Source: an uncultured Candidatus Saccharibacteria bacterium (GTDB lineage Bacteria > Patescibacteriota > Minisyncoccia > Phycocordibacterales > GWA1-40-21). From it: 35,596 nt of DNA. Position 1 is the first letter of the stretch; every line of letters begins with the position of its first letter. Under the pieces are notes generated by a model. It ran no database searches. It was not told the DNA's origin and worked only from the letters and a program-made list of their open reading frames with translations. This document shows positions 1 to 35,596 of the stretch, piece by piece. The position numbers were made by a program, and so were the translations under genes. Location: assembly GCA_964455475.1 (NCBI GenBank), contig CAYVWL010000003.1, positions 1-35,596 on the forward strand. Direction: 5' to 3'.

Positions 1-43
1 AATACAGAATACTCAAGGTCTTGCGCTTGGGTCCCTTACCCAA
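1..43 (-). CDS. possible 5' end of a CDS running off the left edge (MGKGPKRKTLSILY...)
   Basis: Minus strand: SD AAGGAGG (rc of 49-55), then 5 nt, then TTG (43-41). The frame stays open to the edge, but only 14 codons are visible. Confidence 0.2.
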   Translation of the reverse strand, partial: MGKGPKRKTLSILY

Positions 44-46
44 GCT

Positions 47-70
47 CACCTCCTTAGAAAAGGCGGAGAA
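47..70 (-). repeat. repeat family A, partial inverted copy (TTCTCCGCCTTTTCTAAGGAGGTG)
   Basis: 23/24 identical to 3823-3846 when read on the opposite strand. Confidence 0.8.
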
Positions 71-93
71 AGCGGAGTGACGAAACGAGAGTT

Positions 94-148
94 CCCTTTC
101 CCCGCCTTGGTTAAGGCGGGGTGGACATTCTGATGGACGGGGCGGTTG
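94..148 (-). repeat. repeat family B copy 1: CAACCGCCCCGTCCATCAGAATGTCCAC plus hairpin CCCCGCC-N8-GGCGGGG
   Basis: 55/55 identical to the reverse complement of 35542-35596 (aligned by hand). Confidence 0.95.
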
Positions 149-239
149 CGTCTATTTTGACAGGGGAGGAGAAATCCCCTTATTCTTAGGCCTATTTTGG
201 CCTATCAAAAAAGAAAATGATAAAAAGTGCTAAAAGCAC

Positions 240-267
240 TTGACTTTAAAACTGGGTATGCTATACT
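240..267 (+). promoter_or_regulatory. sigma70-type promoter TTGACT-16-TATACT with TGc extended -10
   Basis: Hexamers read directly. It points into the region antisense to the 358-579 ORF. Confidence 0.45.
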
Positions 268-292
268 GTACAAATCACGGAGAGGTAAATCT

Positions 293-361
293 GTGATGAG
301 GGAGCTCCCATACAATATGATAGTGTCGGCTGTTTGGTCAGTGTCTCGTGTTAGACTCTAG
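293..361 (+). CDS. small ORF, 22 aa (MMRELPYNMIVSAVWSVSRVRL)
   Basis: GGAGAGG lies 7 nt upstream of GTG293/ATG296. Its stop codon overlaps the stop of the convergent ORF 358-579. Confidence 0.25.
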   Translation: MMRELPYNMIVSAVWSVSRVRL

Positions 362-579
362 GCTAACGGTAGCCAGAGATCTAGTTCGGTCAGGTCGGTC
401 ATGTCCTCATCATACCAGGTGAAGGACACACCAGTTCCAGGTGAATATGGAATAATGGTTCTCGTTGTTCTTTCTGCCATTGTCTGGTTTTCAGGGAATG
501 GTCCCTGAAGAGGGTCGGATGTCATCAGATGTCCGGCCCTTTCTATTTGTCCAAATTTTGTGATTGACTTTCGATACAA
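358..579 (-). CDS. hypothetical small protein (73 aa from TTG579, or 55 aa from ATG525)
   Basis: ORF track. ATG525 is preceded by AGAAAGGGCC, the same 10-mer found upstream of the 6854 gene. No recognisable family. Confidence 0.35.
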   Translation of the reverse strand: MYRKSITKFGQIERAGHLMTSDPLQGPFPENQTMAERTTRTIIPYSPGTGVSFTWYDEDMTDLTELDLWLPLA

Positions 580-642
580 TAAGGTGTATGATATGAGCAG
601 ATGTTTTTTCGGGGTGTAATAGTCCCTAACCGTGGAGGATAT

Positions 643-723
643 ATGGGTGGTTTGTTTGCCGTCGTCTGGGTGCTAGTCGTTCTTCTTGTACTAAGGAGGT
701 ACGAAATATGCTTACGTCCATAA
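643..723 (+). CDS. 26-aa hydrophobic peptide MGGLFAVVWVLVVLLVLRRYEICLRP
   Basis: Hand-translated, below the ORF-track cutoff. GGAGGA lies 3-4 nt upstream of ATG. It overlaps the next gene start by 16 nt. Confidence 0.35.
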   Translation: MGGLFAVVWVLVVLLVLRRYEICLRP

Positions 724-983
724 GTGAGCAGAGTGGTGCTCTGCTGGTCTTCGTTCTGTTTCTCGCCGCATACGTTCTGGTGCGATACCTGGCGAACAGA
801 AAGCCGGCCAGCGGTTGCTCACAGTGCGGAGGCCGTGTCAGGCGGGTTCCGACGGTCACACACAGTGTGAATTCGCCGAAAGGTGTTGAGCTCAACTACG
901 GTGACTACCAGCTTGTGTGCGACAGGTGTGGTGTCGTGGGGGGCAAGGGCTCACGACTTGAGAACGGTATTCAGATCAAATGA
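708..983 (+). CDS. small membrane-anchored zinc-ribbon protein (91 aa)
   Basis: AAGGAGG lies 8 nt upstream of ATG. One TM segment (ALLVFVLFLAAYVLV) is followed by CSQCG...CDRCG. A terminator follows. Confidence 0.65.
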   Translation: MLTSISEQSGALLVFVLFLAAYVLVRYLANRKPASGCSQCGGRVRRVPTVTHSVNSPKGVELNYGDYQLVCDRCGVVGGKGSRLENGIQIK

Positions 984-986
984 TAT

Positions 987-1038
987 GCCTGTTGTGGAAA
1001 GGGAAGAAAAACCTGGACCACCACAGGCTTTTCTTCTG
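987..1038 (+). terminator. rho-independent terminator
   Basis: Stem GCCTGTTGTGG / CCACCACAGGC (10 of 11 bp) followed by TTTTCTTCTG. Confidence 0.6.
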
Positions 1039-1139
1039 CCCGCATTTGCCTTTTTTGATATAAAGAGTATGATAATTTGGTAGTAACCCCTAGCAACAAA
1101 TGCCAGGGTATTTGTCGGCAAATACCTTATCCACCAAAT

Positions 1140-1187
1140 CTCCTCCTTTTCTAAGGAGGAGTACCGAGTCTGCGAGGGGAGGTGGTG
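1140..1187 (+). repeat. repeat family A copy 1 (48 nt, CTCCTCC-TTTTCTAA-GGAGGAG hairpin plus GAGGGGAGGTGGTG)
   Basis: 47/48 identical to 3825-3872. It ends 22 nt before the uvrA ATG. Confidence 0.95.
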
Positions 1188-1209
1188 TGAGCAAGGGAAA
1201 TTTAGATAT

Positions 1210-3822
1210 ATGAAAAAAACAAAAATACAATTTGATAATGGTGATGAAAAGATCATTATTCGTGGCGCCCGAACGCACAATTTAAAAAATGTGTCCGTGG
1301 AGATGCCCAGGAACAAGATGATCGCTTTTACCGGCCTATCCGGCTCGGGCAAAAGCTCCTTGGCTTTTGATACCATTTTTGCCGAGGGGCAGAGGCGCTA
1401 TATTGAGTCCCTGTCTTCTTATGCCCGGCAATTTTTGCGTCAAATGCAAAAGCCGGACGTGGATGAAATACTCGGTCTCTCACCGGCTATTTCTATTGAT
1501 CAAAAATCCCGCTCTAATAATCCGCGTTCCACCGTGGCCACCATCACAGAGATTTATGATTATCTGCGTATCTTGTACGCCCGCATTGGCCGGCCACACT
1601 GTCTGGTTTGTGACAGGGAAATCAAAAAGCTATCAAACGAAGAGATTTTAGAGACTATTATAAAAACCGTCACCTCGGCTGATGTCTCTAAAAAAGAAAA
1701 ATTAGTTTTGGGTGTTCCTTATGATGATGTAAAAGTTAAAATATTTTCACCGGTAGTGGTGGGGCGCAAGGGAGAATATTATCAGCTTCTCTATGATTTA
1801 CTGAGTAAAGGCTATGAATGGGTCAAGGTGGACGGCGTGATGAAAAAACTGCGTGAGCAAATAATTTTGTCCAAGACCAAGAAGCATGATATTGATGTCC
1901 TCGTAGATGAATTTTACGTGAGCGAGTTCAAACACAAGGATCAAAAAGGTCCGGCCAAGGAGCGCCTAAGTGAGGCCATTGAAAAAGCGATAGATGAGAG
2001 CAAGGGCCTACTCAAAATAGAAACGAATGGCGAAGAGAAAATGATGTCCGTCAAATTTATGTGCCCTTATGATGGTTATTCCTATCCAGAAATTGAACCA
2101 AGGCTTTTCTCTTTTAATTCACCGTATGGTGCCTGTCCGGAGTGTAATGGTCTCGGCACCAAGCAATTTTTTGGTGAAGAAATGTGTGACATTTGTAACG
2201 GTGCGCGCCTGCGTGAAGAAGCCTTGCACGTGCTCTTAAACGGCAAAAGTATTGTGGCGCTGACCGCCCTGTCCATCACAGACGCCAAAATATTTTTTGA
2301 TAATATAAAATTGACAGAAGTGGAAAAGGAAATTTCCAGTGTGGTAGTAAAGGAAATTGATGATCGTCTGAAATTTATGAAGGATGTGGGTATTGAATAT
2401 TTGTCTCTGGATCGGCGCGCTCATACCCTCTCGGGTGGCGAGGCTCAGCGTATTCGCCTGGCGTCTCAGCTGGGTTCTGGCCTGGTGGGGGCGTTGTATG
2501 TGCTGGACGAGCCGACTATTGGTTTGCATTCGCGGGACAATGACCGCCTGATCAAGACTCTGACGGAACTGCGGGACCTGGGTAATACTATCATTGTGGT
2601 CGAGCATGATGAGGATACTATTTATTCCTCAGACTATCTCGTGGATATTGGGCCTGGTGCCGGTGCGCATGGTGGAAAGATTGTCGTTTCCGGCTATATG
2701 GATGAATTATTGACCGCCAAGACCAATGTCTCGGAATCCGTCACCTTGGATTATCTCCGTGGTGACAAGGTGATTCCTGTACCAGAAAAGAGACGCCAGA
2801 CGGATAAAGGGGCGCTGAAAATCCGCGGGGGAAATATTTTCAATATTAAAAATCTGAATATTGATGTGCCACTGGGTAAATTAGTGTGCGTGACGGGTGT
2901 GTCCGGCTCGGGAAAATCATCTCTGGTGTATGAAATAATTGATAAAAATCTGAATGCTCGTTTTACCAAGCGTCACCGCACGAATGAAATATATAATTGT
3001 AAAAGTTTTACCGGCACAGAATATGTCAGCCGAGTGATTCTGATTGATCAGTCACCTATTGGCCGGACTCCGCGGTCAAATCCGGCCACTTATACCGGCG
3101 CTTGGTCCCACATTCGGGATATGTTTGCCTTGACGGTAGAGGCCAAAGCCCGAGGCTGGAAGTCTAACCGTTTTTCTTTTAACGTGGCGGGCGGGCGGTG
3201 TGAAGCCTGTGAGGGAAACGGCGTGATAGAGGTGGAGATGCATTTCCTGCCCACCGTCTATGTGCCGTGTGATGTGTGTAATGGCAAACGCTTTACCAAG
3301 GAGACATTAGAAATAAAATATAAAAGGAAAAATATTCACGATGTGCTGGAAATGACGGTGGAGGAGGCGTTGACTTTCTTTGAAGATTTGCCCGCAGTCT
3401 ATGACCGGCTCAAGGCGCTTCACGACGTAGGCTTGAGCTATCTGAAACTGGGACAAAGCGCTACCACCTTGTCCGGCGGTGAAGCCCAACGAGTGAAGAT
3501 TGCTTCCGAGCTTTACAAACCACATTTACAAAAAACCGTTTATCTTTTGGATGAGCCTACTATCGGTTTGCATTATGAAGATGTAAAAAAGTTGATTGAG
3601 ATTTTGAATCGGCTGGTGGATACGGGGAATACCGTCATCATCATTGAGCATAATATGGATATTATAAAGAGTGCGGATTATGTGATAGATATTGGGCCGG
3701 AGGGTGGGGACAAAGGTGGGGAAGTGGTGGCCAAGGGCACGCCGGAAGATATAGCGAATAATTCAAAATCCTACACCGGGCATTATTTAAAGAAACACCT
3801 ACAGAAGCGTAGCTACCACTAA
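1210..3822 (+). CDS. uvrA: excinuclease ABC subunit A (UvrA), short form lacking the insertion domain
   Basis: 870 aa with two ABC modules (GLSGSGKSSLAFDTI, GVSGSGKSSLV, two LSGGEAQR signatures) and zinc modules. Confidence 0.97.
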   Translation: MKKTKIQFDNGDEKIIIRGARTHNLKNVSVEMPRNKMIAFTGLSGSGKSSLAFDTIFAEGQRRYIESLSSYARQFLRQMQKPDVDEILGLSPAISIDQKSRSNNPRSTVATITEIYDYLRILYARIGRPHCLVCDREIKKLSNEEILETIIKTVTSADVSKKEKLVLGVPYDDVKVKIFSPVVVGRKGEYYQLLYDLLSKGYEWVKVDGVMKKLREQIILSKTKKHDIDVLVDEFYVSEFKHKDQKGPAKERLSEAIEKAIDESKGLLKIETNGEEKMMSVKFMCPYDGYSYPEIEPRLFSFNSPYGACPECNGLGTKQFFGEEMCDICNGARLREEALHVLLNGKSIVALTALSITDAKIFFDNIKLTEVEKEISSVVVKEIDDRLKFMKDVGIEYLSLDRRAHTLSGGEAQRIRLASQLGSGLVGALYVLDEPTIGLHSRDNDRLIKTLTELRDLGNTIIVVEHDEDTIYSSDYLVDIGPGAGAHGGKIVVSGYMDELLTAKTNVSESVTLDYLRGDKVIPVPEKRRQTDKGALKIRGGNIFNIKNLNIDVPLGKLVCVTGVSGSGKSSLVYEIIDKNLNARFTKRHRTNEIYNCKSFTGTEYVSRVILIDQSPIGRTPRSNPATYTGAWSHIRDMFALTVEAKARGWKSNRFSFNVAGGRCEACEGNGVIEVEMHFLPTVYVPCDVCNGKRFTKETLEIKYKRKNIHDVLEMTVEEALTFFEDLPAVYDRLKALHDVGLSYLKLGQSATTLSGGEAQRVKIASELYKPHLQKTVYLLDEPTIGLHYEDVKKLIEILNRLVDTGNTVIIIEHNMDIIKSADYVIDIGPEGGDKGGEVVAKGTPEDIANNSKSYTGHYLKKHLQKRSYH

Positions 3823-3824
3823 TT

Positions 3825-3872
3825 CTCCGCCTTTTCTAAGGAGGAGTACCGAGTCTGCGAGGGGAGGTGGTG
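3825..3872 (+). repeat. repeat family A copy 2 (48 nt)
   Basis: Starts 3 nt after the uvrA stop. 47/48 identical to 1140-1187. Confidence 0.95.
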
Positions 3873-3913
3873 AAAAATATAAAACTAGAACCCGCCCTTT
3901 CTTAAGGGGCGGG
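3873..3913 (-). terminator. terminator for the minus-strand small-peptide operon
   Basis: Hairpin CCCGCCC-N9-GGGCGGG (3891-3913), followed on the minus strand by a T-rich run (rc of 3873-3884). Confidence 0.6.
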
Positions 3914-3921
3914 GGATGTCA

Positions 3922-4050
3922 TCAGCTGAAGAATCTGAGCGCAAGGAACACCAGCGAGATTACGATTACCGCAATCAGTGCGCCGATGCACACCATGAAG
4001 ATTCGATATGCAGAGTGTACCAGCGGGGATGGCTTCCTACGAGTTGTCAT
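3922..4050 (-). CDS. 42-aa single-TM peptide MTTRRKPSPLVHSAYRIFMVCIGALIAVIVISLVFLALRFFS
   Basis: Hand-translated. GGGAGG lies 5 nt upstream of ATG. Basic N-terminus followed by a hydrophobic helix. Confidence 0.55.
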   Translation of the reverse strand: MTTRRKPSPLVHSAYRIFMVCIGALIAVIVISLVFLALRFFS

Positions 4051-4064
4051 GTCTACCTCCCTGA

Positions 4065-4175
4065 CTAATTGTTGTAAAGCCACAAAGCATAACCGAGATA
4101 TGCAACAACGACCAGAATGAAGGCAAACAGGCCAGCTATTCTGGCATTGTTTCCCATCCTGTGTATTCTGGCCAT
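4065..4175 (-). CDS. 36-aa single-TM peptide MARIHRMGNNARIAGLFAFILVVVAYLGYALWLYNN
   Basis: Hand-translated. GAAGGAG lies 5 nt upstream of ATG. The stop is 14 nt before the next peptide gene. Confidence 0.55.
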   Translation of the reverse strand: MARIHRMGNNARIAGLFAFILVVVAYLGYALWLYNN

Positions 4176-4196
4176 CAAAGCTCCTTCAAAGTCCAG

Positions 4197-4249
4197 TTGA
4201 CGTAATGAGCACCTTATATTATGATAGCAAAATAATCATGAAAAGTCAA
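4197..4249. promoter_or_regulatory. face-to-face overlapping promoters: plus strand TTGACG-17-TATGAT (uvrC); minus strand TTGACT-17-TATCAT (peptide operon)
   Basis: Plus strand: -35 at 4197-4202 and -10 at 4220-4225. Minus strand: -35 is rc of 4244-4249 and -10 is rc of 4221-4226. The two -10 boxes share one palindromic TATGATA. Confidence 0.55.
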
Positions 4250-5524
4250 GACCTAAAAAAGTATAAATTATCGGATGCGCCTGGTGTTTACTTATTCAAG
4301 CAGAATAAGGCTATTTTGTATGTTGGTAAGGCCACTTCACTTCGAGATAGGGTGCGGAGTTATTTTTCTGGTGATTTGATTAGCACTCGTGGACCCTTGA
4401 TTGTGGATATGGTTTTCCGGGCTAATAGAATTGATTTTATCAAGACAGATTCTGTGCTGGAGGCACTGATATTGGAAGCAAACGAAATAAAAAAACATCA
4501 GCCAAAATACAATACTAAAGAAAAGGATAATAAAAGCTTTAATTATGTCATCATCACTGATGAAGACTTTCCTCGCGTTCTAATTATACGTGGTCGGGAG
4601 ATAGAGAAAAATTTGCTTTATCCTATCAAGGAGAAATTTGGCCCTTTTACAAATTCCACGCAAATGCAGGTGGCCCTTAAAATCATCCGTAAAATATTTC
4701 CATTTCGGGACAAATGTGTTCCATACAATCAAAATACTGATGTGGACAATAAGTCTACGACCGTGGAATTATTGTCTACATCAGGAAAAGTGAATAGGCC
4801 GTGTTTTAACCGGCAGATTGGGCTGTGCCCGGGTGTGTGTGACGGCAGTATCAGTCAAAAGGATTATAGAAAGATTATAAAAAATATCAGCTTGTTTTTT
4901 GCTGGTAAGAAAAAACTGATCATTAGAAATTTAAAGAAGGAGATGGGCATATTCGCGCGAATGGGTAAATACGAGATGGCGGGGGAGTTGCGGAATAAAA
5001 TTTTTGCTCTGAATCATATTCAGGATGTCGCTTTGATTAGTGACCAAAGCTCGGCCTTTGGTATGTCCAAAAGCCAAGCCTTGGTCTCCACTCGCATCGA
5101 AGCCTATGACATTGCCCACCTGTCTGGTACAAATAATGTGGGGGTGATGGTGGTGATGGAGAATAATGAATTTAAGAGATCTGATTACCGTAAATTTATA
5201 ATCAGAAATAGTCAGGGTAATGATATTGGCGCTTTGCAGGAAATGCTTGAAAGGCGCCTACGGCATACAGAGTGGCCAAGGCCCGATTTGATTGTGGTAG
5301 ATGGGGGATTAGCACAAATGAATGTGGCCAAGGAGGTCACCCGTCAACGTGGCACGTTGACGGCTCTGGTTGGTGTGACCAAGGATAATTATCATAGACC
5401 AAAAGCAATAATAGGGGATGAGAAGATAATAGGAAAATATAAAAAACAAATTTTATTGATTAATAATGAAGCACATCGCTTTGCTATTGCTTTTCACCGA
5501 AAGAAAAGGGGTGTTACCCCGTAG
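4238..5524 (+). CDS. uvrC: excinuclease ABC subunit C (UvrC), lacking the C-terminal (HhH)2 domain
   Basis: GIY-YIG motif (GVYLF...ILYVGKA...RVRSYF), UVR motif, and EndoV-like domain (YDIAH...VVDGG...NEAHRFAI). ATG4238 sits 12 nt after the -10 box. The ORF track's start at 4205 lies inside the promoter. Confidence 0.9.
   Translation: MKSQDLKKYKLSDAPGVYLFKQNKAILYVGKATSLRDRVRSYFSGDLISTRGPLIVDMVFRANRIDFIKTDSVLEALILEANEIKKHQPKYNTKEKDNKSFNYVIITDEDFPRVLIIRGREIEKNLLYPIKEKFGPFTNSTQMQVALKIIRKIFPFRDKCVPYNQNTDVDNKSTTVELLSTSGKVNRPCFNRQIGLCPGVCDGSISQKDYRKIIKNISLFFAGKKKLIIRNLKKEMGIFARMGKYEMAGELRNKIFALNHIQDVALISDQSSAFGMSKSQALVSTRIEAYDIAHLSGTNNVGVMVVMENNEFKRSDYRKFIIRNSQGNDIGALQEMLERRLRHTEWPRPDLIVVDGGLAQMNVAKEVTRQRGTLTALVGVTKDNYHRPKAIIGDEKIIGKYKKQILLINNEAHRFAIAFHRKKRGVTP
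4738..4783 (+). repeat. 46-nt in-frame palindrome inside uvrC
   Basis: Arms TGATGTGGACAATAA / TTATTGTCTACATCA pair at 14 Watson-Crick plus 1 G-U. It encodes the extra segment TDVDNKSTTVELLSTS. Confidence 0.8.
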
Positions 5525-5589
5525 TAGATTTTACTATCAAAAAATCAAAGGATTTTTCATAAAATCCAATAGTAAAATTCACTACGGGG
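5517..5589 (+). terminator. 73-nt compound hairpin covering the uvrC stop codon (CCCGTAGT...ACTACGGG family)
   Basis: 21-nt arms CCCCGTAGTAGATTTTACTAT / ATAGTAAAATTCACTACGGGG with an inner hairpin GGATTTT/AAAATCC. Confidence 0.5.
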
Positions 5590-5605
5590 TGTTATACTGT
5601 AGCGT

Positions 5606-6571
5606 ATGGCAAAGAAAAAAGTCGGCGTTTTACGTGGTGGGCCGAGCAGTGAATATGAGGTGTCATTGAAAACTGGTAAATCCGTGATGGACAGTTTGGC
5701 TGACCGCTATGAAGTACTGGATATTTTTATTGATAAGGATGGTGTGTGGCATTATCAGGGTGTGGTCACCAAGCCGGAAAAAATATTTAAAAAAGTGGAC
5801 GTGATTTTCAACGCCCTGCATGGCGCCTATGGTGAGGATGGCACGGTACAAAAATTGTTGGACTACTTTAATATTCCTTATACTGGCTCTACGGCCCTGT
5901 CCTCGGCCGTGGGTATGAATAAAGTCTTGTCCAAGAAGGTTTATTCTAACTATAAATTAAAAACCCCACTTCACACCCTCGTCTCTAAAAAAGAGGATTT
6001 AAAAAAGGCGGTGACTGCAATCTTCAAATCCTTCCCAATGCCCGTGGTGGTGAAGCCGGTTTCTGGTGGTTCGTCCGTGGGTACCTCAATTGCTAAAACA
6101 CTGGTGGATCTAGAGCGGGCGGTTGAGGATGCTTTGAAATATTCTGATCAGGCTTTGATTGAAGAATTTATTGCTGGCAAGGAAGCTACCTGTGGCGTGG
6201 TGGACAAGTTTCGTAATGAGGAAATTTATTCATTATTGCCAGTAGAGATCAGGAAACCAGTTGAATCCGCTTTTTTTGATTATCAGGCCAAGTATGGCGG
6301 AAAGTCCGAGGAAATTTGCCCAGGTAATTTTACGGCTGAAGAAAAAAAAGTAATTCAGGCCATGGCTCGTGAGGCGCACAAGGCACTTGGTCTACGTCAT
6401 TATTCCCGTTCGGATTTTATTATTCACCCACGCCGAGGTATCTATATTTTAGAAACAAATACTTTGCCCGGTCTCACCAGTGAGTCCCTTCTTCCAAAGT
6501 CCCTAAAAGCCATCGGCTGTTCCTTGCCAGATTTTCTGGATCATCTTATTAAATTGGCTCTAGAAAAATAA
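5606..6571 (+). CDS. ddl: D-alanine--D-alanine ligase
   Basis: 321 aa with ATP-grasp motifs (VVKPVSGGSSVG, NTLPGLT). TGtTATACT lies 7 nt upstream of ATG. Confidence 0.93.
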   Translation: MAKKKVGVLRGGPSSEYEVSLKTGKSVMDSLADRYEVLDIFIDKDGVWHYQGVVTKPEKIFKKVDVIFNALHGAYGEDGTVQKLLDYFNIPYTGSTALSSAVGMNKVLSKKVYSNYKLKTPLHTLVSKKEDLKKAVTAIFKSFPMPVVVKPVSGGSSVGTSIAKTLVDLERAVEDALKYSDQALIEEFIAGKEATCGVVDKFRNEEIYSLLPVEIRKPVESAFFDYQAKYGGKSEEICPGNFTAEEKKVIQAMAREAHKALGLRHYSRSDFIIHPRRGIYILETNTLPGLTSESLLPKSLKAIGCSLPDFLDHLIKLALEK

Positions 6572-6586
6572 TTATGTAAAGAAACA

Positions 6587-6611
6587 CCCACCAGACAAGG
6601 TGCCCGGTGGG
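6587..6611 (-). terminator. possible terminator hairpin for the 69-aa gene
   Basis: CCCACC-N13-GGTGGG, followed on the minus strand by TGTTTCTTT. The stem is weak. Confidence 0.35.
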
Positions 6612-6644
6612 CTCTCTTGTGCGGTGGGTGGTGATTTCGCTGTT

Positions 6645-6854
6645 TCAGATATCAACTGTGAGGCCACGACGCTGGGCCTCCTCCTTAACCATATCCTTGA
6701 GTCTCGGCATGAGTTCTTCCACCGTCGCACCTTCGGCGTTGACTCTGAACACTTCCTCCTCACCTCGCATGAGATGATACTGAGTATCACCAAAGACGAC
6801 ATGTGGCGAGGTCAGCGTTCCCCTGAATGTTGAGATTATTATGCTCGCTTTCAT
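6645..6854 (-). CDS. hypothetical 69-aa protein in a GC-richer islet
   Basis: ORF track. It has its own consensus promoter. No family recognised; only a vague resemblance to small antitoxin-like alpha/beta proteins. Confidence 0.55.
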   Translation of the reverse strand: MKASIIISTFRGTLTSPHVVFGDTQYHLMRGEEEVFRVNAEGATVEELMPRLKDMVKEEAQRRGLTVDI

Positions 6855-6893
6855 TTGGCCCTTTCTGTCGGTGTGCCATTCTCTCTATTCTAG

Positions 6894-6922
6894 AGTATAG
6901 CAAATATCATAATATTTGTCAA
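6894..6922 (-). promoter_or_regulatory. consensus promoter TTGACA-17-TATACT
   Basis: The rc of 6917-6922 is TTGACA and the rc of 6894-6899 is TATACT. Spacer is 17 nt, with TGc before the -10 box. Confidence 0.7.
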
Positions 6923-7047
6923 GCACATAGGAATGGCTACAAATATAGTCAAAATAGATTTGTTGACACAGCAGGTGGCTTTCAGAACTGTTATATAGTC
7001 ATGGTTTAGTTAAAGGAAGTTTGAAAGAAATGTACCCAATAATAGGT

Positions 7048-7548
7048 TTAAGGATGACTACTAAGTCTTAAACGATAAGCCCAAGAATGGATATCATGCC
7101 AATCAATAAAAACACGATAAACAAGGAAACTAACCCCGAATATAAGACAAGCGTATAGAATAATTAGTATGATAGAAACAACATACCTTTTAGTACCTGT
7201 TTTTTTTGATGTGTAATTTTTTAAAATAAGATATAGACCTCCGACAAATATAATCACACTAAAAATGACTAATTGCCAAAACAAAAAAATATAAACCGGT
7301 TTCAATACGGTAGTCTCTGTGTATGATGAAAAAGTATACCCTTTTGATTCGCATGTACTACCATCACTATGATATGCCCAACCTGGTGCAAGTTCATAAT
7401 TATCTCCATCTTCTGCCCACCAGTGATTGCCGCACATTTTTAAATCATTATTCATCACAAGAGTTGGTCCCGTCATTGCATAAACAGATGATGCAGAAAA
7501 TAAAATTATTGCTACAATAAGTATAAGAAATATCTTTATAAATTTCAT
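7048..7548 (-). CDS. hypothetical membrane protein (signal peptide, Cys-containing ectodomain, 2-3 TM segments)
   Basis: 166 aa. N-terminal MKFIKIFLILIVAIILFSASSVYA. Hydrophobic C-terminal half. Confidence 0.6.
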   Translation of the reverse strand: MKFIKIFLILIVAIILFSASSVYAMTGPTLVMNNDLKMCGNHWWAEDGDNYELAPGWAYHSDGSTCESKGYTFSSYTETTVLKPVYIFLFWQLVIFSVIIFVGGLYLILKNYTSKKTGTKRYVVSIILIILYACLIFGVSFLVYRVFIDWHDIHSWAYRLRLSSHP

Positions 7549-7633
7549 TTCAATACATTATATCATAACTAAAAGTTCTGACCACCACAAATGATGCCAG
7601 AATAAATGTTGCTAAATATAGATCTAAACGTAG

Positions 7634-7770
7634 TGGACCCTACAGGAATCTCGGTTCTTACAGAACCAGTATCCACGCTTGGATTTTTTGTACGTTCAGA
7701 AACTACAAAAAATGCTCAAGCGGGTTTCGAGTCCTGACGTAAGTGCACCCCGGCACTTACTTAGGGTCCA
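7634..7770. repeat. 137-nt imperfect palindrome whose termini copy the 3' end of tRNA-Ala(UGC)
   Basis: 7634-7647 is identical to 7807-7820. 7722-7736 plus 7762-7770 form an inverted copy of the T-arm and acceptor 3' half, split by a 25-nt GC hairpin. It may be transcribed from TGcTAAATA at 7610-7618. Confidence 0.6.
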
Positions 7771-7806
7771 AAATAAAAAAGACGCCTTGACGGCGCTTTT
7801 TTGTTG
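7771..7806. terminator. bidirectional terminator (A-run, short GC stem, T-run)
   Basis: AAATAAAAAAGACGCCTTGACGGCGCTTTTTTGTTG. Confidence 0.5.
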
Positions 7807-7880
7807 TGGACCCTACAGGACTCGAACCTGCCACCTCCTCATTGCAAATGAGGCGCTCTAGCCAGATGAGCTAAGGGCCC
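7807..7880 (-). tRNA. tRNA-Ala (anticodon UGC)
   Basis: Cloverleaf folded by hand. G3:U70 present. Anticodon loop TTTGCAA, T-loop TTCGAGT. 74 nt, CCA not encoded. Confidence 0.92.
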
Positions 7881-7927
7881 AGTGATAGAGATACTAACAC
7901 ATTAATTAAATTATTTCCACCATTTTA

Positions 7928-7956
7928 TTGACTATACTTTCGCATACTAATATAAT
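7928..7956 (+). promoter_or_regulatory. consensus promoter TTGACT-17-TATAAT, 6 nt before ATG (leaderless mRNA)
   Basis: Read directly from the sequence. Confidence 0.7.
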
Positions 7957-7962
7957 CCCTTA

Positions 7963-8709
7963 ATGACTGACCTAGAAATCATAATTTTAGCTGCGGGGAA
8001 GGGGACGAGGATGAATAGTGACAGCCCAAAGGCCTTGATAGAAATCAAAGGTAAACCAATGATTTCTTATCTGTTATCTACTGTGGAGCAGATTGAAAAA
8101 AGGCCGATAATCGTCCTGGGTCATAAAGCCGAGGAAGTTAAATCTAAAATTGGACACGGTTATCACTTTGCCCTGCAGGAAAAGCAATTAGGCACCGGAC
8201 ACGCTGTCTATCAGGCTATATCCAGCATTTCACCCCAGGCAAAATCCGTCATCGTCTTATTTAGTGATCAGCCTTTGGTGAAGAAGGAAACTATTTTGCG
8301 TCTGTATGAGTCGCATATCAGGCAGAATAAATCACCCCTAACCTTGGGCACGGTGCTGGTGGATGATTTCTCTGATTGGAGAACGTCATTATATGACTTT
8401 GGTCGGATAGTGAGATGCCCGGAAAATAAAATTATAAAGATTGTGGAGAAAAAGGATGCCACAGAAGCGGAAAGAAATATCAAGGAGCTAAACCCTTCCT
8501 ATTATTGTTTTGACCGAGTCTGGCTAGCAGAAAATATTTCTAAGATTAAAAATGCTAATGCGCAAGGTGAATATTATCTCACAGACCTGGTTGGTCTCGC
8601 CAAAAGCCAGGGGTATGAGCTAAACTCTATCAACATTCCGCCCGAACAAGCCCTGGGCGTGAATAATCTGGAGCAGTTAAACTTTATTACCAAGTTTATC
8701 GGCAGGTAG
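7963..8709 (+). CDS. sugar-1-phosphate nucleotidyltransferase, GlmU N-terminal-domain-like (no acetyltransferase domain)
   Basis: LAAGKGTRM and QEKQLGTGHAV motifs. 248 aa. Confidence 0.8.
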   Translation: MTDLEIIILAAGKGTRMNSDSPKALIEIKGKPMISYLLSTVEQIEKRPIIVLGHKAEEVKSKIGHGYHFALQEKQLGTGHAVYQAISSISPQAKSVIVLFSDQPLVKKETILRLYESHIRQNKSPLTLGTVLVDDFSDWRTSLYDFGRIVRCPENKIIKIVEKKDATEAERNIKELNPSYYCFDRVWLAENISKIKNANAQGEYYLTDLVGLAKSQGYELNSINIPPEQALGVNNLEQLNFITKFIGR

Positions 8710-8762
8710 AATCACCCCCTTTTATTTTTCCTTTTTTTGGTTATAATAGGGCTTCCCAAAGT

Positions 8763-8836
8763 GGGCGATTAGCTCAGCTGGTTAGAGCGTACGATTCACA
8801 TTCGTAAGGTCGGAGGTTCAAATCCTCCATCGCCCA
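8763..8836 (+). tRNA. tRNA-Val (anticodon CAC)
   Basis: Cloverleaf by hand. Anticodon loop TTCACAT, T-loop TTCAAAT. 74 nt. Confidence 0.9.
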
Positions 8837-8972
8837 CAAAAGCATTTTATTGCTTTTGTGGGAGGATTTGAAAGGCGGAGCCATATCGAGCTAGAAAGCG
8901 AGATGGCGAGCCGGGGTCGAGAAATTTTTGAGCGACGGCGAAAAAATATTCGTGACCGATTCCTCCTCAATT
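8837..8972 (+). repeat. structured GC-richer spacer between tRNAs (inverted copy of the tRNA-Val T-arm, plus an element related to the mnmA insertion)
   Basis: 8852-8872 is complementary to 8817-8828 plus 8834-8843. CGAGAAATTTTTGAGC...GAAAAAATATTCGTG resembles 21390-21423. Confidence 0.5.
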
Positions 8973-9043
8973 GGGCCTATAGTTCAGTGGTAGAACGTGT
9001 CCATGGCATGGACGAGGCGCGAGTCCGATTCTCGCTAGGTCCA
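8973..9043 (+). tRNA. tRNA-Ala (anticodon GGC)
   Basis: Cloverleaf by hand. G3:U70 present. Anticodon loop ATGGCAT. Unusual T-loop TCCGATT. 71 nt. Confidence 0.85.
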
Positions 9044-9067
9044 CTTTATAAATTAATTAAAAACCAA

Positions 9068-9298
9068 ATGGGATTTTTCAAAGATCTATTACTAAAGAAA
9101 ATGCTCAAGAGCCAGCTGAAAGGTGTGCCGGAGGATCAGCAGGAAAAAATAATTCAGGCGGTGGAGAAAAATCCAAAGCTATTTTCTGATATCGCCGCCG
9201 AGGTGCAGGAAAAAATAAAAGGAGGAATGGATCAGCAAAGTGCTACTATGCAGGTGATGATGTCCCACCGCGCCGAACTGCAAGAATTGATGAAATAG
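9068..9298 (+). CDS. hypothetical 76-aa helical protein
   Basis: Uses an internal ATG of the 8858-9298 ORF. The upstream part of that ORF overlaps tRNA-Ala and is rejected. Confidence 0.5.
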   Translation: MGFFKDLLLKKMLKSQLKGVPEDQQEKIIQAVEKNPKLFSDIAAEVQEKIKGGMDQQSATMQVMMSHRAELQELMK

Positions 9299-9305
9299 AC
9301 TCACA

Positions 9306-10190
9306 ATGAGCAAATCATTTATAATTTTACTTATAACTCTTGCGCTCATTGGCTTAACTCTCGGTAATTTTTTAGGAGAAGTCATTGTTGGAAATCTTGA
9401 AAAGGGAGTTGATAACATAAGAATTCACTATTCATATTTTAGTGACAAGTCATTTTCTGATAAGGCCTACGGTAGTATTAATAATAAGCCAGTCCTGGGT
9501 AGAAATATTAAGGGAGTTATCGTTAATCATCATCTATTAGCCGCAAATCTCATTGCGGAGACTATTTCAAGTATTGCCACCACTAGTCAGGTGACAATCG
9601 TATTAATTAGTCCAAATCATTTTTCATCTGGCCGAGGTCAAATACTTTCATCCGTGTATGATTGGCATACACCTTATGGAATTTTAGAGTCAAATAAGTC
9701 AGCAATTTTAAAATTAAAGGAAAATGGGATAATAAATGTTGATGAGTATCCCTTTGAAAAGGAACACGGCATCTCCGGAATAGTGCCTTTTATAAAAAAA
9801 TCCCTTCCTAATTCAAGGATAGTTCCAATAATTATTAAGGACAATCTCTCAAGAAATCAATTAAGCAAATTTGTGGATTCACTTTATAATGTTTTTGGTG
9901 GCAATGTCATAATTGCTGGTTCATTTGATTTTTCTCATTTTTATCCAGATGATATTACTCAGCTTTATGATAAGGAAAGTATATCTATTATCAGTAATTT
10001 TGATATTGATAATATAGGTGGGGTTCAGGTAGATGCCAGACCTGGGCTAGAAATTGTTTTGAGATATATGTATAAGGTGGGAGCGACACATTTCAATCTG
10101 CTTGCCAATACGAATTCATCTCAAATCCTACATGATCCAAGTATCAAGGAAGCGGTAAGTTATATTGATGGTTTTTTTACGAAAGAGTAG
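9306..10190 (+). CDS. MEMO1 / AmmeMemoRadiSam-system-protein-B-like protein with N-terminal TM anchor
   Basis: VNHHLLA, SPNHF, EKEHGISG and FDFSH motifs are spaced as in the MEMO family. Judged from memory of the family. Confidence 0.55.
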   Translation: MSKSFIILLITLALIGLTLGNFLGEVIVGNLEKGVDNIRIHYSYFSDKSFSDKAYGSINNKPVLGRNIKGVIVNHHLLAANLIAETISSIATTSQVTIVLISPNHFSSGRGQILSSVYDWHTPYGILESNKSAILKLKENGIINVDEYPFEKEHGISGIVPFIKKSLPNSRIVPIIIKDNLSRNQLSKFVDSLYNVFGGNVIIAGSFDFSHFYPDDITQLYDKESISIISNFDIDNIGGVQVDARPGLEIVLRYMYKVGATHFNLLANTNSSQILHDPSIKEAVSYIDGFFTKE

Positions 10191-10232
10191 TGTTTTATTG
10201 TGTTAGCATCAATCTTGCTATATAATTCTCTT

Positions 10233-11834
10233 ATGAATAAGAAAAAAATAATTATCGCTGTCGTTATTGTGATAGTAGCAGTCGTTATCGGTTTTGTAAT
10301 AAATATTATACAGAAACCTATCATTCCAGTGGTTAGCATACCAGATGATAATATCGCCTCAACCACAGTTCATGTCTCTGCTGTAAAATGGATAGCTCCA
10401 GAAAAGGTGAAAAATTTGGATGTATTTAAGACCGGTACTAACAAGGAGGTAGCAACATTTTATAAGGTTGGTACTTTTATTGACGGTGTTTATAAAGACG
10501 GAAGTGTTCTTGTTGCCACAGTCGTGCCCGATGGGCCTGGTAGAGATAGTATTTATTATTTTACGGCTTCAGACGGAAACATCTTTCTTATAGAAAATAG
10601 TTCCGACAAGTTATATGACGGAGATTTCCTTGATCAAAATAAATTTTCTCTAGATAGCACCACTGTTTTATCTGACCTGATTTTTCCTGAGAAGTTATAT
10701 TTCAATAAAAGCAGTTTTACTTTAAGCGGAAATAATTTAGCCGAACCATTTTTTAATCAGGTATATTCTCCTGCTGACCTGAAACTCATATTCTCCGATT
10801 CTAGTCTTGGTAATGTATATACTGATACCCAGGGCGAGCAGACCATTAAATACGCTATGAAGAAAAACGGCTACTACTTAATTGCCCCTGACGGCACCTT
10901 ACGCACTTATTCTCTTGATATGAATTTTTATAATACCAAACTCAAAATACCTCAGGTTATATGGAGTGACGGTACAACCAATAGTGCTGAATACGTTAGT
11001 ACTGACATTGGTGGGTGTGGGTCCAGAAATTATGCGTCAGTTACCTACGATCTATCACTAAGTGATTTAGAGGTGATAGGTAAAACAGCAAAGGGTGATG
11101 ATATTTTTGGACTAAAGGATCAAAATAGTTTGATTTTGAAAGATGTGTATGACAAGGATTATTATACCTTCAATACACCAAAAATTCCTTACGAAGAGTT
11201 TATTCAATCAAGACCAATTTTCTTTTGGTTTGATTCAATGGGGCGTTTGATTAAATTCAAGAAGGCTGAGTATATTCCGCCAGTAGAATGTGGCAAGCCG
11301 GTGATTTATCTTTATCCAGAGGAGAAAATAAAAGTATCAGTTAAAATTGAACCCAAAGGCGGATTTACTTTTACTGAACCAGATTATGGTACCGGTTGGA
11401 ATGTGTTTGCTAATCCTGACGGTAAATTAATTGATCTAAATAGTGGTATTACATATCCTTACTTATTCTGGGAGGGTAGAGGTGGTATTTATACTACGCC
11501 AGAGAGAGGATTTATTGTTGCAAGTTCGGAAATTCATAGTTTCCTAATTGAAAAATTAAGCAAGCTCGGGCTTAATGAGAAGGAACAGGCGGATTTTATC
11601 GAATTTTGGGAACCACGCATGATTGGAGCGCCATATTTCTTTGTTACATTTATGGGTAATAGAGTAATGGATGAAATTGCTCCACTGACAATTACACCGG
11701 AACCAGATACCGTTATTAGAATCCTTATGGATTATACACCGCTACAAAAACCAATATCCGTGCAGGGTTACGAGATAAGGACACCGGAGAGAAAAGGCTT
11801 TACAGTGGTGGAGTGGGGTGGAGTTTTGAGATAG
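10233..11834 (+). CDS. hypothetical membrane-anchored extracytoplasmic protein
   Basis: ATG10233 lies 6 nt after TGcTATATAAT. The ORF-track start at 10200 is a GTG upstream of that promoter. One N-terminal TM segment. Confidence 0.65.
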   Translation: MNKKKIIIAVVIVIVAVVIGFVINIIQKPIIPVVSIPDDNIASTTVHVSAVKWIAPEKVKNLDVFKTGTNKEVATFYKVGTFIDGVYKDGSVLVATVVPDGPGRDSIYYFTASDGNIFLIENSSDKLYDGDFLDQNKFSLDSTTVLSDLIFPEKLYFNKSSFTLSGNNLAEPFFNQVYSPADLKLIFSDSSLGNVYTDTQGEQTIKYAMKKNGYYLIAPDGTLRTYSLDMNFYNTKLKIPQVIWSDGTTNSAEYVSTDIGGCGSRNYASVTYDLSLSDLEVIGKTAKGDDIFGLKDQNSLILKDVYDKDYYTFNTPKIPYEEFIQSRPIFFWFDSMGRLIKFKKAEYIPPVECGKPVIYLYPEEKIKVSVKIEPKGGFTFTEPDYGTGWNVFANPDGKLIDLNSGITYPYLFWEGRGGIYTTPERGFIVASSEIHSFLIEKLSKLGLNEKEQADFIEFWEPRMIGAPYFFVTFMGNRVMDEIAPLTITPEPDTVIRILMDYTPLQKPISVQGYEIRTPERKGFTVVEWGGVLR

Positions 11835-11851
11835 TGAATAAATATATTTAA

Positions 11852-12688
11852 ATGAAAAAAGTCTTGATTTTTCTGGTTCGTACCCTTGCTATTATCATAG
11901 CTGGGCTGTTATTGGCTTATGGATTATTTTTATTATTCACCAATCCATCCAATGATCGAGATTGGGTAAAGGATATGAAAGTACTATCTGGGGCAACAAT
12001 TGCTGGTGATCAGGTAACATTAGATAATGTCCGTAATAATATATATAGAAGCACTACGGACTTTGATGTTAAATATTATCAGGGCAAATATGATGTAAAA
12101 AAACTAAAAAAAGTCTATTTAGTGACCGATCCTTTTGGAAAATTGGCCTCACATACTATGTTGAGCTTTGAATTCTCCAATAATCAGCGAGTGGTTATGT
12201 CTGTGGAAATTAGAAAAGAGGTGGGCGAAGTATTTGAAAATATTAAAGGTCTGTTTAGAGGTTATGAGCTGTACTATGTCTGGGCAGATGAAAAAGATGT
12301 GATAAAGCTCCGAACCAATTATCGGCTGGACAGTGTCTATATGTATGAACTGGATATGGCAGAAGAAAATGTTCAAAAATTATTTATAGAAGCTATGCGC
12401 CGAACTAATCAGCTAAAGGAGACGCCAGAATTCTATAATTTATTGGTCAATAATTGTACTACCAATATTGCTAAAATGCTCCAAGTTGTTTACGACAAGC
12501 CTATTATTGTGGATTGGAGATATCTGGCTCCGGCTTATGCCGAGGGCTTATCTATGAAATATGGCCTGATAAAGGGATCAAGTATTGAGGAAGTGAGGCT
12601 GAACCACAACATTTCCCCAGACGCCCTAAAATGTGGTGATTGTGCAGATTATTCGCAAAGCATTAGGAAATCTATCCCAAAGATATAA
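11852..12688 (+). CDS. DUF4105 (Lnb N-terminal-like) domain protein
   Basis: NPSNDRDW...VTLDNVRN, HTMLSF and NLLVNNCTT motifs. N-terminal TM segment. Confidence 0.65.
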   Translation: MKKVLIFLVRTLAIIIAGLLLAYGLFLLFTNPSNDRDWVKDMKVLSGATIAGDQVTLDNVRNNIYRSTTDFDVKYYQGKYDVKKLKKVYLVTDPFGKLASHTMLSFEFSNNQRVVMSVEIRKEVGEVFENIKGLFRGYELYYVWADEKDVIKLRTNYRLDSVYMYELDMAEENVQKLFIEAMRRTNQLKETPEFYNLLVNNCTTNIAKMLQVVYDKPIIVDWRYLAPAYAEGLSMKYGLIKGSSIEEVRLNHNISPDALKCGDCADYSQSIRKSIPKI

Positions 12689-12809
12689 TAAGCCAAACTG
12701 CAGGATTTTATGAAATAGTCTTGAATCGGCATATTCGTACGAATGGGTAAACACAAAGGTGAAACCTTTGTATCTGTATTAAATTGTTGAAATTTGCTAG
12801 GATAGCAGG

Positions 12810-13907
12810 ATGTCATTAAGTATTGGAATTGTGGGTCTGCCAAATGTGGGGAAGTCCACACTTTTTAACGCGCTTACAAAAAAAAGTGTGCCGTGTGAGA
12901 ATTATCCTTTTTGCACCATTGACCCCTCTGTGGGCGTGGTGGCCGTGCCAGATGAACGACTTCAAACGCTCTCCCGTTTCTCCAGTTCCGCCAAAACCAT
13001 TCCTGCGGCGGTGGAATTTGTAGATATTGCCGGATTGGTAAAAGGGGCGTCGGCGGGGGAGGGGCTGGGCAATAAATTTTTGACTAATATTCGCGAGACA
13101 GACGCTATTGCCGAGGTGGTGCGTATTTTTGAAGATGACAATGTGATTCATGTGGCCAACAAGGTGGATCCGCTGTCTGATATTGAAACGATAAATCTAG
13201 AGCTTATCCTGGCAGATATGCAGAGCGTGACAAAGCGCCTGGGTAGTGTGCAAAGTGAAATAAAGAAGGGACTCAAAACCGCCATAATCGAAAATTCGGC
13301 ACTGGAAAAAATAAAAACCGCTTTGGAAGCTGGCAAATTAGCCAGCCAGGTGGATCTGGATGAATTTGAAATGATGGAGGCGAAAAAACTTTGTCTGCTC
13401 ACCATGAAGCCAATTCTCTACGTTCTGAATCGAAAATCCGGTGGAAAAAATTTAGACGAGATTGGAGATGAGCGGTGGCAAAAATTGAATAATTTTTTTA
13501 AAGAATCGAAATCCAAATATGTAATTGTAGATGCTGGAATTGAAAATGAATTGAAGGATTTTGAGGGCACAGATAAAATTGAAATGAGAGATGGTCTGGG
13601 GGCCAAGTCCGATGGTATAGATGATTTGATTAAAGCAGGGTATGACCTGCTAGGGCTTATGACCTATTTTACTACTGGTGAGGATGAGACGCGGGCTTGG
13701 ACTATTAAACGAGGATCCACTGCGCCCGAAGCTGGCACCGCCATCCATATGGATTTTAAGGAGAAATTTGTCCGCGCTGAGGTGATCCCCTGGCAAAAGC
13801 TTTTAGAAGCTGGCTCATACGGCACAGCGCGGGAAAAAGGCTGGGTCAAAACCGAGGGCAAGGAATATGTCGTAAGAGACGGAGATGTTATAGAGTTCAA
13901 AATATGA
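12810..13907 (+). CDS. ychF: redox-regulated ATPase YchF
   Basis: [18 protein letters not shown] and [10 protein letters not shown] motifs with a TGS-like C-terminus. TGcTAGGAT lies 6 nt upstream of ATG. Confidence 0.95.
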
Positions 13908-14019
13908 TAATATGGTGATGCCTGTCCCGTAGTTAAATTCTTATTTATACTACTGGGATGATTGAGTTTAAGATATAATAAAGGTCTTATTAGTTAATTA
14001 TCTGCCTACGTAAAATGCT

Positions 14020-14598
14020 ATGGCGAGACAAAGTAAAAAAATGGAACCAATACAAAATATTGAGTCGAAAAAATATTCTCCGATTATAAAATGGTCTCTG
14101 ATTATTGGAATTGTGATTGTAATTAATTTATTTTTTAATTATGCTATTTCCTTGATTTATGACGCTCCGAAATATGAAAATTATTGTAAACAGGAACAGG
14201 TAATTGAGGAAGTTAAAACGCAAAGTGCTTGTGTCGCTAAAGGCGGTCAGTGGGATGCTAATTATTATGGTAAACCTACAATCGTCGGAGAGACAATACC
14301 CACTGGTTATTGTAATTTACAATTTACCTGTAATAATGAGTTTGAAACTGTGAGAAAGATCTATGAGCGGAATGTATTTGTCACGCTTGTCATCCTTGGT
14401 ATTATCCTAGTAGCCGGCAGTTTTGCCTTGGCTTTTAATTGGATTTTGTCTGTTTCTGCGGCTATAGCCGGCATTCTATCTGTTATTATTGCCTCTATTC
14501 GTTATTGGTCTGAGGCGGACAATTGGCTACGTGTGGCGATCCTCTTTGTGGCTCTCTGCGCCCTAATTTACTTTGCTGTGAGAAAGTTTAAGGATTAA
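14020..14598 (+). CDS. hypothetical membrane protein (TM, Cys-rich ectodomain, 3 TM segments)
   Basis: 192 aa; hydrophobicity pattern only. Confidence 0.6.
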   Translation: MARQSKKMEPIQNIESKKYSPIIKWSLIIGIVIVINLFFNYAISLIYDAPKYENYCKQEQVIEEVKTQSACVAKGGQWDANYYGKPTIVGETIPTGYCNLQFTCNNEFETVRKIYERNVFVTLVILGIILVAGSFALAFNWILSVSAAIAGILSVIIASIRYWSEADNWLRVAILFVALCALIYFAVRKFKD

Positions 14599-14603
14599 AG
14601 CCT

Positions 14604-17495
14604 ATGAAAGAATATAACCATCTGAAAATCGAGCCAAAATGGCGCAAGGTGTGGGAGAAGAAGGGGATAAATAAGACCAAGGATACCACCAAGGGAAAGA
14701 AATTCTACGTTCTGGATATGTTTCCCTACCCATCTGGTGCCGGCCTACATGTGGGGCATCCGCGCGGTTATATTGCTACAGATGTATACTCCCGTTTCAA
14801 GAAAATGCATGGTTTCAACGTCCTGCACCCTATGGGCTGGGATGCTTTTGGTTTGCCGGCTGAAAACTATGCTTTAAAAAATAAAATCCACCCAGACAAG
14901 GCCACCAAGGAAAATGTTAAAAGATTTAAGAATCAAATTTCCATCATTGGTCTGAATTATGATTGGTCCCGTGAGATAAATACCACGGACCCAGCTTATT
15001 ATAAATGGACACAGTGGATTTTTTTGCAGCTGTTTAAGAAGGGTTTGGCCTATGAGAGCTATGAGCCGATAAATTGGTGCCCATCCTGCAAAACCGGTCT
15101 GGCCAATGAAGATCTGGAGGATGGCAAATGTGAGCGCTGTGGCAGTGTGGTGGAGAAAAAGCCAATGCGCCAGTGGGTGCTAAAAATTACGGATTATGCC
15201 GATAGATTGTTAAAGGATATTGATGTTTTGAATTGGCCAGAGTCTATCAAGGAGAGTCAGAGAAATTGGATTGGGCGTAGTGAAGGTTCGGAATTGTGGT
15301 TTAATATTAAAAATTTTGAGGGGAAAATCAGAGTATTTACTACCAGGGCGGATACATTTTACGGTGTCACCTATGTAGTGCTGGCGCCGGAGAATAAATT
15401 AGTGGATGAATTGAAACCATTAATAAAGAATTGGGCGGAGGTGGAAAAATATCGAGCCAGTGTAAAAAATAAAACGGAAATTGAAAGGACCGCAGAAAAT
15501 AAAGAAAAAACCGGTGTCAGACTGGTGGGTGTGGAGGCTAAACACCCACTGACCAAGGAAATTATTCCGGTCTTTATTGCGGATTATGTTTTGAATAATT
15601 ATGGTACCGGCGCGGTCATGGCTGTCCCGGCACATGATGAGCGTGATTTTGCCTTTGCCAAGAAATATAATTTACCGATCAAGCAGGTTATTGCTCCATA
15701 TTTTACTAAATCGGAAGGCGACAGAGACCAAGTTAAGCCAGATAAGGAAACAGTGAAGAGGGTGACGGCATATGCTCTTGTGTTAAACAGAAAGACGAAT
15801 AAATTTTTATGTTTGGACTGGGGTAAATTTGGTTGGCGTTCAGGGATAATCGGTGGACTAGACGAGGGAGAAGATTTTAAGGATGCAGCAATCCGCGAGA
15901 TCCATGAAGAGACAGGCTATACTAATGTGAAATTTATTAGGGAACTAGGTGGTGAGCAACATAATCATTTTTTTGCTGCCCACAAGGATATAAATAGATA
16001 TGGTATTGGAAGAGGAATGCTATTTGAGCTTGTGGATGAAGCTAGAGACACTGTTTCTGCGGAAGATACAAAAAATCACACTACTGTATGGATTGACTCA
16101 GATAAAATGGAAGGATGGTTAAATCTTGAAGCGTTTAAATATATGTGGCAGGTATATAAATCAAACTCGGATTGTTTTATAGGTAATGGTATATTGATCA
16201 ACTCGGCGGAATTTGATGGTTTGAATAGTGAGGAAGCCAAGAAGAAGATTACGGATCTGGCGGACGGGGTGGAGAAGGTGACTTATAAATTAAAGGATTG
16301 GGTGTTTTCTAGACAGCGTTATTGGGGCGAGCCGATTCCGCTTATACACTGCGCAAAATGTGGGGTAGTGGCCGTGCCGGAAAAAGATTTGCCGGTCAAA
16401 TTACCAAAGGTAAAATTTTATGAGCCAACAGGGACGGGAGAATCACCTCTGGCCAAGATTGACAAATGGGTGAATACCAAATGTCCAAAATGCGGTGGCA
16501 AGGGCAAGAGAGAGACAAACACCATGCCTCAATGGGCCGGCTCTAGCTGGTATTATTTACGGTACGTTGATCCCAAAAACAAGAAATCCTTAATTGATAA
16601 AAAGAAAGAAAAGTTCTGGCTAAAAAACGGGGTGGATCTTTATGTGGGTGGGACCGAGCATGCTACCCGGCACCTTATCTATGCGCGCTTTTGGCACAAA
16701 TTCCTATATGATATTGGTGTAGTGAGTGAGAAGGAACCATTTCATCAGCTGAAAAATCAGGGGATGATTTTGGGTTCTGATGCCCGCAAGATGAGCAAGC
16801 GCTGGGGTAATGTGGTAAATCCAGATGAAGTGGTGAAAAATGTGGGTGCCGATACCCTGCGCGTGTATGAGATGTTTATGGGGCCATTTGAGCAGGAGAT
16901 TGCCTGGAGTACGGACAATATGGTGGGCTCACGACGCTTTTTGGAGAAGGTGTGGCGTGTCGGACAAAATTTTCTCCAAAAATCATCCTCTCCACTTAAC
17001 GGAGTACCTAATCGTTCCGAGGATGTTTCTGGAGAAAATTTTCAAACTCTGCTTCATAAAACCATCAAGAAAGTGACAGAGGATATTTTGAATTTTAATT
17101 TCAACACGGCCGTCTCCGCCTTTATGATTTTGGTGAATCTAGCGGAAAAAACAAATATTTCTCGTCGTGACTATGAGACAATATTAAAACTTTTGGCACC
17201 ATTTGCTCCGCATCTCACGGAGGAGATATGGGCTAATTTGGGCAATAGGAAGTCCATTCATTTGGAATCTTGGCCGAAATATGATGAGAAGAAAATTGTT
17301 TCTAACAAAATTGTTATTAGTGTCCAGATAAATGGCCGACCAAGAGCCTCGTTTGAGATGCCCGTAGGGTCTACCCAGGCGGAAGTGGAGAAAGTGGCCA
17401 TGGCCAGAGAGGATGTTTTGAAGTGGGTCACGGGGAAGGAGATCAAAAAGAAAATGTTTATCAAAGAAAAGATTTTGGCTTTGATTACTGATTAG
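14604..17495 (+). CDS. leuS: leucine--tRNA ligase with an inserted Nudix hydrolase domain
   Basis: HVGH and KMSKR motifs. CP1 editing motifs TTRADTFYG and GTGAVMAVPAHDERD. Nudix box GGLDEGEDFKDAAIREIHEETGY at 15852-15920. Confidence 0.96.
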   Translation: MKEYNHLKIEPKWRKVWEKKGINKTKDTTKGKKFYVLDMFPYPSGAGLHVGHPRGYIATDVYSRFKKMHGFNVLHPMGWDAFGLPAENYALKNKIHPDKATKENVKRFKNQISIIGLNYDWSREINTTDPAYYKWTQWIFLQLFKKGLAYESYEPINWCPSCKTGLANEDLEDGKCERCGSVVEKKPMRQWVLKITDYADRLLKDIDVLNWPESIKESQRNWIGRSEGSELWFNIKNFEGKIRVFTTRADTFYGVTYVVLAPENKLVDELKPLIKNWAEVEKYRASVKNKTEIERTAENKEKTGVRLVGVEAKHPLTKEIIPVFIADYVLNNYGTGAVMAVPAHDERDFAFAKKYNLPIKQVIAPYFTKSEGDRDQVKPDKETVKRVTAYALVLNRKTNKFLCLDWGKFGWRSGIIGGLDEGEDFKDAAIREIHEETGYTNVKFIRELGGEQHNHFFAAHKDINRYGIGRGMLFELVDEARDTVSAEDTKNHTTVWIDSDKMEGWLNLEAFKYMWQVYKSNSDCFIGNGILINSAEFDGLNSEEAKKKITDLADGVEKVTYKLKDWVFSRQRYWGEPIPLIHCAKCGVVAVPEKDLPVKLPKVKFYEPTGTGESPLAKIDKWVNTKCPKCGGKGKRETNTMPQWAGSSWYYLRYVDPKNKKSLIDKKKEKFWLKNGVDLYVGGTEHATRHLIYARFWHKFLYDIGVVSEKEPFHQLKNQGMILGSDARKMSKRWGNVVNPDEVVKNVGADTLRVYEMFMGPFEQEIAWSTDNMVGSRRFLEKVWRVGQNFLQKSSSPLNGVPNRSEDVSGENFQTLLHKTIKKVTEDILNFNFNTAVSAFMILVNLAEKTNISRRDYETILKLLAPFAPHLTEEIWANLGNRKSIHLESWPKYDEKKIVSNKIVISVQINGRPRASFEMPVGSTQAEVEKVAMAREDVLKWVTGKEIKKKMFIKEKILALITD

Positions 17496-17571
17496 TGTTT
17501 GACTTAAAATTGGAAGGGTGCTATACTAGACTCAAGACATTATTATTAGTCAAAACAGTTAATTTAACTTT

Positions 17572-18606
17572 ATGTCAACAGTAATAAATTTCAAGCCAAA
17601 GCAAGCTAGCAAAGTTTTGATCAATGCCCTAGCGGAGAGATCCCGAGACGTCATGACCAAGCGTTATGGTCTGGGTAAAGATCCAGAACCAATGACCTTG
17701 GATGCTATTGGTAAGACTTATGGTATCACCCGTGAGCGTGTCCGTCAGATTGAAAATCACGCCCTTTCTATTATCCGAAAATCTAAACAATATTTTGACT
17801 CCAAGCCGATATTCGATGAGATAGAAGCTGTCATTCATAATCTGGGTGGCATTGTGGCAGAGCAGGATCTTTTGGATTATATTTCATCCGATGCTTCTAT
17901 TCAAAGCCATATCAATTTTATACTCGTCGTTGGTCATCCATTTACCAAGATCAAGGAAGATGAAGATTTCAAACACCGCTGGCTGATAGATGCCACCTTG
18001 TCGGAAAAAGTGCATGAGGCTCTCCGAAAGCTTTATGCCACCTTGAAGAGTGAAGATCTTTTGTCTGAAACCGATATTATAAAATCATTCCTAGAACATT
18101 TGGAGGATGTGTCTGAAAAATACAGAAATGAAGAGATTGCCAAGCGCTGGTTGTCCCTGTCTAAAAAGATTGGCCGAAACACCCTCGGTGAATGGGGTAA
18201 AACCGAATCTTCCAATATTAGCACCAAGGGTATGCGTGACTATGCTTATTTAGTCATCAGACGACACGGTTCCCCAATTCATTTCCGCGAAGTAGCAAAA
18301 ATCATTACTGATGTCTTTAAAATCAAAGCCCATGTGGCCACTACTCATAATGAACTGATCAAGGATCCGCGTTTTGTGCTGGTGGGTCGCGGTCTTTATG
18401 CCTTGTCCGAATGGGGTTATATGAGCGGTGTGGTCAAGGATGTGATCAAGAAAATTATTGAGAAGAGCGGTCCTTTGACCAAAGCCGAGGTGATAGAAAA
18501 GGTGATGAAAGAGAGATATGTGAAGGAAAACACCATCATCATCAATCTCCAGAATCCAAAGTATTTCAAAAAGAATAAGGACGGCCGGTATGAGATAGTA
18601 AAGTAG
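17572..18606 (+). CDS. sigma-70 region-4-like HTH plus C-terminal HARE-HTH protein
   Basis: N-terminal RYGL...TLDAIGKTYGITRERVRQIENHAL. C-terminal YLVIRRHGSPIHFREVA...DPRFVLVGRGLYALSEWGY. Confidence 0.7.
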   Translation: MSTVINFKPKQASKVLINALAERSRDVMTKRYGLGKDPEPMTLDAIGKTYGITRERVRQIENHALSIIRKSKQYFDSKPIFDEIEAVIHNLGGIVAEQDLLDYISSDASIQSHINFILVVGHPFTKIKEDEDFKHRWLIDATLSEKVHEALRKLYATLKSEDLLSETDIIKSFLEHLEDVSEKYRNEEIAKRWLSLSKKIGRNTLGEWGKTESSNISTKGMRDYAYLVIRRHGSPIHFREVAKIITDVFKIKAHVATTHNELIKDPRFVLVGRGLYALSEWGYMSGVVKDVIKKIIEKSGPLTKAEVIEKVMKERYVKENTIIINLQNPKYFKKNKDGRYEIVK

Positions 18607-18617
18607 GATGAGTGAAC

Positions 18618-18642
18618 AAAAGGGCCCGCTAGGGCTTTTTTG
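18618..18642 (+). terminator. rho-independent terminator
   Basis: AAAAGGGCCC-GCTA-GGGCTTTTTT. Confidence 0.6.
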
Positions 18643-18679
18643 TTTGGCAATAAAACCATAGTGTGATAAAATATGTTAC

Positions 18680-19963
18680 ATGTTATTGGAACTTTTGATT
18701 AAGTTTAATACGGAAATATTACCGCTGATTCTGAGAATAATTTTTGTTATTTCTCCAATTGTTATTCCCATTATTTTGATTTATGTGGCGGTGCTTTTAT
18801 ATGTCCGGCAAGTTCAGCTTAAATATATTTCCAAATTAAAATCATTTCTATTTGAGATCAAGATACCAAAAGATATCCAGAAATCCCCATTGGCCATGGA
18901 AATTATTTTTGCTGCCATGCAGGCCAGTGGCGCCGCCACCTACACGGAGGCGTATTTGGATGGTAAAGTGAAGGGTTGGTTTTCCCTAGAGCTGGCATCT
19001 ATTAATGGCCAGGTTCATTTTTATATTTGGTCATCGGAACCAAAATTTAAAAAAATACTAGAGGCGCAAATCTATGCGCAATATCCCACGGTGGAGATCT
19101 ACGAAGTCCCACCAGAAAAGGATTATGTTCGGCAGTTTATTTTTGACCCTGCCAAAAACAGTATGTGGGGTCTGCAATTTAAACTAGTCAAGCCTGATAT
19201 TTACCCAATAAAAACTTATGTGGATTATAATATGGATAAGGATCAGAAGGATGAGTACCGCATTGACCCCATGACCGCCGTTTTGGAATTTATGGGTTCA
19301 GCCACTAAAGGAAATCAGATTTGGCTGCAGATTCTAATTAAGATGCATGGTAAGGAGGATATGAAAAATCATAGATTAAGAGAAAAGCCAAACTGGGAAC
19401 AGGCGGCACTTGATGAGATTGCCGAGATCAAGAAGAAGGCAACCCCTGAGACAAAGGGTGATTTTCCCGGCTTTCCAAATATGACGAAAGGGCAGACAGA
19501 GACTATTGCTGCTATTGAGAGAAGCCTGGGTAAAATGTCATTTGATACCATGATTCGTGGTTTTTATTTGGCAGATAATGACGTTTTTAACCCATCCTAT
19601 ATTTCCGGCTATATCGGGTCAATGCGTCAGTTTAATTCTCAGACCTTGAATTGGCTCAAAATTAGCAAGTGGACTGATGTCAGTGATAATTTCAAGGATT
19701 GGGCCACGCTTTTTCCTTTTTTGAAAAAAGTGATAGTTCACCGCAAGGCCAAATTGACCAAAGAGATGTTCAATGCCTACCGTCTACGCTCCTTCTTTTA
19801 TCCACCTTATCAGAATTACAGACAGGGCCCATTCATTCTAAATACGGAGGAATTGGCCACCATCTATCACTTCCCAGGTAATGTCTCCGCCACACCTACC
19901 CTCACCAAGATTGCTTCCAAGAAGTCAGAACCACCAGCCAATCTGCCAATCAAATCAGTATAA
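18680..19963 (+). CDS. hypothetical membrane protein (427 aa)
   Basis: TGaTAAAAT lies 7 nt upstream of ATG. N-terminal TM hairpin. No family recognised. Confidence 0.65.
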   Translation: MLLELLIKFNTEILPLILRIIFVISPIVIPIILIYVAVLLYVRQVQLKYISKLKSFLFEIKIPKDIQKSPLAMEIIFAAMQASGAATYTEAYLDGKVKGWFSLELASINGQVHFYIWSSEPKFKKILEAQIYAQYPTVEIYEVPPEKDYVRQFIFDPAKNSMWGLQFKLVKPDIYPIKTYVDYNMDKDQKDEYRIDPMTAVLEFMGSATKGNQIWLQILIKMHGKEDMKNHRLREKPNWEQAALDEIAEIKKKATPETKGDFPGFPNMTKGQTETIAAIERSLGKMSFDTMIRGFYLADNDVFNPSYISGYIGSMRQFNSQTLNWLKISKWTDVSDNFKDWATLFPFLKKVIVHRKAKLTKEMFNAYRLRSFFYPPYQNYRQGPFILNTEELATIYHFPGNVSATPTLTKIASKKSEPPANLPIKSV

Positions 19964-19965
19964 GT

Positions 19966-20934
19966 ATGTGGTATGAGTATGTGTACAAAAAACAAAGCTA
20001 TCTTCTCTACATTGTATTAGTACTTTTATTTTTTATTTTATTAATTTCCTATTCTTTCTGTAGAGCCCCAAGGGATTTTCCCACTAATTCCATGTATACC
20101 GTGGAGAAAGGAGTGGGACTGACAGCCTTGGCGGATGATTTGCAAGATAATAATACTATTAAATCACCATTTCTTTTTAAAGTATTTTCGGTTTTGACTG
20201 GTGGAACCAAGGGTATCATGGCGGGGGATTATGTCCTGGAGGGGCCACAGAGTGTCATCAGGTTGGCTTACCGCTTTACTCACGGTGAATTTGATCTTGA
20301 TCCAGTAAGGATAACTATTCCTGAGGGATTGAATATCTTTGAGGTTGCCAAACTGGTTTCAGTAAAATTTTCTAAAATTACGGAAGAGGAATTTATTACT
20401 GAGGGTAAGGATTTTGAAGGTTATCTTTTCCCTGATACTTATACCTTCCTGCCAAATGCCACAGCCGATGAGATAATAAAAAAGATGCGTCAGACTTTTC
20501 AGGAAAAGATCCAGACTCTTGATGCGGAAATTTCATCCTCAAAAAGATCACGGACGGATATAATAAAGATGGCGTCTATTATTGAGAAGGAAGTAAGAAA
20601 ATATGAGACCATGCAAACAGTCGCCGGTATTCTCTGGAAGAGAATTGATATTGGTATGCCTCTACAGGTGGACGCTTCTTTTAAATATATTAATGGTGAG
20701 GGGACAAAAGACTTGTCATTGGATGATTTAAAAATCGATTCACCCTATAACAGCTACTTGTATAAAGGCCTACCGCCTACTCCGATATCAAACCCCGGTT
20801 TGGAGTCCATTAGAGCCACATTGAATCCAGTTAAAACTGATTATTTATATTTTCTAACAGATAAGAAGGGTTATATGCATTATGCCAAAACTTTTGCCGA
20901 GCATTTGCAAAATAAGAATTTATACCTAAAATAG
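19966..20934 (+). CDS. mltG: endolytic murein transglycosylase MltG (YceG family)
   Basis: EGYLFPDTY, ASIIEKE and GLPPTPISNPG motifs. Confidence 0.9.
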   Translation: MWYEYVYKKQSYLLYIVLVLLFFILLISYSFCRAPRDFPTNSMYTVEKGVGLTALADDLQDNNTIKSPFLFKVFSVLTGGTKGIMAGDYVLEGPQSVIRLAYRFTHGEFDLDPVRITIPEGLNIFEVAKLVSVKFSKITEEEFITEGKDFEGYLFPDTYTFLPNATADEIIKKMRQTFQEKIQTLDAEISSSKRSRTDIIKMASIIEKEVRKYETMQTVAGILWKRIDIGMPLQVDASFKYINGEGTKDLSLDDLKIDSPYNSYLYKGLPPTPISNPGLESIRATLNPVKTDYLYFLTDKKGYMHYAKTFAEHLQNKNLYLK

Positions 20935-20938
20935 GTAG

Positions 20939-22114
20939 ATGAGCAAAAAAGGGTATAAAAAGAAAGTGTTTGTGGGCCTGTCCGGCGGAGTAGATAGCTC
21001 GGTCTCGGCTGCTTTGCTAAAAAAAGCCGGTTATGAGGTGACCGGAGTCTTTATCAAGGTATGGACACCAGACTTTTTTGACTGCACCTGGCGGGAGGAT
21101 AGGTTGGATGCTATGCGGGTCTGCGCCAAGCTGAAAATACCATTTGTCACTTTGGATTTGGAGAAGGAGTATAAGAAGGAGGTGGTGGACTATATGATAA
21201 CGGAATATGAGGCAGGCCGGACGCCAAATCCGGATGTGATGTGCAATAAATATATTAAATTTGGCGGTTTTTTTGATTGGGCCATGAAGCAGGGCGCGGA
21301 TTATGTTGCCACCGGACATTATGCCAAAATCGCTCCTGCAGAAGGTAAGGTAATGCTTTCGGAGAGACTTGGGAGCGCGACTGGCGCGAGCACGAGGAAT
21401 TTTTTAGCAAAAAAATATCCGTGCTCTCAGAAAGTATTACCTTATCTTCTGCTTGCTGGGGATGATAAGAATAAAGATCAGTCATATTTTCTCTGGACCC
21501 TGACACAAAAGCAACTAACAAAAACCTTATTTCCAGTGGGGGATTTGGAAAAGCCCGCGGTACGAAAACTAGCTAAAAAATTTGGTCTGGAAACTGCCAC
21601 TAAGAAGGACAGTCAGGGCCTGTGCTTTATTGGCAAGGTGGATATGGCAGATTTCCTGAAACATTTTATTAAAAGTAAACCTGGTTTTGTCTTAAATGAG
21701 GCTGGAGAGAAAATCGGTGAGCATGACGGTGCGGTATTTTATACCATTGGCCAGCGCCATGGCTTTACGCTGACCGAAAACTCTCCGTCGGACAAACCAC
21801 ATTATGTAATAAGTAAGGATATTAAGAATAATACTATTACTGTCAGCACAAAAATTTTAAAGAGTGAGAATGTTTCTGCAAAAGAGTTTATTCTTGATAA
21901 GGTAAATTGGACATCTGATGGGCTACCAGATTTAGATAAAATATATCAAGCTAGAATCAGATATCGTGGAGAATTGTCCAAAAGTAAAATTGAAGAATTG
22001 GAGAAAGGTAAAATCAAGATAATCTTTATCAGATCCCAAAAGTCACCGGCCCCCGGCCAATCTATTGTCATCTATGATGAGGAAGTGTGTCTCGGTGGTG
22101 GAATTATTTCCTAG
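20939..22114 (+). CDS. mnmA: tRNA 2-thiouridine(34) synthase MnmA carrying an in-frame palindromic insertion
   Basis: SGGVDSSV PP-loop and KDQSYFL motif. About 31-39 extra aa between GHYA and KDQSYFL. Confidence 0.93.
   Translation: MSKKGYKKKVFVGLSGGVDSSVSAALLKKAGYEVTGVFIKVWTPDFFDCTWREDRLDAMRVCAKLKIPFVTLDLEKEYKKEVVDYMITEYEAGRTPNPDVMCNKYIKFGGFFDWAMKQGADYVATGHYAKIAPAEGKVMLSERLGSATGASTRNFLAKKYPCSQKVLPYLLLAGDDKNKDQSYFLWTLTQKQLTKTLFPVGDLEKPAVRKLAKKFGLETATKKDSQGLCFIGKVDMADFLKHFIKSKPGFVLNEAGEKIGEHDGAVFYTIGQRHGFTLTENSPSDKPHYVISKDIKNNTITVSTKILKSENVSAKEFILDKVNWTSDGLPDLDKIYQARIRYRGELSKSKIEELEKGKIKIIFIRSQKSPAPGQSIVIYDEEVCLGGGIIS
21338..21452 (+). repeat. 115-nt in-frame palindrome inside mnmA
   Basis: The 29-nt arms (21338-21366 and 21424-21452) pair at 26 Watson-Crick plus 2 G-U plus 1 mismatch. 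GC-rich centre. Confidence 0.85.
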
Positions 22115-22137
22115 CTTCATGTTATAATGTGAGCACG

Positions 22138-23070
22138 ATGCCACCAAAACAAGGAATTTATATTATAAAATCGGACGGAGTGCGCGAGCTTTTTGATAGA
22201 GAAAAGCTTTTGCGTTCTTTGCGCAAGATTGGTACTGACTCCAAAACCGCGGAAATGATTGTGACCAAGATTGAGACTGGCCTAGCAGAAGGTAGCACTA
22301 CCAAGGAAATATATAGGCGGGCTTTTACCTTACTGAAGAAACATCAGCGCCCTGTTGCCCTCCGTTACTCCCTGAAACGGGCAATTGCCGAGCTTGGCCC
22401 ATCGGGTTTTCCGTTTGAGGATTATGCGGCGGAAATATTTAGAGCCCAGGGCTATACGGCCGTCACAGATCAAATAGCCATGGGTACTTGTGTTCCGCAT
22501 GAGATAGATGTGGTGGCTTATAATGATAAGGAACTTGTAGCTGTAGAAGCTAAATTTCATACGGATTTTGGTACCCGGTCTGACTTGAAGGTGGCTCTCT
22601 ATATCAAGGCGCGTTTTGAAGATTTACAAAATGGTATTTTTAAATATGCCCTGCCCGGTCAAGGAGCCAAGGAAAGAAAGATGACCAAAGGCATGCTCAT
22701 TACCAATACCAAATTTTCCTCCACGGCCATTCAGTATGGTGAATGCGCTCATTTGAATATGGTGGGTTGGAATTATCCGCACAATGGTAATCTCCATCAA
22801 ATAATTGAGAAATTAAATTTAGTTCCTCTCACTGTGCTCACTACCCTGAGTCAGACCGAGAAAAAAATGTTTTTAGCTAACGATATCGTCTTGTCAAAAC
22901 ATTTGGGTGATTACGGCCTGCTTAAAAGTTACGGTTTTGATGATGATAAGGCCCAGACCGTAGTGAAGGAGGTCTATGATTTGTGTAAAGAATGTGTGGG
23001 GCCTGAGGAGCTGGCCAAAATTCAAAGAATGGCCGAAGAAAAAAATAAAAAAAATGAGCCAGTATTATAA
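22138..23070 (+). CDS. ATP-cone domain fused to a restriction-endonuclease-fold (Mrr-like PD-(D/E)xK) domain
   Basis: IYIIKSDGVRELFDREKLLRSL is ATP-cone-like. HEIDVVA...VAVEAK matches D...ExK. ATG lies 9 nt after TGtTATAAT. Confidence 0.7.
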   Translation: MPPKQGIYIIKSDGVRELFDREKLLRSLRKIGTDSKTAEMIVTKIETGLAEGSTTKEIYRRAFTLLKKHQRPVALRYSLKRAIAELGPSGFPFEDYAAEIFRAQGYTAVTDQIAMGTCVPHEIDVVAYNDKELVAVEAKFHTDFGTRSDLKVALYIKARFEDLQNGIFKYALPGQGAKERKMTKGMLITNTKFSSTAIQYGECAHLNMVGWNYPHNGNLHQIIEKLNLVPLTVLTTLSQTEKKMFLANDIVLSKHLGDYGLLKSYGFDDDKAQTVVKEVYDLCKECVGPEELAKIQRMAEEKNKKNEPVL

Positions 23071-23860
23071 TGCCAAAAGAACTCGCGGACTATATGAAGC
23101 CAAGTCCAAGGAGCCACATCGTCTGTCCCGCTCCAAACTGGATCTGTTTATGAATTGTCAGCGCTGTTTTTATTTGGACCAAGTGTGCGGAGTAGGCCGG
23201 CCGGCTTCTTTTCCCTTGACTCTAAACAATGCGGTAGATTATTTGATGAAAAAGGAATTTGACATTCACCGGGCGCAGGGAACGGCTCATCCGCTCATGA
23301 AAACCTATGATATAGAGGCGGTGCCGTATGATGATCCTAAAATGGAGGAATGGCGTGATGCCTTGAAGCGGGGAATTTCCCATCTACACAAACCTACCAA
23401 TATTATTTTACGTGGCGGGGTGGATGATATTTGGATAAATAAAAAAGGGGAACTGATAGTGGTAGATTATAAGGCCACCAGCAAGGATGAGGAGATCACT
23501 TTGGACGATGAATGGAAGATACAATACAAACGCCAGATGGAAATATATCAATGGCTCTTCAAACAAAACGGTTATAAGGTGTCAAACACTGGATATTTTG
23601 TGTATGTAAATGGCAAGACAGACCGCGAGGCCTTTGACGGTAAACTGGATTTTGATATTACGATTATTCCGTATGAAGGTAAAACGGATTGGATTGAAGA
23701 TAAAATATTTGAGATGAAAAAATGCCTTGATCTGCCAAATGCCCCTGTCGCTAATCCGGATTGCGATTATTGCAATTATCGAAAATCAGCCGGGGAGAGC
23801 TTGCAAAAACTAGCCAAAGAAGAAAAAACTAAAATTGCTTCGAAAAGTCTATTTAGCTAA
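23054..23860 (+). CDS. Cas4/RecB-like PD-(D/E)XK nuclease with terminal Cys clusters
   Basis: GGVDDIW...VVDYK and QMEIYQWL motifs. CQRC at the N-terminus and C-x12-CDYC at the C-terminus. Overlaps the upstream gene by 17 nt. Confidence 0.7.
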   Translation: MSQYYNAKRTRGLYEAKSKEPHRLSRSKLDLFMNCQRCFYLDQVCGVGRPASFPLTLNNAVDYLMKKEFDIHRAQGTAHPLMKTYDIEAVPYDDPKMEEWRDALKRGISHLHKPTNIILRGGVDDIWINKKGELIVVDYKATSKDEEITLDDEWKIQYKRQMEIYQWLFKQNGYKVSNTGYFVYVNGKTDREAFDGKLDFDITIIPYEGKTDWIEDKIFEMKKCLDLPNAPVANPDCDYCNYRKSAGESLQKLAKEEKTKIASKSLFS

Positions 23861-23889
23861 CGGTGGATAAACTCCTATCATTTTTTAGT

Positions 23890-24335
23890 ATTTGGGTGTA
23901 GTATTATTCTCGGACAAAGAAGGGAGGGCAGTATAGGTGTCTTTTTCCCGTCGGTTCTTTTTGAGAATAGGATTTGCATTGATTTTCTTTCGCGAAATAA
24001 GGATGCATTGGAGGCGCATCCGCATCTTGAGAAAGAGGGGTCTCTTTCGAGATTGGCTGTTTCGGCGTATGAATGTCAGGTGCCATGATTGCCTGCCCGG
24101 CGTCTGTCCCTACAAACCGCCAAGGCCGCATCAGGCATCGCTGGACAGTCAGCGAGTGCTATGTGCTGTGTTGGGGGGTCTGCCAGGCCCGGTTTCGCCG
24201 GAAGGGTTACGCTTTGCGAACCGGGGTGTGTTGAAACCCGCAAGACGGAGGTGACGGAGGGAACCAAAACACATAGTTCATGCGGATGTCACATGTAGCG
24301 GGCGTCTCTCTTCACCGGGAGACGCCCAATCTATT
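23890..24335 (+). ncRNA. candidate structured RNA (family unknown)
   Basis: GC-rich segment with only Arg-rich ORFs that have no SD site. Nested helices found by hand. It ends in an 11-bp hairpin at 24300-24327. Strand is inferred from that hairpin. Confidence 0.35.
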
Positions 24336-24362
24336 TATATAAAAGTTATCCACAATCATAAT

Positions 24363-24390
24363 TTGCCAAAATATAATATTTTAATATACT
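24363..24390 (+). promoter_or_regulatory. promoter TTGCCA-16-TATACT
   Basis: Read directly. It would give a leader of about 160 nt with two long hairpins (24407-24473 and 24488-24525). Confidence 0.45.
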
Positions 24391-24556
24391 AACTAATATG
24401 ACCTTAATCAGTCAGAAAAACTCATATTTCTTTTACTTTAGCCCCCAGCTTTTGAGGGTTGGTTTTTCTGATTAAACTATTTGATCAAAGAAACGAGTCC
24501 TCAAACGAGGGCTCGTGTTCTTTACGTCAACTCAATATTGGAGAAAGGAGCGCGTT

Positions 24557-24880
24557 ATGATTGGTCTGAGACTGGGGCTATGTGTTCGTGATCTGGCCAG
24601 AGGTGTAGTGCCACTCGATCAGGTGGTGCTAATCCACGCTTGTTCGATGTGTAAGCGACCGGATGATTGGAAGGATGTGGTGAAAAAGTGTCGAAGTTTG
24701 CACTGGAACACATGTGAAAGAGAGGCCGAAGCCATTTTCAAACAACTGCTGACAGAAAACAAGATCAAACAGCCCAGGCTTGAGGGTCGTTTTCCGGAGA
24801 TTGTGAATTTCCGTCACTGGGTGAAGACTCCGGATCAGATTCACTGGCAGCGAGCGGGGGAGGATGTCCCGTACATCTGA
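24557..24880 (+). CDS. hypothetical 108-aa protein (islet gene)
   Basis: AAAGGAG lies 6 nt upstream of ATG24557. The ORF-track start at 24515 is upstream of the SD site. No family recognised. Confidence 0.6.
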   Translation: MIGLRLGLCVRDLARGVVPLDQVVLIHACSMCKRPDDWKDVVKKCRSLHWNTCEREAEAIFKQLLTENKIKQPRLEGRFPEIVNFRHWVKTPDQIHWQRAGEDVPYI

Positions 24881-24904
24881 GTATCACATATTGAGAAAGA
24901 CGAA

Positions 24905-24939
24905 AGCGCCGTTGGGTCTGAACCCTCCGGCGCTTTTTC
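24905..24939. terminator. bidirectional terminator shared by two convergent islet genes
   Basis: AGCGCCG...CGGCGCT stem followed by TTTTT. Confidence 0.65.
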
Positions 24940-24951
24940 GTGGCTCGCGTC

Positions 24952-25041
24952 CTAGCACAGTCGGCCCCACAGGGCTCCCTTTGCATAGACACTTCTCCAC
25001 TTTGGCGCCACAAACTTCTTGCGTCGCTTCTTCATGGACAT
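24952..25041 (-). CDS. 29-aa highly basic peptide MSMKKRRKKFVAPKWRSVYAKGALWGRLC
   Basis: Hand-translated. AAGGAGGG lies 7 nt upstream of ATG. Confidence 0.4.
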   Translation of the reverse strand: MSMKKRRKKFVAPKWRSVYAKGALWGRLC

Positions 25042-25138
25042 ATGTTGTCCCTCCTTTTCTACTATTCATTATACTCCTTTCATTTTGTTTGTCAAGTCTA
25101 TTAAATATGTCAAAAAAACCTTAATATATGGAGACAAA

Positions 25139-27103
25139 ATGAAATCACAAGAAATTCGCGAGCGATATTTAAAATTTTTTGAAAAGAGAGGGCATACCAT
25201 TATCCCGTCAGCTTCTTTGATACCGGAAAATGATCCCTCATCTCTCTTTACCACCGCTGGTATGCAACCCCTCGTGCCATATCTTCTTGGTCAAAAGCAC
25301 CCAGCCGGGACGCGCTTGGTGGATGTGCAAAAGTGTGTTCGCACTGGTGATATTTATGATGTGGGTGACAATCGCCACTTAACCTTTTTTGAAATGATGG
25401 GCAACTGGTCCTTGGGCGATTATTTTAAAAAAGAAAGCATTGCCTGGAGTTTGGAATTTTTGACGAGCAGGGAAGAAGGCTTGGGTCTTGATCCGCAACG
25501 TATCTACGTGACCACGTTTAAGGGTGAACAAGGAATACCGAGGGATGAGGAATCCATTTCTTTTTGGCAAGAGAATTATTCCAAGCACGGAATCAAAGCC
25601 GATACCGCGGATGCCGATGAAATGATTCATGATAATGTGAGAATAATTCCACTCGGTGTGGATGATAATTTTTGGATTGCCGGTACCACTGGTCCGTGTG
25701 GAGGAGACACTGAAATGTTTTATGATACTGTCGGTGGCCAGCTAGAAGGGAAATTTGCCGATCTGGTAAAGAGTGGGCGAATTATTGAAGTCTGGAACAA
25801 TGTATTCATGGAATTCAACAAAACCGCTGACGGTAAATACGAACCGCTGGCCAAGAAAAATGTGGATACCGGTATGGGCCTAGAGCGCACAGCCGTGGTC
25901 ATGCAAGGCAAGGCCAATGTGTTTGAATCTGATGTTTTTCTACCGATAATTTCTGAGATTAGAAAACTGTCCCCAAATATTAGTGAAAGAGCCGAAAGAA
26001 TAATATCTGATCATATAAGGGCCGCGGTCTTTATGATATCAGACGGTGTTACTCCAGCAAATAGTGATCAGGGATATGTGTTGAGACGATTGATCAGACG
26101 ATCGATTCGGCATGCACGACTTGGTGGTACAGTGAGAGAAGATCGTGAAGTAGATTTTGTAGAAGGATTATTGTTGAAGGTTGCCGATACAATAATTAAT
26201 CTTAATCAGAATATTTATCCAGAACTGAATATAAATAGGAATCTAATTATTTCTGAAATTGCCAAGGAGGAGGAAAAGTTTATAGATATTCTTAGGAAGG
26301 GTCTGGAAATCGCAAAAAAACTATTAAACAGTAAGACTCCGATTGAAAAGACAAAGTTTTTTTATTTGATGGAGAGTCCAGATAGACGTGAATCATTTGT
26401 CTCCTTATTCGGAAGTAATGATTTTACTAGTCTAAAAGTTAAGTTTGATATTACCGAGAAGGAGATCAATGAAGCAACAATATCAGGTGCAGAGGCATTT
26501 AATTTATTTCAGAGCTATGGCTTTCCGTTGGAAATGATTGATGAAATAGCAACAGAATTCAGGTTGATAGTGGATCACATTGGCTTTAGAAGTGAATTAC
26601 AAAAACACCAGGAAGTTTCCAAGATTGGTTCAGAACAAAAGTTCAAAGGGGGATTAGCGGGCACAGGTGAGATGGAAACCAAATATCATACCGCCACACA
26701 TTTACTCTTGGCTTCACTCAGAAAAGTGCTGGGCGCAGATATTGTGCAGAAGGGAAGTAATATCACGGCCGAGCGTTTACGTTTTGATTTTAATTGGCCG
26801 GAGAAACTGACTGCCGAGCAAATAAAGGCAGTAGAGGATATGGTGAATCAGAAAATTGAAGAAAAAATTCCGGTCATGATGATGGAATTGCCAAAGGAAG
26901 AGGCAAAAAAGGTGGTTACCACCCTTTCATTTGATTTGTCAAAATACGGTGATATCGTAAAAGTATATATAATAGGAGATTTCAGCGCCGAATTCTGTGG
27001 TGGTCCGCATGTCTCAAATACTGGCACTCTCGGCACTTTCAGAATCGCCAAAGAAGAGGCCTCCTCCGCCGGCATCCGCCGAATAAAAGCTGTCCTAGAA
27101 TAA
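25139..27103 (+). CDS. alaS: alanine--tRNA ligase, short form without the C-Ala domain
   Basis: FFEKRGH...FTTAGMQ, plus editing-domain motifs HTATHLL and CGGPH. The true start is M41 of the ORF-track ORF. Confidence 0.93.
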   Translation: MKSQEIRERYLKFFEKRGHTIIPSASLIPENDPSSLFTTAGMQPLVPYLLGQKHPAGTRLVDVQKCVRTGDIYDVGDNRHLTFFEMMGNWSLGDYFKKESIAWSLEFLTSREEGLGLDPQRIYVTTFKGEQGIPRDEESISFWQENYSKHGIKADTADADEMIHDNVRIIPLGVDDNFWIAGTTGPCGGDTEMFYDTVGGQLEGKFADLVKSGRIIEVWNNVFMEFNKTADGKYEPLAKKNVDTGMGLERTAVVMQGKANVFESDVFLPIISEIRKLSPNISERAERIISDHIRAAVFMISDGVTPANSDQGYVLRRLIRRSIRHARLGGTVREDREVDFVEGLLLKVADTIINLNQNIYPELNINRNLIISEIAKEEEKFIDILRKGLEIAKKLLNSKTPIEKTKFFYLMESPDRRESFVSLFGSNDFTSLKVKFDITEKEINEATISGAEAFNLFQSYGFPLEMIDEIATEFRLIVDHIGFRSELQKHQEVSKIGSEQKFKGGLAGTGEMETKYHTATHLLLASLRKVLGADIVQKGSNITAERLRFDFNWPEKLTAEQIKAVEDMVNQKIEEKIPVMMMELPKEEAKKVVTTLSFDLSKYGDIVKVYIIGDFSAEFCGGPHVSNTGTLGTFRIAKEEASSAGIRRIKAVLE

Positions 27104-27154
27104 AACCCCGCACTGGTGGTTGTGTCTATTATTAATATATAATATAATATCTCC

Positions 27155-28300
27155 ATGTCGTTCTTTTCTTTTTCAAAAAAGAATAAAGAAAGTTATTCTC
27201 TTGTGTTTAATATTGGCAGTGGCAGTGTGTCCGGTGGCATTGTAAAATTTACGGAAAAAGAGGGCGTGGATATGGTGCATTATGCCAAGGAATTGATTCC
27301 CTTTCAGACGGAAATTTCCGTCCCAAAACATTTAGAGCTGATGAAGGCATCACTCGCCACCCTAGCAGACAAAATCCGCGCGGAAGGGCTGGTAAAAATA
27401 GATGCTAAAAAGGGTAGTAGTATTGTCATAGACCGAGTTTTTTACCTTTTTTCCTCCCCTTGGAGTGTCTCGCAAACGAGGACAATCAGGGTCAAGGAAA
27501 CCAAACCTTTTAAAGTGACGGAAGGTTATTTGAGTAAATTAATTAATGAACAAGAAAAACAATTTCAAACTGATGTCTCCCAGACCGGAAAAATTATTGA
27601 GAAAAAAATAGTCCAGATAAAAATAAATGGTTATGTTATCAATGATATTCATAATCGTACCACCAAAGAGCTTCAAGCCTCGGTCTTCTTTACTGTTGTC
27701 CCTGATGATATTTTAAGGACCGTGGAGGAAGCGGTGTCAAAGACTTTTCATATTAAAAATGTTTGGTGTCACTCCTTTTCTTTGGCCGCCTTTTCCCTTA
27801 TCAGAGATATGTTTCCCCAAAAGGAGGATTTTATACATCTAGATGTCAGTGAGGAAATGACCGATATTTCTATTGTGAAGGATAATGTGATGACCAGTGG
27901 CGCATCAATTCCTTTAGGGCGGAATGATTTTATGCGGGAATTAGCAACAGTGCTAAAAGTCTCCCCAGAAATTGCTGACTCTATGCTAAAGATGCATGCT
28001 CAAAAAAATAACAATGAATTGGCTACCCTAAATCAGTCCGTCAGCTTAGATACCGCTGCCAGAAATTGGCTAACCAAAATATTTGAAGTCTTGGACAGTT
28101 TGAAGGAAAAAATATATGTTCCGGAGTCTATCTTTCTTATTGCCGGCAGTGATTTAATTCCTTTTTTAAAGGAGAAGCTGGAAAAGCATGACTTTAAAGT
28201 AATTTTAGTGGATAATAGAAAGATCAAATCAAAAATTGTTGTAGATGATATAATATTTAGGTTGGAATTAATGTTTTTGGATAATCTTTACAAAATATAA
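27155..28300 (+). CDS. divergent FtsA/PilM-like actin-fold protein
   Basis: FNIGSGSVSGG and HLDVSEEMTDISIV...IPLGRNDF resemble the FtsA/PilM phosphate motifs. ATG lies 6 nt after TATAAT. Confidence 0.4.
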   Translation: MSFFSFSKKNKESYSLVFNIGSGSVSGGIVKFTEKEGVDMVHYAKELIPFQTEISVPKHLELMKASLATLADKIRAEGLVKIDAKKGSSIVIDRVFYLFSSPWSVSQTRTIRVKETKPFKVTEGYLSKLINEQEKQFQTDVSQTGKIIEKKIVQIKINGYVINDIHNRTTKELQASVFFTVVPDDILRTVEEAVSKTFHIKNVWCHSFSLAAFSLIRDMFPQKEDFIHLDVSEEMTDISIVKDNVMTSGASIPLGRNDFMRELATVLKVSPEIADSMLKMHAQKNNNELATLNQSVSLDTAARNWLTKIFEVLDSLKEKIYVPESIFLIAGSDLIPFLKEKLEKHDFKVILVDNRKIKSKIVVDDIIFRLELMFLDNLYKI

Positions 28301-28371
28301 AAACCTGTCCTGTTTAAAATTCTGCGAACAGGAAAACTAAGTAATTATTAAATATTAAAATTTTAAATAGG

Positions 28372-29706
28372 ATGGCCAAGAAAATAATCAGCGACATTAT
28401 CGTCTCCAATAAAAAATCTATAAGGCAGATTCCTATTACCCGAGAATTGAAAAAAAAGTTAGAGAAGGAAAGGGAGATAGAGACCGAGATGCGTGAGGAG
28501 ATGCATTTGCCAAAGGCCAGGCGGGAGGCCAGTTGGCAGAGAAAGCCACTGAATCCAAAATTCGTAATATGGCTGATTGCAGTGATTTGCATCATGGCCC
28601 TTTTCTTCGGTGTGTCGCTTATCTTTTCCAATGCCACGGTCATTGTCACACCCCGCACGGAGAAAATTTCTTTTGCCAATGATACCTATACTGCAAAACT
28701 GAATTCTAATAATTCCGCCGAAATATCTTTCGAAATACTAAAGGTCAAACAAACCGCCGGTGAAGTGGTAAAAGCCACGGAGGAAAAACAAGTCTCGCAA
28801 AAGGCCACTGGTAAAATTATTATTTACAATAATTATAGTACCGCCCCACAGAGACTGATTAATAATACGCGTTTTGAGGCTAAAAATGGGAAAATTTATC
28901 GCATAAATAGCTCCGTCATTGTCCCCGGTTATAAAAAGGTGAGTGGCAAGGTGGTTCCCGGCAGTATAGAAGCTACAATTTTTGCAGATCAGCCCGGGGA
29001 TACCTATAATATGAAGGTGGCTGATCTGACTGGTGATTTTAAAATACCAGGCTTTAAGGGTGATCTCCGTTATGATGGTTTTTACGGCCGACTGAAGGAT
29101 GATATTAGCGGAGGCTATATTGGTATGCAGAGAATAGTTAGCGATGATTTACGGGCAACCACCAAAGACGCCTTGCAGACAAAACTTAAAGAACAATTAC
29201 TGAAAGAACTTTATGCGGTCAAGCCAGAAAATTATCTTATCTTCAACGATGGCTATTCCATTGACTATACCAATTTACCAGACACCGCCGTGGGTAGTGA
29301 TCAGGCCCAAATCAATATTGAAGGTAATCTAAATGGTATTGTTTTCAATAATTCCAAGATTGCTAAATATCTGGCAAGCAAAAAACTTACCGCCTATGAT
29401 GGATTACCAGTTGACCTCGCTATTTCCGATGACTTGACCGTCAGCCTAAGTAGCAAGGATAACGGCCCCCTGTGGAAAAACAGTACTTTAGACATCAAGC
29501 TTAATGGCGAAGCCGTAATCAAGTGGGTATATGATGCTAATATGTTAAGGAAAGATTTAGCCGGAAAAAGGGAATCGGATATAAGAAATATTGTGGCCAA
29601 ATATCAGGATTCCATAAAAGGCCTGGAGGTTATTTTCAAACCCGTCTGGACCCGCTATTTTCCCGATAGCCTAAATAAAATCAGAATCCAGGAGCTTGAC
29701 TTATAA
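28372..29706 (+). CDS. hypothetical membrane-anchored protein (444 aa)
   Basis: Charged N-terminus, one TM segment, beta-rich ectodomain. No family recognised. Confidence 0.6.
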   Translation: MAKKIISDIIVSNKKSIRQIPITRELKKKLEKEREIETEMREEMHLPKARREASWQRKPLNPKFVIWLIAVICIMALFFGVSLIFSNATVIVTPRTEKISFANDTYTAKLNSNNSAEISFEILKVKQTAGEVVKATEEKQVSQKATGKIIIYNNYSTAPQRLINNTRFEAKNGKIYRINSSVIVPGYKKVSGKVVPGSIEATIFADQPGDTYNMKVADLTGDFKIPGFKGDLRYDGFYGRLKDDISGGYIGMQRIVSDDLRATTKDALQTKLKEQLLKELYAVKPENYLIFNDGYSIDYTNLPDTAVGSDQAQINIEGNLNGIVFNNSKIAKYLASKKLTAYDGLPVDLAISDDLTVSLSSKDNGPLWKNSTLDIKLNGEAVIKWVYDANMLRKDLAGKRESDIRNIVAKYQDSIKGLEVIFKPVWTRYFPDSLNKIRIQELDL

Positions 29707-29742
29707 CCCTAATTTTTGCTATAGTACCAGACGTAGTTTTGT

Positions 29743-29961
29743 ATGGCCAATAATAAAAATAAACAAGTAAAAGACGGGGTAGTGACCGAAGCTTTTCCCA
29801 ATACACTTTTCAAAGTGAAGACAGTGGGGGAGGAAGCCGAGGTTCTCTGCTTTCTTTCTGGTAAAATGCGTTTGCACCGAATTCGGGTGCTGATCGGAGA
29901 TAAAGTTTCATATGAGGTTGATGAATATGGTGGTAAAGGTAAAATTATAAAAAGGTCATAA
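29743..29961 (+). CDS. infA: translation initiation factor IF-1
   Basis: 72 aa with an S1-like fold sequence ([17 protein letters not shown]). Confidence 0.93.
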
Positions 29962-30011
29962 TTAACCCGCCAAAATTTTTATTAGAAAAATATAGGAGGG
30001 TAAATAATATC

Positions 30012-30128
30012 ATGAAAGTAAAAGCTTCCGTAAAAAAGATCTGTCCCAAGTGTATGATTGTCCGTCGCAAGAGCCGAGTGATGGTGGTTTGCACGGCCAA
30101 TGCCCGCCACAAACAGAGGCAAGGCTAA
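30012..30128 (+). CDS. rpmJ: 50S ribosomal protein L36
   Basis: Hand-translated [38 protein letters not shown]. Confidence 0.93.
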
Positions 30129-30181
30129 ACCCTTGCTTTATAAAGCGCTTTATGCTATTCTGCCGTAGTTAATTTTATTTT

Positions 30182-30562
30182 ATGCGTATTTCAGGAATCA
30201 CCATCCCCGACAACAAAAGATTAAAGGTTGGCCTAACCGTTCTATATGGTATAGGTCTTTCTTTGTCTAAAAGTATTTTGGCCGAGGCCAAAGTCAGTGG
30301 TGATAAGAAACCAACAGAAATATCTCCTGAGCAGGAAAATACTATTCGTAAAATCATTGAATCTAAAAAAATTGAAGGTGATTTAAAGCGTGAAGTCTCT
30401 GGAAACATTAAAAGATTAAAAGATATCAAAACCTACCGCGGTACCCGTCATGCTAAAAAGCTTCCATCCCGCGGTCAGCGCACCAAAACCAATTCCCGTA
30501 CTCTGCGTGGCAACACCAGAAAGACCATGGGTACTGGTAGAAAGGCGGCTGAGAAGAAATAA
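30182..30562 (+). CDS. rpsM: 30S ribosomal protein S13
   Basis: MRISGITIPDNKRLKVGLTVLYGIG. Confidence 0.95.
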   Translation: MRISGITIPDNKRLKVGLTVLYGIGLSLSKSILAEAKVSGDKKPTEISPEQENTIRKIIESKKIEGDLKREVSGNIKRLKDIKTYRGTRHAKKLPSRGQRTKTNSRTLRGNTRKTMGTGRKAAEKK

Positions 30563-30569
30563 AATTTAA

Positions 30570-31004
30570 ATGGCAAAAGATAAAATTGTAAAAAAAGAAG
30601 AAGGTAAGGCTGGAGCTCCAGAGGTAAAAGTGGAAGCCAAAGCCTCTGTCAAAAAGAGAGTGAGCTCCGGCGTGCTTTATGTGGAATCTACTTTCAATAA
30701 CACCAAAGTTTCTTTGACGGATGATAACGGTAATATTTTGATGTGGTCATCCAGCGGTTCTCTGGGCTTTAAAGGCGCAAAAAAGGGTACGCCATTTGCC
30801 GCCGCTAAAATCGGTGAGACTTTGGGTCAAAAAGCTTTTGATTTAGGCCTCAAGGAGATAAATGTCGTGGTCAAGGGTGTGGGTTCTGGCCGAGAGTCAG
30901 CTATTCGTGGTTTTATTACCAAAGGCTTTACTATCAATTCCATCAAGGATGTCACACCGGTTCCACACAATGGTCCTAAACCGAAAAAACCAAGACGTGT
31001 ATAA
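30570..31004 (+). CDS. rpsK: 30S ribosomal protein S11
   Basis: FNNT...GTPFAA...GSGRESAIRG. Confidence 0.95.
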   Translation: MAKDKIVKKEEGKAGAPEVKVEAKASVKKRVSSGVLYVESTFNNTKVSLTDDNGNILMWSSSGSLGFKGAKKGTPFAAAKIGETLGQKAFDLGLKEINVVVKGVGSGRESAIRGFITKGFTINSIKDVTPVPHNGPKPKKPRRV

Positions 31005-31083
31005 AAAATTAAACTTGTCCCGTTTAAAAATCAGCGGAGACAAATTAAAGATAAATTATTAAAAATTAAATTTTTAAACCGGG

Positions 31084-31689
31084 ATGATAAACAGACCAAA
31101 ATACAAGACCGCGCGTAGACTAGGAGCCAATATTTTTGATAAAACTCAAACCCAAAAGTTTGCTAATAAAGAGGCAAATAAAAAAGTTGAAAAGCGCGCT
31201 CGCCCTAAGAGTGATTACGGCTTGCAAATGCTAGAAAAGCAAAGAGCCAAAGTGACTTATGGTGTAAACGAGCGGATGTTTGCCAAATATGTCAAAAGTA
31301 TTTTGGAAAAGGCCGGTGCCAACTCTCCAGAAAAACTTATTTCTATTTTGGAATCCCGTTTAGACAATGTGATCTACCGCCTAGGCCTAGCACCCACTAG
31401 ACAAGCCTCAAGACAAATGGTGTCCCACGGCCATATTTTGGTAAATGGTTTGAAAATTACTATTCCATCTTTTGCCGTCTCTCTGGGAGATAAAATTACC
31501 ATTCGCGAGAGCAGCGCCAAGAAGGGTATTTTTGCTAATATTGATGAAAAAATAAAGGATCGCAATTATCCATCATGGCTAGCCTTTGATATTACTAAGA
31601 AAGAGTGTAAAGTCCAGGGAGCACCTAAACTTTCCGCCCTGGAAACCATTTTTGACCCCGCCGCCGTGTTAAACTTCTACAGCCGATAA
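31084..31689 (+). CDS. rpsD: 30S ribosomal protein S4
   Basis: Contains an S4 RNA-binding domain (LDNVIYRLGLAPTRQASRQMVSHGHILVNG). Confidence 0.95.
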   Translation: MINRPKYKTARRLGANIFDKTQTQKFANKEANKKVEKRARPKSDYGLQMLEKQRAKVTYGVNERMFAKYVKSILEKAGANSPEKLISILESRLDNVIYRLGLAPTRQASRQMVSHGHILVNGLKITIPSFAVSLGDKITIRESSAKKGIFANIDEKIKDRNYPSWLAFDITKKECKVQGAPKLSALETIFDPAAVLNFYSR

Positions 31690-31759
31690 AAGACTTGCAT
31701 ATTTTTTAAAAATAGTTTATAATATTTATTCGTTTTTATAATTTAATTAATAAAAGTCT

Positions 31760-32713
31760 ATGTCAGAAAATAAACAAGTATTGCTACCTTCCAAGCCACG
31801 TATTGTCTCGGAAGAGGGTTTTTCGGGGACATATGAAATTGACGGCCTATATCCAGGTTATGGACACACCTTGGGTAACTCCTTGCGCCGAATTATCCTT
31901 TCCTCTCTGCCTGGCGTAGCTATCACCTCTATTAAAATTTCTGGCGTTGACCACGAATTTTCCTCTGTAGCCGGAGTAAAAGAAGATGTGATTTCTCTGA
32001 TTTTGAATTTGAAGAAAGTCCGTATTAAAATGTTGACCGATGAGCCTCAAACCATTGAGCTCAAGGTTAAAGGTGTAAAGGAAGTGACCGCTGGTGATAT
32101 CGAGGTCCCCGGCCAAGTGGAAGTTTTGAATCCGGATCTATATATCGCAAGCCTGGGTAGCAAGTCGGCCGAGCTTTCCATTGAAATGAGAATTGAGAAG
32201 GGCCTAGGTTATGTACCAAAAGAAATTTTACAAAAAGACCGCACAGAAATCGGTCATATTGCCTTGGATGCTATTTTCAGCCCGATCCGTCGAGTAAACT
32301 ATGAAGTGGAAAATATGCGCGTGGGTGACCGAACTGATTTTAACAAACTGAAACTCTTTATTGAGACTGATGGTACTATCACCCCAAATCAGGCCCTGGA
32401 GGAATCTATCTTGATTATGATTGGTCAGTTGAAAGCCATTGTTGGTTTCAAGGAGCCAGAGGTGGAGGTAAAAGAGGCCAAGGAGGAAGTGGAGGATTCC
32501 AAGGAAAGTGATGCTGAATTCCTTAAAACCAGAATTGAGACCCTGGATCTTTCAGCTAGAACTATCAATGCCTTGTCCAACGGCAATATTCGCACGGTGG
32601 GTGGCCTGGCCCGAAAGAAAGAAGCAGATTTGGATGATATTGAGGGTCTGGGTGCCAAGGGTATTCAGGAAATCAAGAAAGTTTTGTCAAATTACGGTAT
32701 AACTTTGAAATAA
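31760..32713 (+). CDS. rpoA: DNA-directed RNA polymerase subunit alpha
   Basis: GNSLRRIILSSLPG plus a C-terminal domain (LDLSARTINAL). Confidence 0.95.
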   Translation: MSENKQVLLPSKPRIVSEEGFSGTYEIDGLYPGYGHTLGNSLRRIILSSLPGVAITSIKISGVDHEFSSVAGVKEDVISLILNLKKVRIKMLTDEPQTIELKVKGVKEVTAGDIEVPGQVEVLNPDLYIASLGSKSAELSIEMRIEKGLGYVPKEILQKDRTEIGHIALDAIFSPIRRVNYEVENMRVGDRTDFNKLKLFIETDGTITPNQALEESILIMIGQLKAIVGFKEPEVEVKEAKEEVEDSKESDAEFLKTRIETLDLSARTINALSNGNIRTVGGLARKKEADLDDIEGLGAKGIQEIKKVLSNYGITLK

Positions 32714-32717
32714 AACA

Positions 32718-33065
32718 ATGATTCACGGACAGAAAACAAAACAATTGGGACGAGAGAGAAATGGCCGAAATGCACTGCTCAAATCTTTGAGTGTGTCTTT
32801 GATTCGCGATGGTAAAATTCAGACTACAGAGACCAAGGCTAAAGTCTTAAAGCCAATCGTTGAGAAATTAATTACCAAGGCCAAGGTGGGGGATATGAGC
32901 GCCAGGAGATTTATTGATTCCAAAGTTGGCCCAGTAACTGGTAAGAAACTGGTAGAAGTAATTGCCCCAAAATTCAAAGATAGGAATGGCGGATATTTGC
33001 GTATTACCAAATTAAATGATAGAAAGAATGACGGCGCCAAGGTGGCCCAGATAGAGTTTGTCTAA
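32718..33065 (+). CDS. rplQ: 50S ribosomal protein L17
   Basis: KLGRERNGRNALLKSL...TTETKAK. Confidence 0.93.
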   Translation: MIHGQKTKQLGRERNGRNALLKSLSVSLIRDGKIQTTETKAKVLKPIVEKLITKAKVGDMSARRFIDSKVGPVTGKKLVEVIAPKFKDRNGGYLRITKLNDRKNDGAKVAQIEFV

Positions 33066-33076
33066 ATTTAAACCAA

Positions 33077-33427
33077 ATGACCAAGAATTATAACATTGAT
33101 GCCAGTGGAAAAAAGTTGGGCCGTCTCGCAAGCGAGATTGCGGCAATTTTGATTGGTAAGCAGAGTGCAGATTTTCAGAAGAATGAGATTGCCGATGTAA
33201 AGGTGGAGGTGATGAATGCTTCTAAAATGGATATTGCGGAGAAGAAGGCGCGCACCACTATTTATACCAATTATTCTGGTTTTCCGGGTGGTTTAAAGAC
33301 CAGGACACTGGAGGAGGTAGCCGTGAAAAATGGCTATGCGGAAGTTTTGCGCATTGCTGTGGCCGGTATGATTCATAAGAATAAATTGAAGGATAAGATT
33401 TTGAAAAATTTAACCATAAAAGACTAA
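33077..33427 (+). CDS. rplM: 50S ribosomal protein L13 (short)
   Basis: [22 protein letters not shown]...YSGFPGGLK. Confidence 0.9.
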
Positions 33428-33428
33428 A

Positions 33429-33839
33429 ATGACCGAAACACATAAAGAACATAAATATATTGAGACCGTGGGCCGAAGAAAGACCTCTATTGCCCGCGCC
33501 CGCCTGACCCCAAGTGCCAAGGCCTCTATTACGGTCAATGAAAAGTCTGTCGATGATTATTTTAAGGTAGCGGAATATAAAGCGATCGTCCTATCAGCTA
33601 TTGATGAGTTGAAATTAGAGCAGAAATTTGCCGTCACCGTGATGGTCAAGGGTGGAGGAGTAAACTCCCAAGCCGAGGCTATCCGCCACGCTATCGCTCG
33701 CGCTTTGATTGTTCATGATATTTCCTTGAGAAAAGATTTGAAAAAAGCTGGTTACCTAAAAAGAGATCCTCGAGCTAAGGAACGCCGAAAGTTCGGCCTC
33801 AAAAAAGCCCGCAAGGCTCCTCAGTGGTCCAAACGTTAA
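33429..33839 (+). CDS. rpsI: 30S ribosomal protein S9
   Basis: [12 protein letters not shown]...[25 protein letters not shown]. Confidence 0.95.
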
Positions 33840-33856
33840 TATTATACTGATTCAGA

Positions 33857-33903
33857 CAACCGCCTCGTCATCAGAATGACACTCCTCCTCAACTGAGGTG
33901 GAG
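33857..33903 (+). repeat. repeat family B, diverged copy (CAACCGCCTCGTCATCAGAATGACAC plus hairpin CTCCTCCTC-N5-GAGGTGGAG)
   Basis: Shares its order and most bases with 35542-35590. It sits directly after the rpsI stop. Confidence 0.6.
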
Positions 33904-33970
33904 ATTGTTCGAGCCTACGGCACTTTATTCGCTTTTTTGATTATTTTGCATTTTTTGCTATAATAGGCCG

Positions 33971-34570
33971 ATGACAAATGATAATGATGAGGTAAAAAAG
34001 GATGATTCAGTGACCACAGAGGATACTTCGGAGGTGGTTTATGATGCCGATATTGATAGCGACAATATGAGTGATCCGAAGGAAAAGATTGCCAAACTGA
34101 AAGAAAAGCTAAAGAAACTCCAGGCGGAAAAAGACGAATACATGAACGGCTGGCAGAGAGAGCGAGCGGATTTTGTAAACTTTAAAAAACGCGCCGAGGA
34201 AGAGAAAAAGGAATATATAAAATTTGCTAATGAAAATCTGTTGGAGGAGATGCTCACCGTGCTCGAAAGTTTTGATATGGCTTTTATGAATAAAGAGCAG
34301 TGGAATTCTGTACCACAAAATTGGCGGGTGGGGGTGGAATACATTCATTCACAGCTGGTTAAAATTTTGGATGATAATGGGCTAAAAGAATTTGTACCAA
34401 AAATCGGTGAAAAATTTGATGTAAAACTGCATGTGGCGGAGGAGATGAAGCTGGTCACAGATGAGGCACAGGATAATTCCATTATAGAAATAAAAAAGAA
34501 GGGGTATATCATGAATGGTAAAATCATCATTGCGCCAAAAGTGGTGGTAGGGGAGTTTAAGAAAGTATAA
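33971..34570 (+). CDS. grpE: nucleotide exchange factor GrpE
   Basis: WQRERADFVNFKKR...LESFD motifs. TGcTATAAT lies 6 nt upstream of ATG. Confidence 0.92.
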   Translation: MTNDNDEVKKDDSVTTEDTSEVVYDADIDSDNMSDPKEKIAKLKEKLKKLQAEKDEYMNGWQRERADFVNFKKRAEEEKKEYIKFANENLLEEMLTVLESFDMAFMNKEQWNSVPQNWRVGVEYIHSQLVKILDDNGLKEFVPKIGEKFDVKLHVAEEMKLVTDEAQDNSIIEIKKKGYIMNGKIIIAPKVVVGEFKKV

Positions 34571-34604
34571 GTATAGGTATTTGGTATGGGTATTGCATAT
34601 TTTT

Positions 34605-34645
34605 GATGAAATAAACGATACGCGGTCGCGTGTCAGTTATTTCAT
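34605..34645 (+). repeat. repeat family C copy 1 (41-nt palindrome GATGAAATAA...ACGCGGTCGCGT...TTATTTCAT)
   Basis: 38/41 identical to 35115-35155, in direct orientation. Confidence 0.9.
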
Positions 34646-34685
34646 GACCACGAGACTGTGAATTTGATAATGCGTATATATGTTG

Positions 34686-34712
34686 ATGCGCCGAGGGGTT
34701 TCCTCGGCGCAT
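34686..34712 (-). terminator. 11-bp perfect GC hairpin downstream of the minus-strand 91-aa gene
   Basis: ATGCGCCGAGG-GGTTT-CCTCGGCGCAT. No U-tract. Confidence 0.45.
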
Positions 34713-34741
34713 GCCAGACAGTGTCTGGATTTCACTCGTGC

Positions 34742-35017
34742 TCAGGTGGCTGTGGTCTCGGAGATGAAGACGCGCTTCAGATGACTGAGAATTGCGTCAG
34801 CCGTGTGATCGGCATTATCCAAACGTGCAGTTCCGTCACTGCCTGACTCCAACAGCAATTTCTCGAGTGCCTCTGGCATTGCTGCTAGGATCATATCCTT
34901 CATGACGTCAGGCGTCTCACGTAGAAGTAGAAGTAGGTCCTCCCGGCCACCACCCTCTGCCTTTTTGAGATCAGACTCAAAATAGCGACACAACCATGCT
35001 TGGGTATTTTCCATCAC
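34742..35017 (-). CDS. hypothetical acidic helical protein (about 90 aa)
   Basis: AAGGAGG lies 7 nt upstream of ATG35014 (GTG35017 is the alternative start). Candidate upstream promoter TTGATT-16-TAATAT. Confidence 0.6.
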   Translation of the reverse strand: MMENTQAWLCRYFESDLKKAEGGGREDLLLLLRETPDVMKDMILAAMPEALEKLLLESGSDGTARLDNADHTADAILSHLKRVFISETTAT

Positions 35018-35114
35018 ATCACCTCCTTACAAGTCGCCTTACTGGGGCGAGTACTGTTCCAGCATAAATATTACACTTATTTTGTATTAAATCAATGTAA
35101 TATGAATATTTCCC

Positions 35115-35155
35115 GATGAAATAAATGGTACGCGGTCGCGTGTAAGTTATTTCAT
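35115..35155 (+). repeat. repeat family C copy 2
   Basis: See 34605-34645. Confidence 0.9.
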
Positions 35156-35174
35156 TATTGATACCTGAATATTT

Positions 35175-35201
35175 TTGACATTTTCAAAAATATGCTATAA
35201 T
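35175..35201 (+). promoter_or_regulatory. promoter TTGACA-15-TGcTATAAT, 6 nt before ATG
   Basis: Read directly. The ORF-track TTG start coincides with the -35 box. Confidence 0.55.
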
Positions 35202-35207
35202 AGACCT

Positions 35208-35540
35208 ATGTTAGCTATCCAGAACTGGCCCTCCGTCGCTCAGAAGCTATGGACGGGCAAGCAAAAATTCATACAGAAGGCGGTGCAGTTGCCAAATGGC
35301 ACCTGGGCCTTGGTGGTATTTGAACTTGTACAGGTAAATGGCCGGCTGATTGCTCGCGCCGTGTCCGGTAAAATACTTGAGGAGGTACAGGCGGAGAAAG
35401 CAGAGGTTTTGTGCCTACCTTGCATCAAAAGCCCGGCAGAGTTTGTCCCAGTCAAATCCATATTTTCAAATCTTGTTTCCAACCTTTCCAAGGATTTAAG
35501 TTTTGTTATGAGCCAACCTACTCGGGCTCCTAGCTTCTAA
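35208..35540 (+). CDS. hypothetical 110-aa protein
   Basis: ATG35208 is leaderless. The gene ends 1 nt before repeat B copy 2. No family recognised. Confidence 0.55.
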   Translation: MLAIQNWPSVAQKLWTGKQKFIQKAVQLPNGTWALVVFELVQVNGRLIARAVSGKILEEVQAEKAEVLCLPCIKSPAEFVPVKSIFSNLVSNLSKDLSFVMSQPTRAPSF

Positions 35541-35541
35541 C

Positions 35542-35596
35542 CAACCGCCCCGTCCATCAGAATGTCCACCCCGCCTTAACCAAGGCGGGGAAAGGG
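35542..35596 (+). repeat. repeat family B copy 2 (truncated by the window edge)
   Basis: Perfect reverse complement of 94-148. Confidence 0.95.

Follow-up and report, generated by a model that had tools for sequence, protein, structure and literature searches.

Gene content of the window

The DNA analysed here, referred to as the window, is one complete 35.6-kb contig (35,596 nucleotides) from the tiny genome of a member of the Paceibacterota (Parcubacteria, CPR/Patescibacteria), and its UvrA is 83-93% identical to that of Paceibacterota metagenome-assembled genomes. The window holds two gene classes, each with its own expression signals: conserved core genes, whose translation starts without a Shine-Dalgarno (SD) site and mostly from leaderless mRNAs, and G+C-richer cassettes, which are SD-led orphan mini-genes. 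Atypical DNA of the latter kind forms five short islets of 0.3-1.3 kb each (Table 1). Two such expression dialects had been proposed in an earlier note on this DNA, and the proposal was confirmed by string checks, statistics on the -10 boxes, SD pairing energies, and GC and GC3 content; every promoter and SD string listed there was found in its place, and the hand counts of GC (0.56, 0.32 and 0.43) were correct.

Table 1. Features of the window, by position
Feature	Coordinates	Strand	Details
Islet 1 (GC 0.48)	1..1209		composite repeat 49-148, candidate RNA, two-ORF SD unit, 57-nt repeat copy 1
Composite conserved repeat	49..148		49-70, part of the 57-nt element (reverse complement); 94-148, 55-nt element
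Candidate small structured RNA, islet 1	240..545	+	promoter TTGACT-16-TGcTATACT (240-267), terminator hairpin 509-542
SD-led unit, islet 1	564..983	+	promoter 564-592, ORFs 643-723 and 708-983
57-nt repeat, copy 1	1131..1187	+	within uvrA leader
57-nt repeat, copy 2	3816..3872	+	overlaps uvrA stop codon
Islet 2 unit	3890..4249	-	promoter TTGACT-17-TATCAT (4249-4221), terminator 3890-3915 and T run
uvrC promoter and start ATG 4238	4197..4240	+	TTGACG-17-TATGAT, -10 box 12 nt before ATG
ddl, leaderless start	5590..5608	+	TGtTATACT, 7 nt, ATG
Islet 3 unit	6586..6922	-	promoter TTGACA-17-TGnTATACT (6922-6894), ~33-nt leader, terminator 6586-6612
166-aa AT-rich gene (7048-7548), leaderless start	7548..7565	-	TGaTATAAT, 8 nt, ATG
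Nucleotidyltransferase gene (7963), leaderless start	7928..7965	+	TTGACT-17-TATAAT-6-ATG
10233 gene, leaderless start	10221..10235	+	TATAAT-6-ATG
ychF, leaderless start	12795..12812	+	TGcTAGGAT-6-ATG
18680 gene, leaderless start	18664..18682	+	TGaTAAAAT-7-ATG
mnmA, leaderless start	20927..20941	+	TAAAAT-6-ATG
ATP-cone/Mrr gene (22138), leaderless start	22120..22140	+	TGtTATAAT-9-ATG
Islet 4a (GC 0.52)	23861..24330	+	SD-like GAAGGGAGGG, GTG 23937 ORF, strong terminator 24300-24327
Islet 4b	24481..24880	+	hairpin 24493-24516, SD AAAGGAG, 107-aa ORF 24557-24880
Unit divergent from alaS	24952..25095	-	promoter TTGACA-16-TATAAT (25095-25068), SD AAGGAGGG, ORF 24952-25041
27155 gene, leaderless start	27143..27157	+	TATAAT-6-ATG
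infA-rpmJ-rpsM-rpsK-rpsD-rpoA-rplQ-rplM-rpsI cluster	29743..33839	+	A/U-rich spacers before starts, no SD sites
55-nt conserved element	33854..33908	-	between rpsI and grpE promoter
grpE, leaderless start	33937..33973	+	TTGATT-16-TGcTATAAT-6-ATG
Inserted cassette	34605..35155		41-nt palindromic direct repeats 34605-34645 and 35115-35155 at borders
110-aa conserved core-class gene, leaderless	35175..35540	+	TTGACA-17-TGcTATAAT-6-ATG 35208
55-nt conserved element	35542..35596	-	contig end; perfect inverted copy of 94-148

Translation starts of the core genes

A -10 box ending 6-12 nt 5' of the ATG precedes about 12 of the approximately 32 conserved genes in the window. Under a stricter test, which demanded a hexamer with at least 5/6 matches ending 5-9 nt upstream and took all other ATGs of the window as background, such a box was found at 9 of 29 core starts against 45 of 1095 background ATGs (4.1%; binomial p=1.6e-6), with a spacing peak at 6 nt. 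Two of the cases, mnmA and the minus-strand 7548 gene, were absent from the earlier note. The latter gene (7048-7548) is AT-rich and leaderless and hence no islet gene; the uvrC start at 4205 was replaced by the ATG at 4238. The 35208 gene, previously listed as a leaderless exception among the islet genes, is indeed leaderless, but its homologue in the relatives L136 and L141 has an identical promoter, and this conservation places it in the core class.

When SD pairing was expressed as the duplex energy (dG) with a canonical anti-SD tail, which may not be the host's own, the upstream regions of the 29 core starts never paired more strongly than -6.4 kcal/mol. The ribosomal-protein genes, earlier described as devoid of a purine-rich SD, are so with the exception of rpmJ, their dG ranging from -0.4 to no stronger than -2.7 kcal/mol. 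Core genes that do not bear the leaderless signature begin behind A/U-rich, unstructured spacers with no SD site: their upstream regions are 77% A+U and have a mean fold energy of -1.6 kcal/mol, the corresponding values for islet starts being 54% and -4.6 kcal/mol. The overlooked rpmJ (30012-30128) has GGAGGG 11 nt upstream, and is one core gene that counts against the rule of an SD-free core.

That this genome starts its conserved genes without SD pairing was further supported as a lineage-wide condition by 80 related loci and 58 independent metagenome loci. Among the former, a -10 box was found at 24-30% of long ORFs, its spacing peaking sharply at 6 nt (99 cases, vs about 10-20 at each other spacing), and SD-like pairing occurred in 0-6% of proximal windows vs 2-4% of distal control windows. 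Among the latter, the leaderless signature is present on 29% of long ORFs, and SD-like pairing amounted to 3.6% vs 3.1% in the control.

Composition and shared signals of the islets

The islets have a GC content of 0.465-0.521 vs a core-gene mean of 0.406 (sd 0.033, max 0.462), and the GC3 of their ORFs is 0.46-0.69 vs a core mean of 0.41 (max 0.49), with values below 0.50 seen only in the 26-aa 643 ORF. These ORFs encode 26-107 aa, several of them single-pass membrane peptides, show GC1 > GC2 with high GC3, and favour AAG/GAG over AAA/GAA. They are accompanied by consensus -35/-10 promoters, leaders of ~20-45 nt, AAGGAGG-type SD sites (often extended to GGAGGTGA) at 5-10 nt from the start codon, and hairpin terminators; many cassettes run opposite to the flanking core genes. 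With promoters, leaders, SD sites and terminators of their own, the islets thus constitute a distinct accessory class, as had been suggested. Conserved small genes (rpsT, csp, RRM-like and others) have neither an SD nor a GC excess, and hence the islet signals are not due to small gene size alone.

The strong SD sites reported for six starts are present, with dG against the same tail of -12.1 to -13.4 kcal/mol at 708, 4050, 25041 and 35014, and of about -8 kcal/mol at 4175 and 24557. In islet 1 the plus-strand 643-723 ORF encodes a hydrophobic 26-aa peptide behind GGAGG, and the 708-983 ORF (+) a membrane-anchored zinc-ribbon protein of 91 aa (GC3 0.64) behind AAGGAGG at 8 nt (dG -13.3 kcal/mol). 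Islet 2 encodes two membrane peptides on the minus strand, of 36 aa (4065-4175, SD GAAGGAG) and 42 aa (3922-4050, SD GGGAGG, dG -12.4 kcal/mol). The islet 3 ORF 6645-6854 (-; 69 aa) bears the weak SD AAAGGG, in agreement with its earlier listing as an exception. The 24952-25041 ORF (-) specifies a basic 29-aa peptide and has a perfect consensus promoter, and the cassette at 34605-35155 carries a minus-strand 90-aa ORF (34742-35014) with the SD TAAGGAGGTGAT (dG -13.4 kcal/mol) and a terminator near 34685-34712. The GTG 23937 ORF of islet 4a (105 codons, Arg-rich) may be non-coding. Hairpin arms of the repeat elements are of the AAGGAGG or AAGGCGGGG type; AAGGAGG at 49-70, 1131-1187 and 3816-3872 belongs to such arms of conserved repeat hairpins and was rejected as an SD site.

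Coding capacity of the islets

The CCTCC/GGAGG-armed repeat hairpins inside and beside the islets raise the alternative that the islets are mainly non-coding, comprising structured RNAs, terminators and REP-like repeats, and that their SD-ORF pairs are incidental to CCUCC/GGAGG arms. Region 272-550, with the candidate RNA, has a far more stable fold than shuffled sequence (z=-5.0), and most islet ORFs are without homologues, ORFs 708-983, 24557-24880 and 34742-35014 having none among 5.8 billion proteins. Moreover, the 23937 ORF does not resemble a gene, and for the 24557 ORF a single-sequence prediction gave a poor model (pLDDT 43). However, in gaps, defined as stretches without long-ORF cover, GGAGG is followed 4-10 nt on by an ATG or GTG with an ORF of at least 25 codons at 26-35% of sites as against 0-9% for control pentamers, a start codon and open frame being 3-5 times commoner after GGAGG. 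Proximal positions hold more strong SD sites than distal control positions: 11 vs 6 for the window, 10 vs 2 for close relatives and 28 vs 10 for the metagenome loci. The codon-position pattern of the ORFs is coding-like, hydrophobic segments of the membrane type are present in 32% of the gap ORFs led by an SD vs 15% of the remaining gap ORFs (p=0.009), and the islets have no match in Rfam, even at E<=5. Protein-level conservation is seen in one family: the 6645-6854 ORF has two small homologues, with ~50% amino-acid identity among the three members, and a confident β-β-β-α predicted structure (mean pLDDT 90.6). A mainly non-coding nature of the islets is therefore improbable in our estimate.

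Islets at core-gene junctions of relatives

Comparison with relatives showed that a given junction may hold an islet in one genome and none in another. The interval from grpE to the 35208 gene is ~70 nt in L136 and L141 vs ~600 nt here, where the extra DNA is bounded by the 41-nt repeats; the cassette 34605-35155 is missing at the corresponding junction of both. Conversely, L136 has ~780 nt of islet between rpsI and grpE, where the window has the 55-nt element only. The junction upstream of uvrA measures 71 nt in L004 and 28 nt in L007, and is filled by islets of 531 nt in L006 and 432 nt in L008; ddl and tRNA-Ala are separated by 20 nt in L007 vs 1234 nt here. The uvrA-uvrC slot contains a different minus-strand SD-led small ORF in each of L005, L007 and L008, and a 750-nt G+C-richer gap with no SD-led ORF called in L006. 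The cassettes are strain-specific, and their content is non-homologous between genomes. Such presence and absence at the same junctions fits acquired, rapidly turning-over DNA.

The atypical composition might also betray assembly chimeras or contaminant DNA fused to a CPR contig, and contigs do break at repeats, the window ending inside a 55-nt repeat and contig L002 being broken at both repeats. This is very hard to credit, since an independent Logan contig, L003, covers islet 4 together with the core genes on either side of it at 99.9% identity, which shows that islet 4 is not an assembly artefact, and analogous islets occupy the same junctions in relatives from other studies. Furthermore, islets and the promoters of flanking core genes are interlocked: at uvrC, for example, the -10 box shares bases with that of the divergent islet 2 on the minus strand (4221-4226), a layout that recurs in L005.

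Origin and expression of the cassettes

We consider that lineage-native, SD-independent core genes combined with variable SD-led cassettes at core-gene junctions probably offer the best explanation of these observations. Under such a model, each transcription unit would open with a gene whose -10 box, in many cases extended, ends 6-9 nt before the ATG, so that its mRNA has little or no leader; core genes inside operons or with short leaders would be initiated behind A/U-rich spacers that fold weakly and have no SD. Each cassette occupies a junction between core genes and has a near-consensus promoter, a leader, an SD, a small orphan or near-orphan ORF and a G+C-rich terminator. The SD-independent route of the host presumably needs an unstructured leader or none, and the cassettes may retain their SD because their G+C-rich, structured leaders cannot use that route. 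Their SD use would in turn require a usable anti-SD on the host 16S rRNA. About half of Parcubacteria 16S genes are without the anti-SD motif (PMC9297842); should that of this organism belong to this half, the SD sites would be of no use to its own ribosomes.

The earlier note had offered foreign DNA or a separately regulated class. The distinct accessory class stands; a foreign, acquired origin is what we infer from composition and the insertion/deletion pattern, and we leave it at that strength because protein, phage and plasmid comparisons yielded no donor. Phage records did not match islet 4, plasmid records did not match islet 1, phage protein families matched no islet ORF, and integrase, transposase or other mobility genes were found neither in the window nor in the cassettes. 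It also counts against acquisition that acquired or mobile DNA is usually A+T-richer than its host, not G+C-richer.

The null results on donors and mobility genes would suit a native, fast-evolving class of small-protein genes under separate, SD-dependent control, with candidate roles as membrane peptides, toxin-like peptides or host-interaction factors. Its cassettes would form and degenerate within transcribed sites between genes, for instance on the divergent side of symmetrical -10 promoters. Extra DNA fills the uvrA-uvrC slot in 5/5 close relatives that reach uvrC, which together with the divergent -10 overlap here and in L005 looks like maintained native architecture. The coupling of SD to start is kept across many genomes of the clade, and the enrichment of membrane peptides among SD-led ORFs points the same way. 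The 6645-6854 family, with its purine-rich leader, is G+C-richer than the A+T-rich host contig in 3/3 genomes despite ~50% divergence, which speaks against a simple, recent import with later drift to host composition. Nevertheless, we regard a native class as a possible but rather unlikely alternative to acquired cassettes: a GC3 of 0.50-0.69, above that of every core gene (the 26-aa ORF aside), is hard to derive from the mutation bias of the genome itself without special selection, the 41-nt direct repeats at 34605-35155 and the clean empty sites in relatives resemble insertions, and native small genes that are conserved rely on the signals of the core class.

Initiation signals and composition segregate between conserved genes and variable cassettes

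Expression signals of two kinds were shown to coexist in the window, segregated between its conserved genes (the core genes) and a series of variable cassettes, namely five short, G+C-richer islets whose small ORFs carry Shine-Dalgarno (SD) sites. The longest contig bearing the window's ORFs measures 35,596 nucleotides according to the protein database record, so the window represents a complete contig. Its long ORFs encode housekeeping proteins (uvrA, uvrC, ddl, a nucleotidyltransferase, Memo-like and Lnb_N-domain proteins, ychF and leuS), together with a sigma-like protein, mltG of the YceG family, mnmA, an ATP-cone/Mrr protein, a Cas4-like PD-(D/E)XK nuclease, alaS and grpE. It also carries the cluster infA-rpmJ-rpsM-rpsK-rpsD-rpoA-rplQ-rplM-rpsI and three tRNA genes. 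When species-representative genomes were scanned with UvrA, all matches came from Patescibacteria, and the nearest UvrA loci (L004-L008, 83-93% amino acid identity) come from metagenome-assembled genomes of Paceibacterota (Parcubacteria), to which the contig thus belongs.

The genes for the ATP-cone/Mrr-type nuclease-domain protein and the Cas4-like nuclease overlap and lie immediately 5' of islet 4, and neither a CRISPR array nor other cas genes occur in the window. A conserved 76-aa gene (MGFFKDLLLKKML...), with homologues in L006, L008, L023, L031 and L084, starts 24 nt past tRNA-Ala(GGC) after an A/U-rich spacer devoid of an SD; a longer ORF ending at the same position overlaps the tRNA and was rejected as spurious.

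Positions of the features of the contig that are considered in the text
Feature	Position	Strand	Remark
Islet 1	1-1209
Islet 2 unit	3890-4249	-
Islet 3 unit	6586-6922	-
Islet 4	about 23861-25095
35014 cassette	34605-35155	-
ORF 643	643-723		26 aa
ORF 4050	3922-4050	-
ORF 4175	4065-4175	-
ORF 6854	6645-6854	-	69 aa
Islet promoter	25095-25068	-	TTGACA-16-TATAAT
Islet promoter	6922-6894	-	TTGACA-17-TATACT
Islet promoter	240		near-consensus
Islet promoter	564		near-consensus
Islet promoter	4249		near-consensus
uvrC start, corrected	4238	+	MKSQDLKKY
uvrC/small-ORF promoter region	4197-4249		bidirectional
uvrC -10 hexamer	4220-4225	+
Opposing -10 hexamer	4221-4226	-
76-aa gene	9068-9298
Longer ORF, rejected	8858-9298		overlaps tRNA
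ATP-cone/Mrr and Cas4-like genes	22138-23860		overlapping
rpmJ	30012-30128		bL36, 38 aa
Candidate small RNA	240-545	+	promoter TTGACT-16-TGcTATACT
Its terminator hairpin	509-542		15 bp
55-nt element	94-148	+
55-nt element	33854-33908	-
55-nt element	35542-35596	-	contig ends inside this copy
57-nt repeat	1131-1187		uvrA leader
57-nt repeat	3816-3872		overlaps uvrA stop codon
57-nt repeat	49-70	-
41-nt palindromic repeat	34605-34645
41-nt palindromic repeat	35115-35155

Initiation regions of the core genes

Every -10 string that the earlier note had reported ahead of the core genes is present where it was placed. Under a strict rule for leaderless starts, which required a hexamer with at least 5 of 6 matches to TATAAT, including A2 and T6, and with its end 5-9 nt upstream of the ATG, 9 of the 29 core starts qualified, as against 45 of the 1095 other ATGs of the window (4.1%; binomial p=1.6e-6). 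The distance between -10 box and ATG at core starts peaks at 6 nt. The start of ychF (TGcTAGGAT-6) represents a weaker case, and the 35208 gene also bears the signature. Homology to L005, a locus from a close relative, moved the uvrC start to an ATG lying 12 nt past TATGAT, and once corrected in this way the gene fits the leaderless set. From these distances we infer that such core genes are transcribed without leaders.

Pairing with a canonical anti-SD, the CCUCC-type 3' tail of 16S rRNA, is never stronger than -6.4 kcal/mol at the 29 core starts, and amounts to a mere -0.4 to -2.7 kcal/mol at the ribosomal-protein genes. Where the leaderless signature is lacking, the core starts follow spacers with 77% A+U and a mean folding energy of -1.6 kcal/mol (-20 to +20). 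The sole core gene with a strong SD-like motif is rpmJ, overlooked in the earlier note between infA and rpsM: a GGAGGG lies 11 nt upstream of it, a long spacing, and the related contig L001 carries the identical motif.

The uvrC gene and the divergent SD-led small-ORF unit beside it have a common bidirectional promoter, both in the window and at about 4460-4530 of L005. The -10 hexamers overlap on opposite strands in the window, with predicted start sites ~18 bp apart, and L005 retains this layout although its small ORF is unrelated.

Composition and expression signals of the islets

The G+C shift that the earlier note had read from sample lines is borne out, with the five islets at 0.465-0.521 as against 0.406 on average for the core genes (sd 0.033, maximum 0.462), and so are the strong SD sites: pairing at the 708, 4050, 25041 and 35014 starts reaches -12.1 to -13.4 kcal/mol. 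The islet ORFs show GC1 > GC2 and a third-position G+C (GC3) of 0.46-0.69, with only the 643 ORF falling below 0.50; core-gene GC3 has a mean of 0.41 and a maximum of 0.49. They favour AAG/GAG over AAA/GAA, and use Arg in place of the Lys of core genes, so that both their composition and their codon use lie outside the core-gene range.

For a test that does not choose ORFs by their SD, we collected all GGAGG pentamers in the gaps, i.e. stretches without long ORFs, and counted those followed 4-10 nt on by an ATG or GTG opening at least 25 codons. Such coupling was found at 9 of 35 sites in the window, three of them inside rplM (which at 116 aa is under the long-ORF cut-off and was counted as gap), and at 9 of 26 sites in the five closest relatives, as against 0-9% for the control pentamers CCTCC, GGTGG, GGAAG and GAGGG. 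The cassette SD motifs are often lengthened to GGAGGTGA(T), a match to the canonical 16S tail. In addition to the promoters listed in the table, the islet units possess hairpin terminators and leaders of roughly 20-45 nt, which contain 54% A+U and fold more strongly (-4.6 kcal/mol).

Presence and absence of islets at shared junctions

Comparison with related loci revealed the presence or absence of islets at four shared junctions: 1) Between grpE and the 35208 homologue there are about 70 nt in the metagenome loci L136 and L141, as against about 600 nt in the window. The homologue in both loci is driven by the same promoter, TTGAC(t/a)-17-TGcTATAAT-6-ATG, and the extra DNA of the window is the 35014 cassette, situated between two 41-nt palindromic hairpin repeats that are 93% identical (fold z=-3.3). 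The empty site of L136 contains only loosely similar sequence, which suggests either a terminator hairpin duplicated at insertion or a hairpin-ended non-autonomous element. 2) Between rpsI and grpE, L136 harbours an islet of ~780 nt in which two SD-led ORFs lie antisense to the genes on either side, and the window only a 55-nt repeat element. 3) Between ddl and tRNA-Ala there are 20 nt in L007 versus 1234 nt in the window. 4) Upstream of uvrA, the junction measures 71 nt in L004 and 28 nt in L007, and is occupied by a 531-nt islet in L006 (promoter, TAGGAGGTGA, 73-aa ORF and terminator) and by a 432-nt islet in L008. The slot between uvrA and uvrC contains extra DNA in 5 of the 5 genomes that reach uvrC, with a different minus-strand SD-led small ORF in each of the window, L005, L007 and L008.

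That the islets might be artefacts of assembly is extremely improbable, since an independent Logan contig (L003, 99.9% identity) covers islet 4 together with both flanking genes. The four base differences between this contig and the window all fall in alaS, and give no signal of selection for the islets.

Both signals across the lineage

Among 80 genome loci, 24-30% of the long ORFs have a leaderless -10 box 5-9 nt before their first ATG, and the distances show a spike at 6 nt, with 99 cases as against about 10-20 at neighbouring distances. SD-like pairing shows no excess in the same loci, with 0-6% in the proximal window and 2-4% in a distal control. A further 58 metagenome loci, an independent set retrieved by means of a repeat element, gave the leaderless signature for 29% of long ORFs, again with a peak at 6 nt, and SD-like pairing for 3.6% versus 3.1% in the control.

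A census of all ORFs with all their possible starts was swamped by spurious ORFs, and was replaced by analyses confined to gaps. In these, strong SDs before small gap ORFs outnumber the distal control by 10 to 2 in close relatives, by 53 to 24 in the other genome loci, and by 28 to 10 in the metagenome loci, and the SD-led ORFs of related loci are G+C-richer than the contigs that host them. Small genes conserved across loci (rpsT, csp-like, RRM-like, glutaredoxin-like and others) lack an SD and show no excess of G+C; hence, small size is not the explanation for the islet signals. The window and 138 related loci together show that this clade joins leaderless and SD-free initiation for its conserved genes, and that canonical SD sites have been kept almost exclusively by small orphan cassettes that are G+C-richer and vary between relatives. 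None of the 149 fetched loci contained a 16S gene, as judged by three universal 16S patterns.

The cassette ORFs and the search for their relatives

Searches of Pfam, PHROG, NCBIfam and PADLOC recovered no significant family for any islet ORF, and no integrase, transposase or mobile-element backbone in the islets or their neighbours. The 24557, 35014 and 708 proteins matched only themselves among 5.8 billion proteins, a tblastn search of the 80 related loci with every islet peptide gave no match, and neither did islet 4 against phage records or islet 1 against plasmid records. Rfam matched only the three tRNAs in the window, and none of the islets at gathering thresholds and E<=5.

The only cassette family to emerge is that of the 69-aa product of ORF 6854. 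It has two small relatives (53% and 48% identical), which reside in G+C-richer patches of A+T-rich contigs and are preceded by purine-rich leaders. AlphaFold, run on the three-sequence alignment, returned a confident beta-beta-beta-alpha fold (pLDDT 90.6), for which a PDB sequence search was empty and Foldseek found no match in the PDB at E<=0.001 (best E=1.5). This ORF, at least, encodes a real protein. Of the gap ORFs in the clade that are SD-led, about a third contain a membrane-type hydrophobic segment, as against 15% of other gap ORFs (p=0.009); those of the window include the ORFs starting at 643, 708, 4050 and 4175. A single-sequence model of the 24557 protein was uninformative (pLDDT 43), and the Arg-rich 23937 ORF may be non-coding; as a large structured RNA, the 23937 region (islet 4a) was rejected with a fold z of only -1.8. 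We consider it quite improbable that the islets are mostly non-coding.

Comparison with known systems

The core-gene half of the pattern recalls two initiation types recognized by GeneMarkS-2. In its group C, comprising Actinobacteria and Deinococcus-Thermus, a Pribnow box lies 6-8 nt before the start of roughly 25-50% of transcription units, and leadered and operon-internal genes use SD sites (PMC6028130). The present clade resembles this group in having a -10 box in 24-41% of long ORFs with a peak at 6 nt, but differs in that its conserved leadered or internal genes lack an SD, rpmJ being the one exception, with SD sites confined to variable cassettes. Group B is the Bacteroidetes-type SD-independent initiation with a non-SD, A-rich motif (PMC6028130). 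The conserved genes studied here likewise start after A/U-rich, weakly structured and SD-free spacers, although they belong to another phylum and a large leaderless fraction accompanies the non-SD starts. In Bacteroidetes, the anti-SD is retained but masked, and rare SD sites are found on particular conserved genes; here they are found on orphan variable cassettes instead.

Tsurumaki et al. (2022, RNA 28:1041, PMC9297842), in the passages on which we draw, could detect the anti-SD motif in no more than 48% of the 16S genes from Parcubacteria, and believe that the lineages lacking it form no SD helices. The taxon is the same, and the SD-free core genes fit the absence of SD helices inferred there; those passages treat rRNA and ribosomal proteins, and mention neither leaderless starts nor SD-bearing accessory cassettes. 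A literature search returned no paper joining the terms 'leaderless' and 'Parcubacteria'. Leaderless and SD-free initiation and the loss of the anti-SD in Parcubacteria being already published, the core half amounts to a known system in a phylum that has received little study. What is new is the partition itself: SD sites are limited to orphan, G+C-richer, variable cassettes, and even leadered core genes do without them.

The cassettes can also be set against several kinds of accessory element: 1) They resemble horizontally acquired islets in atypical composition and codon use, presence/absence, orphan ORFs and the direct repeats flanking one cassette, but differ from usual genomic islets in their small size (0.3-1.3 kb), lack of mobility genes, G+C content above that of the host, different mode of translation initiation and lack of a known donor. 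2) As in type I toxin-antitoxin systems, several encode hydrophobic peptides of 26-83 aa, with strong SDs, in intergenic slots, and unconserved between genomes. Those under about 60 aa with a strong SD are encoded by the ORFs starting at 643, 4050 and 4175, with analogues in L005, L008, L132 and L136. Unlike such systems, other cassette ORFs encode soluble proteins, and a consensus promoter scan found no antisense or overlapping antitoxin RNA at the cassettes. 3) Palindromic hairpins end a short passenger segment in the 35014 cassette, as in a MITE or an IS200/IS605-type PATE, but among the window and 83 loci the 41-nt repeat was found at the two borders of this cassette only, and no transposase was found.

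Origin and reading of the cassettes

The islets are probably variable accessory cassettes of atypical, and likely acquired, DNA that need SD sites. Acquisition is favoured by GC3 values above those of every core gene (the 643 ORF excepted), by clean empty sites, by a cassette bounded by repeats and by the lack of homologues. Mobile DNA usually departs from host composition in the direction opposite to the G+C-richness of these cassettes, which speaks against a simple recent import, as do 1) the absence of mobility genes and of a donor in the searches as run, 2) the conserved architecture of the uvrA-uvrC slot, and 3) the fact that the family of ORF 6854 is still G+C-rich in three diverged A+T-rich genomes. 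That the cassettes instead constitute a native, fast-evolving class of small genes appears unlikely to us.

On the reading as SD-dependent accessory cassettes, translation of the core genes would be leaderless or would begin in unstructured, A/U-rich regions. The cassettes would depend on SD pairing because their leaders, less rich in A+U (54%) and more strongly folded (-4.6 kcal/mol), could not use these core routes. The independence of core genes from SD could stem from an anti-SD that has been lost, is masked or is little used. A more speculative proposal, which we regard as doubtful, is that the route of initiation partitions the conserved genome from a pool of minigenes with fast turnover, and that cassettes are read only when the anti-SD is available. 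Many of them specify small membrane or toxin-like peptides, and would then need a particular ribosome state or condition that exposes the anti-SD.

The pattern makes the use of SD by Parcubacteria ribosomes, and the genes for which it is used, directly testable. A 16S tail ending in ...GAUCACCUCCUUA would favour the view that the cassette SD sites are read natively; if CCUCC is lacking, the cassettes would be silent imports whose SD sites record an SD-using donor pool, or another reader would be needed. Whether the cassettes are read conditionally or are silent, this would, if true, be the first time that a bacterium was described in which SD use is restricted to accessory DNA. CPR/Patescibacteria account for a large share of bacterial diversity, and their gene expression has hardly been studied experimentally. 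In such genomes, gene callers trained on SD sites will misplace starts, as at uvrC, and will miss or over-trust mini-ORFs. The cassettes also provide a defined set of candidates for small membrane peptides, in organisms whose way of life is attachment to host cells.

Repeats and structured RNA

The intergenic DNA of the window contains a conserved element of ~55 nt (e.g. TTTCCCCGCCTTGGTTAAGGCGGGGTGGACATTCTGATGGACGGGGCGGTTG), present in three copies, one of which ends the contig. It recurs at 3985-4036 of L004, at 2974-3034 of L006 and in about 58 low-GC metagenome contigs (L088-L147), in intergenic DNA and in both orientations, and has neither an Rfam family nor a match in viral contigs. A 9-bp hairpin in it is backed by compensatory changes (CG/UA, GC/UA), and the core CATTCTGAT is invariant. 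An extended -10 box with a leaderless ATG follows within 120 nt of 14 of 59 copies, and in 13 of these 14 the -10 box begins within 3-15 nt.

The G-rich 3' segment of the element reads GGGGCGG or GAGGTGG; it forms a mirror repeat with the 3' arm of the hairpin, and the two co-vary. The columns concerned are 29/55 and 32/52 of alignment A3 (window positions 118/144 and 121/141); one of the two pairs reads G/G or A/A in 52 of the 53 sequences, and the other C/C or A/T in 45. Between the segment and the 5' arm, covariation did not exceed that of shuffled controls, and their antiparallel Watson-Crick pairing was rejected. The mirror repeat could reflect a base-triple arrangement of the purine type, a protein-binding repeat or mere subfamilies of the element.

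A second repeat, of 57 nt, flanks uvrA as a direct repeat and is also found near the left end of the window, at 3065-3123 of L006 and in many of the loci L088-L146. It has the 5' half and the 3' end of the type-B form of the 55-nt element in common, with a different middle, and adjoins that element in several loci, where the two make up a composite 100-150 nt long.

Upstream of the 643/708 unit, and on the same strand, lies a candidate structured small RNA of ~270 nt, predicted from a promoter and a terminator hairpin (Table). The folding energy of 272-550 is 5 sd better than that of shuffled sequences (z=-5.0), the only ORF in it has 21 codons, and it was found only in the same organism (L002). 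More hairpins of the same style (CCCCTCTCCTTGGCTAAGGAGAGGGG, CCCTCTCCTCAGTCGAGGAGAGGG) occur at 12930-13060 of L006, in its uvrA-uvrC islet, and it seems that hairpins with CCUCC/GGAGG arms generally characterize the intergenic DNA of this clade.

Follow-up and report, generated by a model that had tools for sequence, protein, structure and literature searches.

Why should mnmA, the gene for tRNA 2-thiouridine synthase, contain a 115-nt palindrome that is open in its own reading frame? A first-pass annotation of the window (the whole stretch of DNA that was analysed, 35,596 nt in length) read the palindrome as a member of a mobile family analogous to the Rickettsia palindromic elements (RPEs) or, less probably, as an element that is excised from the RNA or has a regulatory role in it. 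Patescibacteria genomes are small and dense, and are usually described as poor in mobile DNA. Our conclusion is that the mnmA hairpin is likely to belong to a non-coding family of palindromic repeats dispersed in Patescibacteria (of the Paceibacteria/Parcubacteria type), with a core that can flip and with single-stranded DNA as the functional form. The family is previously undescribed, and we class it with in-frame palindromic repeats as a kind.

The palindrome and its host gene

The features referred to below are as follows, with positions counted from the first letter of the window.

8868..8967, + strand: diverged family relative between tRNA-Val and tRNA-Ala, scored at 23.7 bits (E = 1.4e-4) by the covariance model, against 11.9 bits for the next best site
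20939..22114, + strand: mnmA (tRNA 2-thiouridine synthase), 391 aa, intact; Pfam PF03054/PF20259/PF20258
21338..21452, + strand: whole palindromic element, consisting of stem P1 and the core; here the + strand is the canonical one and is also sense for the mRNA
21338..21366, + strand: 29-nt left arm of P1; comparison with empty orthologues identifies its outermost ~12 nt (GCAGAAGGTAAG) as host-type codons AEGK
21350..21442, + strand: segment inferred to be inserted, 93 nt, residues V138-P168, extra relative to uninterrupted orthologues; boundaries ambiguous by a few nt
21367..21374, + strand: P1-P2 junction ACTTGGGA; family consensus ACTTGSGA, from alignments
21375..21387, + strand: hairpin P2, GCGC-GACTG-GCGC, from folding and covariation
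21391..21423, + strand: hairpin P3, CACGAGGAATTTTTT-AGCA-AAAAAATATCCGTG, A/T-topped; includes the 27-mer used for scanning (21394-21420)
21424..21452, + strand: 29-nt right arm of P1, whose outermost ~10 nt (TATCTTCTGC) spell YLL(L), conserved codons of the host

The arms are 90% complementary, and comparing them by eye confirms the 26 Watson-Crick pairs, two G·T pairs (G-U in RNA) and one mismatch, G·A, that were first described for them. At spacings within 150 nt, this is the longest inverted repeat in the whole window. Folding of the 57-nt centre recovers the A/T-stem hairpin already noticed there, together with a second small one, GCGC-GACTG-GCGC. The sense RNA of the element folds at -60.3 kcal/mol (z = -7.1), with none of 200 shuffles as good, and the antisense at -48.8 kcal/mol (z = -5.6). 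By direct reading of the sequence, four of the six frames of the core are open.

In the mnmA frame the 115-nt segment encodes ...AEGKVMLSERLGSATGASTRNFLAKKYPCSQKVLPYLLL..., and the surrounding protein appears to be an ordinary, full-length MnmA. It retains the PP-loop SGGVDSS and both catalytic-type cysteines (NPDVMCNK and DSQGLCFIG), has ~8000 homologues in a protein search, matches the PDB entries 2hma and 2der, and aligns to the first of these, the solved Streptococcus pneumoniae MnmA, through residue 390; its AF2 model agrees with known MnmA structures at TM 0.75-0.83. Only five residues of 2hma oppose query residues 136-170, the PDB MnmA sequences show a 35-residue gap opposite the insert, and the spacing from GHY to DQSY is 51 residues here against 16-22 in uninterrupted orthologues. 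Close orthologues that lack the insert (L206, L207 and L127) run from GAT AAA directly into TAT CTA, all at the same codon boundary. The orthologue alignment and 2hma thus show that an insert is present in this MnmA, and they set the excess, put earlier at 31-39 residues, at ~31 (V138-P168).

Whether the insert forms a surface loop, a point that had been raised for structural modelling, can be judged from the AF2 model. Residues ~134-170 are modelled at a pLDDT of 51-64 between strands 129-133 and 169-173, so that the ~31-residue insert is, in the model, the low-confidence tip of a surface beta-hairpin, a position compatible with the fold. The intact reading frame, the catalytic motifs and the model together suggest that the insert is translated and that the enzyme tolerates it: an element whose length is a multiple of three, and whose frame is open, would simply be read as a flexible MnmA loop. 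The hairpin tip is a variable site in MnmA generally, carrying inserts of 28-60 residues in many lineages, and it is shared by several unrelated palindrome families, among them a second family, B.

A dispersed repeat family

The exact 27-mer from the centre of the element occurs in more than 120 independent metagenome contigs among the matches listed, in both coding and non-coding DNA, which bears out the idea of an RPE-like palindrome family in this lineage with one copy in frame here. A profile HMM search of 2.3 Mb of fetched loci, which cover a small part of each genome, yields 138 copies, 109 intergenic and 29 within ORFs (~80% intergenic). Copies have a median length of ~100 nt (range 54-138), a copy in general measuring ~100-135 nt. 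The 80 species-representative loci of related species (1.3 Mb), which were not ascertained by the 27-mer, hold five copies, all diverged, and ~10 extra copies lie in 0.85 Mb surrounding the ascertained ones.

Within the window there is one canonical copy, that in mnmA, which a covariance model of the family matches at 21349-21436 with 97.7 bits (E = 6e-27). BLAST finds no second full copy in the window, only words at chance level, and between the mnmA element and the tRNA spacer it returns a single 14-nt match, also at chance level; the spacer relative surfaced only through the covariance model. The resemblance of the mnmA centre to this spacer, remarked on at first sight, is on that score real but distant. 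In the relative, GGAGGA/TCCTCC makes the outer stem and GGTCGAGAAATTTTT...AAAAAATATTCGTGACC a P3-like hairpin, in the same layout of a stem plus two hairpins as the mnmA element; it folds with z = -4.0 and resembles the GGGGTCGC...GTGAC subfamily of L067 and L139.

Every copy consists of a three-way-junction core on a long stem. The core is asymmetric and conserved, and reads, in order, ACTTGSGA, the short hairpin P2, GAG, and the A/T-topped P3 with its AGCA loop. The stem P1, of ~18-35 bp, differs in sequence among copies with its pairing kept: 22 bp covary, with 77-89% paired and several pair types at each position. P2 is paired at 98.7% over 75 copies, and all four of its pairs show compensation (GGCT/AGCC, GCCC/GGGC and ACAC/GTGT, for example), whereas controls in which the partner was slid by 1-3 columns pair at just 37-55%. 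Diverged copies likewise keep P3 by compensatory changes, as in TTTTTC-AGCA-GAAAAA and CAAGA...TACTTG. Degenerate copies are present as well.

Nine host families were identified by Pfam domains flanking the insert on either side. Genic copies lie in MnmA (at two sites), TsaD, MiaA (IPPT), RNase HII, a PfkB kinase, the phosphoglucomutase family, a Wzy-like protein and a UvrD-like helicase. Their positions are domain linkers or loops; the second MnmA site lies between the PRC-barrel and the C-terminal barrel, the PGM_PMM copy between domains I and II, and in Pfam terms the Wzy-like and UvrD-like hosts are Wzy_C-TPR and UvrD-PDDEXK proteins. The confinement of this genic minority to linkers and loops is what would be expected if selection purges disruptive insertions. 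In all 29 coding copies the reading frame is open, each copy using one of the four open frames of the core.

Most copies are found in intergenic spacers directly 3' of stop codons, and many copies are in operon spacers and 5' leaders such as rpmE-prfA and the region upstream of tgt. These data bear on the proposal that the element is excised at the RNA level. The 22 intergenic copies with ORFs close by on both sides each lie between two different genes (for example map and its neighbour, rpmE/prfA, rpsG/fusA-type pairs) and in no case split one gene, and with all 29 coding copies open, excision finds no support.

They bear equally on the view that we are dealing with an ordinary lineage-specific protein insertion, its palindromy a by-product of coding or a matter of chance. 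That the hairpin tip carries inserts of various lengths in many lineages is in keeping with such a view, as is the fact that Lys-rich and Leu-rich strands are intrinsically part-complementary, an example being TAGATAAATATCTA in the empty orthologue L206. However, no shuffled sequence folds equally well, the same core recurs at more than 100 non-coding sites, and among homologues the same DNA gives three unrelated peptides. We take the recurring 27-mer, the non-coding copies and the unrelated peptides to refute this explanation, and give it virtually no chance.

Subfamilies share more than the core. Genic copies in MiaA, Wzy-like, UvrD-like and PfkB hosts have arms of the type TGCAAAACTC...GAGTTTTGCA in common with copies in spacers. 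Since such near-identical arms of ~35 nt occur in unrelated genes, the unit that spreads, or formerly spread, is probably the core together with its arms. The same observation weakens a scheme that we considered in which every insertion would copy its variable arms from the target.

Orientation, strand and conservation of the core

The genes of the window and those of its closest relative, L001, are 85-98% identical in nucleotide sequence, and the core of the element is identical at 56 of 56 positions, in reverse orientation. The core in L057 is opposite in orientation to those of eight other copies at the C-terminal mnmA site, and the core in L031 and L102 is flipped relative to that in L095 at an orthologous site; sites with both orientations include an intergenic spacer and, for family B, the mnmA hairpin. 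As the core can lie either way round, homologues that bear the element encode three unrelated peptides, from different orientations or frames. What had been named as evidence against a DNA repeat, namely an extra segment conserved as protein in distant homologues that lack the palindrome, or the lack of a second copy with loss of arm complementarity in close relatives, is not what we see: the peptides are unrelated and further copies exist. As orthologous sites have either orientation, the core would appear able to flip between its inverted arms.

Is the flipping programmed? The element could be a recoding intragenic inverton, the 57-nt core inverting between the 29-nt arms to give MnmA isoforms with ...RLGSATGASTRNFLAKKYPC... 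or ...STDIFLLKNSSCSRQSRSQ..., that is, phase variation. Intragenic recoding invertons of 57 bp are documented in Bacteroides (PMC10028968), four of six core frames are open here, and close relatives do show both orientations at one site, each of them open in frame, as is also the case at the mnmA C-terminal site, in the intergenic spacer and for family B. However, we detect no flips inside eight protein clusters defined at 90% identity, in each of which all full-length members share one orientation. Arm sequences differ among copies and so provide no common recombinase site, no invertase lies consistently near copies, and the majority of copies lie between genes, where recoding can play no part. 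Furthermore, rare recombination or template switching between the inverted repeats over evolutionary time explains the flips equally well. Programmed inversion is in our judgement quite improbable.

Orientation also allows us to ask which strand is selected. Across the family, the canonical strand has 95 G·T against 41 A·C; of 43 arm clusters, 27 are richer in G·T and five richer in A·C (p = 1e-4), and the bias is distributed across stem positions 7-21. The ratio of G·T to A·C is 25:16 where the canonical strand is sense to the host gene and 47:14 where it is antisense. Canonical strands are antisense in 22 coding copies and sense in seven, and co-directional spacers divide 38 to 26. For most copies the mRNA has a weaker, A·C-containing version of the structure. 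The bias tracks the element's own strand and not host transcription, and therefore points to a single-stranded DNA form rather than an mRNA structure, with selection of the structure on one specific DNA strand. Of 91 loci, 68 have the canonical strand as their C-rich one (p = 2.5e-6), a skew that is confounded with gene orientation.

A functional mRNA structure, which might regulate in cis, signal processing or be excised from the transcript, must be weighed against these numbers. The argument first made for it was that the G-U pairs work only on the sense RNA; this holds for mnmA, where the sense strand does fold more stably than the antisense (-60.3 kcal/mol, z = -7.1), and fails as a general rule, since the bias follows the strand of the element. 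Covariation in P1, P2 and P3 speaks for selection on a folded single strand, and the many copies in operon spacers and 5' leaders would suit a transcript. However, the element is variable in its orientation to host genes (22 antisense and seven sense among coding copies), and antisense-canonical copies leave the mRNA with 47 A·C against 14 G·U, so that the transcript is not the selected strand. No Rfam family matches the element even at E = 10, no gene is interrupted by any of the 22 intergenic copies that have ORFs close by on both sides, and the coding copies all lie in one of four open frames. We regard a function in the mRNA as very improbable.

At orthologous sites the core is 87-100% identical, with diverged arms and with four-fold sites saturated (22-48% identity), although part of this conservation reflects ascertainment by the exact 27-mer. 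A purely selfish, immobile remnant would not explain a core that is better conserved than its arms. It might instead be that the host has domesticated the element, so that selection on the host, and not mobility of the element, holds the core at a handful of sites per genome, where a host protein would bind or assemble in chromosome organisation, replication or DNA uptake. Apart from the conservation of the core, the strand bias relative to GC skew is compatible with this, as are the low density (one canonical copy in 35.6 kb; ~10 extra in 0.85 Mb) and the filling of the same spacers (rpmE-prfA, downstream of map, upstream of tgt) in different genomes. Yet most relatives do without the element, given that the loci of 80 related species hold just five diverged copies in 1.3 Mb. 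Presence is patchy even at the mnmA site, where copies of family A are scattered on a crude NJ tree, too poorly resolved to decide on their monophyly or to separate repeated gain, loss and allelic exchange. That unrelated genes contain copies with nearly the same arms indicates that the element was recently duplicated to new sites, degenerate copies exist, and the covariation of P2 means that the folded strand matters and not the duplex sequence. Domestication is, we think, distinctly unlikely.

A putative mechanism and its relation to known systems

The reading that we prefer is thus a dispersed repeat whose mobility is suggested by its distribution, and whose relevant form would be one particular strand, self-folded as single-stranded DNA and recognised by a putative structure-specific enzyme. 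We found no transposase or other mobilising gene in the flanks of the copies, and tblastn of IS200, IS608 and RAYT queries against the 2.3 Mb of flanks gave nothing (E >= 0.18). No consistent target-site duplication or terminal motif emerged among the copies compared: there is no duplication at mnmA or in the TGCAAAAC subfamily, and CGAGCGAG is present on both sides in one group that is probably orthologous. Arm lengths are broadly distributed over 18-31 bp, whereas a ruler mechanism would be expected to give one fixed length. The element may prefer to insert in the middle of short palindromes, because the outermost ~10 bp differ between copies with shared inner arms (L081) and are host codons in mnmA. 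Taken further, this could be a new type of element, an asymmetric T- or Y-shaped single-strand hairpin acted on by a candidate structure-specific enzyme of Patescibacteria, whose core flips switch the host genes (mnmA, tsaD, miaA and others) between two loop peptides that bear no relation to each other; we consider this fuller scheme conceivable, though unlikely.

If true, a flipping single-strand hairpin would constitute a new mechanism of mobilisation and a built-in source of protein recoding. The strand-specific pairing and the orientation flips offer handles for finding the enzyme that acts on the hairpins. What we describe is a short palindromic family spread over many Patescibacteria species, lying in operon spacers and, in frame, within the linkers of core enzymes, among them several that modify the anticodon loop of tRNA. 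Where orthologues in this group differ by 20-40 residues in length, the difference can therefore stem from repeat insertion and not from adaptive domain evolution. Peptide strings like STDIFLLKNSSCS or GASTRNFLAKKYPC are signatures of a DNA repeat, not protein families, and such repeat-derived inserts can mislead alignment, clustering and structure prediction.

Database searches did not connect the element to anything described. In Rfam just three tRNAs pass the gathering thresholds on the window, and a search relaxed to E <= 10 matched no family to the element, with nothing better than E = 1.4 over 21250-21550; viral contigs (searched with the exact 27-mer and a degenerate 26-mer), GenBank phages and PLSDB plasmids gave no match; and literature searches on the nucleotide and peptide strings of the element, on palindromic elements and on in-frame insertions in Patescibacteria returned nothing relevant.

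IS200/IS605-derived PATEs, REP/BIME sequences with their RAYT enzymes, and integron attC sites all need hairpins of one DNA strand, with structure conserved by compensatory change, and IS200/IS605 elements show an orientation bias relative to replication. The logic that we propose is similar: the wobble asymmetry of the family fits such single-strand-handled elements, and its GC-skew bias, confounded as it is with gene direction, may correspond to the orientation bias of IS200/IS605. Unlike them, the family has no HUH/Y1 transposase or integrase that we could find near copies and no conserved terminal cleavage tetranucleotide. REPs are moreover much shorter and far more numerous per genome, and attC sites are conserved at their ends, vary in the centre and flank cassettes.

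To count as a MITE, an element needs conserved terminal inverted repeats, target-site duplications and a parent IS. Our family departs from this in that its termini differ at every position, only subfamilies sharing arms; among the copies and flanks examined we saw no regular duplication and no parent element. Bacterial MITEs (Correia/NEMIS, ERIC, BOX and RUP) are mostly intergenic, often lie right after stops, and occasionally form in-frame fusions (PMC10969869). Like these classical MITEs, the family is short, non-autonomous, hairpin-forming and mostly found between genes.

The 57-bp recoding intragenic inverton of Bacteroides BT0375 (PMC10028968) has in common with the mnmA element a short segment between intragenic inverted repeats, both orientations of which are open, making two versions of the protein possible. 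Bacteroides invertons are enzyme-mediated and act at the population level, whereas the family described here has a uniform orientation within the 90% clusters examined, has no conserved recombinase site in its arms, and is mostly non-genic.

RPEs are palindromic repeats of ~150 bp that are often inserted in frame in Rickettsia genes (PMC10969869). Homology to them is not expected because the host lineage here is Patescibacteria, another phylum, and we liken the two by description, not by sequence. Unlike RPEs, the Patescibacteria family has a conserved centre with variable arms, is ~80% intergenic, shows its core in both orientations at the same site and a strand-specific wobble bias, and shares its mnmA hairpin site with several unrelated palindrome families. 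Like RPE-1 and its relatives, however, it is small (~100-150 bp), non-coding and dispersed in a lineage of reduced genomes, and a sizeable share of its copies lies in frame in unrelated housekeeping genes, read through as a fold-compatible peptide. The Rickettsia precedent of selfish DNA within genes would thereby extend to a second, unrelated reduced-genome lineage.

The palindrome in mnmA and the residues it adds

The following features define the palindrome and its host gene:

20939-22114, + strand: mnmA ORF, encoding a full-length MnmA in which the PP-loop and both cysteine motifs are present
21338-21366, + strand: left arm, 29 nt, from the inverted-repeat search
21424-21452, + strand: right arm, 29 nt, from the same search

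This palindrome (21338-21452) is the longest among the inverted repeats (≤150 nt) in the window. Its arms are 90% complementary with 57 nt between them and, read by eye, pair exactly as the first-pass annotation had described, through 26 Watson-Crick pairs, two G.T pairs and one mismatch (G.A). RNA folding predicts two hairpins in the centre, with the sense RNA folding at -60.3 kcal/mol (z = -7.1, equalled by 0/200 dinucleotide shuffles) and the antisense RNA at -48.8 kcal/mol (z = -5.6).

The palindrome contains no stop in the MnmA frame, and alignment sets residues 136-170 opposite just five residues of solved MnmA sequences. The GHY-to-DQSY distance is 51 residues, as against 16-22 in uninterrupted orthologues, which bears out the earlier claim of an in-frame insertion. 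Because empty orthologues read ...GAT AAA/TAT CTA... across the site (slash, insertion point), we delimit the extra segment to 93 nt, 21350-21442, with ends placed to within a few nt. An AlphaFold2 model of the window MnmA (mean pLDDT 82.6; TM 0.75-0.83 against MnmA crystal structures) places the extra residues (pLDDT 51-64) between strands 129-133 and 169-173, at the predicted tip of a beta-hairpin. About half of the best 120 homologues, all Patescibacteria, carry an insert at exactly this position; in one group it encodes ...GASTRNFLAKKYPC..., as in the window MnmA, and in another ...STDIFLLKNSSCSRQSRSQ..., the peptide read from the minus strand of the window.

Many unrelated palindromic inserts occupy the same GHY...DQSY site in other Paceibacteria (loci L126-L205, e.g. 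L152, L163, L168, L188, L128). These include a different element with a long stem and two hairpins in L152 (-88 kcal/mol), an GTCATTCCCGCGGAGGCGGGAATCC-type pair in L188 (-73 kcal/mol), a second palindrome family (family B) in both orientations and, in some loci, low-complexity tandem-like inserts. The hairpin tip is either an insertion hotspot or an unusually permissive position. One truncated MnmA (P0122, 179 aa, P0002 cluster) is normal up to and into the element core, after which its residues are unrelated, as if the assembly had broken or been wrongly joined at the palindrome; family elements can break up short-read assemblies.

Conserved core, variable arms and core reversal

Family copies were aligned on an exact 27-mer from the centre. 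Every aligned copy follows a common plan, in which a stem of ~18-35 bp, its sequence varying by copy, encloses a core made up in order of the junction ACTTGSGA, a 4-bp hairpin with loop GAC(N)G, GAG, and a larger hairpin, CACGAGGAATTTTTT-AGCA-AAAAAATATCCGTG. In 75 non-redundant copies, pairing stands at 77-89% in the stem, where each of 22 positions takes several pair types, and at 98.7% in the small hairpin, where 4/4 pairs show compensatory changes; sliding the partners by 1-3 columns lowers pairing to 37-55%. The large hairpin shows compensatory changes in diverged copies. Conservation of the core is far above that of the arms, and is partly inflated because copies were sought with an exact word. 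All five copies in 80 species-representative loci are diverged. Across copies we found no fixed arm length, regular target duplication or terminal motif. In one core variant (L013, L015, L035, L058, L115), the base of the large hairpin carries a nested palindrome that is perfect and GC-rich, CTGCCTGCCGGCAGGCAGG, and in some cases expanded: a palindrome inside a palindrome.

DNA from four relatives bears out the two orientations. The closest of them is L001, whose mnmA shares 85-98% nucleotide identity with the window over most of the gene; identity falls to 27-48% across 21299-21455, and the 56 nt of window 21368-21423 recur in L001 without a change, but reversed. Over that segment L002 is 98% identical, and L004 has 40 identical nt in common with the window core. 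The arms are unlike in each locus yet still paired. Over window 20339-22700, the yceG-like neighbour gene is just 58-83% identical to that of L001; the two are not collinear downstream, L001 having an extra 426-aa ORF. Recombinational exchange of mnmA may lie behind this pattern.

Arms of ~35 nt, TGCAAAACTC...GAGTTTTGCA, are common to copies in MiaA, Wzy-like, UvrD-like and PfkB genes and in several spacers, and since they recur in such unrelated places we take the arms to be part of the spreading unit. In at least four cases, orthologous sites carry the core in opposite orientations. No orientation differences were found among full-length members of eight 90%-protein-identity clusters.

Core reversals, and a reversal in the second palindrome family
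mnmA hairpin site: window versus L001
mnmA C-terminal site: L057 versus eight others
Spacer with homologous arms: L031/L102 versus L095
mnmA site, second palindrome family: the DNA encoding RPDHSPDQ gives EIRGPES when read as its reverse complement

A group with differing arms (L028, L056, L048, L042, L009, L010, L039, L071, L077, L086, L092) has GCGAG/CGAGCGAG on both sides, with yTTTAy coming next. These flanks could go back to one 8-bp duplication in an ancestor, the sites being orthologous, or reflect insertion into a short tandem repeat.

Distribution, host genes and other repeats in the window

The exact central 27-mer occurs in at least 120 metagenome contigs (>120 among the matches listed) and was found in no viral contigs; the mnmA element is thus not a lone copy. 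A profile HMM detected 138 copies in 2.3 Mb of fetched loci, 109 intergenic and 29 within ORFs. Intergenic copies mostly begin a few bases past the upstream stop codon, and gene splitting was seen in 0/22 of the most tightly flanked. Further copies lie in prfA and tgt leaders. Four of the six core frames are open, and all four are in use. Coding copies occupy a linker or loop in every host whose position Pfam resolves.

Coding hosts by Pfam
MnmA, second site between PRC-barrel and C-terminal barrel
TsaD
MiaA
RNase HII
PfkB kinase
Phosphoglucomutase-family enzyme, between domains I and II
Wzy_C-TPR protein
UvrD-PDDEXK helicase-nuclease

Among the matches listed, prominent hosts are enzymes that modify the tRNA anticodon loop (MnmA at both of its sites, TsaD and MiaA with in-frame copies, tgt in its leader; loci L018, L030, L037, L038, L041, L057, L087, L098, L103; L034, L052; L047; L020), which may be no more than small genomes give.

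The likeness noticed earlier between the mnmA centre and a tRNA spacer held up under a covariance model built on 28 canonical and diverged copies, which gave the mnmA element 97.7 bits and the spacer 23.7 bits (E = 1.4e-4), as against 11.9 bits for the match ranked after them:

8763-8837: tRNA-Val
8868-8967, + strand: diverged family member
8973-9044: tRNA-Ala

This 100-nt spacer folds with the family layout (z = -4.0) and resembles the GGGGTCGC...GTGAC subfamily. Given the match to both model and layout, the window contains two family members, and the spacer copy would be co-transcribed with both tRNA genes.

Other repeats were also observed. At 16966-17042, an inverted repeat (arms of 17 nt, 94% complementary, with 43 nt between; fold z = -3.1) sits in a variable linker, ...QNFLQKSSSPLNGVPNRSEDVSGENFQ..., of a 963-aa ORF (14604-17495) that is LeuRS-like by reading of its translation. 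Its arms, TTTTCTCCAAAAA / TTTCTGGAGAAAA, are similar to family inner arms, the core is absent and the covariance model gives just 11.9 bits; the repeat may be a further palindrome inserted in frame, or what is left of one. A small repeat of a different sort, the near-perfect palindrome ATGAAATAAACGATACGCG/CGCGTGTCAGTTATTTCAT, has two copies 510 nt apart (34606-34645 and 35116-35155). The 22-nt inverted repeat at 5516-5590 (91% complementary, 31 nt between), which overlaps ORF 4205-5524 at its end and covers part of the next spacer, showed no relation to the family by BLAST.

Strand bias and the nature of the element

On the strand reading GAGGAATTTTTTAGC..., the family has 95 G.T against 41 A.C pairs. 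By host sense, G.T:A.C is 25:16 in sense, 47:14 in antisense and 23:11 where host direction is ambiguous; 27 of 43 arm clusters have a G.T excess and 5 an A.C excess (p = 1e-4), and the G.T excess is distributed across stem positions 7-21. The same strand is the C-rich strand in 68/91 loci (p = 2.5e-6), the window copy belonging to the minority. The first-pass annotation had held that the G-U pairs work only in sense RNA, with an RNA-level role as its less likely alternative. Two G.T pairs are indeed present in this copy, but across the family the bias tracks the element strand. Because it ignores host direction, we conclude that the stem is selected on one element strand and not in the host transcript. 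Thus mRNA structure is unsupported as an explanation, and a single-stranded DNA form fits the strand bias better.

Our best reading is that the element belongs with the palindromic repeats documented in Rickettsia (PMC10969869) as to kind and is non-autonomous, and that the mnmA copy inserted at a permissive loop, where it is predicted to be translated. The coding and intergenic copies and the empty orthologues support this reading, which the first-pass annotation had also favoured. No Y1-type transposase was found in the copy flanks (2.3 Mb), Rfam, phage and plasmid searches returned no family match, and literature searches on the element's sequence strings, or on palindromic or in-frame inserts in Patescibacteria, found nothing relevant. 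The far stronger conservation of the core than of the arms leaves room for a host-level role. The weight of the finding lies in the breadth of the family, in core enzymes being recoded and in the single-strand signal. Compared with Rickettsia palindromic elements and classical MITEs, the present family differs in having a conserved centre with variable arms, in flipping orientation, in its strand-specific pairing signal, and in that the mnmA hairpin tip has been struck by several unrelated palindromes.
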